This document shows, in pieces, positions 1 to 64,000 of a stretch of 64,000 nucleotides of DNA. This DNA comes from Bacteroidaceae bacterium (GTDB lineage: Bacteria > Bacteroidota > Bacteroidia > Bacteroidales > Bacteroidaceae). Location of the stretch: positions 1,756-65,755 of the forward strand of contig CAVJPC010000118.1 in NCBI GenBank assembly GCA_963651205.1, in the 5' to 3' direction. The notes under the pieces are model-generated. The model searched no databases. It was not told the DNA's origin and saw nothing but the letters and a program-made list of their open reading frames with translations. Both the position numbers and the translations under genes were made by a program. Each line of letters starts with the position of its first letter. Positions within the stretch are counted from its first letter, which is position 1.

Positions 1-336
1 TTGGATATCTTCTCCGCCTGTCAAGACGATACCATCCAGTTGGGACACAATTTGGCGGAGCACTTCTACATTATCTGTTACGGGTATCATGTAAGGAATC
101 CCTCCCGATAGAATTACTGACTGTACATACGCCGTGTTTACGGCTGTTCGTTTCGGATTTACATCTGTGGAAATTCCAATCAAGGGACGTCTTTTTACTC
201 CGGGAATCGATTCGGAATCCACTTTCTGATTCAATTGGGTGAGTGCTTCGGGCAAAGGATTCTTTTTGCTTTTTTGTGCCTGTACATGGCAACAGCCCAA
301 GGCTAACAGTAATACTAAGAGGCATTTGTTTTTCAT
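1..336 (-). CDS. 5' part of a peptidase C26 / gamma-glutamyl-GABA hydrolase-like (class I glutamine amidotransferase) protein with signal peptide; runs off the window
   Basis: Manual translation (absent from the ORF track): MKNKCLLVLLLALGCCHVQAQ...RRPLIGIST...AYVQSVILSGGIPYMIP...LDGIVLTGGEDIQ; ATG at 336-334. Confidence 0.75.
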   Translation of the reverse strand, partial: MKNKCLLVLLLALGCCHVQAQKSKKNPLPEALTQLNQKVDSESIPGVKRRPLIGISTDVNPKRTAVNTAYVQSVILSGGIPYMIPVTDNVEVLRQIVSQLDGIVLTGGEDIQ

Positions 337-468
337 ATGAACATAGATTTTGTCTTGCAGGCAAATGTATAAACTATGTTTTATGTAAAAAAATAAAATG
401 CCATAAAAATAGAGTGGGAGGTACTTATTCCAAGCACCTCCCACCTTTATATTCAGAAAATAATCAAT

Positions 469-3195
469 TTACTTCATATCTTCCACAGCAGCCTGTGCCG
501 CAGCCAGTCTGGCAATAGGCACGCGGAACGGAGAGCAAGACACATAGTTCAAACCAACTTTGTGACAGAATTTCACTGATGAAGGTTCACCACCATGTTC
601 ACCACAGATACCGCATTTCAGGTCAGGACGAACCGAACGGCCTTTATCTACAGCCATTTCAATCAGCTGACCTACACCATTCTGGTCGAGTACCTGGAAT
701 GGGTCTACCTTCAAAATCTTCTTTTCCAGATATACCGGCAAGAATGAAGCGATATCGTCACGAGAATAGCCGAAGGTCATCTGAGTCAAGTCGTTGGTAC
801 CGAATGAGAAGTATTCTGCACGGCTGGCAATGCGGTTGGCAGTCAACGCAGCACGCGGAATCTCAATCATGGTACCTACCTTAAACGGAATTTCCATACC
901 TTCTTTTTCAAACAATGCGGCGGCGGCATCGCGGATCACCTTTTCCTGAGCTTCAAACTCATACAGGATACCGGTCAGCGGAACCATGATTTCGGGGTGC
1001 GGATCATAACCTTCCTTCTTCAGCTCGATAGCGGCACCCAGGATAGCCTGAGTCTGCATTTCGGTGATTTCGGGATAAGTATTACCCAGACGGCAACCAC
1101 GGTGACCTAGCATCGGATTATGTTCGCACAAGCTTTCTACGCGTTTCTTGATTTCCTGTACGGTTACACCCATTGCCTTGGCCATTTCTTCCTGACCTTT
1201 TGCATCGTGGGGAACGAACTCGTGCAAAGGAGGATCAAGCAGACGAACATTTACCGGACATCCGTCCATTGCCTTGAAGATACCTTTGAAGTCGGCTTTT
1301 TGGAAGGGGAGCAATTTAGCCAATGCTTTTCTACGTCCTTCTACATCCGGTGACAGGATCATTTCACGCATGGCAACAATCTTTTCCGGATCGAAGAACA
1401 TATGTTCCGTACGGCAAAGACCGATACCCGAAGCACCGAAAGCACGGGCCACTTCCGCATCGTGCGGAGTGTCGGCGTTGGTGCGGACATTCAGTTTGGT
1501 GTATTTGTTGCAAAGATCCATCAATGCGGCGAAGTCGCCTGATACTTCGGCAGCCTTGGTTTCCACTTTACCTTTATATACTTCACCCGTAGTACCGTTC
1601 AGAGAGATGAAATCACCTTCTTTCAGCGTAATGCCTTCAATTTCTACGGTGCGTGCTTTATAGTCCACGTTAATGGCACCTGCACCTGATACGCAGCATT
1701 TACCCATACCACGAGCTACCACGGCGGCGTGAGATGTCATACCACCACGTGCAGTCAGGATACCTTCGGCAACGGCCATACCTGCCAAGTCTTCCGGCGA
1801 AGTCTCGATACGTACCATTACCACCTTTTTACCATCGGCCGCCCATTTAGCAGCGTCGTCGGCAAAGAATACAATCTGACCGGTAGCGGCACCCGGAGAT
1901 GCGGGCAGACCACGGGTCAAGACTTTCGCCTCTTTCAAAGCCTTCTTATCGAATACAGGGTGGAGCAGTTCGTCCAGTTTATTGGGTTCGCAACGTGCCA
2001 ACGCTGTCTTTTCATCAATCATTCCTTGGCGCAGCAAGTCCATGGCAATTTTTACCATAGCAGCACCTGTGCGTTTACCGTTACGAGTCTGCAAGAACCA
2101 CAGTTTTCCTTCCTGTACGGTAAATTCCATATCCTGCATATCGCGGTAGTGGTCTTCCAGTTTGGTCTGCAAGGCATCCAGTTCTTTGTAGATTTCCGGC
2201 ATGGCTTCTTCCATAGAAGGATATTTGGCTACACGTTCTTCTTCAGAGATACCTGCCCGTTCTGCCCAACGCTGAGAACCGATTTTGGTAATCTGTTGTG
2301 GGGTACGGATACCGGCAACAACGTCTTCACCCTGTGCATTGATCAGATATTCGCCGTTGAATAAATCTTCACCGTTACCAGCGTCGCGGGAGAAGCAAAC
2401 ACCGGTAGCCGAAGTTTCACCCATGTTACCGAACACCATTGCCTGTACACTTACGGCAGTTCCCCATTCGGCAGGAATACCTTCCATTTTGCGGTAAAGG
2501 ATGGCACGTTCATTCATCCAGCTGCGGAATACGGCACAGATAGCACCCCAGAGTTGTTCATAAGCACAGGTCGGGAAATCCTGACCGGTCTGCTCTTTTA
2601 CGGCAGCCTTGAAGCGTTTTACCAGTTCCTTCAAGTCTTCCACTTCCAGTTCGTTGTCCAGTTTCACGCCCTTTTCTTCCTTCACCTTTTCGATGATTTC
2701 TTCAAACGGGTCAATGTCTTCCTTGTTCACCGGCTTCATGCCCAGTACCACGTCACCATACATTTGTACGAAACGGCGGTAAGAGTCCCATGCGAAACGG
2801 GGGCGTCCGGTCTTGCGGCTCAAGCCTTCCACTACTTCGTCATTCAAACCCAGGTTAAGGATGGTATCCATCATACCCGGCATAGAAGCGCGGGCACCCG
2901 AACGTACAGAAACCAGTAACGGGTTCTCTACATCTCCAAACTTGGAATTCATCAGATTTTCGATGTTGGCGATAGCTTTCTCAACATCCGCTTTCAGCAG
3001 TTCTACTACTTTATCTTTGCCTAACTCGTAATATTCGCTACAAACTTCTGTGGTGATCGTAAAACCCGGAGGTACGGGAACACCAATTAGATTCATTTCA
3101 GCCAGGTTAGCGCCTTTTCCACCAAGCAGATTTCTCATGTCTGCTTTTCCTTCAGCAAGTCCGTTACCGAAGGTGTAAACTCTTTTTTTATCCAT
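469..3195 (-). CDS. ppdK: Pyruvate phosphate dikinase
   Basis: LLGGKGANLAEM, GGMTSHAAVVAR (phospho-His), GICGEHGG; start placed at MDKKRVY. Confidence 0.97.
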   Translation of the reverse strand: MDKKRVYTFGNGLAEGKADMRNLLGGKGANLAEMNLIGVPVPPGFTITTEVCSEYYELGKDKVVELLKADVEKAIANIENLMNSKFGDVENPLLVSVRSGARASMPGMMDTILNLGLNDEVVEGLSRKTGRPRFAWDSYRRFVQMYGDVVLGMKPVNKEDIDPFEEIIEKVKEEKGVKLDNELEVEDLKELVKRFKAAVKEQTGQDFPTCAYEQLWGAICAVFRSWMNERAILYRKMEGIPAEWGTAVSVQAMVFGNMGETSATGVCFSRDAGNGEDLFNGEYLINAQGEDVVAGIRTPQQITKIGSQRWAERAGISEEERVAKYPSMEEAMPEIYKELDALQTKLEDHYRDMQDMEFTVQEGKLWFLQTRNGKRTGAAMVKIAMDLLRQGMIDEKTALARCEPNKLDELLHPVFDKKALKEAKVLTRGLPASPGAATGQIVFFADDAAKWAADGKKVVMVRIETSPEDLAGMAVAEGILTARGGMTSHAAVVARGMGKCCVSGAGAINVDYKARTVEIEGITLKEGDFISLNGTTGEVYKGKVETKAAEVSGDFAALMDLCNKYTKLNVRTNADTPHDAEVARAFGASGIGLCRTEHMFFDPEKIVAMREMILSPDVEGRRKALAKLLPFQKADFKGIFKAMDGCPVNVRLLDPPLHEFVPHDAKGQEEMAKAMGVTVQEIKKRVESLCEHNPMLGHRGCRLGNTYPEITEMQTQAILGAAIELKKEGYDPHPEIMVPLTGILYEFEAQEKVIRDAAAALFEKEGMEIPFKVGTMIEIPRAALTANRIASRAEYFSFGTNDLTQMTFGYSRDDIASFLPVYLEKKILKVDPFQVLDQNGVGQLIEMAVDKGRSVRPDLKCGICGEHGGEPSSVKFCHKVGLNYVSCSPFRVPIARLAAAQAAVEDMK

Positions 3196-3392
3196 AATAA
3201 TGTATTTAAAGTTAACTCGCTCAAAAAATGTAATCGCAAAACTATACATATTTTAGTTATCTCCAAACCTTTTACTGAAAAATTTTAGTGGAAATTGCAA
3301 TTTCTACTTTGCAATTTTAATATCTTACGATTTATGAGGCAATATTCAGGGAAAATGCTTAAATTTGTCCCCAAATTAACTTATTCAGAAAA

Positions 3393-4814
3393 GTGGCTAG
3401 AAAGAAGAAAGAACTTCCATTATTAGAGAAGATAACCATAACAGATGTAGCTGCCGAAGGAAAAGCTTTGGCGAAAGTGAATGACCTGGTAGTATTTGTG
3501 CCTTATGTGGTGCCCGGCGATGTGGTGGATTTACAAGTGAAGCGTAAGAAAAACCATTATGCAGAGGCCGTAGCGGTGAAATTCCATGAATATTCTGCTA
3601 TACGGGCAGTACCCTTCTGCCAGCATTATGGCGTGTGCGGCGGTTGCAAATGGCAGTGTCTGCCCTATGCGGAGCAAATAAAGTACAAGCAAAAACAGAT
3701 CACGGATAACCTTACCCGCATCGGCAAGATCGAACTGCCGGAGATTTCGCCCATCCTGGGATCGGAAAAGACGGAATTTTATCGTAATAAATTGGAATTT
3801 ACCTTCTCCAACAAGCGCTGGCTGACGGAAGAAGAGGTGAAACAAGAGGTGAAGTACGACCAGATGAATGCCGTAGGTTTCCATATCCCCGGAGCATTCG
3901 ACAAGGTGCTGGCTATAGAAAAGTGCTGGTTGCAAGATGATATCAGTAACCAGATACGCAACGCTGTCCGTGACTATGCTTACGAGCACAATTATTCTTT
4001 CTTCAACCTTCGTTCACAGGAAGGAATGCTCCGCAACCTGATGATCCGTACTTCGAGTACGGGTGAACTGATGGTGCTGCTGCAATGCAAGATTGTGGAA
4101 GAGAGTGAAATGGATCTGATGAAGCAACTGCTGGCTTTCGTGGCCGAACGCTTCCCGCAGATTACTTCCTTATTATATGTAGTCAATAACAAATGCAATG
4201 ATACCATTAACGATCTGGATGTAATGGTGTTCAAAGGCAACGATCATATTTTCGAGGAAATGGAGGGGTTGCGCTTCAAGATAGGAGCGAAGTCTTTTTA
4301 TCAGACCAATTCCGAACAGGCTTACAATCTCTATAAAGTAGCTCGTAACTTTGCCGGACTGACCGGCAATGAACTGGTGTACGACCTCTATACGGGTACC
4401 GGAACTATTGCCAACTTCGTTTCACGTCAGGCAAAGAAAGTGATCGGCATAGAGTATGTGCCCGAAGCGATAGAAGATGCAAAAGTAAATTCGGAAATCA
4501 ACGGCATTGACAACACCCTGTTCTATGCCGGTGACATGAAGGATATTTTAACCCAGGAGTTTATCAACCAACACGGTCGTCCCGATGTTATCATCACCGA
4601 TCCTCCCCGTGCAGGCATGCACGACGATGTGATCAGCACCATTCTCTTTGCCGGTCCTCAGCGCATTGTATATGTCAGCTGTAACCCGGCAACCCAGGCA
4701 CGCGACCTTTCCTTGCTGGATGTACAATACAAGGTGATGGCTGTGCAGCCCGTAGATATGTTCCCCCATACGCATCATGTGGAAAATGTGGTGTTGCTGG
4801 AGAAAAGAGGATGA
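3393..4814 (+). CDS. rlmD: 23S rRNA (uracil-5)-methyltransferase RlmD/RumA family
   Basis: TRAM N-terminus, CQHYGVCGGC Fe-S motif, DLYTGTGTI, DPPRAG, YVSCNP, DMFPHTHHVE. Confidence 0.93.
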   Translation: MARKKKELPLLEKITITDVAAEGKALAKVNDLVVFVPYVVPGDVVDLQVKRKKNHYAEAVAVKFHEYSAIRAVPFCQHYGVCGGCKWQCLPYAEQIKYKQKQITDNLTRIGKIELPEISPILGSEKTEFYRNKLEFTFSNKRWLTEEEVKQEVKYDQMNAVGFHIPGAFDKVLAIEKCWLQDDISNQIRNAVRDYAYEHNYSFFNLRSQEGMLRNLMIRTSSTGELMVLLQCKIVEESEMDLMKQLLAFVAERFPQITSLLYVVNNKCNDTINDLDVMVFKGNDHIFEEMEGLRFKIGAKSFYQTNSEQAYNLYKVARNFAGLTGNELVYDLYTGTGTIANFVSRQAKKVIGIEYVPEAIEDAKVNSEINGIDNTLFYAGDMKDILTQEFINQHGRPDVIITDPPRAGMHDDVISTILFAGPQRIVYVSCNPATQARDLSLLDVQYKVMAVQPVDMFPHTHHVENVVLLEKRG

Positions 4815-4858
4815 TCCGGATCGTTCAGTCATAAATCGTTAAAACCGTAAATATAATT

Positions 4859-5785
4859 ATGTCAAGAGGTAGAAAAAACGGCACCGGCAGACCGGCAGCA
4901 AAAGCTGCTGCCAAATATACTATATATCATGTAACGGAACCCATCGAACTGATGGATTTCCTGATGCAGAAAATGGCAGGTATCAGCCGCAGCAAGGTAA
5001 AGACTTTGCTTTCCAACCGGGTAATACTGGTGGACAATGTGATTACCACCCAGTATAACTTCGCGTTGAAGCCGGGTATGAAAGTGCAGATGACCAAGGC
5101 GAAGAATAATCGTGAGTTTAAACATCCCATGCTGAAGCTGGTGTACGAGGATGCTTATATATTAGTGGTGGAAAAGAAAGAAGGTTTGCTTTCCGTCAGC
5201 ACCGAGCGTCAAAAAGAGCGTACCGCACAACATATCCTGAATGAATATGTAAAGCGTTCCCACCGTTTCAACCGTGTATTCGTGGTGCACCGTCTGGACC
5301 GTGAAACTTCGGGGTTGATGATGTATGCCAAAGACGAGAAAACACAGAACACGCTGCGTGATCATTGGCACGATATTGTAACGGACCGCCGCTATGTTTC
5401 TATCGTTTCGGGCGATATGGAGAAAGATTACGGTACTATAGAGTCTTGGCTGACTGACCGGAAACTGTATGTCAGTTCCAGTCCTGTAGACGATGGGGAA
5501 GGGAAATTTGCAGTGACTCATTATAAAACGATTAAGCGTGCCAACGGATATTCTCTGATGGAATTGGATCTGGAAACGGGACGCAAGAATCAGATTCGTG
5601 TCCATATGTCGGATTTGGGCCATCCGGTTATTGGTGACCAACGCTATGGCAGTGAGTGTGATCCTTTGGGAAGATTGGCACTGCATGCGTTCAAGCTTTG
5701 TTTCTATCATCCGGTAACAGGGGAGTTGATGGAGTTTGAAACTCCCTATCCTACGGCATTCAAAGGATTGATGCTGAAGAAATAG
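4859..5785 (+). CDS. RluA-family pseudouridine synthase
   Basis: VHRLDRETSG, GRKNQIRVH, HPVIGD, LALHA motifs; S4-like N-terminus. Confidence 0.93.
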   Translation: MSRGRKNGTGRPAAKAAAKYTIYHVTEPIELMDFLMQKMAGISRSKVKTLLSNRVILVDNVITTQYNFALKPGMKVQMTKAKNNREFKHPMLKLVYEDAYILVVEKKEGLLSVSTERQKERTAQHILNEYVKRSHRFNRVFVVHRLDRETSGLMMYAKDEKTQNTLRDHWHDIVTDRRYVSIVSGDMEKDYGTIESWLTDRKLYVSSSPVDDGEGKFAVTHYKTIKRANGYSLMELDLETGRKNQIRVHMSDLGHPVIGDQRYGSECDPLGRLALHAFKLCFYHPVTGELMEFETPYPTAFKGLMLKK

Positions 5786-5889
5786 GAAATCCTTCCCATT
5801 TACTTTGTGTTTTCAACATCCATTCATCTGCATTTCGTGGTAGGTGGATGGATTCTTTTTTATGGTATGATAATGGATTCTCACCGGAA

Positions 5890-6105
5890 TAAAAAATGAT
5901 ACCGACTTATCACAAGCCGGTATCACTGATAAATAATCACTTTATTTTTTTGTAATCATCCAACTTTGTGCGCTCACAAAGCACGGGGAATAAAAAGTTA
6001 TTTATATACTAACACCGTAAACAACTACTTTCACAAGCTATTGTTTACTTACCTAATAAAAGGTAGCTTAACAAATATCACTTAATGTTCTTTTTTTTGT
6101 TTGAC
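5890..6105 (-). ncRNA. Candidate small RNA with repeated UUGUGA-containing hairpins
   Basis: TACCTTTG -7 box on the minus strand (6117-6110); three hairpins carrying TTGTGA; the last is followed by a T-run (5897-5925 plus A6); no long ORF. Confidence 0.45.
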
Positions 6106-6181
6106 ATTACAAAGGTAACATAATAATTCAAAACTGCATCATATCATTCCGATAAGGGAAAATAATACAGCAATTTAGGTA

Positions 6182-8290
6182 TTATTTAAGCCATTTATCT
6201 AACCAATTGAAGAATGTACGCTGCCATAATATTCCATTTTGCGGCTTCAATACCCAGTGATTTTCGTCCGGATAGAGCAAAAGTTCGGCCGGGACGCCCC
6301 GCAATACGGCTGCATTGAATGCCGACATACCTTGTGAAGCAAGAATCCTATAATCCTTTTCACCGTGGATGCACAGAATAGGAGTGTCCCATTTGTCTAC
6401 AAAGCGGTGGGGAGAATTGGCAAAGGTGCGTTGGGCCGTTGCATTGTTCTTGTCCCAGTAGGCACCACCCATATCCCAGTTGGCAAACCACATTTCTTCT
6501 GTTTCCAGATATTGTTGTTCCATATTGAAAATACCATCGTGTGCAATGAATGCCTTGAAGCGTTTGTCGTGGTGTCCGGCCAGCCAATACACGGAGAATC
6601 CGCCGAAGCTTGCGCCTACACATCCCAGACGGTCAGTATCTACATAAGGTTCTTTCGAGATATCATCTATAGCGGACAAGTAGTCTTTCATACATTGGCC
6701 TCCGTAGTCACCGCTGATCTGTTCCAGCCATTCCATGCCGAAACCGGGCAGGCCGCGACGGTTGGGTGCAATAATGATATAGTCATTGGCTGCCATAATC
6801 TGGAAATTCCAACGGTAGCTCCAGAACTGGCTGACGGGACTTTGAGGACCGCCTTCACAGAACAACAGGGTGGGGTACTTCTTGTTCGCGTCAAAGTTGG
6901 CCGGATAGATCACCCATGAAAGCATTTGTTTGCCGTCGGTGGTTTGGGTCCATCGTTCTTCTACTTTACCCAGGTTCAGTTGCTTGAAGATGTGATCGTT
7001 TTCATGGGAAATTTGGGCCAGTTGTCCATCGGCAGGGGTAAGGGTGTAAATCTCATCGGCAGCACTGATAGAGTGGCGTTTGGTAACCACTTTGTCACCT
7101 GCCATAGCTACTGATCCGTAGTCATACATACCGTCGGTCAGTTTTTTCACCTCGCCGTTCAGCTGTGTGCTGTACACCATGCTGGTACCGTGCCACACGC
7201 CGACAAAGTACAGGCTTTGCGAATCGTTGTTCCAGCAATAGTCGTCTACGCCCGACTCGAAACTTTCAGTGACATAGCTTTTCTTTTTGTCGGACAGATT
7301 CATTACACAAAGGCGGTTACGGTCACTTTCGTATCCGTCACGTTCCATGCTTTGCCATGCAATGTATTTGCCGTCAGGAGAGAATTTGGGGTTGGTGTCA
7401 TAACCTTTGTTTTGGTCGGCATCACCTTCCAGCTTGCACAGGTTGGTTGTCTTTTTGCTTTCCAGGTCATAGAGGTAGATATCAGAATCTGTAGAAGTGG
7501 CGTATGCCAGACCTTGCTTCTTGCGGCTGGTATAGGCTATTTGTTTGGAGTCGTTGCTCCATGCCAGTTGCTCGATGCCGCCAAAAGGTTTCATGGGGGC
7601 TTCAAACGGTTCCCCTTCCATGATGTCGGTAGCTGCTCCCATCATGCTGCCGTCGAAATCGGCTACAAAGGGATGCGGAGTGGTTTCCACCCATTCGTCC
7701 CAGTGCTTGTACATCAGGTCGTTTACAATAATACCGCTGGCTTTGGGCAGGTCGGGGTAGAGGTCTACGGTGCGCTGGCCGTATTTCACTTGTGAGATGA
7801 AAAGAATCTTCTTGCCGTCCGGCGAGAAAGAGAATCCTTCTATGTCTCCCTTGAAGTCGGAGATGATGCGGCGTTCCGAGCCGTCGGGATTCATTTCCCA
7901 AATCTGACTGCCGCCGCTTTCGTTACACAGGAATGCGATTTTACTTCCCCCCTTTATCCATTGGGGTTCACCTTCGTTCCAGGCTGTTTGAGTAAGCAGG
8001 GTGTTATTCTTACCGTCGGCGTCCATTACATAGATTACACGGTGGCTTTTGTTTTCGGGAACACTGTAATAAGCTACAGTGTAGGCTATCTTCTTGCCGT
8101 CGGGTGATACACTCAGACTGCCTATGCGTCCCATTGCCCACAGGGCTTCGGGAGTAAGGATGCCGTCCTTGATGGTAATCTCTTGCTTGCCAATGATGGG
8201 CTCGTAGCCCTGTCCTTCCTGTTTCACTTCGGCACAGGAAGAAGCTAGCATAAGTGCTGCTGCCATGATGGTTGCGCTTGATTTATTCAT
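6182..8290 (-). CDS. S9-family peptidase lipoprotein (dipeptidyl-peptidase 5-like)
   Basis: Lipobox LASSC; PD40/WD40-like propeller repeats (SPDGK); GASFGG nucleophile, GEKDYR and DENHW triad motifs. Confidence 0.9.
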   Translation of the reverse strand: MNKSSATIMAAALMLASSCAEVKQEGQGYEPIIGKQEITIKDGILTPEALWAMGRIGSLSVSPDGKKIAYTVAYYSVPENKSHRVIYVMDADGKNNTLLTQTAWNEGEPQWIKGGSKIAFLCNESGGSQIWEMNPDGSERRIISDFKGDIEGFSFSPDGKKILFISQVKYGQRTVDLYPDLPKASGIIVNDLMYKHWDEWVETTPHPFVADFDGSMMGAATDIMEGEPFEAPMKPFGGIEQLAWSNDSKQIAYTSRKKQGLAYATSTDSDIYLYDLESKKTTNLCKLEGDADQNKGYDTNPKFSPDGKYIAWQSMERDGYESDRNRLCVMNLSDKKKSYVTESFESGVDDYCWNNDSQSLYFVGVWHGTSMVYSTQLNGEVKKLTDGMYDYGSVAMAGDKVVTKRHSISAADEIYTLTPADGQLAQISHENDHIFKQLNLGKVEERWTQTTDGKQMLSWVIYPANFDANKKYPTLLFCEGGPQSPVSQFWSYRWNFQIMAANDYIIIAPNRRGLPGFGMEWLEQISGDYGGQCMKDYLSAIDDISKEPYVDTDRLGCVGASFGGFSVYWLAGHHDKRFKAFIAHDGIFNMEQQYLETEEMWFANWDMGGAYWDKNNATAQRTFANSPHRFVDKWDTPILCIHGEKDYRILASQGMSAFNAAVLRGVPAELLLYPDENHWVLKPQNGILWQRTFFNWLDKWLK

Positions 8291-8434
8291 ATTTAAAAGC
8301 TGTTTTTGATGATTAAATGATTGCAAAAATACGCATAAAAGATGGGGATGTGAAATGTTCCCGAATATTTGTTTTCTTTTTTTACACACCCCGCCTGTTA
8401 ATCAGAAACTCTGCCGGATAAGAGTGAAGCCAAC

Positions 8435-9046
8435 TCATTCCACCCTGCTTACACCAAAGTTTCCCGGCACGGGAGCATACGCGTCGATTCCCGGAATTTT
8501 CTTTATCCTGCCCTCGCTCACCCACGCCTTGAGGCGGCGGTAGGCCGTGCTGCGTGTCATATAACACACTGTTTCCAGTTCACGGCGTGTGATATGGTCA
8601 TGATCTTTAAAGTAACCGGTCAGTACCTCCGTCAGTTCCAGGTCCGAACTGTTCAATGTGTGGCCACTACGATCCGAGCGTACAAACTTTGTCCCTTTCA
8701 ATTGTTTGCGCAGCCTCTTCTCCGGCGTAAAGGCGATGGACTTGAAGTGAATGGATTCCGCGCGCACCCCGTCCCTGCTTTTGATATCCGGAGGGCAGGA
8801 GAGAGTCATCTGAAAATAACCTATCCCTTCCAAATGCACCCTGTTCCCATTCTGAAGTTCTTCTAGGAAGAGGTCGCTTATCTCGGTCATCGCCGTCTTC
8901 AGGTCGGTTCGGGGGCGGTGAATGCTTTTGCTCCATTCGGTTGTACCTACTGTATGCGTATCCGATACACGGGCGTGATAGTGTGTCACTGCTCCCTTTT
9001 CCGTCTTCTTGGGAGGACTCTTATATAAATCATACTTTATACTCAT
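8435..9046 (-). CDS. Bacteroidetes HU-like DNA-binding protein with C-terminal winged HTH
   Basis: LQNGNRVHLEGIGYFQMTL and IAFTPEKRL HU-fold pattern; HITRRELETVCYMTRSTAYRRL HTH. Confidence 0.8.
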   Translation of the reverse strand: MSIKYDLYKSPPKKTEKGAVTHYHARVSDTHTVGTTEWSKSIHRPRTDLKTAMTEISDLFLEELQNGNRVHLEGIGYFQMTLSCPPDIKSRDGVRAESIHFKSIAFTPEKRLRKQLKGTKFVRSDRSGHTLNSSDLELTEVLTGYFKDHDHITRRELETVCYMTRSTAYRRLKAWVSEGRIKKIPGIDAYAPVPGNFGVSRVE

Positions 9047-9593
9047 CTTATCGTCTGTTTAAAGTGATGGGAAAGACCGTTGAATATTATCATTTCATCG
9101 GGGTGGTACGGTCATGTCACCTGGGTGGAATGAGCTGTTCATCTTAGGTGAAACTCTCGTTTCAGTATGGTGAAATGCTTGTAACTAAAGGACAAATATA
9201 CGAAATAGAACGCATGTGACAAAGACTTCGTGCCTTTATTCCGGTTAGTGAGGAAAATTAAAAGGGGTATCAGTTTCCTGAGGGTACTGAAAAAGATTGC
9301 AAAAAAAATTTTTCAGCGCTCTCAGCTTCCTTTCGGCCCTGTTTGCACCCAGATAAAAATAGCATTATTGAACAAATTATGAAGGATCGAGGTATCAATT
9401 CTTCATAATAAATAATTGAGAACTAAGTAATTAGGAAGCAATGAAGAATTTGAAGAAAAAAGAAGGGGAAATTCTATTTGCCGGCTTGCCTATCAAAAGG
9501 AAACTTTATAGAAAAACAGCGGGGGCGACCAAGTTCCATTCAGAAACAGCCGCCCCCACTTATCAAATTAAAACAAAAATGTAACAAAACTCG

Positions 9594-11465
9594 TTATTTC
9601 TTTCCTTTGTTCATTCTTTCCTGTTGCAGGCGTTCCTGTTCTTTTTGCAGGGCTTCCAATTTGGACATCAGTCCGCCACTGTTAGGTTTGCCGCCATTCT
9701 TCTGCTTCTTCTTTTCTTTCCGGGCTTCCAGCATGGCAAGAAGTTTCTTTTCATCGGTAGTCTTGCGCAGGATCACCATGGTAAGGATACCGATCAGTCC
9801 GGAAATGAAGTAATAGTAATTCAAACCGGAAGAGTAACCGTTGAAGATGAAGATAAACATGACCGGCATAATGTACATCATCAGTTTCATACCCGGCATC
9901 TGCTGCTGGCCCATATCCTGCTGTTTCATGGTATACATGGTGTTCAGAATATTGGTGATACTGAACAACAGACAGAACAGGCTCAGGTGGTTGCCCAGTA
10001 AAGGAATAGTGGTACTCCAGTGAAAGATATCGTCATAAGTAGACAAGTCCGGAGCCCATAAGAAACTTTGCTGGCGCAATTCGATGGCATTCGGCACAAA
10101 GAAGAATAACGCCATGAATACAGGCATCTGTATCAACATGGGCAGACAGCCTCCCATAGGGCTGACTCCATATTTGCTGTAGAGCGCCATCGTTTCCTGC
10201 TGTTTCTTCAGCGCATCCTCTTTCTTGGGATATTTCGCGTTGATTTCGTTGATGTACGGTTTCAAAACGCGCATCTTGGCAGAGGACATATAGGATTTGT
10301 AGGTAGCCGGATAAACCAACACTTTGACTATGATGGTCATCAACAGCAATACCACACCCATGCTCAGACCCCAACCTGAGAGCCAGTCGAACAAGTTGAT
10401 GGTAAACCAACGGTTGATCCAGCGGATTACCGGCCAGCCCAGATAAACCAGGTCTTCCAGTTCCAGATCTTTTTGAGAAAGGCTCAGATCATTGCTGTTC
10501 AGCAAGGTCTTGAAGTGGTTCGGACCGAAATAGAACTGCATATTGGTAGACTGCTTTCCCGTAGGATCAAAGAAAGTGGTCATGTCTGCGGTATAATTCT
10601 TCATGTATCCGCTTCCTTCCTGCTGGGGGGTGGAAGTCAAAGAGGCTTTGTCAAAGTCCTGATCGGCGATAAGTACGCTTGAGAAGAACTGGTTCTTGAA
10701 AGCGACCCAGTCCAGCCGATTGGCTACCTCTTCTTTGGCATCTTTCATTTCGCTCAGGTAGTCCGAACTTTTTCCGGCAGGCTTGTAGGTGAGCGAAGTA
10801 TAGCGCTGCTCAAAGCTGAATCCTTTTTCCAGCTGACGCGCACGCTGATGCCAGTTGATATTGACTGTGTTCAGGGCAGGCGGGAAAAAGTTCTGCATGC
10901 CGTTTGCGCGGATGGTGAAGTTCACCATATAGGCATCCCGCAGCAATTGGTAATCAAAATCAATATAGCCGCCGTTGCCGGCTGCCAGACGCATGGTTAC
11001 AGTGCTGTCGGTGACATTGACAGGTTGGAAATACATATCCTCGGTCAGGATGTTTTCACTTTTTCCTTCGAAAGCGAAATTCATCCCTGAGTCCTTTTCG
11101 TCAAACAACATCAAGGGTTTGCCATCCTGTCCGTTGTAATCTTTCAGTGTAGCTGCGTATACGCGGCCGCCCTTGTTGGTGAAAGTCAGTTTTACTACGT
11201 TATTTTCCAGTGTCGTTAGCTGTTCCGTACCTTGGCTCGCGCCATAGAACATGGAGGCGGAATCCAGATGCAACGTCGTTGCGCTCTGGCTTGGTGTCGT
11301 GGCAGTCTGTGCCTGTCGCTCGGCCTCTTTCTGGGCTATCGCCTGAATGGAATCCTGATAGTGTCTGGCACGTGTCATTTCTTCCTGGCTGGGTCGGTTG
11401 TAGATGCTGAAGCCTATTACAACTGCGCCAATCAGGGCGAATCCCACTAAAGTGTTTTTGTCCAT
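9594..11465 (-). CDS. yidC: Membrane protein insertase YidC
   Basis: MDKNTLVG start, YFGP, GGCLPMLIQMPVF, LWAPDLS. Confidence 0.96.
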   Translation of the reverse strand: MDKNTLVGFALIGAVVIGFSIYNRPSQEEMTRARHYQDSIQAIAQKEAERQAQTATTPSQSATTLHLDSASMFYGASQGTEQLTTLENNVVKLTFTNKGGRVYAATLKDYNGQDGKPLMLFDEKDSGMNFAFEGKSENILTEDMYFQPVNVTDSTVTMRLAAGNGGYIDFDYQLLRDAYMVNFTIRANGMQNFFPPALNTVNINWHQRARQLEKGFSFEQRYTSLTYKPAGKSSDYLSEMKDAKEEVANRLDWVAFKNQFFSSVLIADQDFDKASLTSTPQQEGSGYMKNYTADMTTFFDPTGKQSTNMQFYFGPNHFKTLLNSNDLSLSQKDLELEDLVYLGWPVIRWINRWFTINLFDWLSGWGLSMGVVLLLMTIIVKVLVYPATYKSYMSSAKMRVLKPYINEINAKYPKKEDALKKQQETMALYSKYGVSPMGGCLPMLIQMPVFMALFFFVPNAIELRQQSFLWAPDLSTYDDIFHWSTTIPLLGNHLSLFCLLFSITNILNTMYTMKQQDMGQQQMPGMKLMMYIMPVMFIFIFNGYSSGLNYYYFISGLIGILTMVILRKTTDEKKLLAMLEARKEKKKQKNGGKPNSGGLMSKLEALQKEQERLQQERMNKGKK

Positions 11466-11507
11466 TTTTACTTGTTTACCTTATTATATATTATAATTCT
11501 CGTTTTT

Positions 11508-13109
<1,602 letters not shown>

Positions 13110-13315
13110 TTAATATTTTTAATTGTTATTTTCTTAATTATCAAGATCGCCATATTTATCAAAGTTGCAAAATTACAAAATCTTTTTCAATATCGTCGGA
13201 TATGCTTTAAAAAATCATTTGATGATACTGAAATTATCATTCGTTATTATATAAAGGAAACAGTTTTTTGGGAAAAGAAAAATTAAGTGTATTTTTGCAC
13301 AAAACTAAAAATAGT

Positions 13316-14707
13316 ATGAGAAAAAGTGTATGTTTGACTATAGTGCTTGCTATGTTTTGCCTGGGGGCATCGGCACAGAAAGTAACCAAAACAAAGGAGG
13401 ATCCGGTTGTGCAGGCTTTTACTGATTCATTGTCAGCTTTGAGCGCATCTTATTTTGCCTATTTCAGAATGTGGGAGGATTTGAACATCCCGGCACCGCG
13501 ACGGGTACGGCCTAATCCGGCTTTTTATAAACTGTTCGTTCCGCCTACTTACTACGAGGCACCGATAAAACAGATTTTCGAAATAAAGTGGAATCCTGAG
13601 ATGAAGACCATGACGGCTGTCGATTCACTGTATATGGGAAAACGTGATTCGGTTTCCACTACGGTATATCAGTTGCGGAATTTGGAAACTCTGGCTGCGG
13701 CAGACCGCTGGTCAAATAATATATTAAGGAATTATTATTTGAAGTATCCGGGCAGACTGGTGAACAACGAACTTTATATGGCAGATTTGAAGCCGTTGGA
13801 AGACGATCAGATTGTAAAAAGGCCCAGAAAGGAAAAAATCAAAAGTTTCCTTCAACCGGAAGCTCCTGTAGAAAGTCTGACTACCGAAAATGAATTAGTG
13901 GTGGTGCGTCCTAATTTCTGGACTCACAAGGGAAATGGTTATTTGCAGTTCACACAACATTATATCTCCGATAACTGGTATAAGGGTGGTGAAAGCACCA
14001 ATGCTTTATTGTCCGGTTTGGTACTGGAAGCAAATTTTGATGACCGCCAGCGTATAGAGTTCGAAAACAAGCTGGAAATAAAATTGGGCTTTGTTACAGC
14101 GCCGTCAGATACGGTACATAAATATAAGACGAATGCCGACTTGTTCCGTTTGAGCAGCAAACTGGGTGTGAAAGCGTTCAAGAATTGGTATTATACTTTG
14201 GCAGGCGAGTTCAAGACTCAGTTCTTTGGGAATTATAAGACCAATACCAATGACATGATTTCTAATTTTATGTCTCCTGCCCAGTTGGATATAACGCTCG
14301 GTATGGACTTTAAGCAGAATAAAAAGAATTATTCATTGTCTCTGCTGGGATCTCCGTTGGCTTATACCTTTATGTATATCGGCAATGATAAGATTCTTGA
14401 TCCGGGCGCTTTCAATGTGGACCCCGGACATAGGACGGCGAATCTCTTTGGTTCTAAATTCACTGGAAACTTGACCTGGAAAATTATTCCCAGCATCGTA
14501 TGGGAGTCCAAACTGGAATACTTTACTACTTATGATACGGTAATTGCCAGTTGGGAAAATACATTCAATTTCGTGTTGAACCGCTATTTGTCTACCAAGT
14601 TGTTTGTACATGCGCGTTATGATGACGGCGTGAAGCTGACGGAAGATAACAAGAGCTATTTCCAGTTGCAGGAATTACTTAGCTTCGGTTTGAATTATAC
14701 TTGGTAA
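13316..14707 (+). CDS. DUF3078-like outer-membrane beta-barrel protein
   Basis: Signal peptide; SDNWYKGGES motif; C-terminal LSFGLNYTW barrel signature. Confidence 0.75.
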   Translation: MRKSVCLTIVLAMFCLGASAQKVTKTKEDPVVQAFTDSLSALSASYFAYFRMWEDLNIPAPRRVRPNPAFYKLFVPPTYYEAPIKQIFEIKWNPEMKTMTAVDSLYMGKRDSVSTTVYQLRNLETLAAADRWSNNILRNYYLKYPGRLVNNELYMADLKPLEDDQIVKRPRKEKIKSFLQPEAPVESLTTENELVVVRPNFWTHKGNGYLQFTQHYISDNWYKGGESTNALLSGLVLEANFDDRQRIEFENKLEIKLGFVTAPSDTVHKYKTNADLFRLSSKLGVKAFKNWYYTLAGEFKTQFFGNYKTNTNDMISNFMSPAQLDITLGMDFKQNKKNYSLSLLGSPLAYTFMYIGNDKILDPGAFNVDPGHRTANLFGSKFTGNLTWKIIPSIVWESKLEYFTTYDTVIASWENTFNFVLNRYLSTKLFVHARYDDGVKLTEDNKSYFQLQELLSFGLNYTW

Positions 14708-14752
14708 ATGGGAGTCTTTACGGTGAACACCGTATAGAATAAAAAGAATCAC

Positions 14753-14801
14753 ATAAACACGGATGCCGCAGAAATTTAATTTCTGCGGCATCCGTGTTTA
14801 T
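14753..14801. terminator. Perfect palindrome with 24-bp arms between convergent genes, probable bidirectional terminator
   Basis: ATAAACACGGATGCCGCAGAAATT-T-AATTTCTGCGGCATCCGTGTTTAT. Confidence 0.65.
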
Positions 14802-14813
14802 ATTGCAACATAA

Positions 14814-15012
14814 GGATTCAATTTCACAGCCGTTAAGTTATGTAACTAGGGAATTCATCCACTGTAGGGGCGCATTGAATGCGCCCGATAACCCTCCGAA
14901 AGGTGTATTTGTGGATGCATTACTCCCAAGGTCGTGACCGATGGTTCGGGCGGAAGCATTCCGCCCCTACAGTGGGTGGAAACGTCATTTGCAGCTTGGG
15001 TTTGGCAGCATG
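14814..15012. mobile_element. REP cluster 1: REP doublet inside degenerate IS231-like ends (decayed MITE)
   Basis: REPs 14864-14886 and 14948-14970 in inverted orientation; left end CACAGCCGTTAAGTTATG 14825-14842; right side aligns with 43321-43357. Confidence 0.7.
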
Positions 15013-15050
15013 GAGACTACTGGTAAGGTTTTTCACGCACCCTTTTTCCT

Positions 15051-16139
15051 TTATTTATGTTCACCCAGCAGTGTCTGTACAATTCTTTCGGCCGCGCGTC
15101 CGTCCCAGCGTTCCGGCAAATGACCTTCCTGCCATTCTCCTTTATTCAGCACATCAAGTGCCTCTGCCAATGCCTCAGGATCTTCCCCAACCAATCGGTT
15201 CGTGCCGATAGTCACCGTTTCAGGATGTTCTGCATACGTATTTAATGTTATGCAGGGAATGCCTAGAAAAGTAGCTTCTTCTGCCACATTGCCCGAATCA
15301 GTAATAATGGCTTGTGCATGATTCACCAGATAGCCGAATGCCAGATAGGGTTGTGGTGGCAAAACACATAATCTTTCGGAAGCGATGCCCAGTGTAGCAA
15401 GTTTATTTTTCACATACGTATGGAGTGGTGCTACAATCGGCTTGTCTGTTTTCTTCAGAATTGTTTCGAAGATAGCCTTCAGTGCTGCGTCATTATTCAG
15501 CAATGCATGCCGGTTCAGCGTCAGCAAGAAATATTCTTTTTCTTTCAATCCCATAATGGAGAATGCCACAGGGCGCTGCAAACGGGCGCGATTATACCGC
15601 AAAGTATCAATCAGGATGTTTCCTACGAAATGCACATGCGCCTGTTCGGTTCCCGTTTGATTCAGATTGCGGTTAGCCACCATCCCGGCTGTAAACAGGT
15701 AATCGGACAAACCGTCTGTTATCATTCTATTTACTTCCTTCGGCATATCCATATCAAAGGAACGGGTCCCGGCTACCAGATGAGCTACCTTTATACCTTT
15801 TTTCTTCGCCACAATAGAGCACGCCATAGTAGGAGTAAGGTCGTCTACTACAAGCACTGTCTGTGCAGGATGATGTTCCAACTCGCGGGCAAAAGCGACC
15901 AGAATACCTGCCATCCGCTGAAAGAAGTCTGTATCATCTACATGCAGATATACATCGGGACGCGGCATATCTAAATCTGTAAACAAAGAAGGCTCCAAAC
16001 TCTTATCTTCGTCCGAACCTGTATAGACCAGACGGGCAGTGATGTTTTTTCCTGCTGCCTTTGCAGCCTTGATAGCACGCATTAATGGGGCAATTTTCAT
16101 GAAATTGGGGCGTGCACCTGCGATAATTGTTATTTTCAT
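15051..16139 (-). CDS. UDP-N-acetylglucosamine 2-epimerase (WecB)-like protein, divergent
   Basis: GARPNFMKIAP, VGNILID, TDSG motifs; several catalytic motifs altered (see findings). Confidence 0.8.
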   Translation of the reverse strand: MKITIIAGARPNFMKIAPLMRAIKAAKAAGKNITARLVYTGSDEDKSLEPSLFTDLDMPRPDVYLHVDDTDFFQRMAGILVAFARELEHHPAQTVLVVDDLTPTMACSIVAKKKGIKVAHLVAGTRSFDMDMPKEVNRMITDGLSDYLFTAGMVANRNLNQTGTEQAHVHFVGNILIDTLRYNRARLQRPVAFSIMGLKEKEYFLLTLNRHALLNNDAALKAIFETILKKTDKPIVAPLHTYVKNKLATLGIASERLCVLPPQPYLAFGYLVNHAQAIITDSGNVAEEATFLGIPCITLNTYAEHPETVTIGTNRLVGEDPEALAEALDVLNKGEWQEGHLPERWDGRAAERIVQTLLGEHK

Positions 16140-16222
16140 CTTACTTTAAGCTATTTTCAGAACACAAAAATACATTTTCTTATCGAATTTATTCGTTACT
16201 TTGCAGACAAATAACAACCATT

Positions 16223-16831
16223 ATGCCAACATTTGTTCAAGTTTTAGATTTTATAGGCACGTTTGCCTTTGCCATCAGTGGTATCAGATTGGCGTCTGCC
16301 AAACAGTTTGACTGGTTTGGGGCTTATGTAGTAGGTATGGCAACTGCCATCGGGGGAGGTACTATCCGTGATGTCCTGCTGGATGTGACTCCGGGCTGGA
16401 TGACCGATCCCATTTATTTGATATGTACAGGACTGGCGTTGTTTTGGGTAATCGCTTTCGGCAAATACCTGATCCATATGCACAACACTTTTTTCCTGTT
16501 CGACAGTATCGGTCTTGCACTGTTTACCGTGGTAGGTGTAGGTAAAAGCATTGCCCTTGGTTATCCTTTTTGGGTGGCTATTATCATGGGAAGTATCACC
16601 GGAGCGGCCGGTGGTGTGCTCCGCGATGTTTTTATTAATGAAATTCCGCTTATTTTTCGTAAAGAAATTTATGCAATGGCTTGTGTTGTGGGGGGGCTGG
16701 CTTACTGGATATGTGATTTATTCGGCCTTGAACCCTTTATTTGCCAGATAGTGGGGGGAAGCACAGTTTTTCTAACACGTATTTTAGCTGTTAAATATAG
16801 CATCTGTTTACCTATTTTAAAGGGAGAATAG
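16223..16831 (+). CDS. TRIC channel / UPF0126 (YadS-like) membrane protein
   Basis: Duplicated GTFAFAISG...AIGGGTIRD and GAAGGVLRD repeats; EIYA. Confidence 0.88.
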   Translation: MPTFVQVLDFIGTFAFAISGIRLASAKQFDWFGAYVVGMATAIGGGTIRDVLLDVTPGWMTDPIYLICTGLALFWVIAFGKYLIHMHNTFFLFDSIGLALFTVVGVGKSIALGYPFWVAIIMGSITGAAGGVLRDVFINEIPLIFRKEIYAMACVVGGLAYWICDLFGLEPFICQIVGGSTVFLTRILAVKYSICLPILKGE

Positions 16832-16994
16832 TATCAAACAGCACCTAAAATCTATCAAAACAGGGGGTAAAAACTGATAATTAGCGGTTTTTACCCCCTA
16901 TTTTGATAGATTTTCCTTTGGTGTCCGTTCAAAATGCATTATCCTTGCAGCACGAGAGCATGGAAAAAGAATATAAACCTAAACTGAAAGACTT

Positions 16995-17498
16995 ATGAAT
17001 AGCGTTAGTTTTAAAAAGAACCTGCTGGGTGTGCAAGAAGAATTACTTCGTTTCGCATACAAACTCACTGCCGACCGTGAAGAGGCTAATGACCTGCTGC
17101 AAGAAACATCATTGAAAGCATTGGATAACGAAGACAAGTATATCCCGGACACTAATTTTAAGGGATGGATGTACACCATTATGCGTAATATTTTCATCAA
17201 TAATTATCGTAAAATAGTACGTGACCAAACATTTGTAGATCACACAGACAATCTCTACCATTTAAGCTTGCCGCAAGACTCTGGCTTTGACAGTACGGAG
17301 GGAGCCTACGACATGAAGGAAATCCATCGTGTAGTGGGGCTGCTTCCCAAAGAGTATCGCATTCCGTTCGCCATGCATGTTTCGGGATTCAAATATCGCG
17401 AGATTGCGGAGAAATTGGGATTACCGCTAGGGACAGTAAAGAGCCGCATTTTCTTTACCAGACAACGCTTACAGGGACAACTCCGTGATTTCGTATAA
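16995..17498 (+). CDS. ECF-type RNA polymerase sigma factor
   Basis: ANDLLQET, FKGWMYTIMRN, GFKYREIAEKLGLPLGTVKSRI. Confidence 0.93.
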   Translation: MNSVSFKKNLLGVQEELLRFAYKLTADREEANDLLQETSLKALDNEDKYIPDTNFKGWMYTIMRNIFINNYRKIVRDQTFVDHTDNLYHLSLPQDSGFDSTEGAYDMKEIHRVVGLLPKEYRIPFAMHVSGFKYREIAEKLGLPLGTVKSRIFFTRQRLQGQLRDFV

Positions 17499-17687
17499 CA
17501 CAGAAGCAGGAACTATCAAAAAGGTAGGGTGAAATCTTCTCATCCTGCCTTTTCTTCTTGTATGGTTTGACAATATGATATTAAACATGTTTTTAGAGGG
17601 CAAAAAAGAGCTTGGAATATTAACTTTATTTTTATTCATTTGTTATATTTGCAGAAGGACAAGACACCTTTAAATCAAGTAATAATT

Positions 17688-19463
17688 ATGAAAAAAGAAA
17701 TCAAATTCAGTTTGGTCTACCGCGATATGTGGCAGTCATCAGGAAAGTACCAGCCCAGAGCTGATCAGTTAGCCAGAATTGCTCCTCTTATTATTGAAAT
17801 GGGTTGTTTTGCCCGTGTAGAAACCAATGGCGGTGCTTTTGAGCAGGTCAACTTGCTGTATGGTGAAAATCCCAACAAGGCAGTGCGCACCTTTACGAAG
17901 CCTTTACGCGAAGCGGGCATTCAGACTCATATGCTGGATCGCGGTTTGAATGCATTGCGAATGTATCCTGTTCCGGCCGATGTGCGTCGGTTGATGTACA
18001 AGGTAAAACATGCTCAAGGCGTGGATATCACCCGTATATTCTGCGGTTTGAATGAAGTCCGAAATATTATTCCTTCTATCAGATATGCCAAGGAAGCAGG
18101 AATGATTCCTCAGGCAACTCTTTGTATCACTTATTCTCCCGTACATACGGTGGAGTATTATTCTCATATAGCCGATCAGTTGATAGAGGCAGGTGCTCCC
18201 GAAATCTGTCTGAAAGATATGGCGGGCATCGGCCGGCCCGAAATGTTGGGGCAACTGGTGAAAAATATCAAAGATAAACATCCTGAGGTGATTGTGCAAT
18301 ATCATGGGCATACCGGTCCCGGATTGTCAATGGCATCTATTCTGGAGGTCTGCGAGAACGGTGCCGATATCATTGATGTAGCTATGGAACCATTGTCATG
18401 GGGAAAGGTACATCCTGATGTGATTTCCGTACAGGCCATGTTGAAGAATGCAGGCTTTCAGGTTCCTGAGATCAATATGAAGGCTTACATGAAAGCACGC
18501 AGCATGACACAGGAGTTTATTGATGACTTTCTGGGTTATTTTATTGACCCTACCAACAAACATATGTCTTCCTTGCTGCTGGGATGTGGGCTTCCGGGTG
18601 GCATGATGGGTTCTATGATGGCCGATCTGAAAGGGGTGCATTCGGGCATCAATCTGATTCTGAAAGGACAGGGCAAGGAGCCTATGAGTCTGGATGATTT
18701 GGTGGTGATGTTATTTGAAGAGGTGGAATATGTATGGCCGAAATTGGGGTATCCTCCATTAGTAACGCCATTCAGCCAATATGTGAAGAATGTGGCATTG
18801 ATGAATGTCATGCAGTTGGTGAAGGGAGAGGAGAGATGGACTATGATTGATAACCACACCTGGGATATGATTTTGGGCAAGAGTGGAAAGTTGCCCGGTG
18901 CATTAGCTCCCGAAATTGTCGAACTGGCCAAAAGCAAAGGTTACGAGTTTACAGACGAAGATCCTCAGGTAAACTATCCTGATGAACTGGAAAAATATCG
19001 TAAGGAGATGGATGAAAATGGCTGGGAATATGGTGAAGATGATGAAGAACTATTCGAACTGGCCATGCATGACCGTCAGTATCGTGACTATAAATCAGGT
19101 GTGGCCAAGAAGCGCTTTATGGATGACTTGCAACGTGCTAAAGATGCGGCAATGGCGAAAAGCGGCTTTGACGAGGAAACGATCCGAAAATACAAGCGTG
19201 CCAAGGCAGATCCTATCATCGCTCCGGATAAAGGGCAGATTTTATGGGAAGTTTCTGTGGAAGGCCCCTCTACAGCACCGTTTATAGGACGTAAATATCA
19301 GCATGACGAAGTGTTCTGTTATATTTCTACCCCATGGGGTGAATACGAAAAAATTCCTGCCAACTTTACAGGTCGTATCGTAGAGATTTGTGCCCAGCAG
19401 GGAGCTGTAGTCAATAAAGGTGATGTGATAGCTTATCTGGAAAGAACAGAGTTTTCAGCTTGA
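17688..19463 (+). CDS. Oxaloacetate decarboxylase alpha / pyruvate carboxylase subunit B-like carboxyltransferase
   Basis: RDMWQS, GGAFE, CLKDMAG, HGH, PGGM, LVTPFSQ; C-terminal biotinyl-like domain. Confidence 0.85.
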   Translation: MKKEIKFSLVYRDMWQSSGKYQPRADQLARIAPLIIEMGCFARVETNGGAFEQVNLLYGENPNKAVRTFTKPLREAGIQTHMLDRGLNALRMYPVPADVRRLMYKVKHAQGVDITRIFCGLNEVRNIIPSIRYAKEAGMIPQATLCITYSPVHTVEYYSHIADQLIEAGAPEICLKDMAGIGRPEMLGQLVKNIKDKHPEVIVQYHGHTGPGLSMASILEVCENGADIIDVAMEPLSWGKVHPDVISVQAMLKNAGFQVPEINMKAYMKARSMTQEFIDDFLGYFIDPTNKHMSSLLLGCGLPGGMMGSMMADLKGVHSGINLILKGQGKEPMSLDDLVVMLFEEVEYVWPKLGYPPLVTPFSQYVKNVALMNVMQLVKGEERWTMIDNHTWDMILGKSGKLPGALAPEIVELAKSKGYEFTDEDPQVNYPDELEKYRKEMDENGWEYGEDDEELFELAMHDRQYRDYKSGVAKKRFMDDLQRAKDAAMAKSGFDEETIRKYKRAKADPIIAPDKGQILWEVSVEGPSTAPFIGRKYQHDEVFCYISTPWGEYEKIPANFTGRIVEICAQQGAVVNKGDVIAYLERTEFSA

Positions 19464-19499
19464 TTTTGAAGATAAATATATAGCTTTTTATATCCATCA

Positions 19500-19806
19500 A
19501 TAGGGGCAGGGTCTGCCCCATAGCCGTCAAGCTAAGGAACACATCACCTGTAGGGGCGGAATGCTTCCACCCGAATACATCCACAAATACACTTTTCTGT
19601 ATGTATTCGGGCAGGTAAACCCTCCTATCCGTCAAGTTAAATTTCTTGGCGTTAAAACAGGACTGCGATTCATAGTCGTTAGTAACTTCATCCCCTCTTG
19701 AGACTACTCTTTCTACACATCGCGTTACCATTTGCTGTAGGGGCAGGGTCTGCCTGCCCGAATACGTAAAGCGAACCGTTTTCGGGCGGGCAAACCCCGC
19801 CCTTAC
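19500..19806. mobile_element. REP cluster 2 with two nested IS231-like ends and a ~98-bp shared cargo segment
   Basis: Truncated REP 19500-19518, end 19519-19536, REP 19550-19572, truncated REP 19609-19623, end 19624-19641, REP doublet 19737-19759 and 19784-19806. Confidence 0.8.
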
Positions 19807-19954
19807 AGCAAAATAATAGCGCTACTGGAAATGTTAAATAAGATGTATACGCCCCTACTATTATATTCCGGCGTTTTCTTTCTTTTAAAATTTGCCTTCC
19901 TCTGCTTATGTATTATCTTTGTTGCCATAGAAAAAGGTAAATAAATGGACGTAT

Positions 19955-20815
19955 ATGAAAAAGCTATATGTATGGCTGCTGGGAATGACTTTAGGGATAA
20001 TACCCTGTATTGCTTCAGCACCTGAAAACGACAGTATAAAAGTGGAAAATCTGCTTCAAAAGGCATCCCGATTGCCTGTTGACAGTAGCAGAGTATTGTT
20101 TTTTGCCCAAAATCTATTAGGCGTTCCCTATGTAGCGAATACATTGGACGAAACGGAAGAAGAAACCCTGATAGTACATTTGGACAAGGTGGATTGCACT
20201 ACATTCGTGGAAACAGTGCTTGCATTGAGTATCGCTGACAAAGAGGGGAAAAGTGATTTTGGAAGCTATAAAAAGGCGTTGCAATACATCCGTTATCGGG
20301 ATGGAAAGCAGAATGGCTATATCTCACGTTTGCATTACTTCAGTGATTGGATTAAGGATAATGAACAGAAAGGAATTGTGCATGAGCGTACAGGAGAACT
20401 CAGGCTTGCCACATCACAAGTATTGAATCTGGATTTTATGTCCACACATACCGACAGCTATCGCCAATTGAAAAATAATCCCTCGCTGATATTCCAAATG
20501 ACGGATATAGAGGGAAAATGGAAGAATGTTTCTATCTCTTATATTCCTAAAGCTTGTTTGGATGCTTCTCCTAAGGAATTAGGCATAAAGAATGGAGACA
20601 TCATAGCGATAACCACCCATATAAAAGGTTTGGATGTGGTACATACAGGATTTGCCTGTTGGGTGAACGGCAAATTGCACCTGCTACACGCTTCATCTGT
20701 CATGAAGAAAGTGATTCTGGATCCACAGACTCTATTTGATTACTCTAAAAATAAAAAAGCCCACACAGGCGTGCGGGTTATTTCTTTTTCTTTTTCGAGG
20801 AACTTTTCTTTATAG
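19955..20815 (+). CDS. DUF1460 / AmiA-type NlpC/P60 N-acetylmuramoyl-L-alanine amidase-like protein
   Basis: [38 protein letters not shown]. Confidence 0.85.
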
Positions 20816-21509
20816 GGGGGACATCTTCTTTTGGTGGGAATGTTGGGACACACTTCATGAGATAAAGAATCTTCTTTTGCCGTTTAAACATATAATTGCT
20901 AGGCTTACCCGAATTGAATTTGCGGGGGTTGGGAAGGCTGGCTGCAATTAGTGCACATTCTCCGGGTGTCAGTTTGCCTGCATCCTTGTGAAAGTGTTCC
21001 CGGGCTACAGCTTCCGCACCATAGATGCCGTTTCCCATTTCTATAGAGTTCAGATAGACTTCCATAATCCGTTCCTTACTCCAGAATAATTCGATTAAAG
21101 TTGTGAAATAGACTTCAAGTCCTTTTCTGGTCCAGGAAGAGGCAGGCCACAGAAAAACATTTTTGGCCGTCTGTTGACTGATTGTACTCGCTCCTCGCGG
21201 GCGTTTCCTGCTTTTGTTTTCCTCCGCTGCTTTTTCTATTTCTTTGAAGTCAAATCCATTGTGCTCTGCAAAACGATTGTCTTCAGAGGCAATGACAGCC
21301 ATGGGCAGGTGGCGGGATATGTCCTCTTGGGGTATCCAAGTATGCTTCCACTTTATATCTTTACCATGAATAATCTGTTGGGTAGTTCGGATAAACATCA
21401 GTGGAGTAAAATAAACCGGAATGAAACGTAGTGCGATAACCGCGAGAATAGAAGAACCAAAGAAAAGGATCAGCAGATTTCGGATGAGTTTTAAAATCTT
21501 CTTTTTCAT
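20778..21509 (-). CDS. mtgA: Monofunctional peptidoglycan transglycosylase
   Basis: [43 protein letters not shown]. Confidence 0.95.
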
Positions 21510-21584
21510 GTTTGTGTACTAAAATCACCATAGGAATAAATTTATTCCTATGGTGATAGAATACTATCTAGACTATTGCTAGGG

Positions 21585-22307
21585 TTATTTCAGTGTACCT
21601 GCTTCAGCCTGCTGAATCATTTTCTGGCTGGCATACATATATACTTCCACACGGCGATTCTGTTGGCGTCCTTCGGCTGTATCGTTGTTACCGATAGGAT
21701 CTGCCTGGCCCAAGCCTTCTACAGATTTAATCTGAGAGTTACCCACCCCACAGCTCAGCAAATAACTTGCTACACTCTGTGCACGTTCCTGTGACAGATT
21801 AAGGTTTTTCTGGATGCTTTGTTCAGCAGTGCTGTTTCTCCATCCTTGATTGTCAGTATAGCCATAGATAGATACATCCATGTCTCTGTTCTGATTCAAT
21901 ACGTTGTTGGCGAATTTGCTTAAAGCTGATTTAGCTTGCGGGCTCAATGCTGCATTTCCGGTATTGAAGAGGATACCGGAGTCGAAAGTAACTTTTACAG
22001 CCTGAAGGCCGTTGTTATCCGTTACCTGTTCCACCTGAGCACCTTGGATTTGGGCGGCTTCTGCGGCTGCCTTATCCATTTTCTTACCAATCAGCACACC
22101 GGCACCCGTACCAACTGCTGCACCGATAGCTGCACCGATAGCGGCACCTTTACCATGTCCGGCTATACCACCGATAATTGCTCCCAGAGCTGCGCCGCCG
22201 CCACCACCGATCAAGCCGCCTTTAGCGGTATTATTCATGTTACCACATCCACTGAATACTAATGTAGCACTCAGCAATAAAGCCATAATTTTACTCTTTT
22301 TCATAAT
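21585..22307 (-). CDS. OmpA-family lipoprotein with glycine zipper
   Basis: Lipobox FSGC, Gly-zipper, GYTD, LSQERA, NRRVE; start codon uncertain among nearby Mets. Confidence 0.9.
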   Translation of the reverse strand: MMKKSKIMALLLSATLVFSGCGNMNNTAKGGLIGGGGGAALGAIIGGIAGHGKGAAIGAAIGAAVGTGAGVLIGKKMDKAAAEAAQIQGAQVEQVTDNNGLQAVKVTFDSGILFNTGNAALSPQAKSALSKFANNVLNQNRDMDVSIYGYTDNQGWRNSTAEQSIQKNLNLSQERAQSVASYLLSCGVGNSQIKSVEGLGQADPIGNNDTAEGRQQNRRVEVYMYASQKMIQQAEAGTLK

Positions 22308-22352
22308 CATGTTCATTTTAATATATTAATGACTAAATTCAAAAAATGTTCA

Positions 22353-23696
22353 TTAAGCGGTCTGATAATTTAAAGCTTTTTTCTTGATAGCTATAAACCA
22401 GATCAGACATATAATTCCTTTCATAATACTGGTGATGCTTATGCTCCACCAAATACCCGGTAATCCCCAGCCCCACGATACAAACAGCAAAGCCATCGGA
22501 ATGCGCAGATAGTTGCAGCTTACGCTTATCACGGCAGGAGGCATGGTACGTCCCATTCCATAGAACACACCCTGTATGGTAATCTCCAGCATCATAAACA
22601 GTTGTGAGTATCCGTCGATGCGTAGAAATACGCCGCCGGCTTCATAGGCTGCTTTTTCGGGGACAAAGATAGAAAATATTTCGTTTCCGCAGTATATAAA
22701 AAGGAATGTACAGAAAGAACCGAATATAAATGTCATCCATAGCGTGGTACGATAGGCTTTCAGTACACGGTGAATCTGTCGTGCTGCATAGTTTTGGGCA
22801 ACAAAGGCACTGAGGGCAGTGGAAAACCCCTGTGAGGTATTCCAGGTAATAGCTTCGATTTGTCCTCCGGTAGTAAGTGCCATCAATCCCAAATGTCCAC
22901 CTTGTTCTGTGGCGGTTCTTCCAAGAAACATATTGACAAAAGCAAATAAGGTATTGAGGGTCGCTACCGGTAATCCTATTTTCAGGATGCGGTGGGTATA
23001 TAATTTCTTCAGTTTGGTAAATAACCTGAAGTTATCCCATAATATTTTCTTTTGTTTCAATTGATAGATAAATAGCATACACACAGTGGCTTCGGCCAGC
23101 CATGTGGCAATAGCCGCCCCTGTAGTTCCCCAACCTAAACCAAAGATAAAGAGAGGATCTAGTATTATGTTTGTAATCAGTCCGATACCATTAATGGAAA
23201 AAGGTATTTTACTTCGTCCGGCAGCATTGAATATTCCAGTGAAAGCGGCTGATAGAAAGACAAACGGAAAAGCGGTTGCTATGATCCGTAAATATTCCAC
23301 AGCCATTTCGGTTATATGGGGTTGCAGTTCGTAAATGCTGATAATAGGGGTGGCAAAGATGAACAATAATGCCCCCCATCCCAATGAGATAAGTAAGGAT
23401 AAAGTAATATTATGTGATGCGAATGCACGGGCGGCCTGTTCGTCCTGTGATCCGATGGCTTGTCCCACGCTGACTTCCGAACCTACTTTATTCAGCAGAG
23501 AGATAGAGGTGGACATCCATGTAAGGATACCTACCGAGCCTACGGCGGCTATCGCTTCACTTCCTATTCTTCCTACCCAAGCCATATCAGTCAGGCTATA
23601 TGCCATCTGTATGAATGAGGTGGCCATAATGGGCATTGCTAAAGTAAACAACTGCTTTAATATAGGGCCCTGAGTCAGATTCTTCGTTCCTTTCAT
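22353..23696 (-). CDS. MATE-family efflux transporter
   Basis: LTQGPILKQL, NIILDPLFIFG, about 12 hydrophobic segments. Confidence 0.92.
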   Translation of the reverse strand: MKGTKNLTQGPILKQLFTLAMPIMATSFIQMAYSLTDMAWVGRIGSEAIAAVGSVGILTWMSTSISLLNKVGSEVSVGQAIGSQDEQAARAFASHNITLSLLISLGWGALLFIFATPIISIYELQPHITEMAVEYLRIIATAFPFVFLSAAFTGIFNAAGRSKIPFSINGIGLITNIILDPLFIFGLGWGTTGAAIATWLAEATVCMLFIYQLKQKKILWDNFRLFTKLKKLYTHRILKIGLPVATLNTLFAFVNMFLGRTATEQGGHLGLMALTTGGQIEAITWNTSQGFSTALSAFVAQNYAARQIHRVLKAYRTTLWMTFIFGSFCTFLFIYCGNEIFSIFVPEKAAYEAGGVFLRIDGYSQLFMMLEITIQGVFYGMGRTMPPAVISVSCNYLRIPMALLFVSWGWGLPGIWWSISITSIMKGIICLIWFIAIKKKALNYQTA

Positions 23697-23842
23697 TCGT
23701 TGTTAACAGATAAATTGCCTGCAAAGGTAGAAATTTATTTCAAAAGGTCTGAATGTTCCATAAAAAAGACCTTGGGATTTCTTTAAAAGATAAAATTCTT
23801 TTTCAGAAATTCCAAGGCCTTTATGCTAATAGAAGTCGTTGG

Positions 23843-25123
23843 TTAGTAAGCGAAAATAGGATATTTCTTCATTGTTTCGTTTACACGTGCACGTACCTGT
23901 GCAATCACTTCTTCATTGTCTACATTTGAGAGAACTTTTTCAATCATTTCGGCAATTTCCAGCATCAGTTCTTCTTTAGCACCACGGGTTGTGATGGCAG
24001 GTGTACCCAAACGGATACCCGAAGTCTGGAAAGCGGAACGGCTGTCAAACGGAACCATGTTCTTGTTTACAGTGATATCAGCGGCAACCAATGCTTTTTC
24101 TGCTACCTTACCTGTCAGATCCGGATATTTGGTACGTAGGTCAACCAGCATGGAATGATTGTCCGTACCACCTGAAACGATGGTAAAGCCACGGTCAATT
24201 AAAGCTTGTGCCAGTACAGCTGCGTTCTTTTTTACCTGCGCCTGGTATTCTTTATATTCGGGTTGCAGGCATTCACCGAATGCAACGGCTTTTGCAGCAA
24301 TGACATGTTCCAGCGGTCCGCCTTGAATGCCGGGGAATACAGCAGAATCAATCAGTTGTGACATCATCTTGATTTCGCCTTTCGGAGTCTTTTTGCCCCA
24401 TGGGTTAGGGAAGTCTTTGCCAATCATGATTACACCACCGCGAGGACCACGAAGCGTCTTGTGCGTTGTTGAAGTAACAATGTGAGCATATTTAACCGGG
24501 TTTTCCAATAATCCGGCAGCAATCAGTCCCGCAGGATGAGCCATATCGATCATCAGGATAGCTCCGACTTTGTCTGCTATTTCACGCATACGCTTGTAAT
24601 CCCATTCACGAGAATATGCTGACCCCCCACCGATAATCATTTTCGGTTTTTCACGCAATGCGATTTCTTCCATTTGGTCGTAGTCTACACGACCTGTTTC
24701 TTTATTCAGGTTGTATTCACACGGAGTATAAATAAGTCCGGATGTGTTTACCAATGAACCATGTGACAAATGGCCGCCATGAGCCAGATTCAATCCCATG
24801 AATTTATCACCCGGATTCAAAACAGCCAGGAATACGGCAGCATTAGCCTGTGCTCCTGAGTGAGGTTGTACGTTAGCCCATTCTGCCCCGAAGATTTGTT
24901 TCAGTCTGTCGATAGCGATTTGTTCGCTCTGGTCTACCACTTCGCAACCGCCATAGTAGCGCTTGCCGGGATACCCTTCAGCATACTTGTTGGTAAGGCA
25001 AGAACCCATAGCTTGCATTACTTGGTCACTAACAAAGTTTTCGGATGCGATCAGCTCGATACCTTTGAGCTGGCGTTGATGCTCTTTTTCGATAATGTCG
25101 AAAATCAAATCGTCTCTTTTCAT
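23843..25123 (-). CDS. glyA: Serine hydroxymethyltransferase
   Basis: [32 protein letters not shown]. Confidence 0.98.
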
Positions 25124-25378
25124 TTCTTTTTATAATAAGTTTATGTGCGATATTCGATTCTGAGCTCACAAAGTTAAGTAATTTTAGAATATAAGGAAAT
25201 TATTTAGAAGAAAATATTCAGTGAAATTCCAGAAAAAACAACCCTAACTTTCTTTTTGTTATATCAATGGAAATGAAATGATTAAAAGACTTTATTTGAA
25301 AACTGTTCTTTTAAGGAAATCGTTCTTGCAGGTATCATTATGATAGATGCAAAAAACTGATGAGAAAGCATTCCTGCT

Positions 25379-26098
25379 TTAAAAAATAACCCCTAGCGAG
25401 AAGCTTAATACATTGCGGTGACGATTGATGAAAATACCTTTCTCCCGAGTGGCCACTTCGGGCGTATTCTTTTCATAAGTGATTGATTTAGATATATTTG
25501 TAAACCCTATTTCATAACGGAAATCAAAGAATATATTGGCGATATTCACGCCTAATCCGATGACGGAGCTTACATTGAAAGGGCGTAGTTCTTCTTTGAT
25601 GCCGGGATGCCCGAATCCTTCAAATTCTTCCGTCGTTTTATACTTCCATACATATTCCAGCTTGGGACCAATAAAGAGCGCCATGCCATAAGGGCGGGTC
25701 TTTACGAAACTGTAACCATATAATATAGGTAATTCCAAAGAATGGATGGTACTGTTCAGCTTGGCAAATTCGGGAGTCGTATTTTCATGATTCTGGTTCT
25801 TGTTAAAAGCGATTTCTCCTTTATAGACATTGTACATTATTTCGGGTTGGATGAAATGCCTTTTCATATGTACTCTGAAAAACATGGCGGCGAAATACCC
25901 CACCTTATAGTTATTTTGCACGTCTTCCATCCGTTCGCCATCCAGCTCCAGACGGCTGGTGAAATACATGGAAGAATTGAAGCCTCCTTTTATTCCCACA
26001 TTCATTTTAGGTTCCTTTTTCGGACCTTGCTTCTCCGCCTGCGCCTGAAAGGATAGGGTGGGAAACCATAAAGCGATTAATAAAAGGAGCGTCTTCAT
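25379..26098 (-). CDS. Outer-membrane beta-barrel (porin family) protein
   Basis: Signal peptide; GIKGGFN, IQPEIMY, terminal SLGVIF. Confidence 0.8.
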   Translation of the reverse strand: MKTLLLLIALWFPTLSFQAQAEKQGPKKEPKMNVGIKGGFNSSMYFTSRLELDGERMEDVQNNYKVGYFAAMFFRVHMKRHFIQPEIMYNVYKGEIAFNKNQNHENTTPEFAKLNSTIHSLELPILYGYSFVKTRPYGMALFIGPKLEYVWKYKTTEEFEGFGHPGIKEELRPFNVSSVIGLGVNIANIFFDFRYEIGFTNISKSITYEKNTPEVATREKGIFINRHRNVLSFSLGVIF

Positions 26099-26107
26099 GC
26101 GTTGTTC

Positions 26108-26695
26108 TTATGTTTTTTCTTTACCCCGTGATTTGTTCTTCTCTACTGACCAGCCGAACTTTCCTATTTTGGGCCCCAGTTCGAAATAACCGCCATGAAC
26201 ATATACCAACGGATTGGCTTGGGACAATTCGAATTTTCCGGTTTCTCCGTTCAGGTATTTATCATCTGCCTTCACATTTACCACATCGGCAATGAACATA
26301 TCATGAGATCCTAATGAGATAATCTCCTTTACCCTGCACTCTATACAGAGTGGAGATTCCTCGATGATGGGAGCATTGACTATCTTTGCTTTACCTGGGG
26401 TGAGCTTCATTTCTTCGAATTTATTGTAATCCTTGCCCGAACGCACTCCGCACCAGTCGGTGGCAAATGCCATGTCTTTAGTAGTAAGGTTGATGACAAA
26501 TTCCATATTCCGTTTCAAAATGGGGTAGGAATGGCGTTCCGGACGCACGGATATATAGCACATGGCGGGGTTGGTACAAATAGTACCTGCCCACGCCACT
26601 GTGATAATGTTATATTCTTCTTCCGTACTTCCGCAACTTACCAATAGGGCCGGAAGAGGATAAATCATAGTTCCCGGTTTCCAGTCTTGTTTCAT
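26108..26695 (-). CDS. Flavin reductase family protein
   Basis: YPLPALLVS, CGVRSGKDYNK, ECRV...GSHDMFIADV. Confidence 0.9.
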   Translation of the reverse strand: MKQDWKPGTMIYPLPALLVSCGSTEEEYNIITVAWAGTICTNPAMCYISVRPERHSYPILKRNMEFVINLTTKDMAFATDWCGVRSGKDYNKFEEMKLTPGKAKIVNAPIIEESPLCIECRVKEIISLGSHDMFIADVVNVKADDKYLNGETGKFELSQANPLVYVHGGYFELGPKIGKFGWSVEKNKSRGKEKT

Positions 26696-26700
26696 AATGA

Positions 26701-27168
26701 TTAAAGCAGTTTGATACCTTCCTTACTTTGTTCCTTTTCGCAGTAGTGACATTTCAAGATTCCATGTTCTTTGTCAATCACATGGAACAAGGTGGTCATC
26801 GGCTCGTTATTGGTGATACATTTGGGATTGGCGCATTTTACAATGCCGCGCAGTTCCTGAGGCATCAATACTTGTTTCTTTTCTACTACCTCATAATCAC
26901 GGATAATGTTCAGTTTTACATTCGGAGCCACTACGGAGAGGCGGCTTATTTCCTCGTCGGTAAAGAAGCGGTCGGCCACTTTAATAATTCCTTTTTTGCC
27001 CAGTTTCTTGCTCTCAAAGTTGTTTCCGATGGTTATGTTAGAGTCTGAATCCTGTAATCCCAATAAGGCAACTACAGTAAACAGTTTGTCGGAAGGTATA
27101 TGGTCTATGACAGTGCCGTTTTTCAAAGCAGCTACCTGCAATGCTTGTTTATTATCACTCATCTTCAT
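26701..27168 (-). CDS. pyrI: Aspartate carbamoyltransferase regulatory subunit
   Basis: [23 protein letters not shown] zinc ligands. Confidence 0.97.
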
Positions 27169-27177
27169 TTTTGTTTT

Positions 27178-28119
27178 TTACTTTTTTGCATCTTCTATAA
27201 CATCGTCCAAAGTTATGCCCAATACATCACAAAGAATGGCTTGGCGCGCATAAAGTCCGTTTTGTGCCTGCTGGAAATAGTAAGCTTTCGGGTTCTCGTC
27301 CACATCATAAGCTATTTCATTGACGCGGGGTAGCGGGTGCAGGATACGCAAATTGGGACGGGTATGTTCCAGCATCTTATTCCTTAATATATATACGTCC
27401 TTCACTCGTTCATACTCCATCAGGTCGGTGAAACGCTCACGTTGTACACGGGTCATGTAAAGAATGTCGGCATCTGCAATGGTTTCTTCGTTGAAGTCAG
27501 TATATTCTTTATATTTGATGTGATGCTCCTTGCAGTATATTTTATATTCTTCGGGCATTTTCAGTTCTTCGGGAGCAACGAAATGGAAAGTAGGATTGAA
27601 GTGGCGCATGGCCATCAGCAGAGAATGAACGGTACGTCCATATTTCAAATCACCCACCAGATAGATATTCAGATTTTCGAGTGTTCCCTGTGTTTTGTAT
27701 ATGGAATAGAGGTCTAGCATGGTTTGTGACGGATGCTGGTTGGCTCCGTCTCCGGCATTGACTATGGGCACCGGGGCAACTTCACTGGCATATCTTGCAG
27801 CACCTTCCAGAAAATGACGCATCACGATGATATCGGCATAATTGCTTACCATCATAATGGTATCTTTCAATGTTTCTCCTTTTGAGGAACTGGTTACTTT
27901 GGGATCGGTGAATCCGATAACACGCGCCCCCAATCTGTTTGCTGCTGTTTCAAAACTGAGTCTTGTACGGGTGGAGGGCTCAAAGAATAGGGTAGCAACC
28001 ACTTTGCCGTCCAGAATTTTACGGTTAGGCTTCTTTTCAAACTCTTTTGCCATCTCCAAGAGATAGAGGATTTTCTCTTTCGAGTGTTCGGCAATAGTAA
28101 CTAAACTTCTATTTTCCAT
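27178..28119 (-). CDS. pyrB: Aspartate carbamoyltransferase catalytic subunit
   Basis: [32 protein letters not shown]. Confidence 0.98.
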
Positions 28120-28279
28120 ATGGGTTTGTATTTATAATTACAACTTATACGGAGCGTAAAGGTATGAAAAAAAAATAAATGAGCGAAGATTTAAAAGATA
28201 TTTCGTTGAACTTTGTTAGAAACACATTCTATCTCAAAGTTTTTCCTTACTTTTGCACCATTAATTACTAGATAACGAC

Positions 28280-30607
28280 ATGAGGAAGAAATTTATATAT
28301 GTGCTTTGGGCTCTTGTAGTAGGCGTGCTGTTAGTTATAGCGTTCATATTCACTGCAATAGCGGAGGGATGGATTGGATATGTACCACCTATTGAAGAAT
28401 TAGAAAATCCGAATTTAAAGTTTGCAACCGAGATTATATCCGATGATGGCAAAATGCTGGGCACTTGGTCGCTTAGTAAGGAGAACCGTGTGTTTGTGGG
28501 CTATGACCAGCTTTCACCCAATGTCATTAAAGCATTGATTGCTACGGAAGATGAGCGTTTCAAAGATCATTCCGGTATTGATGCCCGCGCCTTTATTCGT
28601 GCGCTGGTGAAACGTGGTGTGATGATGCAGAAGAATGCCGGTGGAGGTAGTACCATAACCCAGCAGTTGGCAAAACAATTCTATTCACCTACGGCGGATA
28701 ATGTGATGGAACGGTTGTTGCAGAAACCTATTGAATGGGTGATCGCCGTTCAGTTGGAACGCTATTATACAAAAGAAGAGATTCTGACCATGTACCTTAA
28801 TAAGTTTGACTTCCTGAATAATGCGGTCGGTATCAAGACAGCTGCCAATACTTATTTCTCTAAGGAGCCGAAAGATCTGGCCATCGAGGAAGCAGCTACC
28901 TTGGTAGGTATGTGCAAGAATCCGTCACTTTATAATCCGAAACGGTTTAACGAGCGGTCACGCGGACGCCGTAATGTGGTGCTTGACCAGATGCGAAAGG
29001 CAGGATACCTGACTGATGCGGAAGCCGATTCATTAAAGGCATTACCATTGGTACTGAAGTATCGCCGCGTAGACCATAAAGAAGGTTTGGCAACTTACTT
29101 CCGTGAATATTTGCGTGGTGTAATGACCGCCAAGGAACCGAAGAAGAGCGACTACCGTGGATGGCAGATGCAGAAATATTATGAGGATTCACTGGCATGG
29201 AAGACTAATCCGCTTTTCGGCTGGTGTGCCAAGAATAAGAAAAAAGACGGTACGAACTATAATATCTATACAGATGGCTTGAAGATTTATACCACCATCG
29301 ACTCACGTATGCAGAAATATGCTGAAGAAGCGGTTTATGAACATGTGGCACAATACCTCCAACCTCGTTTCTTCAAGGAAAAACTGAAAAAGAAAACGGC
29401 TCCGTTTACCAATCAGCTCACCGAAGAAGAGGTAAATTCTATCATGACCAGAGCCATGAAACAGACCGACCGATATCGCACCATGAAAGAGGCAGGATGC
29501 TCGGAAGCGGAAATAAAGAAGGCGTTCAATACTAAATATGAAATGTCCGTATTTTCATACGAGGGCGAAAAGGATACCATTATGACTCCTATGGATTCTC
29601 TGAAATATTATAAGTTCTTCCTGAGAGCAGGTTTCATGTCTATGGACCCGTTGACCGGCCATGTGAAGGCTTATGTAGGTGGCCCTAACTATAATTATTT
29701 CCAGTATGATATGGCAATGGTGGGTCGCCGGCAGGTAGGTTCTACCATTAAACCTTATGTATATACATTGGCAATGGAGAACGGTTTCTCCCCCTGTGAC
29801 CAGGTTCGTCACGTGGAACAGACTTTGATAGATGAAAATGGCCGTCCGTGGTCACCACGTAACGCCAGTAAGAAGCGTTATGGAGAAATGGTAACTATCA
29901 AATGGGGGCTGGCTAATTCTGATAACTGGGTAACAGCTTATCTGATGGGAAAACTTAGTCCGTATGCTTTGGTTCGTCTGATTCACTCGTTTGGTGTACA
30001 GAATAAACAAATAGATCCGGTTGTCTCACTTTGTCTGGGGCCTTGTGAGATCTCTGTAGGAGAGATGGTCAGCGCTTATTCGGCATTTGCCAACCGGGGG
30101 ATACGTACAGCGCCGGTATTTGTAACCCGTATTGAAGATAATGAAGGAAATGTATTGGCGAATTTCACTCCTCAAATGGATGAGGTAATCAGTGAAACCA
30201 GTGCTTACAAGATGTTGGTCATGCTGCGTGCAGTAATCAATGAAGGTACCGGTGGCCGTGTGCGCCGTCTGTATGGCATTACTGCCGATATGGGTGGCAA
30301 GACAGGTACGACTAACCGCAACTCTGACGGATGGTTCATGGGATTTACTCCGTCCTTGGTTTCCGGTGTTTGGGTAGGCGGTGAAGAACGTGATATTCAC
30401 TTTGATACGATGGTAGACGGGCAGGGTGCTGCTATGGCTCTTCCCATTTGGGGGCTTTATATGCAGAAAGTTTATAAAGACAAGAGTTTGGGATACTCTC
30501 AGGACGAGAGATTCAATATTCCCGATGACTTTGATCCTTGTAAGGATACCTTAATAGATGATGTTTCGGTGGAAGAAACCGGAGGATTAGATAACATATT
30601 TGAATAA
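28280..30607 (+). CDS. Class A penicillin-binding protein (PBP1A)
   Basis: EDERF, GGSTITQQLAK transglycosylase; GSTIKP, SDN, GKTGT transpeptidase motifs. Confidence 0.95.
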   Translation: MRKKFIYVLWALVVGVLLVIAFIFTAIAEGWIGYVPPIEELENPNLKFATEIISDDGKMLGTWSLSKENRVFVGYDQLSPNVIKALIATEDERFKDHSGIDARAFIRALVKRGVMMQKNAGGGSTITQQLAKQFYSPTADNVMERLLQKPIEWVIAVQLERYYTKEEILTMYLNKFDFLNNAVGIKTAANTYFSKEPKDLAIEEAATLVGMCKNPSLYNPKRFNERSRGRRNVVLDQMRKAGYLTDAEADSLKALPLVLKYRRVDHKEGLATYFREYLRGVMTAKEPKKSDYRGWQMQKYYEDSLAWKTNPLFGWCAKNKKKDGTNYNIYTDGLKIYTTIDSRMQKYAEEAVYEHVAQYLQPRFFKEKLKKKTAPFTNQLTEEEVNSIMTRAMKQTDRYRTMKEAGCSEAEIKKAFNTKYEMSVFSYEGEKDTIMTPMDSLKYYKFFLRAGFMSMDPLTGHVKAYVGGPNYNYFQYDMAMVGRRQVGSTIKPYVYTLAMENGFSPCDQVRHVEQTLIDENGRPWSPRNASKKRYGEMVTIKWGLANSDNWVTAYLMGKLSPYALVRLIHSFGVQNKQIDPVVSLCLGPCEISVGEMVSAYSAFANRGIRTAPVFVTRIEDNEGNVLANFTPQMDEVISETSAYKMLVMLRAVINEGTGGRVRRLYGITADMGGKTGTTNRNSDGWFMGFTPSLVSGVWVGGEERDIHFDTMVDGQGAAMALPIWGLYMQKVYKDKSLGYSQDERFNIPDDFDPCKDTLIDDVSVEETGGLDNIFE

Positions 30608-30622
30608 TTGGTAGATCTAAAT

Positions 30623-30661
30623 AAAAAAGCCTGTTTGCAAGAAAGTAAACAGGCTTTTTTT
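30623..30661. terminator. Rho-independent terminator after PBP1A
   Basis: AAAAAAGCCTGTTTGC-AAGAAA-GTAAACAGGCTTTTTT. Confidence 0.75.
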
Positions 30662-30702
30662 GTTCCTGTTCCCTTATAACCCATTCCTTTTCTCACCCCA
30701 CT

Positions 30703-30861
30703 ATAGAGGCGGAGTTTGCCCCATCGTCTGACAGTTATGGGGGCGCTCACCCGAATACATTCTGAAAAGTGTATTTGTAGATGTATTCGGGCGACCGGAC
30801 GTCGCACCTACAGTAGATGTATTCTTTAGCCTGACGGTTATGCGATGTAATCCACCCCTAT
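30703..30861. mobile_element. REP cluster 3: inverted copy of the nested REP/IS231-like-end architecture with collapsed inner element
   Basis: Truncated REP 30703-30721, collapsed ends 30722-30739, REP 30789-30811, end 30825-30842 (minus), truncated REP 30843-30861. Confidence 0.7.
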
Positions 30862-31023
30862 GGTGGACAGCAAACACACATAGTAAATATTTTATATAAA
30901 AAGAAAGAAACCCCTTGCTTTTTCATTGAAAAATGCTATATTTACGAAAAGTAAATCTTTACTTGATAAAGATAGGAGGTAATTATGGATAGAGATATAA
31001 CTCTGTATCAGATAACTAACATC

Positions 31024-31812
31024 ATGGCCGAGAAAGTTTTTCAAAAGATAGACAACTTCAATAAAGGCCGTAGAGAAGATGCGGGATTTTACGCAATCAG
31101 TGTTTCCACTCCTTACCGGTCATACTACGCTTTATGGCGTATATTTCCGGACAATACTTACTCCCCTCTGTTTATCCAGTCCCTGGCCATAACTTTTGAC
31201 GATGCGGCGGAACGTGCCTTTCAGTATTTGCAAAACTGCAATGTTTTGCTGAAAGTAAAGGATAATACTTTCTTTGAACCTTATTACGGAATTTCCGAAG
31301 ACATTGTTGCTTTTGGAAAATATCGCGGAAAAAGATTGGCGGAAGTATATTACATTGACCCCAACTATGTGCTCTGGCTGGCACATAAATTTGAACCCCG
31401 GAACCCCAGAGACAAGAAACTGGCGGTATTGGCAAAAGCTTTTGCCACTGTCCATTATGAAACGGTCATCAGAAAGCACCGTTTGCCTGCCGGAAGTCGT
31501 TTTATTGGGGAGCCCGGAGAAAAACTGACTGATTTACATCTGGAAGTTCTGGGGACAAGGTTACAACTGGATGCTTACAAGACAAAAGGGTACTATGTAG
31601 ACCAGAGTGTGCTAGCTGCCGACGCTGACGGTAACCGCTATACTTTTATTATTAAGGCAGCAACTCCCAGTATGTCACCGGATATGCTGAGTTGTTACAC
31701 CCGGAAAATAAACCCGCATGAAAGTCTGTATATCAAATCGGCCAAAGTCCTCTCTCATTATGAGAGCAAAGGAATTAAATGCACGCGCATAGGATACTTG
31801 AAATTCAAGTAG
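31024..31812 (+). CDS. Hypothetical protein with FGKY (DUF3820/QSregVF_b-like) motif and probable C-terminal OB fold
   Basis: VAFGKYRGKRLAEVYYIDPNYVLWL; beta-rich C-terminus. Start could be 30985. Confidence 0.65.
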   Translation: MAEKVFQKIDNFNKGRREDAGFYAISVSTPYRSYYALWRIFPDNTYSPLFIQSLAITFDDAAERAFQYLQNCNVLLKVKDNTFFEPYYGISEDIVAFGKYRGKRLAEVYYIDPNYVLWLAHKFEPRNPRDKKLAVLAKAFATVHYETVIRKHRLPAGSRFIGEPGEKLTDLHLEVLGTRLQLDAYKTKGYYVDQSVLAADADGNRYTFIIKAATPSMSPDMLSCYTRKINPHESLYIKSAKVLSHYESKGIKCTRIGYLKFK

Positions 31813-33295
31813 AAACCTGATTTGTCGGAATGGTAATGGCAAAATTAGTGCCTTTACCTTCTATAGAGGTTACGATAATTTCTCCCTGCATATGCTCTAT
31901 GATAGTTTTGCAGATAGAAAGTCCCAAACCGGCGCCCGGCTTGAATGAATCTACCTTGTAAAAGCGGTCGAATATATGTTCAAGTTTCTCTTTCGGCATG
32001 CCTATGCCTGTATCTTTTACATATATTTCTATTGTACCGTTGCAAGGTGCTTTGCATCCAAGTGTGATGCTGCCATATATGGTAAATTTAACGGCATTAT
32101 TTATCAAGTTGTTAATCACCTGTTTTAAACGGGTGGCATCGATCATTATTTCAGTATCTTTTTCCGGTAGTTGCAATTTGAACTCTATCTTTTGAGGTAT
32201 ATTTAATAACTGGCTTTGATAAATTTCCGATAGAATATGATTGAGCCATTGTTTTTGCTCCTTGAATTCAATAGAATTGGATTCTATTTTTGACATGTCA
32301 ATGATATCTGAAATCAATACCAGCAGCTGTTCGCAGTTCTTGTTGATGATGGAGACAAATTCTCTGCCTTCCGCACCACCCATTTCTATTTCTCCGCTGG
32401 CAAGCAGATTCGAGAAACCTACAATTGCATTGAGGGGAGTCCGGATTTCATGGCTCATATTGGCAAGAAACGCACTTTTCAATTTATCGCTTTGTTCTGC
32501 CTTGTCACGGGCAACCATCAGTTTTTCTTCTGCATTCTTATGCTCCTGTATGCTTTGGCAGGCCCCGATAATTCTATAAGGAGTGCCTTCTATTTGTTCC
32601 AGATATAATGACTGTACTTCAAACCACTCCCAAGTGCCGTCATTGTGTCTCAGCCTGTAAGCAAAAGCTTCGGTATTTAGATTTCCGGCTATCTGATTGG
32701 TCAGGGCGTTCATCAGTATATCCCGGTCGTCAGGATGCAGGCAGGCTGCAAATTCTTCTTCGGTCAGCGTATAGTCTTTGGTAGGTATATTAAAATGTTT
32801 GAACCAGCGTGCATCGATAATCATTTTCCTCTTTTCCATATCATAAAACCAGGGATAAATTTTCGTCAGGCTGAGTGCCATGTTTATGATATGCTGCTGG
32901 GTTAGTTCGCCTTCTATATTACGGAACGAAAGAACCAGCTGAGAGAGTTTCTTCTTTGTGAATACGCTGGCGATTCGTCCTTCGGCAATAAAGCGTATGT
33001 TTCGTAATTCACTTTTAATGAATGTACCTTTAGGAAAGTCGATGATTTTCTCTTCATGCTTTAGCTCTTCGATAAGCTCAGGAATAAGATTTTGATGGTT
33101 TTGTAAGATGGATATTATTTCGGATAGTTTTTTTCCTTTAAGTTCCATACTTTCCAAATTCAATTCATGGACAGCCTCATCGTTAATGCGCTCAATCGTA
33201 CCGTCTGCATCCATAAATATAAGGGCGGACGGCAAAATATTTAAGATCTGTTTGGATAATACTAACTGTCCTTTTATATAACTCATATTTTCCAT
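31805..33295 (-). CDS. PAS-domain sensor histidine kinase
   Basis: LHPDD PAS, FLANMSHEIRTPLNAI H-box, NLINNAVKF, DTGIG, GAGLGLSI. Confidence 0.93.
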   Translation of the reverse strand: MENMSYIKGQLVLSKQILNILPSALIFMDADGTIERINDEAVHELNLESMELKGKKLSEIISILQNHQNLIPELIEELKHEEKIIDFPKGTFIKSELRNIRFIAEGRIASVFTKKKLSQLVLSFRNIEGELTQQHIINMALSLTKIYPWFYDMEKRKMIIDARWFKHFNIPTKDYTLTEEEFAACLHPDDRDILMNALTNQIAGNLNTEAFAYRLRHNDGTWEWFEVQSLYLEQIEGTPYRIIGACQSIQEHKNAEEKLMVARDKAEQSDKLKSAFLANMSHEIRTPLNAIVGFSNLLASGEIEMGGAEGREFVSIINKNCEQLLVLISDIIDMSKIESNSIEFKEQKQWLNHILSEIYQSQLLNIPQKIEFKLQLPEKDTEIMIDATRLKQVINNLINNAVKFTIYGSITLGCKAPCNGTIEIYVKDTGIGMPKEKLEHIFDRFYKVDSFKPGAGLGLSICKTIIEHMQGEIIVTSIEGKGTNFAITIPTNQVST

Positions 33296-33378
33296 GCTTT
33301 TTGTTTTGATGTGTTCTTATTTTCTAAATCGAAGAATTGCCTGTCGTTGGGGATTGTATTTCTGTATTGTGTCCCTTC

Positions 33379-34302
33379 TTATTCTATCAGATTGGGAAAG
33401 ACTTTCAGAGTTCTGAATTTTCTAGGCGACATTCCGGTTATCCGTTTAAAAAAACGGGTGAATGAGGATGGAGTAGAAAAGTTCAGTTCATAACAAATCT
33501 CCTGAATAGTGAGGTTGGTAGAGATTAGTAGGGCTTTAGCCTCGATAATTACATAATTGTCAATCCAGTCACCAGCCAGTTTCCCGGTAACATCCCGGAT
33601 AATAGAAGACAAATACTTGGGGGTGAAACAAAGCTGCTCTGCATAAAAAGAAATGTCTCTTTCTTTGTAATGGTGGGTTTCAACCAGTTTCAGGAACCGC
33701 TTGAATATTTCTTCTTTATGCGGCAGGTTTTTCTTCTTTATTTCTATATGTTTTAACAGGAGCTGGCATACTTCATAAAATGTGGCTTGTATCAGATATT
33801 GTATGGTAAAGTTGCGAAACAGATTATTCTCTTCGCTGATTTTTTTATAGAGCAATACATGATATGTTTTCAGTAATTCTGTTTCTGTAATATTCAAATC
33901 GGCGCATGGATGATTTTTTAGAGGGATTAAAAGAGACATCATTTTATAAAAATTGTCTCGTGTATCAAAATACTTATTGGATATCATGATGAGATGCGCT
34001 CTGTAGTCTTCACTTACCTCGTTATATTTTATGATTTGGTTGGGCATCATCATTAATAATGTGTTTTCCTTAGTAGTATGTTTGATGGAATCTATTTCTA
34101 CTTCGGAAGTCCCAGCCAGGCAAAGTACGAATGAAGTGTATGTTGTTTTGTATGAATTATTATAAAACAAAGGAAAAGTATGTTGGTTGCGAATGAAATC
34201 TTTTCCAGTATTATTATAAATGATGAAATCATCGGAAAAGTAATCTGCATTGGCGAAGAAATCAGTATTCCAAATATCTATGTCGGTACGTCCTTTTATC
34301 AT
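33379..34302 (-). CDS. AraC-family transcriptional regulator
   Basis: FYAEQLCFTPKYLS, IQEICYELNFSTPSSFTRFFKRITGMSP. Confidence 0.92.
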   Translation of the reverse strand: MIKGRTDIDIWNTDFFANADYFSDDFIIYNNTGKDFIRNQHTFPLFYNNSYKTTYTSFVLCLAGTSEVEIDSIKHTTKENTLLMMMPNQIIKYNEVSEDYRAHLIMISNKYFDTRDNFYKMMSLLIPLKNHPCADLNITETELLKTYHVLLYKKISEENNLFRNFTIQYLIQATFYEVCQLLLKHIEIKKKNLPHKEEIFKRFLKLVETHHYKERDISFYAEQLCFTPKYLSSIIRDVTGKLAGDWIDNYVIIEAKALLISTNLTIQEICYELNFSTPSSFTRFFKRITGMSPRKFRTLKVFPNLIE

Positions 34303-34461
34303 TCTTGATGTTATTTGGTGTAAAAGAATAAATAAAATTAGTACGAAACAACCTCATTCGACTATTTGCTAATTATAAGCGACATTAAGGAAATTATTAG
34401 TTTCGTAATGTCCGGAAAACAAATTCCCCCGCCTTTTGGGTCGGCGGGGGAATGTTTTTTA

Positions 34462-35118
34462 TTATCCGTTTATCTTTTTATAATCGGCAAGGAACTTTTC
34501 TAAGCCTATATCTGTCAGTGGGTGGTTTAGCAGACCTTTAATAGCAGAGAGAGGACAAGTTACCACATCGGCTCCCACTTCGGCACATTGCAGTATATGT
34601 AAGGTGTTTCTGATGGAAGCGGCAAGCACTTCTGTCTTGTAGTCATAAGTCTGATACAACTCTACAATTTGTGCAACCAATCCTACGCCATCACTACAAA
34701 TATCATCCAGTCTGCCGACAAATGGAGATACGTAGGTAGCTCCTGCCTTTGCTGCAAGCAATGCTTGTCCGGCAGAGAAAACCAAGGTACAGTTAGTACG
34801 AATACCTTTGTTACTGAAGTATTTGATCGCTTTAATGCCGTTCTCTATGCAAGGCACTTTGACCACAATGTGCGGATTCAGGGCGGCCAGCTCTTCGCCT
34901 TCCCTGATCATGCCTTCGTAATCGGTAGCAATAACTTCGGCACTGACGTCCCCGTCTACTATATTACATATCTCAATGTAATGCTTATGCTGGTTCTCAA
35001 CTCCTTTAATGCCTTCTTTAGCCATTAAAGACGGATTGGTGGTCACACCATCCAGTACACCCAATGCGTTTGCCTCGCGGATTTGTTCCAAGTTGGCTGT
35101 GTCAATAAAGAATTTCAT
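34462..35118 (-). CDS. tal: Transaldolase (small FSA/TalC type)
   Basis: FFIDTAN, GVTTNPSL, Schiff-base VVKVP; Glu in VSAEV and Phe in SPFVGR favour transaldolase over fructose-6-phosphate aldolase. Confidence 0.85.
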   Translation of the reverse strand: MKFFIDTANLEQIREANALGVLDGVTTNPSLMAKEGIKGVENQHKHYIEICNIVDGDVSAEVIATDYEGMIREGEELAALNPHIVVKVPCIENGIKAIKYFSNKGIRTNCTLVFSAGQALLAAKAGATYVSPFVGRLDDICSDGVGLVAQIVELYQTYDYKTEVLAASIRNTLHILQCAEVGADVVTCPLSAIKGLLNHPLTDIGLEKFLADYKKING

Positions 35119-35216
35119 AACTTTTTTCTATTTAGATAATTAAAATCAGGTTAGCAACAGATTGCTAAGCTACTGATATTAACAATGATAAACAAGCAAA
35201 TGTTCCAATTTATCTG

Positions 35217-36326
35217 TTATGAATTCTTTTTGTAGCTGAATACCGCCCAACCATTCAGAAAGACCGCCATAAACAGCAAGGCAGCAAACTGCACCATCAG
35301 GTCACCGAATCCGCTTCCTTTCAGATAGACCATACGTGTCACCTGTATAAAGTACTTCAAGGGATTTACGATGGTAATGTCTTGCGCCCATTCGGGCATA
35401 CTGTTGATGGGAGTGAACAATCCGCTCATCAGCATAATGATAATCACAAAGAAGAACATGACAAACATGGCTTGCTGCATGGTTTGCGAATAATTGGAAA
35501 CCACCAGCCCCATGCCCGAGACAACGATAATGAACAGCAATGCAAAGAAATAGAGTAACCAGATATGCCCTGCCGGAACCAGACCATAGACCAGCCATGC
35601 CAGGATGATGCCCAAAGTAAGGATCAGCATACCGGCCACCCAGTAAGGAATAAGTTTGGCTATAATAAAAGTAAATTTGCTCACAGGAGTCACGTTTATC
35701 TGTTCGATGGTTCCAAATTCCTTTTCACCCACAATGTTGAGGGCGGGCAGAAACCCGCAGAGCATCATCAGCAATTGTGCCATCAGTGCCGGAACCATAA
35801 ATATCTTGTAATCCAGATAGGAGTTGAAACGTCCCTGGGTGGTTATTTCTATGGTAGGAGCAGGGGGAGTGGAACCGGAACCCGGAGGTCTGATTTCGGC
35901 AGCATAAGCATTGACTATATTACTGAGGTAGGAACTGCCCAAAGTTCCTTTTGTTCCGTTTACAGTATTGGCAGAGATCAGTACGTTGGCTACTCCATTC
36001 TTCAGTAAATCGCGTTCAAAGTGTGGTGGAATCTCCAGAATAAGATCGGCATCTCCTTTTTCAATACATTCCATCGCCTCCTCGTAACTGCTCGAAACAT
36101 CTACCAGATGGAAATACTCGGATGCACCCGCTTTCTGTACTAGGCGGGTGGAATAGGGGCTGCGGTCATTATCTACTACGCTGAGATTCATGTTCTTTAT
36201 TTCGAAATTAGCGGCCCAAGGTAACACTAACAGGATGACGCACGGAAACACAACCAGCAGTCTCGGCAACATCGGGTTGCGGAGCAATTGCTTGAATTCT
36301 TTTTCTAATAAATACTTTATCATCAT
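35217..36326 (-). CDS. ABC-2 type permease (YbhR-like)
   Basis: KEFKQLLR, EKEFGTIEQ, SGLFTPINSMPEW. Confidence 0.9.
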   Translation of the reverse strand: MMIKYLLEKEFKQLLRNPMLPRLLVVFPCVILLVLPWAANFEIKNMNLSVVDNDRSPYSTRLVQKAGASEYFHLVDVSSSYEEAMECIEKGDADLILEIPPHFERDLLKNGVANVLISANTVNGTKGTLGSSYLSNIVNAYAAEIRPPGSGSTPPAPTIEITTQGRFNSYLDYKIFMVPALMAQLLMMLCGFLPALNIVGEKEFGTIEQINVTPVSKFTFIIAKLIPYWVAGMLILTLGIILAWLVYGLVPAGHIWLLYFFALLFIIVVSGMGLVVSNYSQTMQQAMFVMFFFVIIIMLMSGLFTPINSMPEWAQDITIVNPLKYFIQVTRMVYLKGSGFGDLMVQFAALLFMAVFLNGWAVFSYKKNS

Positions 36327-36364
36327 ATTTCTGAACTTATTTTGTTTCTTTGTCCAATTTTGTA

Positions 36365-36470
36365 TCCCGGCTAAGGATAACGTCCACCCGTAGGGGCGGG
36401 GTTTGCCCGCCCGAATACAAAAAGCGAACCATTATCGGGCGGGCAAACCCCGCCCCTACAGGTGGCTATG
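36365..36470. repeat. REP cluster 4: REP doublet with remnants of both IS231-like ends
   Basis: REPs 36390-36412 and 36437-36459 are exact inverted copies; TCCCGGCTAAGG 36365-36376 and GGCTATG 36464-36470. Confidence 0.8.
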
Positions 36471-36492
36471 GTACAAAAAAGGATAAGAACGC

Positions 36493-37599
36493 TTATTCCA
36501 ATCGTTTTTTTAATTTCTTCAGACTGATTGCCATAAGGACAACGGCCATCAGTATAAGTATAATTATCTCTTCCTGTGCATAGCTGATACTCAGCCCTTC
36601 AATCATAATTCTTTTGACACCGATGATATACCACTTGGCAGGGATCATATTTGAAAAAAGTTGTAGGGGGAGCGGCATGTTTTCGATAGGGAATATCATA
36701 CCGGACAGCAACACAGTAGGCATCATCAATACCATACCAGAAAACAGCATAGCTTCTACCTGGGTACGAGCGATGGTAGAAACCAGCAATCCCAACAGCA
36801 AAGATACCAGAATGAAAATCCATGAAAGCAGAGCCAATGAGAAAAGACTGCCTGCTACCGGAACGTGCAATACATAAACGGATAGTAACAGAATGGTAAT
36901 CAGATTGACACATGAGAGCACAAAGTAAGGAACCGTTTTGGCTATAATCATCCATAACGGACGCACAGGAGATACCAGCAGAACTTCCATAGTGCCGGTT
37001 TCTTTCTCACGGACAATGGAGATAGAAGTCATCATGGCACATATCAGCATTAAAATCAGTCCCATTACTCCCGGAACAAAGTTGTAGGCACTCTGCATAC
37101 CGGGATTGTATAACAGCTTTACTTGGGGAATGATTTGTATGGGTATTTGTTGTTGCAGCATCAGGCTTTGCTGGTAGTCGGCAATGATATTGGATGCATA
37201 GGAAGTCAGTATGGTAGCATTGTTGGGATCGGTGGCATCGGCAATCAGCTGCACTTGGGCTTTCCCGGTGTGGCGCAGGTTATTATCGAAACCGGCTTCG
37301 AACACGACAATCAGGTCCGAACTGTTTTTCCGGAATGTTTCTTCTATTTCATCATTGCCATGCAATATCTTGTTGATATTGAAGTATTCGCTGGCATCCA
37401 GTTTGTCTATGATTTGCCGGGTGGCTACATCTTTCGACTCGTCCAGTACGGCTACTTTTACATTCTTTACTTCGGTGGTGATGGCAAAGCCGAAAAGAAT
37501 AATCTCCACAACAGGCATGCCCAGTAATATCAGCATGGTCCGGCGGTCCCGGAATATGTGATAAAATTCTTTTCGTACAAATGATATAAATTGCTTCAT
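36493..37599 (-). CDS. ABC-2 type permease (YbhS-like)
   Basis: KEFYHIFRDRR, VREKETGTMEVLLVSP, SGMIFPIENMP. Confidence 0.9.
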   Translation of the reverse strand: MKQFISFVRKEFYHIFRDRRTMLILLGMPVVEIILFGFAITTEVKNVKVAVLDESKDVATRQIIDKLDASEYFNINKILHGNDEIEETFRKNSSDLIVVFEAGFDNNLRHTGKAQVQLIADATDPNNATILTSYASNIIADYQQSLMLQQQIPIQIIPQVKLLYNPGMQSAYNFVPGVMGLILMLICAMMTSISIVREKETGTMEVLLVSPVRPLWMIIAKTVPYFVLSCVNLITILLLSVYVLHVPVAGSLFSLALLSWIFILVSLLLGLLVSTIARTQVEAMLFSGMVLMMPTVLLSGMIFPIENMPLPLQLFSNMIPAKWYIIGVKRIMIEGLSISYAQEEIIILILMAVVLMAISLKKLKKRLE

Positions 37600-37710
37600 T
37601 CTCTTTTTATCTGTTTGTTTTTAATTTAAGTTCCTTAAATGGTCATTGCGATCCTCCACCTTTTAAAGCTGCTCTTTCTACAACTCTTTTTCATATTTTT
37701 ACAGCACTGT

Positions 37711-37955
37711 CATTTCGCTTTCGTCCACTGTAGGGGCGCATTGAATGCGCCCGAACCATCGGTCACGACCTTGGGAGTAATACATCCACAAATGCACTTT
37801 TCCTAGTGTTATCGGGCGGATTCAATCCGCCCCTACAGCGAAATGAGAGCGTTATTGGAAATGGTAACGCGATGTATAGAAAGAGTAGCTCAAGAGGGGA
37901 TGAAGTTACCACCGACTATGAATCGCAGTCCTGTTTTAACGCTAAAAATGTTAAC
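37711..37955. repeat. REP cluster 5: REP doublet plus ~97-bp cargo segment
   Basis: REPs 37730-37752 and 37814-37836; 37859-37955 is a reverse-complement match to 19636-19733. Confidence 0.8.
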
Positions 37956-37996
37956 GCAATGCAGCGTAATGGCTGCTACTGACCGGATCCCGGCTT

Positions 37997-39463
37997 TCAA
38001 CTCCTGACCGCCTTGCGTGCCAACTGCCGGAATACTTCGTCCATATCTTTAGCCTGAAACTGCTCTTTCAGGCGTTGGGGAGTGTCCAGAGCCTCTATTT
38101 TTCCATCCACCATCATCGAGATCCGGTTACAATATTCGGCTTCATCCATGTAGTGGGTAGTGACAAAGATGGTAATTCCCCGTTCAGCAGCCTGATAGAT
38201 CAGTTCCCAGAACTGACGACGTGTAGCGGGATCTACCCCTCCTGTCGGTTCGTCCAGAAACACAATCTTCGGTTCATGGAAGATGGCTACCGAAAAAGCC
38301 AGCTTCTGCTTCCATCCCAAAGGCAGTGAACGGACCAAAGTGTCTTTTTCGTGCAGAAATCCCAGTCGATCCAATACTTGGTCTGTTTTTACGGCTATCT
38401 CTTCATCACTCATTCCATAAATTCCTGCATACAGGCGGATGTTCTCCCATACCTTCAAATCCTCGTAGAGAGAAAACTTCTGGCTCATATAACCGATGTT
38501 CCTCTTGACCAGTTCGTATTGTGTGGAAATATCGAATCCTGCCACTCTACCTTTTCCACTTGTTGGTTGTGACAAACCGCACAACATACGCATGGCAGTG
38601 GTCTTTCCTGCTCCGTTTGCACCCAGAAAGCCGAAGATCTCCCCCCGTTTTACTTTGAACGAGATATGATCCACAGCGGTGAAACTGCCGAATCGTTTGG
38701 TCAGCCCTTCCACCTCAATGGCATATTGGTCTGTGGCCTGCGGCTCATTGAAAGACAAGCCTTCGGGAGAAAGAATATCTCTGAACCGCTGCAAGATCCG
38801 GTCCGGCGTATCAATGCCCTGAATCTCTCCTTCGCGGATAAATGCGATGCGGTCACAGCATTTCATTTCATTCAGATAAGGAGTTGCTGCAATGATGGTG
38901 ATGCCTTCCTGCTTTAGTTTGAGCAACATGTCCCAAAATTCCTTTCTGGATACAGGGTCCACTCCTGTGGTGGGTTCGTCCAGAAACAAAATGGCAGGTT
39001 TGTGAATCAGTGCGCAACTCAGAGCCAGTTTCTGCTTCATGCCACCGGACAGTTTTCCGGCACGCCGGTGCTTGAAGGGTTCTATCTGCTGGTAGATATC
39101 TTTTACCAATGCGTAGTTCTCCCGGATGGTGGTATTGAAAAGTGTGGCAAAGAAAGTAAGGTTCTCTTCTACAGACAAATCTTGGTACAAGGAGAAGCGC
39201 CCCGGCATATATCCTGCCTGCCGGCGTATTTCCTTGTAATCCTTCACTACATCCTGTCCGCATACTTCTGCGTTGCCTTTATCGGCCAGCACCAACGTGG
39301 TGAGAATGCGGAAAAGGGTAGTCTTTCCTGCGCCGTCAGGCCCGATGAGCCCGAAGATTTCTCCCGGCTTCACCTCAAAGCTTATGTTTTTCAGTGCCTG
39401 TACTTCCCCATAGCTTTTGCTGACTCCTTTGACAGAAACAATAGTATCCATTTTATTATCCAT
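37997..39463 (-). CDS. ABC ATPase with two nucleotide-binding domains (YbhF-like)
   Basis: GPDGAGKTT and GANGAGKTT Walker A; LSGGMKQK; two LDEPT. Confidence 0.93.
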   Translation of the reverse strand: MDNKMDTIVSVKGVSKSYGEVQALKNISFEVKPGEIFGLIGPDGAGKTTLFRILTTLVLADKGNAEVCGQDVVKDYKEIRRQAGYMPGRFSLYQDLSVEENLTFFATLFNTTIRENYALVKDIYQQIEPFKHRRAGKLSGGMKQKLALSCALIHKPAILFLDEPTTGVDPVSRKEFWDMLLKLKQEGITIIAATPYLNEMKCCDRIAFIREGEIQGIDTPDRILQRFRDILSPEGLSFNEPQATDQYAIEVEGLTKRFGSFTAVDHISFKVKRGEIFGFLGANGAGKTTAMRMLCGLSQPTSGKGRVAGFDISTQYELVKRNIGYMSQKFSLYEDLKVWENIRLYAGIYGMSDEEIAVKTDQVLDRLGFLHEKDTLVRSLPLGWKQKLAFSVAIFHEPKIVFLDEPTGGVDPATRRQFWELIYQAAERGITIFVTTHYMDEAEYCNRISMMVDGKIEALDTPQRLKEQFQAKDMDEVFRQLARKAVRS

Positions 39464-39493
39464 TAACTGATCAAATTATTTTTCTTGTTCGCT

Positions 39494-39791
39494 GTAGGAA
39501 CGGAATGCTTCTCATAGCCGTCCGGCTAAGATATAAATCACGCTTCCGTCCACTGTAGGGGCGCATTCAATGCGCCCGATAACACTTCGAAAAGTGTATT
39601 TGTGGATGCATAACTCCCAAGGTCGTGGCCGTTGGTTCGGGCGGAAGCATTCCGCCCCTACGGTGAACGAGAACGCCATTTACCACCTTCGCTTGACAAC
39701 TATGTCTGGTTATCGTCCACTGTAGGGGCGGGGTTTGCCCGCCCGAATACACAAAGTAAACCGTTTTCGGGCAGGCAATCCCTGCCCCTAC
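39494..39791. mobile_element. REP cluster 6: 192-bp IS231-like MITE (39513-39704) carrying a REP doublet, plus a second doublet
   Basis: Truncated REP 39494-39512; ends CATAGCCGTCCGGCTAAG and CTTCGCTTGACAACTATG; REPs 39555-39577, 39639-39661, 39722-39744, 39769-39791. Confidence 0.8.
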
Positions 39792-39830
39792 AGCAAAAGA
39801 TAAGATAGTTACTTTGAACTTTTGGCCCGT

Positions 39831-40730
39831 CTATTCTTTTTTCATTTCACCATACATGCCGATCTTGATATATCCGTCATTTTTGACAGCTATCTTTACG
39901 GCATATACCAGATTGGCACGTTCATCCCGTGTCTGGATGTTTTTGGGCGTAAACTCCGATTTGTCCGAGATCCACGTGATAGTCCCCTCATATTCACGGT
40001 GGTCATCTTCTCCCAGATCTGAAAAGACCTTCACTTTATCTCCTAATTTCATCTCAGACAATTGATCGGCAGTGATGTAGGCACGTAAAAACAGACGTTG
40101 TACATCTGCCACTTTGAATAAAGGTTTTCCCTGAGTAGCCAATTCTCCGGTTTCGGTGTATTTTGCCAATACTGTTCCATGAATAGGACTGGTAATATGG
40201 CACTTGCGGAGCTGGTCATCCAGTTGGGCTACCTGTATCTCGTAAGCAGAACTTTCTTCCGTGACGCTCGCGTTCCCTCGTTGTAGAGTGGAAACCTGTG
40301 CTTCCAGCTGCTTTTTCAATACGGCAATCTGAGAATCAATATCATCTACCTGCTTCCGGGTGGCTGCATTCTCTTTCAGCAGGTTCTCCGTGCGTCTTCT
40401 TTCATATTCAGCCTTGCTGATTTGTTCTTTCGTAGCGGCTATCTGCTTGTTGATGTCCATACTTTTATTGGCGACAGCTTTTCCGCTGGCCAGCAACTGC
40501 ATCTTTTTCAGATAGAGTTGCAAGGTGTCTATGTACCCTACTTCTTCACCAGCCTTCAATAATTGCCCTTCTTCCACATTAAACTGCATGATCTTGCCAT
40601 TGGCTTCCGAAGACACAATCACTTCGGTAGCTTCGAATGTACCCGATGCATCATAATCGCCTTTTCTGTTTCCGCAGGAGGATAAGCCCAGCAGAATGGC
40701 GGCGAACAGGAGATATTTACTTGTTCTCAT
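39831..40730 (-). CDS. HlyD-family membrane fusion lipoprotein
   Basis: Lipobox LSSC, SGTFEATEV, SEFTPKNIQT...LVYAVK. Confidence 0.92.
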   Translation of the reverse strand: MRTSKYLLFAAILLGLSSCGNRKGDYDASGTFEATEVIVSSEANGKIMQFNVEEGQLLKAGEEVGYIDTLQLYLKKMQLLASGKAVANKSMDINKQIAATKEQISKAEYERRRTENLLKENAATRKQVDDIDSQIAVLKKQLEAQVSTLQRGNASVTEESSAYEIQVAQLDDQLRKCHITSPIHGTVLAKYTETGELATQGKPLFKVADVQRLFLRAYITADQLSEMKLGDKVKVFSDLGEDDHREYEGTITWISDKSEFTPKNIQTRDERANLVYAVKIAVKNDGYIKIGMYGEMKKE

Positions 40731-42015
40731 ATTGATTGGTTGTATATTTTAATTCATAAATAGCTGATAATAACTGAATCTCATGCAGAATCTTGTCCTG
40801 TTTGGCAAGATCCTCGGCAGTCACCTCGCGAAGCATTTCCGTGACGGTCAGTGTTCCGTTGGCAACTTTTGCCTGGGCAGATTTCCGGATGTTGTTGCGC
40901 AGGCTGATAATCTCGTCATCGTTCTTCATCAGTTCTGCCAGTTTCTTTATTTCACTGTTGTTTTGGGTGACTTCCAGATGAGTGTTGAACAGGAAAGTTT
41001 CTTTCTGTACATTCACATCTTGCTGATTCAGTGTCAGTTGACGGGATTCGTTCTTGCGTGTATATAAATTGCCGAAGTTCCAGGAAAGACGTACTCCTGC
41101 AACATAATAAGTTGAAAATTCGTTCTTCAGCATATTCAGCCCCGGATTGCCGTAAGCTCCTTGTACAAACAGACCTAACTGGGGAAGGTTTTTGGCGGCA
41201 AGTTGTTTGCGCCGGGCTTCCAGTTGCAGGTCCTGGGCGGCAAAAAGATCAAGTTCCGGACGTCGGATTAATTCCGCAGAGTAAGTTCCATCTATATATA
41301 ATAAGGTATTCACATCCGGCTTCTTCAGTGACTCCCCAGTTAATGGAGTGGGGTGGTTAATCATTATTTTCAGCATCTCGCTGTAAGCGCGATGTGTGGC
41401 TTCCAGTGTATGGCGCTGCTGTATGTTGTTCAATTGCTCCACCTTTACGGCATCCAAATCGGCTTGGTTGGCGGTGCCGTTTTTTACATAGGCTTTTACA
41501 TTATCGTAATTCCGTTGCAATTCTTCCTGCATGGCCCCGTTTTGCCCCAACTGCTCTTCCAGCAGCAATATGCCAAAGAAAAGCTGGTTCACCCGTTCAT
41601 TGATGGCATACATATCCACTTCCAGCTTTTGCTTGTCAACTTCGGAAGAAGCACGGGTTACTTCTTTCCGGGCATGGATGTTCCCGCCATCCCACACCAC
41701 CTGATCCAGTTGCAGCATGGCCTGATACTGGTCTTTGCGCATACCCCGGATGTCGAGTTCGGGCAGGTCTACGGGAATTTCCGTCACATCCGATTGATAG
41801 CTGGCCTTGGCGGACAATGAAAATTGTGGCAGATACCCCTTGTTGGCGTTAGAAATATTATATTCTTGCGTCTTTTCAATTAGCCCGTACCGTTTGATCA
41901 GCGGATAATAGGCCTGGGCTTGCTGCTGACATTCTTCCAGCGTGAGTTCCTGTGCTTTTAAAAAGACAGGAGCGACACCGAGAAGGAATGCTGTGAGAAT
42001 GAATAACCTTTTCAT
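40717..42015 (-). CDS. TolC-family outer-membrane efflux protein
   Basis: Signal peptide, YLPQFSLS, VWDGG, LPQLGLF repeats; operon context. Confidence 0.9.
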   Translation of the reverse strand: MKRLFILTAFLLGVAPVFLKAQELTLEECQQQAQAYYPLIKRYGLIEKTQEYNISNANKGYLPQFSLSAKASYQSDVTEIPVDLPELDIRGMRKDQYQAMLQLDQVVWDGGNIHARKEVTRASSEVDKQKLEVDMYAINERVNQLFFGILLLEEQLGQNGAMQEELQRNYDNVKAYVKNGTANQADLDAVKVEQLNNIQQRHTLEATHRAYSEMLKIMINHPTPLTGESLKKPDVNTLLYIDGTYSAELIRRPELDLFAAQDLQLEARRKQLAAKNLPQLGLFVQGAYGNPGLNMLKNEFSTYYVAGVRLSWNFGNLYTRKNESRQLTLNQQDVNVQKETFLFNTHLEVTQNNSEIKKLAELMKNDDEIISLRNNIRKSAQAKVANGTLTVTEMLREVTAEDLAKQDKILHEIQLLSAIYELKYTTNQYENK

Positions 42016-42629
42016 TTTCTTAATCTGCTTAATATGATTTCTACATTTTCTTGCTTTCTGCGTTCCATGTACTGGTGATATTCTTCCCCTTTCTCTTCCA
42101 GAAACAAATGGATCAACGGATTGGCCACGAAGACAAAGATATTGAGAGATACCACGCTTATCATTAAATCCTCCGCTTTGACAGGCCGTACCGTTCCCCT
42201 GGCAATTTCTTCTTGTAATGAACGGTCAAGCAGTTTCACCGCCAGCAGAAAATTAGGAAACAGGGTTTTGCGGCAAACTTCTTTTCCACTTTCATTGACT
42301 AAAATTTCCCTGTATATAAATAAAGGTAAATCGGGGTTGGCCGCTAAAAGGTCAAAGTGTGCTTCAATGCTGCATTTCACTTTTTCCAGAAAAGGCAGTG
42401 ACTCGTCTACACGAGATAGAAAGGTGTCTGCCAGTTGCCTGGCCTTCTCTTCAAATACTTTGTTGAACAGATTCTCTTTTGTACGGAAATAATAATGCAA
42501 CATGGCATGGGTAACTCCTGCTTCCTTTGCTATTTCTGTGGTCTTGCTTCCGGAGAATCCTTTCTTAAGAAATTCTTTCTCAGCAGCTTTCAGTATGGCT
42601 TGTTCTGTATTACTTGATTCTTCTTTCAT
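42012..42629 (-). CDS. TetR/AcrR-family regulator
   Basis: ILKAAEKEFLKKGF...EIAKEAGVTHAMLHYYFRTKENLF. Confidence 0.93.
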   Translation of the reverse strand: MKEESSNTEQAILKAAEKEFLKKGFSGSKTTEIAKEAGVTHAMLHYYFRTKENLFNKVFEEKARQLADTFLSRVDESLPFLEKVKCSIEAHFDLLAANPDLPLFIYREILVNESGKEVCRKTLFPNFLLAVKLLDRSLQEEIARGTVRPVKAEDLMISVVSLNIFVFVANPLIHLFLEEKGEEYHQYMERRKQENVEIILSRLRK

Positions 42630-42769
42630 GTTATCATATATGTTTAACAGGATTGTTAGTAAACGCAAATGTATAGGGAATAAATGAAAATTGCAAATAG
42701 ATAGGAGGAAAATTTTGTTTCGGGCTTGTTATTAAGTGTTTTTATATGGAAGGTTAGTCCTTTCTGTAT

Positions 42770-42920
42770 GGAAGACTAAGCACTTTTATCCTTTTATGTG
42801 CTATCTCCCAAGGTTTGGGAGTTAACTCCAAGCAGTTTGGAGTTAACTCTATAAGGCTTGGAGATAACTCCAAAATACTATGGAGATAGAACATGACCTG
42901 ATAAAAAGTCTTAGTCTTCC
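42770..42920. repeat. 151-bp imperfect palindrome containing a 21-bp-period array of GGAGWTAACTCC
   Basis: Ends GGAAGACTAAG (42770) and CTTAGTCTTCC (42910); units at 42797, 42818, 42839, 42860, 42882. Confidence 0.7.
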
Positions 42921-43066
42921 TGATAAAAAGCCTTGGATATATAATAGAAAAGGATTAGATGGCCGGAAGAAGATTGAAAAAGTATGGGGTGAAGAGATTG
43001 AAAGAGCATCCTGTCTATCCTTTCTACCAATCTCATTTAACACTTCCGATAGGGCTGTCAATTACT

Positions 43067-43376
43067 GTAGGAGCGGATTGAACCCCGCAGCCGTCAAGCT
43101 AAGGGACACATCCACTGTAGGGGCGACGTCCGGTCGCCTGAATGCATCCGCAAATCCACCTTTCAGTGTGTTGTCGGGCGGATTCAATCCCATAGCCGTC
43201 AAGCTAAGGGATTAATGGCGTTCCCGTCCACCGTAGGGGCGCATTGAATGCGCCCGATAACACTCCGAAAAGTATATTTGTGGATGCATTCGGGCGGAAG
43301 CATTCCGCCCCTACAGTGGGTGGAAACGCCATTTGCCGGCTTAACCTGACGGCTATGGGGCAAACCCCGCCCCTAC
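43067..43376. mobile_element. REP cluster 7: nested IS231-like MITEs; inner 167-bp element 43191-43357 carries a REP doublet
   Basis: Truncated REP 43067-43085, end 43086-43105, REP 43117-43139, truncated REP 43176-43190, end 43191-43210, REPs 43233-43255 and 43292-43314, end 43340-43357 (minus), truncated REP 43358-43376. Confidence 0.85.
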
Positions 43377-43455
43377 AGCTAAAACGCTACCGGAAATATG
43401 AATGGAGAAGTGTAGAAAGAATACATCATAAAAGGAATTTTCCCTTTCACACAGT

Positions 43456-43827
43456 TCACAGGACGGAAATCCCACGTCGGATATATTCTCTTTCCATATC
43501 CTCCGGCTTCAGTACCCTGTTATCAAATACCAGTAAGTCGATATCCAGTTTTACCACCCCCAGGGACTTGTCTTCGGGTATGCGTCCGCTACGTCGTTCC
43601 AGCTCTTTAAGGATGTCGTGGACGGAATCGGGCGAAAGAGTTGTACTGAATCTTGCCAACTGATTGCTGAAAGGAGAGTGGAACCCGCTGCCGATTGCCT
43701 CCGTTTCCATCATCTCGCCGAAATGGATATCGGGAAACGTAGCGCACAACGCTTTCCGTGCAACCGAAAGCTGCGCGGAACGGTCTGTATTAGAGCCCAT
43801 ACAAAGCAAACAATGGTGTTCGTCCAT
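43456..43827 (-). CDS. Short FolK/HPPK-like protein (123 aa)
   Basis: LLCMGSN, ETEAIG, FSNQLA, LKELERRSGR, LDIDLL; start placed at MDEHH because the longer ORF overlaps kdsB. Confidence 0.75.
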   Translation of the reverse strand: MDEHHCLLCMGSNTDRSAQLSVARKALCATFPDIHFGEMMETEAIGSGFHSPFSNQLARFSTTLSPDSVHDILKELERRSGRIPEDKSLGVVKLDIDLLVFDNRVLKPEDMEREYIRRGISVL

Positions 43828-43905
43828 AACATTTATTGCATTAATGGTGCAAATGTATGAAATGTTTTTGTTACTTTTGCATGAATATATAAAAGAAATG
43901 GTACC

Positions 43906-44664
43906 ATGAAATTTATTGGAATTATTCCTGCAAGATATGCCTCTACCCGTTTTCCGGCCAAACCTTTGGCCATCTTGGGAGGCAAACCTGTGATTCAGAG
44001 AGTCTATGAACAAGTAGCCGGCATACTGGATGAAGCCTGCGTGGCAACGGACGACGAGCGCATTGAAGCTGCGGTAAAAGCCTTTGGCGGTAAAGTGGTC
44101 ATGACCTCTGTCCGTCACAAAAGCGGTACGGACCGCTGCTATGAAGCTTATACCAAAGTAGGACAAGGATATGACGTGATTGTAAATATTCAGGGTGATG
44201 AGCCTTTTATCCAAAGATCACAGCTTGAGGCTGTAAAAGCTTGTTTTGAAGACCCTGCCACACAGATTGCCACGTTGGTAAAGCCTTTCACTTCCGAAGA
44301 CGGGGTTGAAGCCTTGGAGAATGTAAATTCTCCTAAAGTGGTGGTGAACAAGAATAGGAATGCCTTGTATTTCAGCCGTTCTATCATTCCCTTCCAGCGT
44401 AACGCGGAAAAGGCTGATTGGCTGAGAGGGCATACCTACTACAAGCATATCGGACTGTATGCTTACCGCGCTGATGCACTGAAAGAAATAACTTCGCTTC
44501 CGCAATCCTCATTAGAACTGGCTGAGTCCTTGGAACAGCTTCGCTGGCTGGAAAACGGCTATACTATTAAGGTAGGACTCAGTGAAGTGGAAACGATAGG
44601 CATTGATACGCCTCAGGATCTGGCGCGTGCCGAAGAATTTTTAAAACAGAAGGAGGGGAAGTAA
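43906..44664 (+). CDS. kdsB: 3-deoxy-manno-octulosonate cytidylyltransferase
   Basis: IPARYASTRFPAKPL, SGTDR, NIQGDEP, ESLEQLRWLE. Confidence 0.97.
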   Translation: MKFIGIIPARYASTRFPAKPLAILGGKPVIQRVYEQVAGILDEACVATDDERIEAAVKAFGGKVVMTSVRHKSGTDRCYEAYTKVGQGYDVIVNIQGDEPFIQRSQLEAVKACFEDPATQIATLVKPFTSEDGVEALENVNSPKVVVNKNRNALYFSRSIIPFQRNAEKADWLRGHTYYKHIGLYAYRADALKEITSLPQSSLELAESLEQLRWLENGYTIKVGLSEVETIGIDTPQDLARAEEFLKQKEGK

Positions 44665-45951
44665 ATGCTGGACAGAACAACCCCACCGCCCATCCGCCAG
44701 TTAAGTGAATTTGGCATAGCCCGTCCCGACAGGAGAACGATGAAAAACGGGATGCCGCTGAATATCATTCATGCAGGAACCGAGGATGTTGTGCGATTTG
44801 ACCTTTTGATAGGTGGCGGACAATGGAATCAGGAACAGCCCTTGCAGGCCATGTTTACCAACAGGATGCTGCGTGAAGGAGCAGGAAATCTTACTTCCGC
44901 GCAAATAGCGGAACGATTGGATTATTACGGAGCATGGCTTGAATTGTCTTCTTCCGTAAATTATGGATTCATTACACTTTATTCCCTGAATAAATATTTT
45001 GCCCGTACGCTGGCTGTCATCTCTGAAATGATAAAGGCACCGGTATTTCCGGAAAAGGAACTTTCTGTGGTGGCCGATACAAACAAGCAGCAATTCCTGG
45101 TGAACAGCACGCGGGTGGAGATGATTGCCCGAAAACAGTTAAACAAGGCTTTGTTCGGTCCTGAGCATCCTTTCGGGCGTTATGCGGTGGCAGAAGATTA
45201 TGACCGGATTACTCCGGAAGTGCTCCGTTCGTTCTATCAGAAATATTATCATTCGGGCAATTGTTCGGTGTATGTGTCGGGAAAGGTCACACCGGAGATT
45301 ATTCATTGTATAGAAGATAACCTGGGAGGCGAGCAGTGGGGGAAAGTGACGGAAAAGACTGTAATGTCCGTTGTCCCGCCGGTCACGACCAAGGAAAAAC
45401 GGATCTTTATAGAACGTGAAGATGCCCTTCAAAGCTCCCTTAAAATGGGAAGTTTCGTAATGGACCGCCACCATCCGGACTTTTTGAAGGCCCGTGTCAT
45501 GGTCACTCTGTTTGGCGGTTATTTCGGCAGTCGCCTGATGTCCAATATCCGTGAAGACAAAGGATACACGTACGGCATTGGCGCAGGTATCGTGTCCTAT
45601 CCGGGTACGGGGATACTGGTTGTCAGCACCGAGGCGGCTAATGAATATGTTCAACCTATTATCACCGAAGTTTATCAGGAAATGGACAGACTATGTAATG
45701 ACCTTGTTCCTCAGGAAGAACTGGAGATGGTGAAAAACTATATGCTGGGCGACCTGTGCCGTTCATACGAAGGCCCCTTTTCCTTGTCCGATGCCTGGAT
45801 TTACATAGAAACGGCAGGACTGGACGACGGCTTTTTTATTCGTTCACTGGATGCTGTCCGTGGAATCACCAGAGAGGAAATACGCACATTGGCACAAAAG
45901 TATTTCTGCAAAGAAAACTTAATAGAGGTCATTGCGGGTAAAAAAGTGTAA
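44665..45951 (+). CDS. M16 (pitrilysin) family peptidase-like subunit, probably non-catalytic
   Basis: NGMP start, MLREGAG, FGGYFGSRLMSNIREDKGYTY; no HxxEH. Confidence 0.85.
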   Translation: MLDRTTPPPIRQLSEFGIARPDRRTMKNGMPLNIIHAGTEDVVRFDLLIGGGQWNQEQPLQAMFTNRMLREGAGNLTSAQIAERLDYYGAWLELSSSVNYGFITLYSLNKYFARTLAVISEMIKAPVFPEKELSVVADTNKQQFLVNSTRVEMIARKQLNKALFGPEHPFGRYAVAEDYDRITPEVLRSFYQKYYHSGNCSVYVSGKVTPEIIHCIEDNLGGEQWGKVTEKTVMSVVPPVTTKEKRIFIEREDALQSSLKMGSFVMDRHHPDFLKARVMVTLFGGYFGSRLMSNIREDKGYTYGIGAGIVSYPGTGILVVSTEAANEYVQPIITEVYQEMDRLCNDLVPQEELEMVKNYMLGDLCRSYEGPFSLSDAWIYIETAGLDDGFFIRSLDAVRGITREEIRTLAQKYFCKENLIEVIAGKKV

Positions 45952-46022
45952 TAACCTACAACGTCCAAAGGTAGAAAATCGTATCTTTGGCGTAAATCTT
46001 ATCTATTATAAGTAACGAACCA

Positions 46023-47141
46023 ATGAAGAAATACGTATATATATTATTGCTTTTAGCATCGGTCAGCACATGGGCCACCGCGCAGATAAAAATTGGAAAT
46101 TATACTTTTAAAGACGGCGGCGAATATACCGGGGAGCTGAAAGGTAGAAAACCCAACGGTAAAGGAAAGACAACCTACAAGAACGGCAACATCTATGAAG
46201 GGCAGTATGTAAAAGGTAAACGCGAAGGAGACGGAACGTACACTTTCCATGACGGTGAAAAGTATGTGGGGCAGTGGTTCCAGGACCAGCAGCATGGCAA
46301 CGGTACCTATTATTTTATGAACAATAACCGCTATGAAGGAATGTGGTTTGCCGATTACCAGCAGGGTGAAGGTACTATGTACTATTATAACGGAGACATT
46401 TATATAGGCAACTGGTATCAGGACAAACGTAGCGGCAAAGGTACGTATACTTGGAAGGCGGGAGCCAAATATGAAGGTGAGTGGAAAGAGGATAAGAAGA
46501 ACGGACAAGGCACTATGGTGTGGCCCGACCAGTCAAAATATGAAGGCGACTGGACGGATGATGCACGCGACGGAAAAGGTACATTTTACTATGTCAACGG
46601 TGATAAATATGTTGGCGACTGGAAAGATGATGTGCAGCATGGAAAGGGCATTTATTATTTTAACAGTGGCGACCGCTACGAAGGAGACTATATAGACGGT
46701 GAACGCACCGGACAAGGAATATATATACATAAGAACGGTGACAAGTATGTAGGGCAGTTCAAGAATGGCGAACAGCATGGAACCGGAACCTTTACATGGG
46801 CCAACGGTGCCGTGTACGAAGGTCAGTGGGTGAACAATCAGCGTAGCGGTAAAGGACATTACATCTGGGCAAACGGTGACGACTATGAAGGGGACTGGAA
46901 AAATAACATGGCCGATGGAGAAGGTACTTTGCGCACAGCCGATGGAACCAAATATAAAGGTCATTTCGTGAAAGGCAAGGAAGACGGCAAAGGTGTACTG
47001 GAAGATAAAAATGGGGTACGCTATGACGGATTCTTCAAGCAAGGCAAAAAACACGGGGCTTTTGTGGAAACCGATAAGAATGGAAATGTAATCCGTAAAG
47101 GTGTCTATAAATTTGGAACACTGGATGCGGAACAAAAATAA
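46023..47141 (+). CDS. Secreted MORN-repeat protein
   Basis: Signal peptide; about 14 tandem 23-aa YEGxWxxxxxxGxGTY repeats. Confidence 0.92.
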   Translation: MKKYVYILLLLASVSTWATAQIKIGNYTFKDGGEYTGELKGRKPNGKGKTTYKNGNIYEGQYVKGKREGDGTYTFHDGEKYVGQWFQDQQHGNGTYYFMNNNRYEGMWFADYQQGEGTMYYYNGDIYIGNWYQDKRSGKGTYTWKAGAKYEGEWKEDKKNGQGTMVWPDQSKYEGDWTDDARDGKGTFYYVNGDKYVGDWKDDVQHGKGIYYFNSGDRYEGDYIDGERTGQGIYIHKNGDKYVGQFKNGEQHGTGTFTWANGAVYEGQWVNNQRSGKGHYIWANGDDYEGDWKNNMADGEGTLRTADGTKYKGHFVKGKEDGKGVLEDKNGVRYDGFFKQGKKHGAFVETDKNGNVIRKGVYKFGTLDAEQK

Positions 47142-47148
47142 GAATACA

Positions 47149-47937
47149 ATGCTGGATTTAGAGAATATAACTTTAAAAGTTCGTGAAATAGCACTCCATG
47201 CGGGTGCTTTTCTTCGTAATGAGCGTAGTAGTTTCGACCGTAGCAAAGTCGAAAAGAAAAGTGCCCACGACTATGTGTCCTATGTGGACAAGGAATCTGA
47301 ACGACGTATTGTGGCACAACTTCGAGAACTGGTTCCCGAAGCCGGATTCATAGCCGAAGAGGGTTCGGGCAGCCTGACCACGGAAGAATATTGCTGGCTG
47401 GTGGACCCGCTGGACGGGACAACCAACTTTATCCATAACAATGCGCCTTATTGTGTGAGCATTGCTCTCCGCAATAAAGAAGAACTGCTGGTAGGCGTGG
47501 TATATGAAGTCTGCCGCGATGAACTTTACTGGACTTATAAAGGGACACCCTCTTATCTGAACGGCAAGGAAATACATGTATCGAATGTTTCTGATATAGA
47601 TGAAGCTTTTGTAGCGTTGGGTTTTCCTTATGATTCACAAAAGTACAAGCCCTTGGCAGAACACATTGTGCACGAACTGTATGGCAACGTAGGAGGAATG
47701 CGCCTGCAAGGAGCTGCTGCTGCAGAGCTTTGTTATGTAGCTGCGGGACGCTTTGAAGCCCGCATAGAGGGGCTGCTGGGGCCGTGGGATATTGCTGCCG
47801 GTTCGATAATCTTGATGAATGCTGGTGGAAAAGTTACCGATTACAGTGGAGGAGCGGACTTTTGTTCCGGCCGTGAAGTGCTGGCTACCAATGGGAAACT
47901 ACATGATGAGTTTTTCAGGGTATTAGGAAAAAGATAA
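47149..47937 (+). CDS. Inositol monophosphatase (SuhB-like)
   Basis: WLVDPLDGTTNF, GPWDIAAG. Confidence 0.92.
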   Translation: MLDLENITLKVREIALHAGAFLRNERSSFDRSKVEKKSAHDYVSYVDKESERRIVAQLRELVPEAGFIAEEGSGSLTTEEYCWLVDPLDGTTNFIHNNAPYCVSIALRNKEELLVGVVYEVCRDELYWTYKGTPSYLNGKEIHVSNVSDIDEAFVALGFPYDSQKYKPLAEHIVHELYGNVGGMRLQGAAAAELCYVAAGRFEARIEGLLGPWDIAAGSIILMNAGGKVTDYSGGADFCSGREVLATNGKLHDEFFRVLGKR

Positions 47938-48011
47938 ATACTTTGCTTTTTTCTAGTTCATTACAAATATATTTTGTAAGTTTGTCAGGTGAACACATGA
48001 ACAAATGTAAC

Positions 48012-48677
48012 ATGAATGTATCTTTTATCTTTCAATTTTTAAAAGACCTGGCCGCAAACAATAATCGTGAGTGGTTTCAGGAGCATAAGGATGAATATCT
48101 GAAAGCACAAAAAGAGTTCGAGGAATTACTGACGGCAATCATTGCCCGTATTTCATTGTTTGACGAAAGCATTGTCGGTATCCAGGCCAAGGACTGTACG
48201 TACCGCATCTATCGTGACACACGTTTCTCTACCGATAAGACTCCTTATAAAATACACTTCGGCGGTTATATCAACGCTCGTGGGAAAAAGTCTGAACATT
48301 GTGGCTACTACGTTCATATCGAGAACGGAAACTGTATGCTTGCGGGGGGAAGCTTTTGTTTGGAACCTAAGGTTCTGAAGGCTGTCCGCCAGTCTATCTA
48401 TGATAACATAGATGAGTACAGAGGGATTGTGGAAGATCCCGCATTCAAGCAATACTTCCCTGTTATCGGAGAAAATCACTTGAAAACGGCTCCCAAAGGA
48501 TTTCCGAAAGATTTTGAATATATTGATTATTTGAAATGTAAGGATTATACGTGCGCTTATACGGTGCCCGATGCATTTTTCCTTGCTCCCAACTGGTTGG
48601 ACAAGGTGGAAGACGCTTTCAAACAGCTGAAACGCTATGCTGATTTCACAAACTTCACGATTGACGACTTTGAATGA
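48012..48677 (+). CDS. DUF2461 (TIGR02453) family protein
   Basis: LAANNNREWF, YRIYRDTRFSTDKTPYK, LKTAPKGF. Confidence 0.88.
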   Translation: MNVSFIFQFLKDLAANNNREWFQEHKDEYLKAQKEFEELLTAIIARISLFDESIVGIQAKDCTYRIYRDTRFSTDKTPYKIHFGGYINARGKKSEHCGYYVHIENGNCMLAGGSFCLEPKVLKAVRQSIYDNIDEYRGIVEDPAFKQYFPVIGENHLKTAPKGFPKDFEYIDYLKCKDYTCAYTVPDAFFLAPNWLDKVEDAFKQLKRYADFTNFTIDDFE

Positions 48678-48712
48678 TAAAGCAATATTTTAACCATTAA
48701 AATCAAATAATT

Positions 48713-49153
48713 ATGGTAATAGACAGATTAGAAAACTTAGAAAAGTATGCTTCGCTGAATCCTTTGTTTGCCAAAGCAATGGAATATTTGAAGGCTACGG
48801 ACTTGAACGCTCAGGAATTAGGAAAAGTAAAATTACAGGGTGATGATCTGGTAGTAAACTTTTCTCAGACCAAACCTAAGACTAAAGAAGAAGCAAAATT
48901 AGAAACTCATAATCAATTTATTGATATACAGATTCCTCTGTCAGGGGTGGAAGTGATGGGCTATACGGCACGTGAAGATCTTCCCGAAGCAGAATATGAT
49001 GCTGATAAGGATATCTCTTTCTATTCAGGACTTGCCGAAAGTTATATTCCTGTAAAACCGGGAATGTTCGCTATTTTCTTCCCGCAGGATGCTCATGCTC
49101 CAGGCGTATCGCCTGACGGTGTGAAGAAAGTAATCGTGAAAGTATTGGTTTGA
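48713..49153 (+). CDS. YhcH/YjgK/YiaL (NanQ-like) family protein
   Basis: ETHNQFIDIQ, FAIFFPQDAHAP, KKVIVKV. Confidence 0.9.
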   Translation: MVIDRLENLEKYASLNPLFAKAMEYLKATDLNAQELGKVKLQGDDLVVNFSQTKPKTKEEAKLETHNQFIDIQIPLSGVEVMGYTAREDLPEAEYDADKDISFYSGLAESYIPVKPGMFAIFFPQDAHAPGVSPDGVKKVIVKVLV

Positions 49154-49181
49154 AAGAATATAACTAACAATTAATCATATT

Positions 49182-51209
49182 ATGGAAAATACCACTCCAA
49201 AATTAGGCATAATAGAAAGCGATCCTTGGCTAGAACCGTATTCGGCAGCTATTGAAGGGCGTCATCAGCATGCATTAGACAAAGAATTGGAATTGACCGG
49301 CGGTAAAGGGAATTTGTCGGACTTTGCCACCGGATATTTATATTTCGGCTTGCACCGCACCAAAAGAGGATGGGTGTTCCGCGAATGGGCTCCGAATGCT
49401 AAGGAAATCTATCTTATCGGAGATTTCAACGACTGGAAAGAACATGGCGATTACAGAATGTATCGCGTAAGAAACTCTCCGGGTGTATGGGAAGTGGAAT
49501 TACAGGGAAATGCCATACAGCACGGTGATTTGTATAAATTGAAGATCCGTTGGGACGGTGGTGAAGGCGAACGGATTCCGGCATGGGCCAACCGTGTGGT
49601 GCAGGATGATCAGACGAAGATATTCAGTGCACAGGTCTGGGCTCCGGAGAAACCTTATCAGTTTAGAAAGAAGGTATTTCGTGCAAAGACGGATCCTTTG
49701 ATGATTTATGAATGCCATGTCGGTATGGCACAGGAAGAAGAAAAGGTAGGGACTTATAATGAATTTCGTGAAAAGATATTGCCGCGAGTGGCTGACGCCG
49801 GATATAACTGTATCCAGATTATGGCCATTCAGGAACATCCTTATTATGGAAGTTTCGGTTATCATGTTTCCAGTTTCTTTGCTCCGTCCTCTCGTTTCGG
49901 CACGCCGGATGAATTGAAAGAATTGATTGATACGGCTCACAGAATGGGTATTTCCGTAATTATGGATATCGTTCATTCTCATGCCGTGAAGAATGAAATG
50001 GAAGGACTGGGCAACTTTGCCGGTGATCCTGACCAGTATTTCTATCCGGGTGGTCGTCGTGAACATCCGGCATGGGATTCCCTGTGCTTTGATTATGGAA
50101 AGAATGAAGTGATTCATTTCTTGCTTTCCAATTGCAAGTATTGGATGGAAGAATTTCGTTTTGACGGTTTCCGTTTTGACGGGGTGACTTCAATGTTGTA
50201 TTATAGTCACGGTTTGGGAGAAGCATTCTGTAACTACGGAGATTATTTCAATGGTAATCAGGATGATAACGCTATCTGTTACTTGACATTGGCCAACAAG
50301 CTGATTCATCAGGTAAACTCCAAGGCTATTACGATTGCAGAAGAAGTTTCCGGTATGCCCGGACTGGCAGCTCCGGTTCAGGATGGTGGATACGGATTCG
50401 ATTACCGTATGGCTATGAATATTCCGGATTATTGGATCAAGACCATTAAGGAAAAGATAGATGAAGACTGGAAACCGAGCAGCATGTTCTGGGAAGTGAC
50501 CAACAGACGTAAGGATGAAAAGACCATTTCGTATGCCGAAAGTCATGACCAAGCTCTGGTAGGTGACAAGACGATTATCTTCCGTCTGATTGATGCCGAT
50601 ATGTACTGGCATTTCCAGAAAGGGGACGAGAACTATACGGTTCACCGCGGCATCGCTTTGCATAAGATGATCCGTCTGCTTACCGCCTCTACCATCAATG
50701 GTGGTTACCTGAACTTTATGGGGAATGAATTTGGTCATCCCGAATGGATTGACTTCCCGCGTGAAGGTAATGGATGGTCACATAAATACGCCCGTCGTCA
50801 GTGGGGGCTTTTTGACAATAAGAACCTGTGTTACCATTATTTGGGCGATTTTGATTCTGCGATGGTTCACCTGGTTGAGAGTGTGAAGAATATTCAGGAT
50901 TCTCCTGTGGTTGAAATATGGCACAATGATGGTGACCAGGTATTGGCTTACCGTCGTAAGAATTTAGTTTTTGTATTTAACTTCAGTCCGACCAATTCAT
51001 TTACAGACTATGGCTTCCTGGTACCTGCGGGAGCATATGATGTGGTCTTGAATACAGATGCGACAGCATTTGGAGGGAATGGCTTGGCTGATGACAGTGT
51101 TCGTCATTTTACCAACTTCGATCCTCTTTACAAGAGAGACAAGAAGGAATGGTTGAAACTGTATCTGCCTGCCCGTTCGGCTGTGGTATTGAAAAGAGTG
51201 AAAGAATAA
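49182..51209 (+). CDS. glgB: 1,4-alpha-glucan branching enzyme (GH13)
   Basis: FREWAPNA, IYECHVG, DGFRFDGVTSM, AEEVSG, YAESHDQ. Confidence 0.93.
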   Translation: MENTTPKLGIIESDPWLEPYSAAIEGRHQHALDKELELTGGKGNLSDFATGYLYFGLHRTKRGWVFREWAPNAKEIYLIGDFNDWKEHGDYRMYRVRNSPGVWEVELQGNAIQHGDLYKLKIRWDGGEGERIPAWANRVVQDDQTKIFSAQVWAPEKPYQFRKKVFRAKTDPLMIYECHVGMAQEEEKVGTYNEFREKILPRVADAGYNCIQIMAIQEHPYYGSFGYHVSSFFAPSSRFGTPDELKELIDTAHRMGISVIMDIVHSHAVKNEMEGLGNFAGDPDQYFYPGGRREHPAWDSLCFDYGKNEVIHFLLSNCKYWMEEFRFDGFRFDGVTSMLYYSHGLGEAFCNYGDYFNGNQDDNAICYLTLANKLIHQVNSKAITIAEEVSGMPGLAAPVQDGGYGFDYRMAMNIPDYWIKTIKEKIDEDWKPSSMFWEVTNRRKDEKTISYAESHDQALVGDKTIIFRLIDADMYWHFQKGDENYTVHRGIALHKMIRLLTASTINGGYLNFMGNEFGHPEWIDFPREGNGWSHKYARRQWGLFDNKNLCYHYLGDFDSAMVHLVESVKNIQDSPVVEIWHNDGDQVLAYRRKNLVFVFNFSPTNSFTDYGFLVPAGAYDVVLNTDATAFGGNGLADDSVRHFTNFDPLYKRDKKEWLKLYLPARSAVVLKRVKE

Positions 51210-51212
51210 CCT

Positions 51213-52364
51213 ATGAGTAGTAATACCAGCTTATCTTATAAGAGAGCCGCCCGCATCCTCACGGTTGCGTGCGGTCTTCTTTTCTCTGTTTTCTGTTTTG
51301 TATATCTTTTTGTGCTTCAGAAAGATGTAGTGGGAGCACTGCATTATTCGCTGTCACAAGGGAAAACACATTATTCTCCGTTGGTGGGGGCCGTTATTAT
51401 TACAGTGGTTTTGTTGATATTCCGCTGGGGGATAAACGGGTTGATGGGATTGAAAGGTCCTGTGAGGGCACTTTCTTATTTTCCGTCCTGCCTGCTGCTG
51501 GGAGTACTGACGAATGTGAACCGGAATATTTTTCATGGAGAAAGTATAGAGGATAAATGGCTTTGGTTATTACCGTTACTTTTACTTGTTTATATAGGTG
51601 TTGTCTATACATTACGACGCGTGTTTCGTGCGTGGCTGAATCAGGAAGGCTCTATATTGGGACTGATAAATTCTAATCTGGCTATTTTGACGCTTCTGTG
51701 CCTGATGACAGTAGAAATAGGAAATACGGATGTGAATTTTCATCATGAACTGGCAGTGGAACAGGCTATTCGCAATCATGATTATGAAGCTGCGCGTACA
51801 GTGGGAGCGGAGTCTTTGGAAACTACCTGTACCCTGACGGTGCTCAGAGCACATGCTATGTCCTTGGAAGGTACAATGGGGGAATATTTATTTGAGTATC
51901 CTCAATATTATGGCGTAGAAGGGTTGCTGTTTGAACCTCATTCTAAGGAAACTTTACGCTTGAATGCCGACAGTTTATATGCTTATCTCGGTGCAAAACC
52001 ACACGCTACAGAAAAGCCGATGGAGTTTTTGGCACGTATCTGTCAGGATGAGGTGGGCAAACATACCGCTTTGGATTATTATATGAGCGCCTTGCTGCTG
52101 GATAAGAAACTGGATAAATTTGCATCGGCAGTTGATGTGTATTGCTTTGAACAAGATACGTTGCCGCGTTATTATCGTGAGGCATTGGTGCTTTATAAAC
52201 AGACTCATCCCGAATATGGCAGAGGAATCAAGGATACATTGATGATGCAACGTTTGGATGAGTTTATAAATCGTCAGAAAGAATTTTCATCACCGATAGA
52301 AGAGAAGAACCGCATGCGGCGGGAATTTGGTGATACGTATTGGTGGTATTATCGCTATCAATAA
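51213..52364 (+). CDS. Membrane protein, DUF6057-like
   Basis: Several N-terminal TM segments; LPRYYREA and GDTYWWYY C-terminus. Confidence 0.65.
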   Translation: MSSNTSLSYKRAARILTVACGLLFSVFCFVYLFVLQKDVVGALHYSLSQGKTHYSPLVGAVIITVVLLIFRWGINGLMGLKGPVRALSYFPSCLLLGVLTNVNRNIFHGESIEDKWLWLLPLLLLVYIGVVYTLRRVFRAWLNQEGSILGLINSNLAILTLLCLMTVEIGNTDVNFHHELAVEQAIRNHDYEAARTVGAESLETTCTLTVLRAHAMSLEGTMGEYLFEYPQYYGVEGLLFEPHSKETLRLNADSLYAYLGAKPHATEKPMEFLARICQDEVGKHTALDYYMSALLLDKKLDKFASAVDVYCFEQDTLPRYYREALVLYKQTHPEYGRGIKDTLMMQRLDEFINRQKEFSSPIEEKNRMRREFGDTYWWYYRYQ

Positions 52365-52478
52365 GTTATTTTTATACTTTCCGGCTCTATATTTTTGCTA
52401 AATCGTTGGTACTTTCCCATGCTTTTTTACTAATTTTGCAAACTCTTAAAAAGGAAAAACAAAAATAACGATATAGCA

Positions 52479-53969
52479 ATGGCAGTAGAATTAAAAGAAC
52501 TTACCAAAAGAAGCGAGAATTATTCTCAGTGGTATAATGACTTGGTGGTAAAGGCCGACCTGGCCGAACAATCACCTGTGCGTGGATGTATGGTTATCAA
52601 ACCTTACGGATACGCCATATGGGAGAAAATGCAGCGTCAGTTGGACGATATGTTTAAAGAAACCGGTCACGTAAACGCCTATTTCCCGTTGCTTATCCCG
52701 AAATCTTACCTTAGCCGTGAAGCTGAGCACGTAGAAGGATTTGCCAAGGAGTGCGCTGTGGTTACTCATTATCGTCTGAAGAATGCAGAAGACGGTTCAG
52801 GGGTTATTGTAGACCCGGCTGCAAAATTGGAAGAAGAATTGATTATCCGTCCTACTTCCGAAACAATCATTTGGAGTACCTATAAGAATTGGATTAATTC
52901 CTATCGTGACTTGCCTATCTTGTGTAACCAATGGGCAAATGTAATGAGATGGGAGATGCGTACCCGTTTGTTCCTCCGTACCGCAGAATTTTTGTGGCAG
53001 GAAGGTCATACGGCTCATGCAACCCGTGAAGAAGCGGAAGAAGAGGCACAGAAAATGTTGCATGTATATGGTGACTTTGCTGAAAAGTACATGGCTGTTC
53101 CCGTAATCAAGGGAGTGAAATCTGCCAATGAACGATTTGCAGGAGCATTGGATACTTACACTATCGAAGGTTTGATGCAGGATGGCAAAGCTTTGCAATG
53201 TGGTACTTCCCACTTCTTGGGACAGAACTTTGCAAAGGCATTCAATGTGCAGTTTGTTGACAAAAATAACAAGCTGGATTATGTTTGGGCTACATCTTGG
53301 GGAGTATCTACCCGCTTGATGGGTGCATTAATCATGACTCACTCTGATGATAACGGACTGGTATTACCACCCCATTTGGCTCCTATTCAGGTCGTTATCG
53401 TTCCTATCTATAAGAATGATGAAATGCTGAAGAAGATTGACGCAAAGGTGGAAGGTATTGTCAATAAGCTGAAAGCAATGGGTATCTCTGTGAAATATGA
53501 TAATGCCGACAACAAGCGTCCGGGCTTCAAGTTTGCTGATTATGAATTGAAGGGTGTGCCTGTCCGTTTAGTTATGGGTGGACGCGACCTTGAAAACAAT
53601 ACAATGGAAGTGATGCGCCGCGACACGTTGGAAAAAGAAACTCGTTCTTGCGACGGAATTGAAGAATACGTACAGCAACTGCTGGAAGACATTCAGAACA
53701 ATATCTATCAGAAAGCATTGAACTACCGTAACGAACATATTGTGAAAGTAGATTCTTATGATGAATTTAAAGAACAAATAGAAAACGGTGGTTTTATTCT
53801 GGCTCACTGGGATGGAACTCCGGAAACGGAAGACCGGATTAAAGAGGAAACCAAGGCTACCATTCGCTGTCTTCCTTTCGAAGCTGATGAAGAGAGCTTG
53901 ACTCCGGGCAAGTGTATGGTAACCGGTAAACCATCTGCTCGCCGTGTTCTCTTTGCGAGAGCATATTAA
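52479..53969 (+). CDS. proS: Proline--tRNA ligase (archaeal/eukaryotic type)
   Basis: [29 protein letters not shown], terminal FARAY. Confidence 0.98.
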
Positions 53970-54048
53970 ACTTCGACACATTATATTTTTAATACATTAT
54001 GTGGAGTCGGCAGCAGTGAATGCTCCCGACTCCTTTTATTTGGATGCA

Positions 54049-54669
54049 ATGATTAATATAGAGAATGTATCTATCAGTTTTGGCAACCTGACTCTTTTCA
54101 GAAGTCTTTACCTGCAAGTTCATTGTGGGGAAAGCGTATGTATTTGTGGCGGTTCCGGCAGTGGAAAAACCTCATTGCTAAAAGCTATACTGGGCTTTGT
54201 GCCTTTAAGTGAAGGCAGAATAGAGGTGGATGGCACAGTGCTGACGCCTAAAACGGCAGATCATATTCGCCGAAAAATAGCATGGATTCCTCAAGAACTG
54301 GCCTTGCCTTCGGAATGGGTCAGTGAAATGGTGCGAATGCCTTTTGAATTGAAGGCGAACCGTGAAACGGGCTTTAGCAGAGAGCGGCTGATGGAGTATT
54401 TTGCATTGTTGGGATTAGAGGAAGAACTTTATGACAAACGGGTGAATGAGGTGTCAGGCGGTCAGCGCCAACGCATCATGCTGGCAGTGACAGCCCTGCT
54501 TGACAAGCCTTTACTGATAGTGGACGAACCTACTTCGGCGCTTGACCCGGAATCATGCCTGCGGGTAATCGGATTCTTTAAATCCTTATGTAATAAAGGG
54601 ATGACTATATTGTCTGTTTCGCATGACAAGCAGTTCGCTGCCGGGTGCGACAAGGTGTTTACTTTATGA
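54049..54669 (+). CDS. ABC ATPase (FetA/YbbL-like)
   Basis: GGSGSGKT, VSGGQRQR, VDEPTSALD; adjacent to a UPF0014 permease. Confidence 0.85.
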   Translation: MINIENVSISFGNLTLFRSLYLQVHCGESVCICGGSGSGKTSLLKAILGFVPLSEGRIEVDGTVLTPKTADHIRRKIAWIPQELALPSEWVSEMVRMPFELKANRETGFSRERLMEYFALLGLEEELYDKRVNEVSGGQRQRIMLAVTALLDKPLLIVDEPTSALDPESCLRVIGFFKSLCNKGMTILSVSHDKQFAAGCDKVFTL

Positions 54670-54678
54670 TTTTGATAA

Positions 54679-55476
54679 ATGGGAACGATTGATATAGATT
54701 ATGGCAGCTTGGGAATAGGATTACTGCTGATGCTTATTCCATTTTATTTTTTATGGCGTTTCAAGACGGGTTTGCTCAAACCTGTTTTAGTAGGAACGGT
54801 GCGCATGATTGTACAGTTGTTTCTGATTGGTGCTTATCTTCGTTTCCTGTTTGAGTGGGATAATCCGTTTATCAATTTTCTATGGGTAATTATCATGGTT
54901 GGGGTCGCTGCTGAAACTGCCTTAACACGTACACGGCTGAAACGCGGTATTTTGATGATTCCCATATCTATCGGTTTTTTGGTAACGGTGGTGCTTGTGG
55001 GACTTTATTTTCTCGGCTTTGTGCTTAAACTGGACAATATATTCAGTGCCCAGTATTTTATTCCTGTTTTTGGTATAATCATGGGTAATATGTTGGGCGT
55101 TAATGTGATAGGGCTGAATACTTACTATGCCGGCCTGCGTCGGGAACAACAGCTTTATTATTATCTGCTTGGCAATGGTGCTACTCGTAATGAGGCCATA
55201 GCGCCATTTGTACGTCAAGCACTTATTAAAGCGTTCAGTCCAGGCATTGCTAATATGGCAGTGACTGGGCTTGTGGCATTGCCGGGAACGATGATCGGCC
55301 AGATATTGGGAGGAAGCTCGCCACATGTAGCTATCAAATACCAGATTATGATTGTTGTCATAACGGTGGTGGCATCCATGCTTTCTTTGATGATAACCAT
55401 TTTTTTGGCTTCAAGGAAATCTTTCGACAGTTATGGTCGGTTGCTACGGGTTCATAAGGATACGAAACTTAAATGA
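54679..55476 (+). CDS. UPF0014 / FetB-like ABC permease
   Basis: RMIVQL, GLVALPGTMIGQILGG, AIKYQI. Confidence 0.88.
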   Translation: MGTIDIDYGSLGIGLLLMLIPFYFLWRFKTGLLKPVLVGTVRMIVQLFLIGAYLRFLFEWDNPFINFLWVIIMVGVAAETALTRTRLKRGILMIPISIGFLVTVVLVGLYFLGFVLKLDNIFSAQYFIPVFGIIMGNMLGVNVIGLNTYYAGLRREQQLYYYLLGNGATRNEAIAPFVRQALIKAFSPGIANMAVTGLVALPGTMIGQILGGSSPHVAIKYQIMIVVITVVASMLSLMITIFLASRKSFDSYGRLLRVHKDTKLK

Positions 55477-55497
55477 CAGCATCAATATTTGGAAGAT

Positions 55498-55776
55498 ATG
55501 AATGAACAAATTTGGAAATATATAGCAGAATTACCGACTCCCGGTTTCTTTATTACAGCAGATATAATGCATGAGGGAGAAGAATTTCCTATAGATATAA
55601 AAGTATTTATTTATGAAAAACTAGCCTTGATAGAAGGAGGAATATCAGCACGTAAATTCAGTTTCCATGCAGGTGACTGGCGTATTTATCTTACTTTTTT
55701 TCCGACGAATCGTATCGTCGATGAGCGTTATGCCTTAAAGAACAAAATGATAAAGTTGGGAAAATATAAAAAATAG
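55498..55776 (+). CDS. Small hypothetical protein
   Basis: Clean ORF filling the gap between co-oriented genes; start uncertain. Confidence 0.55.
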   Translation: MNEQIWKYIAELPTPGFFITADIMHEGEEFPIDIKVFIYEKLALIEGGISARKFSFHAGDWRIYLTFFPTNRIVDERYALKNKMIKLGKYKK

Positions 55777-55837
55777 CTTTGTTGCTTTCTAAATTCGAAT
55801 GAATTGATTATCTTTGCAAGCAAATTTTCGCGAACAA

Positions 55838-56932
55838 ATGAAAATTAAGGAAATAGTAAGTGCCCTTGAAAGGTTCGCGCCTCTGCCTTTGCAAGACGGA
55901 TTTGATAACGCCGGATTGCAAGTTGGACTGACAGAAGCGGAAGCAACAGGGGCTTTGTTGTGTCTGGACGTTACTGAAGCTGTTGTGGATGAAGCTATAA
56001 CGCTGGGATACAACCTGGTTGTCTCGCATCATCCACTTATATTTAAAGGATATAAATCTATTACCGGTCGGGATTACATCGAGCGGTGTATTCTGAAAGC
56101 AATCAAGAATGATATTGTTATTTATTCGGCACATACCAATTTGGATAATGCGCCCGGAGGAGTCAATTATAAGATTGCCGAAAAAATAGGTCTTGAGAAT
56201 GTACGGATACTTGAACCCAAGGAGGATTGCTTGTTGAAACTTGTGACGTTTGTGCCGGATGCACAAGCAGATAAAGTGAGAAAAGCATTGTTCGAAGCCA
56301 GTTGTGGTTGTATAGGTAATTATGACTCATGTAGTTACAATTTAGTAGGTGAGGGGACATTCCGTGCACAGAAGGGAGCAAATCCTTTTTGTGGAGCGAT
56401 AGGTGAATTGCACCGGGAGGCAGAGGTGCGCATTGAAACAATTCTTCCGGCTTTTAAAAAGGCTGCGGCAATAAAAGCATTGTTGGCGATTCATCCTTAT
56501 GAAGAACCGGCTTTTGATCTTTATCCGTTAAAAAATACCTGGACACAAGTAGGGTCGGGTATTGTCGGAGAGCTAGAAGAGCCTGAGACTGAATTGGATT
56601 TTTTGAGACGCATCAAGAAAACATTTGAAGTGGGTTGCCTGAAACATACTCGTTTGTCCGGTCGCCTGATACGGAAAGTGGCTTTGTGTGGTGGAGCCGG
56701 AGCATTTCTTCTGCCAAGGGCAGTGGGGGCTAATGCCGATGTCTTTATCACAGGCGAAGTGAAATACCATGATTATTTCAATTACGAGAACGATATTCTG
56801 GTAGCTGAAATAGGTCATTACGAAAGTGAACAATATACAAAAGAAATATTTTATTCAATCATACAGGAAATGTTTCCGGAACTGGAAGTCCAGTTAACCC
56901 GGGTAAATACAAATCCTATTAAATATTTGTAA
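55838..56932 (+). CDS. Nif3-like dinuclear metal protein (GTP cyclohydrolase 1 type 2 family) with PII-like insert
   Basis: DNAGLQVG, SHHPLIF, HTNLD, HPYEEPA, GHYESE. Confidence 0.93.
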   Translation: MKIKEIVSALERFAPLPLQDGFDNAGLQVGLTEAEATGALLCLDVTEAVVDEAITLGYNLVVSHHPLIFKGYKSITGRDYIERCILKAIKNDIVIYSAHTNLDNAPGGVNYKIAEKIGLENVRILEPKEDCLLKLVTFVPDAQADKVRKALFEASCGCIGNYDSCSYNLVGEGTFRAQKGANPFCGAIGELHREAEVRIETILPAFKKAAAIKALLAIHPYEEPAFDLYPLKNTWTQVGSGIVGELEEPETELDFLRRIKKTFEVGCLKHTRLSGRLIRKVALCGGAGAFLLPRAVGANADVFITGEVKYHDYFNYENDILVAEIGHYESEQYTKEIFYSIIQEMFPELEVQLTRVNTNPIKYL

Positions 56933-56941
56933 GAAAAAACT

Positions 56942-57733
56942 ATGGCTAGAGAAGCAAAGAAAGACCCGAGCGAATTGACAGTGGAAGAAAAGCTGAAAGC
57001 TTTGTACCAGTTGCAGACCATGTTGTCTGAAATTGATAAGATCAAAACTCTGAGAGGTGAACTTCCTCTTGAAGTTCAAGACCTTGAAGACGAAGTGGCC
57101 GGTTTGAGCACTCGTATTGAAAAAATTAAAGCTGATATCGAGGAGTTAAAATCAAACATCGCAACCAAGAAGATTGAGATCGAAACAGCTAAGGCTTCTG
57201 TTGAAAAATATAAAGCTCAACAGGATAATGTACGCAACAACCGTGAATATGATGTCTTGACAAAGGAAATCGAATTTCAGTCATTGGAAATCGAACTTTG
57301 TGAAAAACGTATCAAGGAATACATTGCAGCAGAAAGAGCAAAGAGTGAAGAGATAGAGCATAGCACTCAGGAGTTGGATGAAAGAAAGAAGGACTTGGAA
57401 GCAAAGAAAGCCGAATTGGAGGAAATTGTTTCTGAAACCAAGCAGGAAGAAGAAAAACTGAGAGAGAAAGCTAAAGTATTGGAAACAACCATCGAACCGC
57501 GACTGTTACAAGCATTCAAACGTATCCGTAAAAACTCTCGTAACGGATTGGGGATTGTATACGTTCAGCGTGATGCATGTGGTGGTTGCTTTAACAAGAT
57601 TCCGCCTCAGAAACAGCTTGATATCCGTATGCGTAAGAAAATCATCGTTTGCGAATACTGTGGTCGTATTATGATTGACCCGGAATTGGCAGGCGTTATA
57701 GAAGAACAGCATTTGGAAACTGTCAAGAAGTAA
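56942..57733 (+). CDS. Coiled-coil protein with C4 zinc ribbon (DUF164 / CT398-like)
   Basis: Long coiled coil; CGGC...CEYCGRI. Confidence 0.9.
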   Translation: MAREAKKDPSELTVEEKLKALYQLQTMLSEIDKIKTLRGELPLEVQDLEDEVAGLSTRIEKIKADIEELKSNIATKKIEIETAKASVEKYKAQQDNVRNNREYDVLTKEIEFQSLEIELCEKRIKEYIAAERAKSEEIEHSTQELDERKKDLEAKKAELEEIVSETKQEEEKLREKAKVLETTIEPRLLQAFKRIRKNSRNGLGIVYVQRDACGGCFNKIPPQKQLDIRMRKKIIVCEYCGRIMIDPELAGVIEEQHLETVKK

Positions 57734-57838
57734 GCTTCTGACTATACTTTCTTTTCTTATTCAGAAAAGGAATTTATATCATTCTAAGTAAGACCGGACA
57801 CTTTTTACGGATCTTGCTTAGAATGATTTTTTATAATT

Positions 57839-58288
57839 CTATAGTTGCGAATAGTGTGGAATCTCCGGTAGGAAAGTATATTTCTTTGTATGATAGTCAA
57901 TGTGGCAGCAATAGTGGGCCAAGCCATTACTTACAATCAAATAATCGACTTTTAAAACCATGTTGTATCGGGTTATTTGGTCGAACACAGTTTGTGTAAT
58001 TTCTATATGCGGAGCCTTGTATTCCACAATCAGTTTGGCACTCAGATCTTTGTTATAAAGAACGGTGTCGCAACGTTTTTTTGTTCCGTTCAGGTCCAGT
58101 TGTATTTCGTTGGCCAGCAATCCCTTCGGATATCCTTTATGATCCGTCAGAAAATGAACAAAATGCTGTCTCACCCATTCTTCCGGAGTAAGGGCAACGT
58201 ATCTCTTGCGGAGCATGTCGAAAATAACATTTTTTCCATTTCGCTCCGCGATTTTAATTTCGTAGGATGGTAAGTTTAATGATAACAT
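57839..58288 (-). CDS. Stand-alone type I restriction HsdR N-terminal-like domain protein
   Basis: TPEEWVRQ, RCD...VEYKAP, Q...Y, SNG (PD-(D/E)xK-like). Confidence 0.85.
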   Translation of the reverse strand: MLSLNLPSYEIKIAERNGKNVIFDMLRKRYVALTPEEWVRQHFVHFLTDHKGYPKGLLANEIQLDLNGTKKRCDTVLYNKDLSAKLIVEYKAPHIEITQTVFDQITRYNMVLKVDYLIVSNGLAHYCCHIDYHTKKYTFLPEIPHYSQL

Positions 58289-58345
58289 TTAGTAAATTTG
58301 CATAAGTGTAACTCGGTAATAACCGATACAAAAATACAAAAGATT

Positions 58346-59122
58346 ATGAAAACAAAAGAGGAAATTGTAGCAAACTGGCTTCCCCGCTACACAAAAAGAA
58401 GCCTGAATGATTTCGGAGAATATATCCTTCTGACCAATTTTAATAAATATGTGGAACTCTTTGCCGATAAATTCAATGTACCGGTATTGGGGCGTGATGC
58501 CAATATGACTTCGGCGCATGCCGAGGGGATCACTATCATCAATTTTGGCATGGGAAGTCCCAATGCCGCCATCATTATGGATTTGCTTGGCGGTATCCAG
58601 CCTAAAGCGTGCCTGTTTTTAGGTAAATGTGGGGGTATAGACAAAAAGAATAAACTGGGAGACCTGATTCTTCCCATCGCTGCTATCCGCGGAGAAGGAA
58701 CATCCAACGACTATTATCCGCCTGAAGTGCCTGCTTTACCTGCATTTATGTTGCAGCGTGCCGTTTCATCAGCCATTCGTGACCATGCCCGTGATTATTG
58801 GACTGGAACGGTTTATACCACCAACCGACGTATCTGGGAGCATGATGAGGAGTTTAAGAAATATCTTCTTAGGACTCGTGCCATGTGTGTGGACATGGAG
58901 ACGGCTACGCTGTTCACCACCGGCTTTTACAATCATATCCCTACCGGAGCATTGCTTTTGGTATCCGATCAGCCGATGATTCCTGAAGGAGTAAAGACTG
59001 AAAAGAGTGACAGCATTGTAACTCAGCAATATGTGGAAGAGCATGTGGAGATTGGAATTGCTTCATTGCAGATGATAATTGATGAAAAGAAAACAGTCAA
59101 GCATTTGAAATTTGACTGGTAA
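58346..59122 (+). CDS. amn: AMP nucleosidase (short type)
   Basis: ILLTNF, NFGMGSPNA, FLGKCGG, DMETAT, LLVSDQP. Confidence 0.88.
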   Translation: MKTKEEIVANWLPRYTKRSLNDFGEYILLTNFNKYVELFADKFNVPVLGRDANMTSAHAEGITIINFGMGSPNAAIIMDLLGGIQPKACLFLGKCGGIDKKNKLGDLILPIAAIRGEGTSNDYYPPEVPALPAFMLQRAVSSAIRDHARDYWTGTVYTTNRRIWEHDEEFKKYLLRTRAMCVDMETATLFTTGFYNHIPTGALLLVSDQPMIPEGVKTEKSDSIVTQQYVEEHVEIGIASLQMIIDEKKTVKHLKFDW

Positions 59123-59133
59123 TTTTACTATAT

Positions 59134-60150
59134 ATGGCAAAAGAAACAACATACGAAGAAATAGCCCGTGACCTGAAAAACCGTATCTATAAGCCTGTCT
59201 ATTATCTGATGGGTGAAGAGTCTTATTATATAGACCGGATATCTGAGTATATAGCACAAACAGTGTTAAATGAAAATGAAAAGGAATTCAACCAGACTAT
59301 CGTCTATGGGGCTGATACGGATATAGCGACTATAATTAATGCAGCCAAACGGTATCCCATGATGTCCAAGTATCAGGTTGTAATAGTAAAAGAAGCTCAA
59401 AATATAAAGAATATGGAAGAGCTTACTTATTATCTTCAGAAGCCCTTGGACTCTACGATTCTAGTGTTGTGCCATAAACATGGTACATTGGACAGAAGAA
59501 AAAAATTGGCAGCTGAAATAGAGAAAGTTGGTGTTCTATTTGAATCGAAAAAGATTAAAGATGCCCAGCTTCCCGGGTTTATTGCTTCTTATTTAAAACG
59601 TAAATCAGTAGAAATAGAACCTAAGGCTTCAGAGATGATGGCTGAATTTGTAGGAGCGGATTTAAGTCGCATGGCTGGAGAACTGGAAAAATTAATTATT
59701 ACGCTTCCGAGAGGACAAAGACGTATCAATCCTGAGCAGATAGAACGCAATATTGGCATAAGCAAGGATTATAATAATTTCGAGCTCAGAAATGCCCTGG
59801 TGGCAAAGGATGTTTTCAAGGCAAATCAGATAATAAAATATTTTGAAGAGAATCCAAAAACAAATCCTTTGCAAATGACCTTGTCTGTGTTATTTAATTT
59901 TTTCTCCAATTTGATGCTTGCATACTATGCTCCCGATAAGTCGGAACAGGGTATTGCCAATCAACTGGGGTTAAGATCGCCTTGGCAGTCGAAGGACTAT
60001 ATGGCTGCTATGAGAAAATATAACGGAATAAAGGTGATGCAGATTATTGGTGAAATTCGTTACTGCGATGCCAAATCAAAAGGAGTAGGTAATCCATCTT
60101 TAGGGGATGGAGATCTGCTACGTGAACTTGTATATAAAATTCTTCATTGA
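59134..60150 (+). CDS. holA: DNA polymerase III subunit delta
   Basis: KPVYYLMGEESYY, AKRYPMM...VVIVKEAQ, ELEKL. Confidence 0.93.
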   Translation: MAKETTYEEIARDLKNRIYKPVYYLMGEESYYIDRISEYIAQTVLNENEKEFNQTIVYGADTDIATIINAAKRYPMMSKYQVVIVKEAQNIKNMEELTYYLQKPLDSTILVLCHKHGTLDRRKKLAAEIEKVGVLFESKKIKDAQLPGFIASYLKRKSVEIEPKASEMMAEFVGADLSRMAGELEKLIITLPRGQRRINPEQIERNIGISKDYNNFELRNALVAKDVFKANQIIKYFEENPKTNPLQMTLSVLFNFFSNLMLAYYAPDKSEQGIANQLGLRSPWQSKDYMAAMRKYNGIKVMQIIGEIRYCDAKSKGVGNPSLGDGDLLRELVYKILH

Positions 60151-60171
60151 TTAAAGAAGAAAATAGATTCT

Positions 60172-60220
60172 ATACTCCCGATACTTTTATTTTAAAAGTA
60201 TCGGGAGTATTTTTTATTTT
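60172..60220 (+). terminator. Rho-independent terminator after holA
   Basis: ATACTCCCGATACTTTTA...TAAAAGTATCGGGAGTAT followed by a T-run. Confidence 0.8.
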
Positions 60221-60545
60221 TTCTCCGGATTAATTGCTTTCACTTTTCAGATAAGGATATTTATTTACATTTATTCTTTCATCTTTTTCTCATTTACTCT
60301 TTAGATGGCGGCTTTATTTTCTATTTTTCTAGATGAATGAATATCATTGATGAATAAATTGTTCTTAACTTGCTTATTTTTAGATAAATAGATTGTTTTT
60401 TGCTCTCTGAGAATCACGTATTCTAATGAAAACGTCCGTCTATGCGTAAATATAGTCGTATTTTGCTTTTTAAGCCTTGGTTTCAGATTAGCCCCTCTAA
60501 GATAATATGTCAAAAGTCAGAAGGTAGCTATCAGACTATTTGCTT

Positions 60546-60607
60546 GTAGGGATGGAATGCTTCCACTCGAATATATATAACAGTAATCAGATTTAATCCG
60601 CACCTAC
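60546..60607. repeat. REP cluster 8: degenerate REP doublet
   Basis: GTAGGGATGGAATGCTTCCACTC ... CAGATTTAATCCGCACCTAC. Confidence 0.6.
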
Positions 60608-61309
60608 AGCAAAAGGAAAGCAAAAAATATTTTTAAGGAATATTGCCATAGAATGAAATTCATAAAAGTCAAATCAGGAAAGAGAGAAAATAATGATGAA
60701 CTTTTTATTTAGGACAATGATAAAGAAGTAATGATCCTGAAAGAGAGAATACATAATTTATATAATTAAAGTGCTACCAGAACAGGGAATATTTACTTTT
60801 AGAAATTATTTGTATTTAACTCTGTAACTTTACGATTGTAAACGGGGTAAATATTGATATTTCATAGGCATTTAAGATTTAGTAATGTGAATATTACAAT
60901 TGTAAATAGGGTAGTGGCTATAAGTGAAGTTTAGAATTCTAAATGTGTATGAATAATTATTTATCCTCTTCTTTGTAGGTGTAATTCATTGAAAACCATA
61001 GGTTTGATTCATGTTGATAAAGCTGTTAATAACTTATTCGTCTTTCCTTTGTTTATATTGATGTGGTTATTTGTAAATTCATAGAATTATATATTTATAT
61101 ACTATAGATTACCAATGCTTTATGATGTTTTGTTAAAGTCTTGATTATACTGTATTTAACTGAACTTTACGACTGTAAACCTTCAAATATTTCCATTAAT
61201 ATATTATAATATACATTTGTGCGGTATACAATTATATATTGTAAATTTGCATTTATGAATTATATTAATTACTTTTGTATCTATGAATTTTAGCTTATTA
61301 CTTTTGTAA

Positions 61310-61762
61310 ATGAAGGAAAGAATCGCTCAAATCATCCAGAAAGAAGATATGACTGCAGCTCAATTTGCAGATAAGATTGGAATTTCACCTTCCTCTCTTT
61401 CTCATATCCTTAGTGGCAGGAACAATCCTAGCCTGGAAGTCGTCATGAAAATACACAAGGCGTGTGACTATATCAGTTTAGACTGGTTGCTCTATGGTGA
61501 AGGACAAATGGAAACAGATGTCGATTCGGATAATAATCTAAATTTTACCCCTTCCTTGTTTGACGAGAATTCGTTATTTGCACCCGAACGTCCGGCTTCA
61601 CCGGAATATCGCAAGGAAAATGAGGTTAAAGTACCACTTTATCCACCTAAAGAGATTGTGCGTGAGGAAATTAAGTATATAGAAATACCTGCTAAGAAAA
61701 TCACAGAAATAAGAATTTTCTTTGATAATGGAACTTATGAAACCTTTAAACCTGAAAATTAG
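61310..61762 (+). CDS. XRE-family helix-turn-helix protein
   Basis: MTAAQFADKIGISPSSLSHILSGRNNPSL, LDWLLYGEG. Confidence 0.9.
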   Translation: MKERIAQIIQKEDMTAAQFADKIGISPSSLSHILSGRNNPSLEVVMKIHKACDYISLDWLLYGEGQMETDVDSDNNLNFTPSLFDENSLFAPERPASPEYRKENEVKVPLYPPKEIVREEIKYIEIPAKKITEIRIFFDNGTYETFKPEN

Positions 61763-61816
61763 AGTAAGAATCCACTAAAATGCTCATCGGCAGAATAGTA
61801 TTTGGGTAAATTCGTG

Positions 61817-61824
61817 TATCTTTG
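61817..61824 (+). promoter_or_regulatory. Bacteroidetes housekeeping promoter -7 box for pyrKD
   Basis: TATCTTTG matches TAnnTTTG; the same box is seen at 52431 (proS) and 55809 (nif3). Confidence 0.6.
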
Positions 61825-61855
61825 CATAGAAAACGAATTTACCCAATTTTATTTC

Positions 61856-62635
61856 ATGAAAAAATATATTTTAGACCTTGTGGTCACACAGAATATTAAA
61901 TTGCATGCCAATTATGTTCTGATAAAATTGACTCATGCTGATCCCTTGCCCGAAATGTTGCCGGGGCAGTTTGCTGAGATACGTATTGACGGTTCTAATA
62001 CTACTTTTCTCCGCCGTCCTATTTCTATTAATTATGTAGACAAAATAACTAATGAAGTGTGGTTCCTTGTACAACTGGTCGGTGACGGTACTCGTAAATT
62101 AGCCACTGTGAGAGAAGGAGATATTGTAAATGTGGTAATGCCACTTGGCAACGGATTTACAATGCCCCAGGACGTTACAAAGGTAAAGCCCTTGCTGGTA
62201 GGCGGCGGTGTAGGTACTGCTCCCATGCTGATGCTTGGTGCAGAGTTGGTAAAAATGGGTTGTGAACCTACTTTTCTGTTAGGTGCGCGCTCATCCGGAG
62301 ATCTGTTACAGTTGGAATACTTTGAGAAATTAGGCGAAGTTTACACAACTACAGAAGATGGAAGTATGGGCGAGAAAGGTTATGTGACGCAGCATAGCAT
62401 CTTGAATACGGATCAGTTTGATAGGATATATACCTGCGGACCCAAACCTATGATGGTCTCGGTAGCCAAATATGCCAAAACCAATGAGATAGAGTGTGAA
62501 GTTTCATTGGAAAATATGATGGCTTGTGGTGTCGGTGCATGTTTATGCTGTGTGGAAAACACAGACGAAGGTCACCTGTGTGTTTGTAAAGAGGGTCCTG
62601 TATTTAATATAAAGAAACTATTATGGCAGATTTGA
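61856..62635 (+). CDS. pyrK: Dihydroorotate dehydrogenase electron-transfer subunit
   Basis: [39 protein letters not shown]. Confidence 0.95.
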
Positions 62636-63534
62636 GCGTAAATATCGGCGGTTTGAAGCTTTGTAATCCGGTTATGACAGCATCGGGTACATTTGGATAT
62701 GGAAAAGAGTTTGAGGACTTTGTAGACCTTGAAAAGATTGGTGGGATCATTGTAAAGGGGACTACTCTTTATCATCGTGAAGGAAATCCATATCCGCGTA
62801 TGGCAGAAACTCCTATGGGCATGCTTAATGCAGTAGGGTTGCAAAATAAAGGCGTAAATTACTTTGTTGAACACATCTATCCACAGATCAAAGATATCAA
62901 TACCCATATGATTGTCAATGTATCCGGATCTGCTGTGGAGGACTATGTAAAGACTGCCGAGATCATTAATGAATTGGATAAAATTCCCGCTATAGAGTTG
63001 AATATATCATGTCCCAATGTGAAGCAAGGTGGCATGGCTTTCGGTGTTTCAGCCTGCGGATGTTCCGAGGTTGTAAAGGCTGTGCGCAACGTATATAAAA
63101 AGACGCTGATCGTAAAACTATCTCCCAACGTAACCGACATCACTGAAATAGCACGTGCCGCTGAAGCTTCGGGTGCGGACAGTGTGTCTCTGATCAATAC
63201 CTTGTTGGGCATGGCTATCGATGCTGAAAAGCGCCGCCCCGTACTTTCTACCATAACCGGAGGTATGAGTGGAGCAGCTGTGAAACCAATCGCATTGCGT
63301 ATGGTTTGGCAAGTTGCTAAAGCGGTAAATATTCCTGTCATTGGATTAGGAGGTATCATGGATTGGAAAGATGCTGTAGAGTTTATGTTAGCAGGTGCCA
63401 CCGCTATACAGATAGGTACTGCCAACTTTATAGACCCTGCTATTACTGTCAAAGTTTCAGAAGGTATCAATGACTATTTGGAACGTCATGGGTACACATC
63501 TGTTAAAGATATAATAGGCGCTTTAGAAGTCTGA
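62623..63534 (+). CDS. pyrD: Dihydroorotate dehydrogenase family 1B catalytic subunit
   Basis: [31 protein letters not shown]. Confidence 0.96.
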
Positions 63535-63556
63535 TAATTTTATCTTTTAGAATAGA

Positions 63557-63613
63557 GCCCTGCAAGAGCGGAAATAAATATTCCGAAAGCTTCTTGCAGG
63601 GCTTTTTATTTTT
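63557..63613 (+). terminator. Rho-independent terminator after pyrD
   Basis: GCCCTGCAAGA...TCTTGCAGGGC followed by TTTTTATTTTTT. Confidence 0.7.
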
Positions 63614-63897
63614 TCCACCTCTCGCAGAAGCTACAGGGAAAATAGTTGTGTTTGCAACTTCTTACAGGGGTATAAAATGATAACTTCAACTATTTTTTTC
63701 GATGAAATGGTTCATTTTTGAAGAAACAAAATAGATAATTACTTCAAAAAGGCTTGTCAATGACTGAATGAAGATAGAAGGGATATATTTTCTAATTGAG
63801 GTTAAAGCATAACTTCATGCTCAATAGAGACAAAAGAAAAGAGGTAAAAGACAATCGTGAACTTGGCTTTTACCTCTTTTTAATTTATATATAAATT

Positions 63898-64000
63898 TTA
63901 TTTCAGCAAATCAGGTCTTAACCGCTGTGTTCTCTCTAATGACTGCTGAAGTTCCCATTCTTTAATCTTTGCTTCGTGTCCGGATAACAACACATCAGGG
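63898..64000 (-). CDS. trmD: 3' end of tRNA (guanine-N1)-methyltransferase
   Basis: Manual translation [33 protein letters not shown], typical TrmD C-terminus. Confidence 0.85.

Follow-up and report, generated by a model that had tools for sequence, protein, structure and literature searches.

The IS231 subgroup of IS4-family insertion sequences includes IS186. The subgroup is recognised by the end signature CAT-------AA--TAA, and the IS50 subgroup by CW------Y---CA-A--W together with an 8–9 bp duplication (PMC2266710 Table 1). Palindromic targets have been described in the IS4 family: in the available text of PMC1525189, every copy of ISRm22 of Sinorhizobium meliloti (IS4Sa subgroup) lies on the axis of a REP palindrome, and the non-matching repeats of some copies are ascribed to recombination or adjacent deletion; that of PMC5009759 gives IS186 of E. 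coli a palindromic GC-rich frame, GGGG(N6/N7)CCCC, with a duplicated core of variable length. REPINs and MITEs are handled as distinct classes in the available part of bioRxiv 2021.07.10.451892.

We analysed a 64,000-nt stretch of a Bacteroidaceae genome (the window), its assembly (G000, 95% complete) and a genome of the same genus (G398). The initial annotation of the window had reported an 18-nt IS231-like end abutting REP hairpins broken at one exact position, and this observation is real: the window holds 10 matches at ≤3 mismatches, against 0.05 expected. The 18-mer was found with 0–3 mismatches at seven of the eight junctions reported and at a decayed case, 14824/5, and a REP half in the reported register flanks all eight, with 0–3 of 19 mismatches at seven and 5/19 at 30842/3. 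At 30721/2 the flank is in register, but the motif differs at 7 of 18 positions and is thus recognisable by position only; at 14824/5 the motif is present but the REP-half flank is poor (8 mismatches). A tenth end, previously overlooked, lies at 39687–39704 as the partner of 39513, and its flank is no REP centre (12 mismatches). The match at 52710, within a ProRS gene, looks like a chance occurrence.

Contigs of public run X2 span 30721/2 and 39512/3, and contigs of run X4 span 43085/6, so these junctions are no assembly artefacts. Long-range rearrangement or chimeric assembly at the window loci was rejected, as relatives keep the gene order. At the orthologous places the entire repeat cluster is absent: the gap corresponding to 30722..30842 is repeat-free in four same-genus genomes, and the genes beside 39513..39704 adjoin each other in relatives. 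Strains with an intact REP at these loci, which the initial annotation had suggested seeking, were not seen; neither relatives nor four public runs showed an empty site or a clean skip. A joint at 43060–43340 in runs X1 and X2, considered as an empty site, matches another locus of the repeat (contig C115).

Non-autonomous MITEs of IS231 type (IS4 family), referred to here as MITE-A, have the 18-mer as their terminal inverted repeat. The IS231-like identity of the end thus stands (13 of 18 positions identical to the IS231A record), but in this genome it bounds MITEs and not a transposase-bearing IS. G000 holds 181 ends at ≤3 mismatches, spread over 44 contigs; a shuffled genome gave 7 by a slightly different scan. 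Column counts over the 181 ends follow the IS231 signature, with position 12 being A 120 times and G 58 times. Inward-facing ends form 64 pairs, 49 of which fall into four size classes of about 156, 167, 192 and 217 bp, and the elements of the window and G000 measure 78–319 bp. They are short, non-coding, dispersed and of discrete sizes, with terminal inverted repeats and a stable fold; the complete copy at 43191..43357 folds as a single long hairpin (z −8.8), and both its flanks are REP halves, of differing loop types (5/11 identical).

Tabulated across the genome, the flanks are non-random: 88/181 ends adjoin a clean REP half in register 0, as did 0/5000 random sites, with at most one match at each offset from −6 to −1. 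Among the remaining 93, 47 align to a REP half with gaps, leaving 46 of the 181 ends, some of them chance matches, beside which no REP half can be recognised. The 11-bp duplication listed for IS231A was recovered as well. Over 49 elements and lengths of 4–26 bp, flank identity is maximal at 11 bp (mean 0.51 vs 0.37 across elements), within the 10–12 bp direct repeat of the IS231 subgroup, and longer duplications were rejected, as only 11 stands out. Near-perfect duplications (≥10/11) survive in only 6 of the 49, most G000 copies having lost theirs. Inverted and direct duplications are poorly separable in the pairing test because the loops are near-palindromic.

Hypermutation of the flanks was rejected: the 76 of 98 broken halves that could be aligned carry 11.5% substitutions, against 11–12% in the ends. 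Indels look commoner in the flanks (2.6% vs 0.24% per base), a difference inflated by G/C runs. G398 offers perfect 11-bp duplications within otherwise intact doublets (loci L183 and L184). Of its 21 contig-end copies, 19 adjoin clean REP halves; the other two represent one insertion with a 13-bp duplication, which arose at a REP variant with a 13-nt centre, and the orthologous G000 site has no REP.

Unnoticed earlier, most MITE-A copies carry an intact REP doublet: the 156-, 167- and 192-bp families bear it in inverted form, and the 217-bp family bears a different hairpin, H. The REPs are GTAG-tagged and arranged in inverted doublets, as in REPINs. Of 386 intact REPs, 173 lie directly behind an IS4-type end, so part of the REP population was moved by DDE transposases. 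Fifteen of the 88 clean MITE-A ends lie inside a REP of another MITE.

A second family, MITE-B, had also escaped notice. It is non-coding, 155–220 bp long, concentrated on the axis of hairpin H, and itself carries REPs; seven of its ends lie within MITE-A-borne H, and 43015..43424 is a three-level nest. Its end at 19704–19722 fits the IS50 signature. Perfect repeats of 8 or 9 bp, and of no other length, flank 4/15 pairs in G398 and 2/11 in G000. As an exact 16-mer the end is absent from 350 other genomes of the order, while NF033590 elements in Bacteroidales have ends matching it at 14–17 of 19 positions.

Table 1. Mobile-element and REP features of the window.
Feature	Position	Strand	Remarks
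IS231-type end of decayed 192-bp-type MITE-A	14825..14842	+	3 mismatches; families D6, D8
Passenger REPs of the 14825 MITE-A	14864–14887, 14947–14970		right end eroded near 15013
Broken host REP	19500..19518	+	GTAG-side half finishing in central 11-mer; 2/19 mismatches to REP library
REP-carrying MITE-A, left part	19519..19623	+	end 19519–19536
Passenger REPs of the 19519 MITE-A	19550–19573		intact; second one broken at 19623
217-bp-type MITE-A, left part	19624..19703	+	within second passenger REP of the 19519 MITE-A; its hairpin H cut at 19703
IS50-type MITE-B, left end with REP doublet	19704..19806	+	end 19704–19722; inserted in hairpin H
REP doublet of the 19704 MITE-B	19737–19760, 19783–19806		
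Decayed MITE-A, 121 bp	30722..30842	.	internal deletion; between two GTAG-side REP halves
Sole REP left in the 30722 MITE-A	30788–30811		
Intact REP doublet	36390..36459	.	no recognisable end; unbroken target form
Complete IS50-type MITE-B, 220 bp	37669..37888	.	one half of hairpin H as right flank
REP doublet of the 37669 MITE-B	37730–37753, 37813–37836		
Complete 192-bp MITE-A	39513..39704	.	left flank REP half; right flank lost
REPs of the 39513 MITE-A	39555–39578, 39638–39661		
Intact REP doublet	39722–39791		after the 39513 MITE-A
Decayed MITE-B	43015..43424	.	ends at 4 and 3 mismatches; REPs host two MITE-A copies
MITE-A, left part	43086..43190	+	in first REP of the 43015 MITE-B
Passenger REPs of the 43086 MITE-A	43117–43140		intact; second broken at 43190
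Complete 167-bp MITE-A	43191..43357	.	REPs 43233–43256, 43291–43314

The cognate IS4 transposase is absent from the 95% complete G000 assembly, and neither window nor G000 elements contain a single-ORF DDE transposase with YREK between their ends. Two PF01609 matches in G000 were rejected, having no MITE-A ends. One query across 108 genomes of the genus did not find the enzyme, nor did a search of plasmids; in viral contigs 22 matches look chance-like, with one further match left aside, and the 120 homologues listed yielded no usable host. Other Bacteroidota, among them Bacteroidales, harbour complete IS4 elements of 1.45–1.8 kb with near-identical ends around a single-ORF DDE transposase with YREK, and all three transposases tested score above the NF033592 cut-off. 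These enzymes share 26–33% identity with IS231A and form one clade with IS231A/F (SH-aLRT 96) in a quick tree of 25 rows that places ISH5 and ISApu2 outside and holds no IS4Sa, IS4 or ISPepr1 references. G398 contains two collapsed high-copy elements with unassembled bodies, one end being 87–89% identical over 32–38 nt to three complete ISs (L222, L223, L082). In the other genomes, duplications measure 10–11 bp in 35 of 40 cases, 9 in four and 19 in one; 23/39 sit on a palindrome axis, vs 4% by chance, and 16/39 off any strong palindrome.

Very probably, then, these are IS231-type MITEs inserted at REP axes by an IS4-family transposase. The enzyme would act in trans by cut-and-paste, supplied by a full IS now lost from this genome or unassembled in it, and would insert MITE-A on the axis of REP hairpins of the GTAG class, cutting beside the GGGC/GCCC arms and duplicating the centre between them, here 11 bp. 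Since the 156-, 167- and 192-bp families carry a REP doublet, each jump would plant new landing sites and give rise to nests; the 217-bp family would bring H as a landing site for MITE-B, which in turn would bring REPs. Deletions that followed, together with recombination among adjacent copies, may have erased most duplications, with ends and broken halves drifting while intact REP arms were conserved, presumably by selection on intact hairpins. The initial proposal that an IS4/IS231-group transposase uses REPs as targets is supported by the flank tabulation, by the IS4 transposases bounded by such ends in Bacteroidales, and by loops and interiors that differ between junctions, which argues against a single ancestral fusion copied as a block.

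How the target is read is a further matter. We infer that the cuts follow the GGGC/GCCC arms of the REP, on the basis of one 13-bp event and one element at a 10-nt variant (C122). As a variant of the same explanation, the transposase might instead read the extruded hairpin or cruciform shape and not the arm sequence, which we regard as possible though doubtful. Cut spacing does track the stem (10, 11 and 13 nt), and the 23 on-axis duplications across Bacteroidota involve unrelated palindromes, but dimeric transposases prefer palindromic duplex DNA regardless, and some targets have no fold (L082, L227, L240). Equally good stems are also unevenly used: GGAATGCTTCC accounts for 4/88 flanks vs 55/213 free REPs (p 5e-6) and GACGTCCGGTC for 0/88, an imbalance that could stem from timing.

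An improbable alternative, raised by the exact fit noted in the initial annotation, is that the transposase seeks GGG(N5)CCC and that REPs contain this motif by coincidence. The motif is the IS231A target, with an 11-bp duplication (PMC2577343 Table 1), and fits 2 of 9 REP loop types and, in other genomes, 3 of the 11 duplications of 11 bp. Yet it accounts for only 22/88 clean flanks, and of its 707 genomic sites 61 are in REPs and 646 outside, whereas the pattern including the arms, GGGC-N11-GCCC, is nearly REP-specific (361/395); the 13-bp duplication at a 13-nt centre also speaks against it. We therefore dropped the motif as an explanation of the target. Very unlikely indeed is an origin in which a RAYT (HUH nuclease) or recombination created the fusion of 18-mer and REP half, which then multiplied en bloc. 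In its favour, the REPs resemble RAYT substrates in their GTAG tag and doublet arrangement, and near-identical contigs C81 and C112 diverge within a 217-bp element, so that copies do become joined to one another, whether in vivo or during assembly. Against it, the ends pair as inverted repeats round discrete cargo flanked by direct duplications, IS4 transposase genes are bounded by these same ends, and at least seven loop types are joined in one register. G000 has no RAYT, and its sole Y1 match belongs to an IS200/IS605-type pair on a contig of 2.3 kb; in six genomes searched, no RAYT with these REPs on its flanks was found, and in G030 and G398 the Y1 genes have other repeats beside them. The alternative is largely refuted, and the fresh G398 insertions with perfect duplications settle the matter unless misassembled.

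Returning to IS231-type insertion at REP axes, we tentatively suggest a wider reading, in which two MITE families, moved by IS231-type and IS50-type transposases and each carrying the landing site of the other, may form a network of targets that renews itself and disseminates REP doublets with no RAYT involved. In this reading the IS231-type enzyme would set its cut spacing from the palindrome arms, and MITE-A would have become enriched for REP variants that are rarely targeted, as a sequence-based self-immunity. The findings show how DDE transposases, and not RAYTs, can multiply REP doublets, which blurs the boundary between REPINs and MITEs. Duplication length tracking arm spacing would give a direct test of IS4-family target choice and make the transposase a candidate tool for directing insertions between genes in gut Bacteroidales.

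The individual parts (REP-targeting IS4 elements, MITEs and nesting) all have precedent. IS4-family REP targeting had already been published for ISRm22 (PMC1525189). The present elements carry the IS231 subgroup into Bacteroidota, with a strong preference for intergenic targets. ISRm22 differs from MITE-A in its subgroup, in its 6-bp repeats as reported and in being autonomous, and the available text describes neither REP cargo nor nesting. IS231A and IS231F share 13 of 18 end positions and the 11-bp duplication with MITE-A, but IS231 has been described as nearly restricted to the Bacillus cereus group, whereas the related enzymes here are in Bacteroidota, and IS231A targets GGG(N5)CCC where MITE-A targets the REP axis. 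MIC231 elements are likewise non-autonomous derivatives, mobilised in trans according to the available text of PMC6199540; their cargo is passenger genes, that of MITE-A non-coding hairpin doublets. IS186 is the nearest precedent for arm-reading, but its core is shorter, it has no MITEs, and the part of PMC5009759 available does not report it as REP-specific. REPINs share the GTAG-tagged inverted doublets, with intact units conserved above broken ones in the available text of PMC3116915, and unlike the REPs of G000 they have RAYTs. Finally, MITE-B shares the end signature and 8–9 bp duplication of IS50/Tn5 but differs in being non-coding, 155–220 bp long, clustered on the axis of a single hairpin family and loaded with a REP doublet.

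The initial annotation had placed an 18-bp IS231-like motif at eight junctions with REPs (GTAG-tagged hairpins with GGGC/GCCC arms around an 11-nt centre) and at a decayed site, 14824/5. The motif was recovered with 0–3 mismatches at seven of the eight and at 14824/5; at 30721/2 it carries seven mismatches and is identifiable by position alone. The window holds 10 matches at ≤3 mismatches, against 0.05 expected. The claimed register held at all eight junctions, the flank being a REP half that includes the whole central 11-mer and ends with it. Every junction is intergenic, and three are bridged by contigs from other public runs; the runs containing window sequence are gut metagenomes. Neither the relatives' orthologous gaps nor the contigs of other public runs showed an empty site at any of the window loci. 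A PAS histidine-kinase gene (31846–33376) is strain-variable: relatives, and contigs of three of four runs, lack it or have it replaced. Upstream of a TetR gene lies a distinct inverted repeat that includes short tandem units (42760–42930) and recurs in two relatives. In a plasmid collection, the REP arm matched Phocaeicola records only, which together with the gut runs points to a gut Bacteroidales host; many 30–175 kb "plasmid" records bearing these REPs (OY725976–OY726056) resemble draft-chromosome pieces.

The window's own genome, G000 (5.88 Mb, 95% complete, 7% contamination), contains 181 motif copies at ≤3 mismatches; a shuffled-genome control, scanned slightly differently, gave 7. Inward-facing pairs number 64, and 49 of these fall into four size classes of non-coding elements that fold into one long hairpin. 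The motif is the terminal inverted repeat of these MITEs (MITE-A, with "A ends"). The double count in the 217-bp class arises because contig C81 duplicates C112: over 48.5 kb, C81:53–48574 and C112:1894–50416 share 99.98% identity, and they diverge within a 217-bp MITE. The sequence was thus assembled twice, and the point of divergence marks a chimeric or recombined join of copies that arose either in vivo or during assembly. The smallest possible remnant, a lone 18-bp end flanked on each side by a REP centre and lacking any element body, lies at C83:13066–13083.

Elements in G000 and examples in the window
Feature	Window position	Copies in G000	Remark
MITE-A class, ~156 bp		14	
MITE-A class, ~167 bp		17	
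MITE-A class, ~192 bp		8	
MITE-A class, ~217 bp		10	one copy counted twice
MITE-A example	39513–39704		
MITE-A example	43191–43357		
MITE-B end	19704–19722		IS50-subgroup signature
Nest	19519–19806		A in A, then B
Nest	43015–43424		A in A in B

Flanks of 88 of the 181 A ends lie within 4 mismatches of the 19-base REP half at register 0; at most one does so at each offset from −6 to −1, and none of 5000 random sites does. Of the other 93, 47 can still be aligned to a REP half once gaps are allowed, scoring above the 99th percentile of chance; the remaining 46 do not reach that level. Duplication identity peaks solely at 11 bp (mean 0.51, vs 0.37 across elements), and just 6 of the 49 MITE-A elements keep an 11-bp duplication at ≥10/11 identity. 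The fresh state of REP-axis insertion is shown by the same-genus genome G398, where a 208-bp MITE has perfect 11-bp duplications in otherwise intact doublets, i.e., pairs of inverted REPs (loci L183, L184). Two high-copy elements are collapsed in this assembly; clean REP halves adjoin 19 of the 21 contig-end copies examined (out of ~30 listed near contig ends), and 15 of 28 MITE ends examined are clean. We are confident that the observation is real and well explained by IS231-type MITEs targeting REP axes.

Around the loci at 28000–47000, gene order is conserved in relatives, so the duplication losses are local; the repeat clusters are absent from the relatives' gaps among those listed. Substitutions amount to 11.5% in broken REP halves (76 of 98 could be aligned) and to 11–12% in the ends; within the same elements, REP arms differ by 0.5–1.9%. 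Halves from the GTAG side are the more numerous (66 vs 37, p = 0.006), a bias that deletion of doublet centres would produce, although the library may be more sensitive to one of the two sides. Missing duplications are usually attributed to recombination and adjacent deletion (PMC11708052, PMC1525189). The elements thus appear inert in G000 today, with the hairpins alone seemingly maintained.

The proposed target rule GGG(N5)CCC, listed for IS231A in Table 1 of PMC2577343, does not account for the targeting: 22 of the 88 clean flanks conform to it, and of its 707 occurrences in the genome just 61 fall in REPs. Nearly all matches to GGGC-N11-GCCC (361 of 395) are REPs. Where a G000 end has a recognisable arm, the junction lies 11 bases from it in 55 of 75 cases; at C122:72468–72684 both ends lie 10 bases away, in a REP variant with a 10-base centre. 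The two G398 contig-end copies that do not abut clean REP halves belong to a single insertion, their contigs being adjacent in four relatives, with an identical 13-mer on both sides, namely the centre of a variant REP whose arms are 13 bases apart. These two events suggest that the arms set the cut positions, an interesting but less certain part of the picture; the transposase may read either arm sequence or hairpin shape.

Searched by tblastn, first with 3 and later with 20 IS231-type proteins, G000 yielded no related transposase, and one query found no relative in 108 genomes of the genus. Homologues occur in 17 of 401 genomes of the order, and complete elements of 1448–1809 bp in other Bacteroidota carry near-identical ends and 9–11 bp duplications. 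All three proteins tested passed the NF033592 (IS4) cut-off. The Bacteroidota transposases have the YREK motif and, in a quick tree, group with IS231A and IS231F (26–33% identity). The A end fits the IS231 signature in Table 1 of PMC2266710 and matches the IS231A end at 13 of 18 positions, within the 13–14 given in the initial annotation. In other genomes, the duplication sits on a palindrome axis (≥6/9 pairs) in 23 of 39 elements vs 4% by chance, in a set chosen for having a duplication (≤12 bp) and including several copies per genome; full-size elements do so in 8 of 14 cases. Locus L038 has one 19-bp duplication. Within the IS231-like clade, a complete IS (L082:2160–2200) lies in a 9-bp tandem repeat, not a hairpin, with a 10-bp duplication, and two different MITEs share one hairpin and its duplicated target side by side in genome G043 (L017, C31:6400–7600); other G043 MITE copies have inverted instead of direct flanks.

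Cargo and nesting went unnoticed in the initial annotation. In the 156-, 167- and 192-bp classes, the cargo is a pair of these GTAG REPs in inverted orientation. The 386 intact REPs comprise 127 directly behind an A end, 46 behind an end of MITE-B and 213 behind neither (chance ~0.3%). MITE-B, an IS50-type element of 155–220 bp, also carries REP doublets; perfect 8–9 bp duplications flank 4 of 15 pairs of its ends in G398 and 2 of 11 in G000, and its ends match those of complete NF033590 elements from the order at 14–17 of 19 positions. Its ends lie on the axis of a second hairpin, H, in 22 of 52 cases vs 0.7% by chance, and 26 of 38 intact H hairpins sit just inside an A end, as cargo of the 217-bp class. 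Nesting comprises seven B ends in A-borne H, six A ends in B-borne REPs and nine A ends in A-borne REPs. Since each of the two MITEs carries its own target as well (L294), the cross-carriage, interesting but less certain, may be a passive outcome of nesting and deletion. The GGAATGCTTCC REP variant accounts for 55 of 213 free REPs but 4 of 88 flanks (p = 5e-6). Among the three variants commonest in MITE-A cargo (94/127, vs 93/259 in other REPs) are the two that are hit least; the same uneven use would result if those variants had been amplified late.

Over half of the intact REPs adjoin no end that can be recognised, and the 596 exact REPs of G398 far outnumber its 67 A and 43 B ends; REP doublets therefore probably spread first by another route, perhaps a since-lost RAYT, the HUH (Y1) nuclease linked to REPs. 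None was found in the six genomes searched. RAYT-like Y1 genes in same-genus genomes (L175:1100–2300, L176:1100–2200) are flanked by their own, different palindromic repeats. An IS200/IS605-type tnpA with a long divergent ORF occupies C51:1–1816 (L003), on a 2.3-kb G000 contig that is possibly a bin contaminant.

Our literature search found no paper on REP-targeting IS4/IS231 MITEs in Bacteroides; ISfinder, subscription papers and supplements may hold named elements. The accessible text of PMC2266710 describes the IS231 subgroup as almost confined to Firmicutes, and that of PMC3733652 lists no GTAG repeats for Bacteroidetes. Among the closest precedents are ISRm22, an IS4-family element of which all 9 chromosomal copies sit on a REP axis (PMC1525189), and IS186, for which PMC5009759 reports arm-set cuts of the kind suggested here for MITE-A.

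Follow-up and report, generated by a model that had tools for sequence, protein, structure and literature searches.

REP-carrying elements in the window

The window, the whole 64,000-nucleotide stretch of DNA analysed here, comes from a Bacteroidaceae genome (G000 in our analysis, in which C-numbers are contigs and L-numbers loci). At 39.5 and 43 kb it holds two short elements in which inverted 18-bp ends (E1) enclose an inverted pair of GTAG REPs. The features at these and other sites in the window are as follows.

14825..15012: decayed class B copy (192 type); left end 14/18, right end 9/18
19500..19806: nested cluster of half REP, E1 end (19519), REP, class D E1 end (19624), half second palindrome (19692), E2 end (19704), and REP doublet
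30789..30842, minus strand: lone E1 end, together with a REP and an arm of the class C kind
36390..36459: REP doublet; IS ends not recognisable
37669..37888: 220-bp E2 (IS50-like) element with REP doublet; half class D palindrome as right flank
39494..39512, plus strand: outer half of target REP with decayed GGAATGCTTCC core; left junction of the class B copy
39513..39704: 192-bp composite, class B (built as class A, its spacer lengthened by a 25-bp insert); the two REPs lie at 39555-39577 and 39639-39661
39722..39791: 70-bp REP doublet without E1 ends, next to 39513-39704
43015..43424: 410-bp outer shell; its ends (E2) are IS50-like and decayed, and it has its own cargo REP at 43067
43086..43190, plus strand: left portion of an element of class C (155-157-bp type), running from the E1 end through a short arm, REP, and spacer to the interrupted REP
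43174..43190, minus strand: inner half of target REP, also the second cargo REP of the class C element
43191..43357: 167-bp composite, class A: REP doublet flanked on each side by an arm and then an IS231-like end
43191..43208, plus strand: left 18-bp end (E1) of the class A copy, same letters as the family consensus
43233..43314: cargo of the 43-kb copy, an inverted GTAG REP pair with cores GCATTGAATGC and GGAATGCTTCC and a 36-bp spacer
43340..43357, minus strand: right 18-bp end (E1) of the class A copy, 16/18 versus consensus
43358..43376, minus strand: outer half of a REP whose core, GGGGTTTGCCC, differs; right flank of 43191-43357

The preliminary description had presented 43191-43357 and 39513-39704 as inverted ends around an intact REP doublet, and both identifications hold. 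The 43-kb element is one of 15 genome copies of 166-168 bp. Its two ends agree with each other at 16/18 positions and with the family consensus at 18/18 and 16/18, and the left end is also identical to one end of the intact IS4-family elements L081, L105, and L126. The cargo doublet is intact, its arms are extended and complementary, and the element folds as a single long hairpin (z = -7.9 versus 200 shuffles). The 39.5-kb element is one of eight copies of 191-192 bp; its ends agree mutually at only 13/18 (16/18 and 15/18 versus the consensus) and its folding is weaker than that of the 43-kb copy (z = -3.4). Two decayed copies had also been proposed. The one at 14825-15012 was recognised, whereas at 36365-36470 recognisable ends are absent (4/18 and 9/18), and this site is at most the remnant of a composite and not established as one. 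The 43-kb copy is enclosed by two more shells, the class C end at 43086 and the IS50-like element at 43015-43424, and the target of the former is the cargo REP (43067) of the latter.

Mosaics of this kind could in principle be assembly artefacts of collapsed repeats: the contamination of G000 is 7.3%, and contigs C81 and C112, which share 99.98% identity over 48.5 kb, part ways directly behind a class D copy. This explanation is scarcely credible, however, as pairwise similarity among copies of classes A and B is only ~85%, gene order around both focal sites is kept in three relatives (G068, G028, and G131), and the same element classes are present in a further genome, G111, and in metagenomes. 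In addition, contigs of other strains continue into unique sequence across two junctions, one on the left side of the 39.5-kb element and one on the right side of the 43-kb element, so neither of these is an assembly artefact.

The genome-wide family and its target

In G000 the 18-bp end motif has 161 matches at up to three mismatches, compared to one to six for each of ten shuffled motifs; its abundance is therefore not due to chance. Most paired ends do carry REPs, as had been supposed: 35 of 53 enclose a GTAG REP doublet. The REP-carrying size classes comprise 12 copies of 155-157 bp, 15 of 166-168 bp, and eight of 191-192 bp. These 35 elements are short and multicopy and have no transposase gene, no NCBIfam match was obtained in ORFs overlapping the elements, the cargo is non-coding, and passenger genes between IS231-like ends are absent. 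Copies within one class have their junctions, arms, and spacer in common and agree in length to within 1-2 bp. Similarity between copies ends at the 18-bp ends, and the flanking REP cores differ.

One might suppose that empty MITEs spread first and that each received its doublet independently, with no movement of the composite as a whole. Short elements holding little cargo, or none, do occur (78-96 bp in G000; also L213), and one shell can hold differing cargo, as in the IS982-like shell at C44:107720 compared to C219:21053 and in a 208-bp class of G111. The structure shared within each class, however, makes independent insertions unlikely. We consider this course of events very improbable for the family and plausible for its founders only.

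A REP half adjoins 112 of the 149 strong ends (score above the 99th percentile of background). The second palindrome lies next to none of the 149, and the flanks of 26 are not distinguishable from background. Composites are found in several different REP cores, the insertion point being the 11-bp REP core. Cargo REPs have been re-used as targets in seven nested cases in G000 and in one more in G111 (L253). The self-amplifying loop proposed earlier is borne out to the extent of this re-use; its reach is limited because the element needs a pre-existing REP and therefore enlarges clusters and opens no new sites. Among 35 small elements of other genomes selected solely by the end motif (L029-L167), the interiors of 32 fold strongly (z <= -3).

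The putative parent insertion sequence

The end consensus carries CAT-------AA--TAA, the end signature of the IS231 subgroup (Table 1, PMC2266710); CAT ends are likewise a feature of subgroup ISH8. The E1 inverted repeats are shared with intact elements in other bacteria (L081, L105, and L126), and among intact 1517-1567-bp elements with E1 ends, both of the two tested contain an NF033592 IS4 transposase match above cut-off. The best plasmid matches of these transposases are ISBce4-type, at ~33% identity. Together with the 10-12-bp repeats described below, these comparisons support the earlier assignment of the ends and a putative parent that is an IS4-family, IS231-like insertion sequence.

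With the L105 protein as query, no cognate transposase was detected in G000, G111, G031, G028, or G068, and no cognate DDE transposase scored above cut-off in G000. IS4 matches in G111, G031, G030, G002, G043, G048, G054, G060, and G046 have no E1 ends. Contig-end sequences of G111 yielded no full parent element from plasmids, viral contigs, or 401 genomes of the order.

Target duplications and erosion of the flanks

Perfect 11-bp duplications flank C62:108663 in G000 and L262 in G111 (non-canonical core), and further perfect duplications of 12 bp and 10 bp are present at L296 and L308, respectively. Those at L262, L296, and L308, lying in non-canonical sequence, are a DDE signature. Perfect 10-12-bp repeats were seen in 15 of 48 evaluable small elements, plus L105, and in 10 of the 34 evaluable among the motif-picked elements of other genomes; duplications were also present in 4 of 15 class D-group rows. 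Because the duplications around REP-doublet elements are perfect and cargo REPs have been re-used, the composites did move as units. The claim of unit movement, which would have fallen had no copy anywhere a matching duplication or an empty-site orthologue, is supported.

Within G000, a perfect duplication accompanies 1 of the 35 REP composites (permutation p = 0.03) and agreement at 9/11 or better only 2, compared to 19-25 of 35 expected to have a good duplication if flanks decayed at the rate of ends and interior. Flank agreement averages 5.2 of 11 compared to 4.0 after permutation, a value reached by none of 5000 permutations. Plain decay was rejected as the cause of the mismatched flanks, since 8.6-9.1 matches of 11 would be expected; genome rearrangement was rejected at both focal sites on account of the conserved gene order in the three relatives. 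The idea that every insertion destroys one REP and delivers two is not supported as a general rule, as a REP must already be in place, 33 of the 35 composites lack a good duplication, and target doublets often appear collapsed.

Neither 43191-43357 nor 39513-39704 has a matching target duplication (flank agreement 5/11 and 2/11, respectively). The non-matching flanks of the former would fit a subsequent deletion of intervening sequence. Both copies look old, and the REP-carrying classes of G000 in general look old and immobile. The matching empty alleles anticipated earlier did not materialise: in the contigs of three other strains, no listed joint skips either element exactly, and the relatives, at 79-87% identity, have diverged too far to be compared base by base. 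The entire spacer 39464-39830 is missing from three relatives, in which the flanking genes abut. In G111, an IS50-like shell around an intact doublet, free of E1 ends, occupies the orthologous spacer, but its position and its right core differ, so that it does not qualify as an exact empty allele.

We consider it probable, from comparison of the copies, that the elements are MITEs with IS4-family, IS231-like ends, moved as ends plus REP doublet by a transposase acting in trans. The IS from which such ends derive prefers small palindromes, and the junctions show that here it hits and duplicates the 11-bp core of GTAG REPs. A few founders probably gained a REP doublet and its arms by nested insertion followed by internal deletion, a route for which intermediates exist (C22:62973 and C11:119688); alternatively, a doublet may have landed in an empty MITE. 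A putative transposase would have copied ends and doublet together; copying as a unit is shown by the constant size of each class, the variety of target cores, and the perfect duplications. Cargo REPs became fresh targets, and this built the Russian-doll clusters observed. Afterwards, erosion or deletion probably affected the flanks more rapidly than the interior; likely mechanisms are template switching, deletion of adjacent DNA, and slippage between near-palindromic cores.

Other shells around REP doublets

The E1 family is one member of several nested shell families in this genome. IS50-like ends (E2) also carry a REP doublet and insert into the second (class D) palindrome, which is itself carried by IS231-like ends in a 217-bp form. 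IS982-like ends bring a REP doublet into AT-rich DNA. The E2 ends fit the IS50-subgroup signature CW------Y---CA-A and have 8-9-bp repeats; L355:872-2394 encodes a Tn5-like transposase, with an NF033590 match above cut-off and Tn5 matches.

REP doublets, REP counts, and RAYT

G000 contains 143 inverted GTAG REP doublets, mostly of 70, 82, or 107 bp. A shell or arm touches 113 of these, and 32 have an IS end on one side only; to judge by their boundaries, most doublets point to DDE ends. There is also a RAYT-like gene on C1 (L005:1054-1644) with an HUH motif and 51-55% identity to four genus homologues. It holds an in-frame REP doublet with a genome core (subclass 2.4 kind, single-copy), and its profile score (E = 7e-12, 45.5 bits) is below the cut-off of 80. 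A Y1 match on the short contig C51 was discarded as a RAYT candidate, since we read the gene as IS200/IS605-like.

RAYT or recombination might instead have moved REP mosaics like BIME modules, with the IS ends as old passengers and no DDE activity. The RAYT-like gene could have built or moved the mosaics, NF047646 is matched in 7 of the 9 genus genomes with at least 30 REP matches, and the one-sided doublets and the rarity of good duplications in G000 would fit such a history. We regard it as quite unlikely, however, since copies cease to resemble one another beyond the 18-bp ends and lie in varying REP cores, since DDE-type 10-12-bp duplications occur at L262, L296, and L308, and given the low score of the G000 RAYT.

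REP-rich genomes without E1 or E2 ends are weakened as RAYT-only controls, as the 12 sampled doublets of G025 are bounded by another conserved terminus; eight doublets of G076 are ambiguous in this respect.

A stronger form of the loop would make it the main engine of REP spread, with every IS231-like insertion netting REPs and driving REP number. As many as 131 of 347 intact REP cores lie within REP-carrying E1 ends, and G111 (631 REP matches) and G000 (342), the most REP-rich of 108 genomes, are the only ones with many E1 ends. On the other hand, no new loci are opened, seven genomes have 34-154 REP matches and 0-1 E1 ends, and G031 has four E1 ends and two REP matches. G111 and G000, being only two and related, provide no test, and an abundance of REPs may be the cause of an abundance of IS rather than its result. 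We judge this stronger form to be unlikely.

The claim that DDE transposases spread REPs is supported as regards unit movement; the evidence for such spread favours several end families acting together over the E1 family acting by itself. A broader possibility, which we raise tentatively, is that REP doublets in the genus spread mainly as cargo of DDE IS shells forming a cross-feeding cycle. IS231-like ends would enter GTAG REPs carrying the IS50-like target, IS50-like ends would enter that target carrying GTAG REPs, IS982-like and other ends would seed new AT-rich sites, and RAYT would have supplied the founder doublet only. IS4 elements that target palindromes would then, in different phyla, have repeatedly evolved palindrome-pair capture as a general strategy, making them target-laying parasites of other repeats.

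Relation to known systems

MIC231-type cassettes contain passenger genes between IS231 ends. Both they and the present elements have passenger DNA between their ends, but here it is a non-coding palindrome pair rather than genes. QMITE2 of Coxiella burnetii resembles our elements in being a MITE of 150-190 bp with terminal inverted repeats that contains a GTAG REP; it has 7-11-nt direct repeats, its REP is the target of an IS (IS1111), and its smaller copies are bare REPs (PMC5896051). In that paper's account of QMITE2 no cognate transposase is named and no insertion into REPs is reported, whereas here the ends can be assigned to an IS family and insert into the REP family that they carry.

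Several IS target REPs, namely ISRm22 (IS4 family), ISPsy8, ISPa11, ISPpu9/10, IS1397, and IS621 (PMC1525189, PMC3184786), and like our elements they insert at a fixed REP position. ISRm22, of subgroup IS4Sa (PMC2266710), inserts at the palindrome axis, and 3 of its 9 copies have non-matching repeats (PMC1525189, PMC3184786). These IS are autonomous and, in the accounts consulted, are not described as REP carriers; the elements here are non-autonomous.

REPIN-RAYT systems share with G000 inverted GTAG doublets, fixed spacing, and a single-copy RAYT-like gene (PMC3116915, bioRxiv 10.1101/2021.07.10.451892, PMC6006769). In the relevant parts of those papers REPINs and MITEs are kept apart, each class having its own enzymes and its own rate, whereas here most doublets sit inside DDE-type ends. 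The spread of REPs is described as a central, unresolved issue (PMC3116915), and current accounts set slow RAYT-borne REPINs against fast MITEs. The duplications prove DDE movement for at least some doublet carriers, and this suggests that repeats whose copying is usually attributed to another enzyme can also be copied by ordinary transposases. If this holds widely, two processes would be mixed in REP counts and in population models; DDE-driven REP spread is now directly testable with ordinary IS4-family transposases. Reciprocal nesting of two IS4 subgroups was not found in our literature search.

With the IS231 subgroup, the elements share the end signature, the 10-12-bp duplication, and the target preference (PMC2266710). 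The IS231 hosts given there almost all belong to the Bacillus cereus group, whereas named carriers of IS231-like ends here include Bacteroidota, Desulfobulbus, and Legionella, and a palindrome-targeting IS231-like lineage outside Bacillus is described.

Structure and setting of the focal elements

Two elements with 18-bp IS231-like ends (E1) enclose a doublet, or inverted pair, of GTAG REPs in the window:

43191-43357: 167 bp, ends agreeing at 16 of 18 positions, intact doublet with extended arms
39513-39704: 192 bp, same build, ends agreeing at 13 of 18 positions

The preliminary description of the first was borne out by its sequence and by hairpin folding (z −7.9), and the second shares its build with less similar ends. 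Of two proposed decayed versions, 14825-15012 is a decayed copy; at 36365-36470 there is a doublet, but no ends could be recognised around it.

Gene order over both sites is kept in three other genomes (G068, G028, and G131), which entirely lack the spacer at 39464-39830. In relatives an efflux adaptor gene abuts an ABC ATPase gene; here the two are set apart by this 370-bp repeat cluster, which may affect the operon transcript. Two more long inverted repeats, at 42760-42930 (conserved in relatives) and 16847-16914, bear no relation to the GTAG family, and a coding region at 46467-46895 contains repeats of 69-bp period that we take to be MORN-like.

The E1 family and its insertion sites

The window is C118:1756-65755 of the assembly G000 (5.88 Mb, 240 contigs, completeness 95.1%, contamination 7.3%). 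Named E1 carriers and sequencing-run labels point to a gut bacterium of the order Bacteroidales as its probable source. G000 contained 161 matches to the E1 motif at ≤3 mismatches, compared to 1-6 for each of ten shuffled motifs. A weight matrix scan gave 192 ends, forming 53 pairs and leaving 86 unpaired. GTAG doublets were enclosed by 35 of the 53 pairs, at 155-157 bp (class C, n = 12), 166-168 bp (class A, n = 15, including 43191-43357), and 191-192 bp (class B, n = 8, including 39513-39704). Another 15 pairs, two of them repeats due to the duplicated contigs C81 and C112, were the 217-bp class D or derived from it, with another palindrome pair as cargo, and three were irregular. C81 and C112 share 48.5 kb at 99.98% and diverge directly after a class D copy; the duplication is a strain mixture or a mis-join. 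L001 (C51), a short contig carrying two adjoining IS200/IS605-like genes, is possibly a contaminant.

Each REP consists of GTAGGGGC, an 11-bp near-palindromic core, and GCCC. E1 elements cut into the REP core, and in class D the core is the duplicated sequence. A REP half adjoined 112 of 149 strong E1 ends (>99th percentile of background), while flanks of 26 did not exceed the 95th percentile. Of 143 GTAG doublets, 35 were flanked by two E1 ends, 32 by a single one, and 76 by none. Perfect duplications flanked 4/15 class D-group elements (permutation mean 0.24).

Scanning genome contigs for E1 ends returned at least 119 stretches; three complete elements of 1517-1567 bp were among the matches listed. 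Both intact elements tested exceeded the NF033592 cut-off for IS4-family transposases, and the best plasmid matches of one transposase were B. cereus group elements at ~33%, the named ones being ISBce4. The E1 consensus fits the signature and 10-12-bp repeat of the IS231 subgroup given in PMC2266710 (Table 1). A search of G000 found no cognate IS231-like transposase. In another genome, G111, contig breaks coincide with many E1 ends whose inner sequence is unique, pointing to an unassembled multicopy parent.

Probable movement as a unit

We consider it probable that the composites (paired E1 ends plus doublet) are MITEs that an IS231-like transposase has carried into REP cores. Lengths are fixed and junctions common within classes while target cores vary, and flank similarity at the core exceeded permutation (5.17 of 11 vs 4.04; gapped score 2.2 vs 0.6). 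Perfect duplications, proposed earlier as a check, were found at C62:108663 (11 bp; p 0.03 alone), in G111 (L262, a 158-bp element; 11 bp, core not canonical), and, across 33 metagenome loci, in two of the five elements with paired ends and a GTAG doublet (L296, 12 bp; L308, 10 bp). L308 and L030 have each inserted right at an end of a second same-family element, and the L308 duplication takes in the last bases of that end.

On the other hand, only 2/35 composites had a flank match of ≥9/11, where decay alone would give 19-25, and the focal copies scored 5 and 2. Copies in classes A and B match the consensus at 91-92% and one another at ≤92%, and are therefore old. One possibility, rearrangement, was ruled out at the focal sites because gene order is conserved over both. 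The mismatch probably stems from local loss: by reading of loci, both flanks are outer arms in 8/14 paired IS50-like elements of G111, so that the target's spacer is gone. PMC1525189 and PMC11708052 explain non-matching duplications by recombination and adjacent deletion. In L054, L029, and L402 the two flanks are copies in inverted, not direct, orientation; it looks as though template switching had rewritten one duplication copy.

Empty alleles had also been proposed as a check. Three runs, each from a different study, gave contigs that span the focal region, differ from it at scattered single bases, and cross two element junctions; among the joints listed, none skipped either element. In three other strains' contigs, 27 other bases stand in for a gene region of 1.5 kb at 31845-33377 (31805-33295), and the adjacent 33408-33603 is strongly divergent.

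Among small elements chosen from other genomes by end motif alone (L029-L167), 32/35 interiors folded at z ≤ −3 and 10/34 evaluable elements had perfect 10-12-bp duplications; six subterminal windows of three intact elements scored −3.6 to 0.3. Their cargo palindromes were unrelated to one another, and one that was checked is multicopy away from ends (34 matches in G043). Rebuilt targets folded as hairpins in 12/16 cases.

REP cargo as a target, and the RAYT-like gene

Seven E1 ends, including those at 43191 and 19624 in the window, lie in a REP that is another E1 end's cargo, as does a presumed autonomous-type end in G111 (L253), and 131/347 intact REP cores lie ≤175 bp inside a REP-carrying E1 end. 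Cargo REPs are thus hit by E1 ends, and the loop exists, but a REP is needed to start it and clusters are enlarged in place. It is improbable that this loop is the main engine of REP spread.

An unlikely alternative is that RAYT moves the REPs and the IS ends are passengers. It is supported by a RAYT-like gene in G000 (L005:1054-1644), the only one, which scores under the family cut-off and carries an in-frame REP doublet in its coding sequence, matching subclass 2.4 RAYTs as described in PMC6006769. This gene is the likely source of the REP family. In it and three others (L191, L197, and L198) the doublet lies 3′ of the HUH motif and is of a REP type present in the genus; the G000 gene has FL in place of its relatives' WQ. 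At least 30 REP matches occurred in nine of 108 genus genomes, seven of the nine with a RAYT-family match and only G111 (631 REP matches) and G000 (342) with many E1 and E2 ends; since these genomes are kin and many are incomplete, the comparison is no test.

Other shells

A second family, E2, has ends that fit the IS50 signature in PMC2266710. The 1523-bp element that they bound at L355 encodes a Tn5-like transposase (one internal stop). E2 shells with GTAG doublets in the class D palindrome, and IS982-like shells, are as follows:

Window 43015-43424: E2 shell, reverse nesting of the C22:62973 arrangement
Window 37669-37888 and 19704: E2 shells
G000 C229:3314 and C174:53271: E2 shells
G111 L394-L412: E2 shells
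G000 C219:21053-21268, C232:104033-104249, and C44:107720-107914: IS982-like shells, GTAG doublet or other cargo

In G000, 45/47 E2 ends enclose a GTAG REP; the class D palindrome adjoins 19/47 E2 ends and 0/149 E1 ends, while a GTAG half adjoins 0/47 E2 ends. In G111, where 20 regions were fetched from 42 motif matches, all 18 E2 loci among them lay within class D-type palindromes and had GTAG doublets, by reading of loci. The E1 and E2 families therefore each carry the other's target. Perfect duplications flanked 2/13 E2 pairs in G000 (9 bp) and, by reading of loci, 3/14 in G111 (8-9 bp). At C22:62973, E1 ends surround half palindromes, which in turn flank E2 ends enclosing a doublet; this site and C11:119688 look like intermediates towards classes A-C. 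An IS50-like element occupies one site in G000 (C117:55458, 192 bp), G082, and G031 (L377 and L378; 83 bp, internally deleted) and is an old or laterally shared insertion.

A third end family terminates an IS982 fragment and brings doublets into AT-rich DNA. By reading of loci, two of its three shells have a GTAG doublet and a 7-bp AT-rich repeat; the third has the same arms and another palindrome family as cargo. Such shells may offer a route to new REP sites. A further terminus, GAGGGCACTGAAAAAG, also carries GTAG doublets and inserts in REP cores (G000 C160:74987-75139, C234:6909-7060, and C232:131840-132020), and a conserved GTGTCAAAA terminus bounds doublets in 12 sampled G025 loci (L431-L442) and at G000 C202:51546-51706.

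With two unassigned termini included and the last motifs loose, a shell or common arm touches 113/143 G000 doublets and none touches 30. That multi-shell DDE spread is the main route of REPs in the genus is conceivable, though we lean against it.

Relation to described elements

The composite elements are real and are a variant on known kinds of element. None of the terms REP, IS4, and IS231 occurs as a whole word in the text of a 2024 review of MITEs. Neither an IS-ended element with its own REP target nor reciprocal shells are described in the accessible literature, which is mostly open and excludes ISfinder; supplements of PMC2266710 and PMC3733652 may list such ends. QMITE2 is the nearest published structure to the REP-carrying composites, and ISRm22 is a known precedent for IS4-family targeting of REPs.
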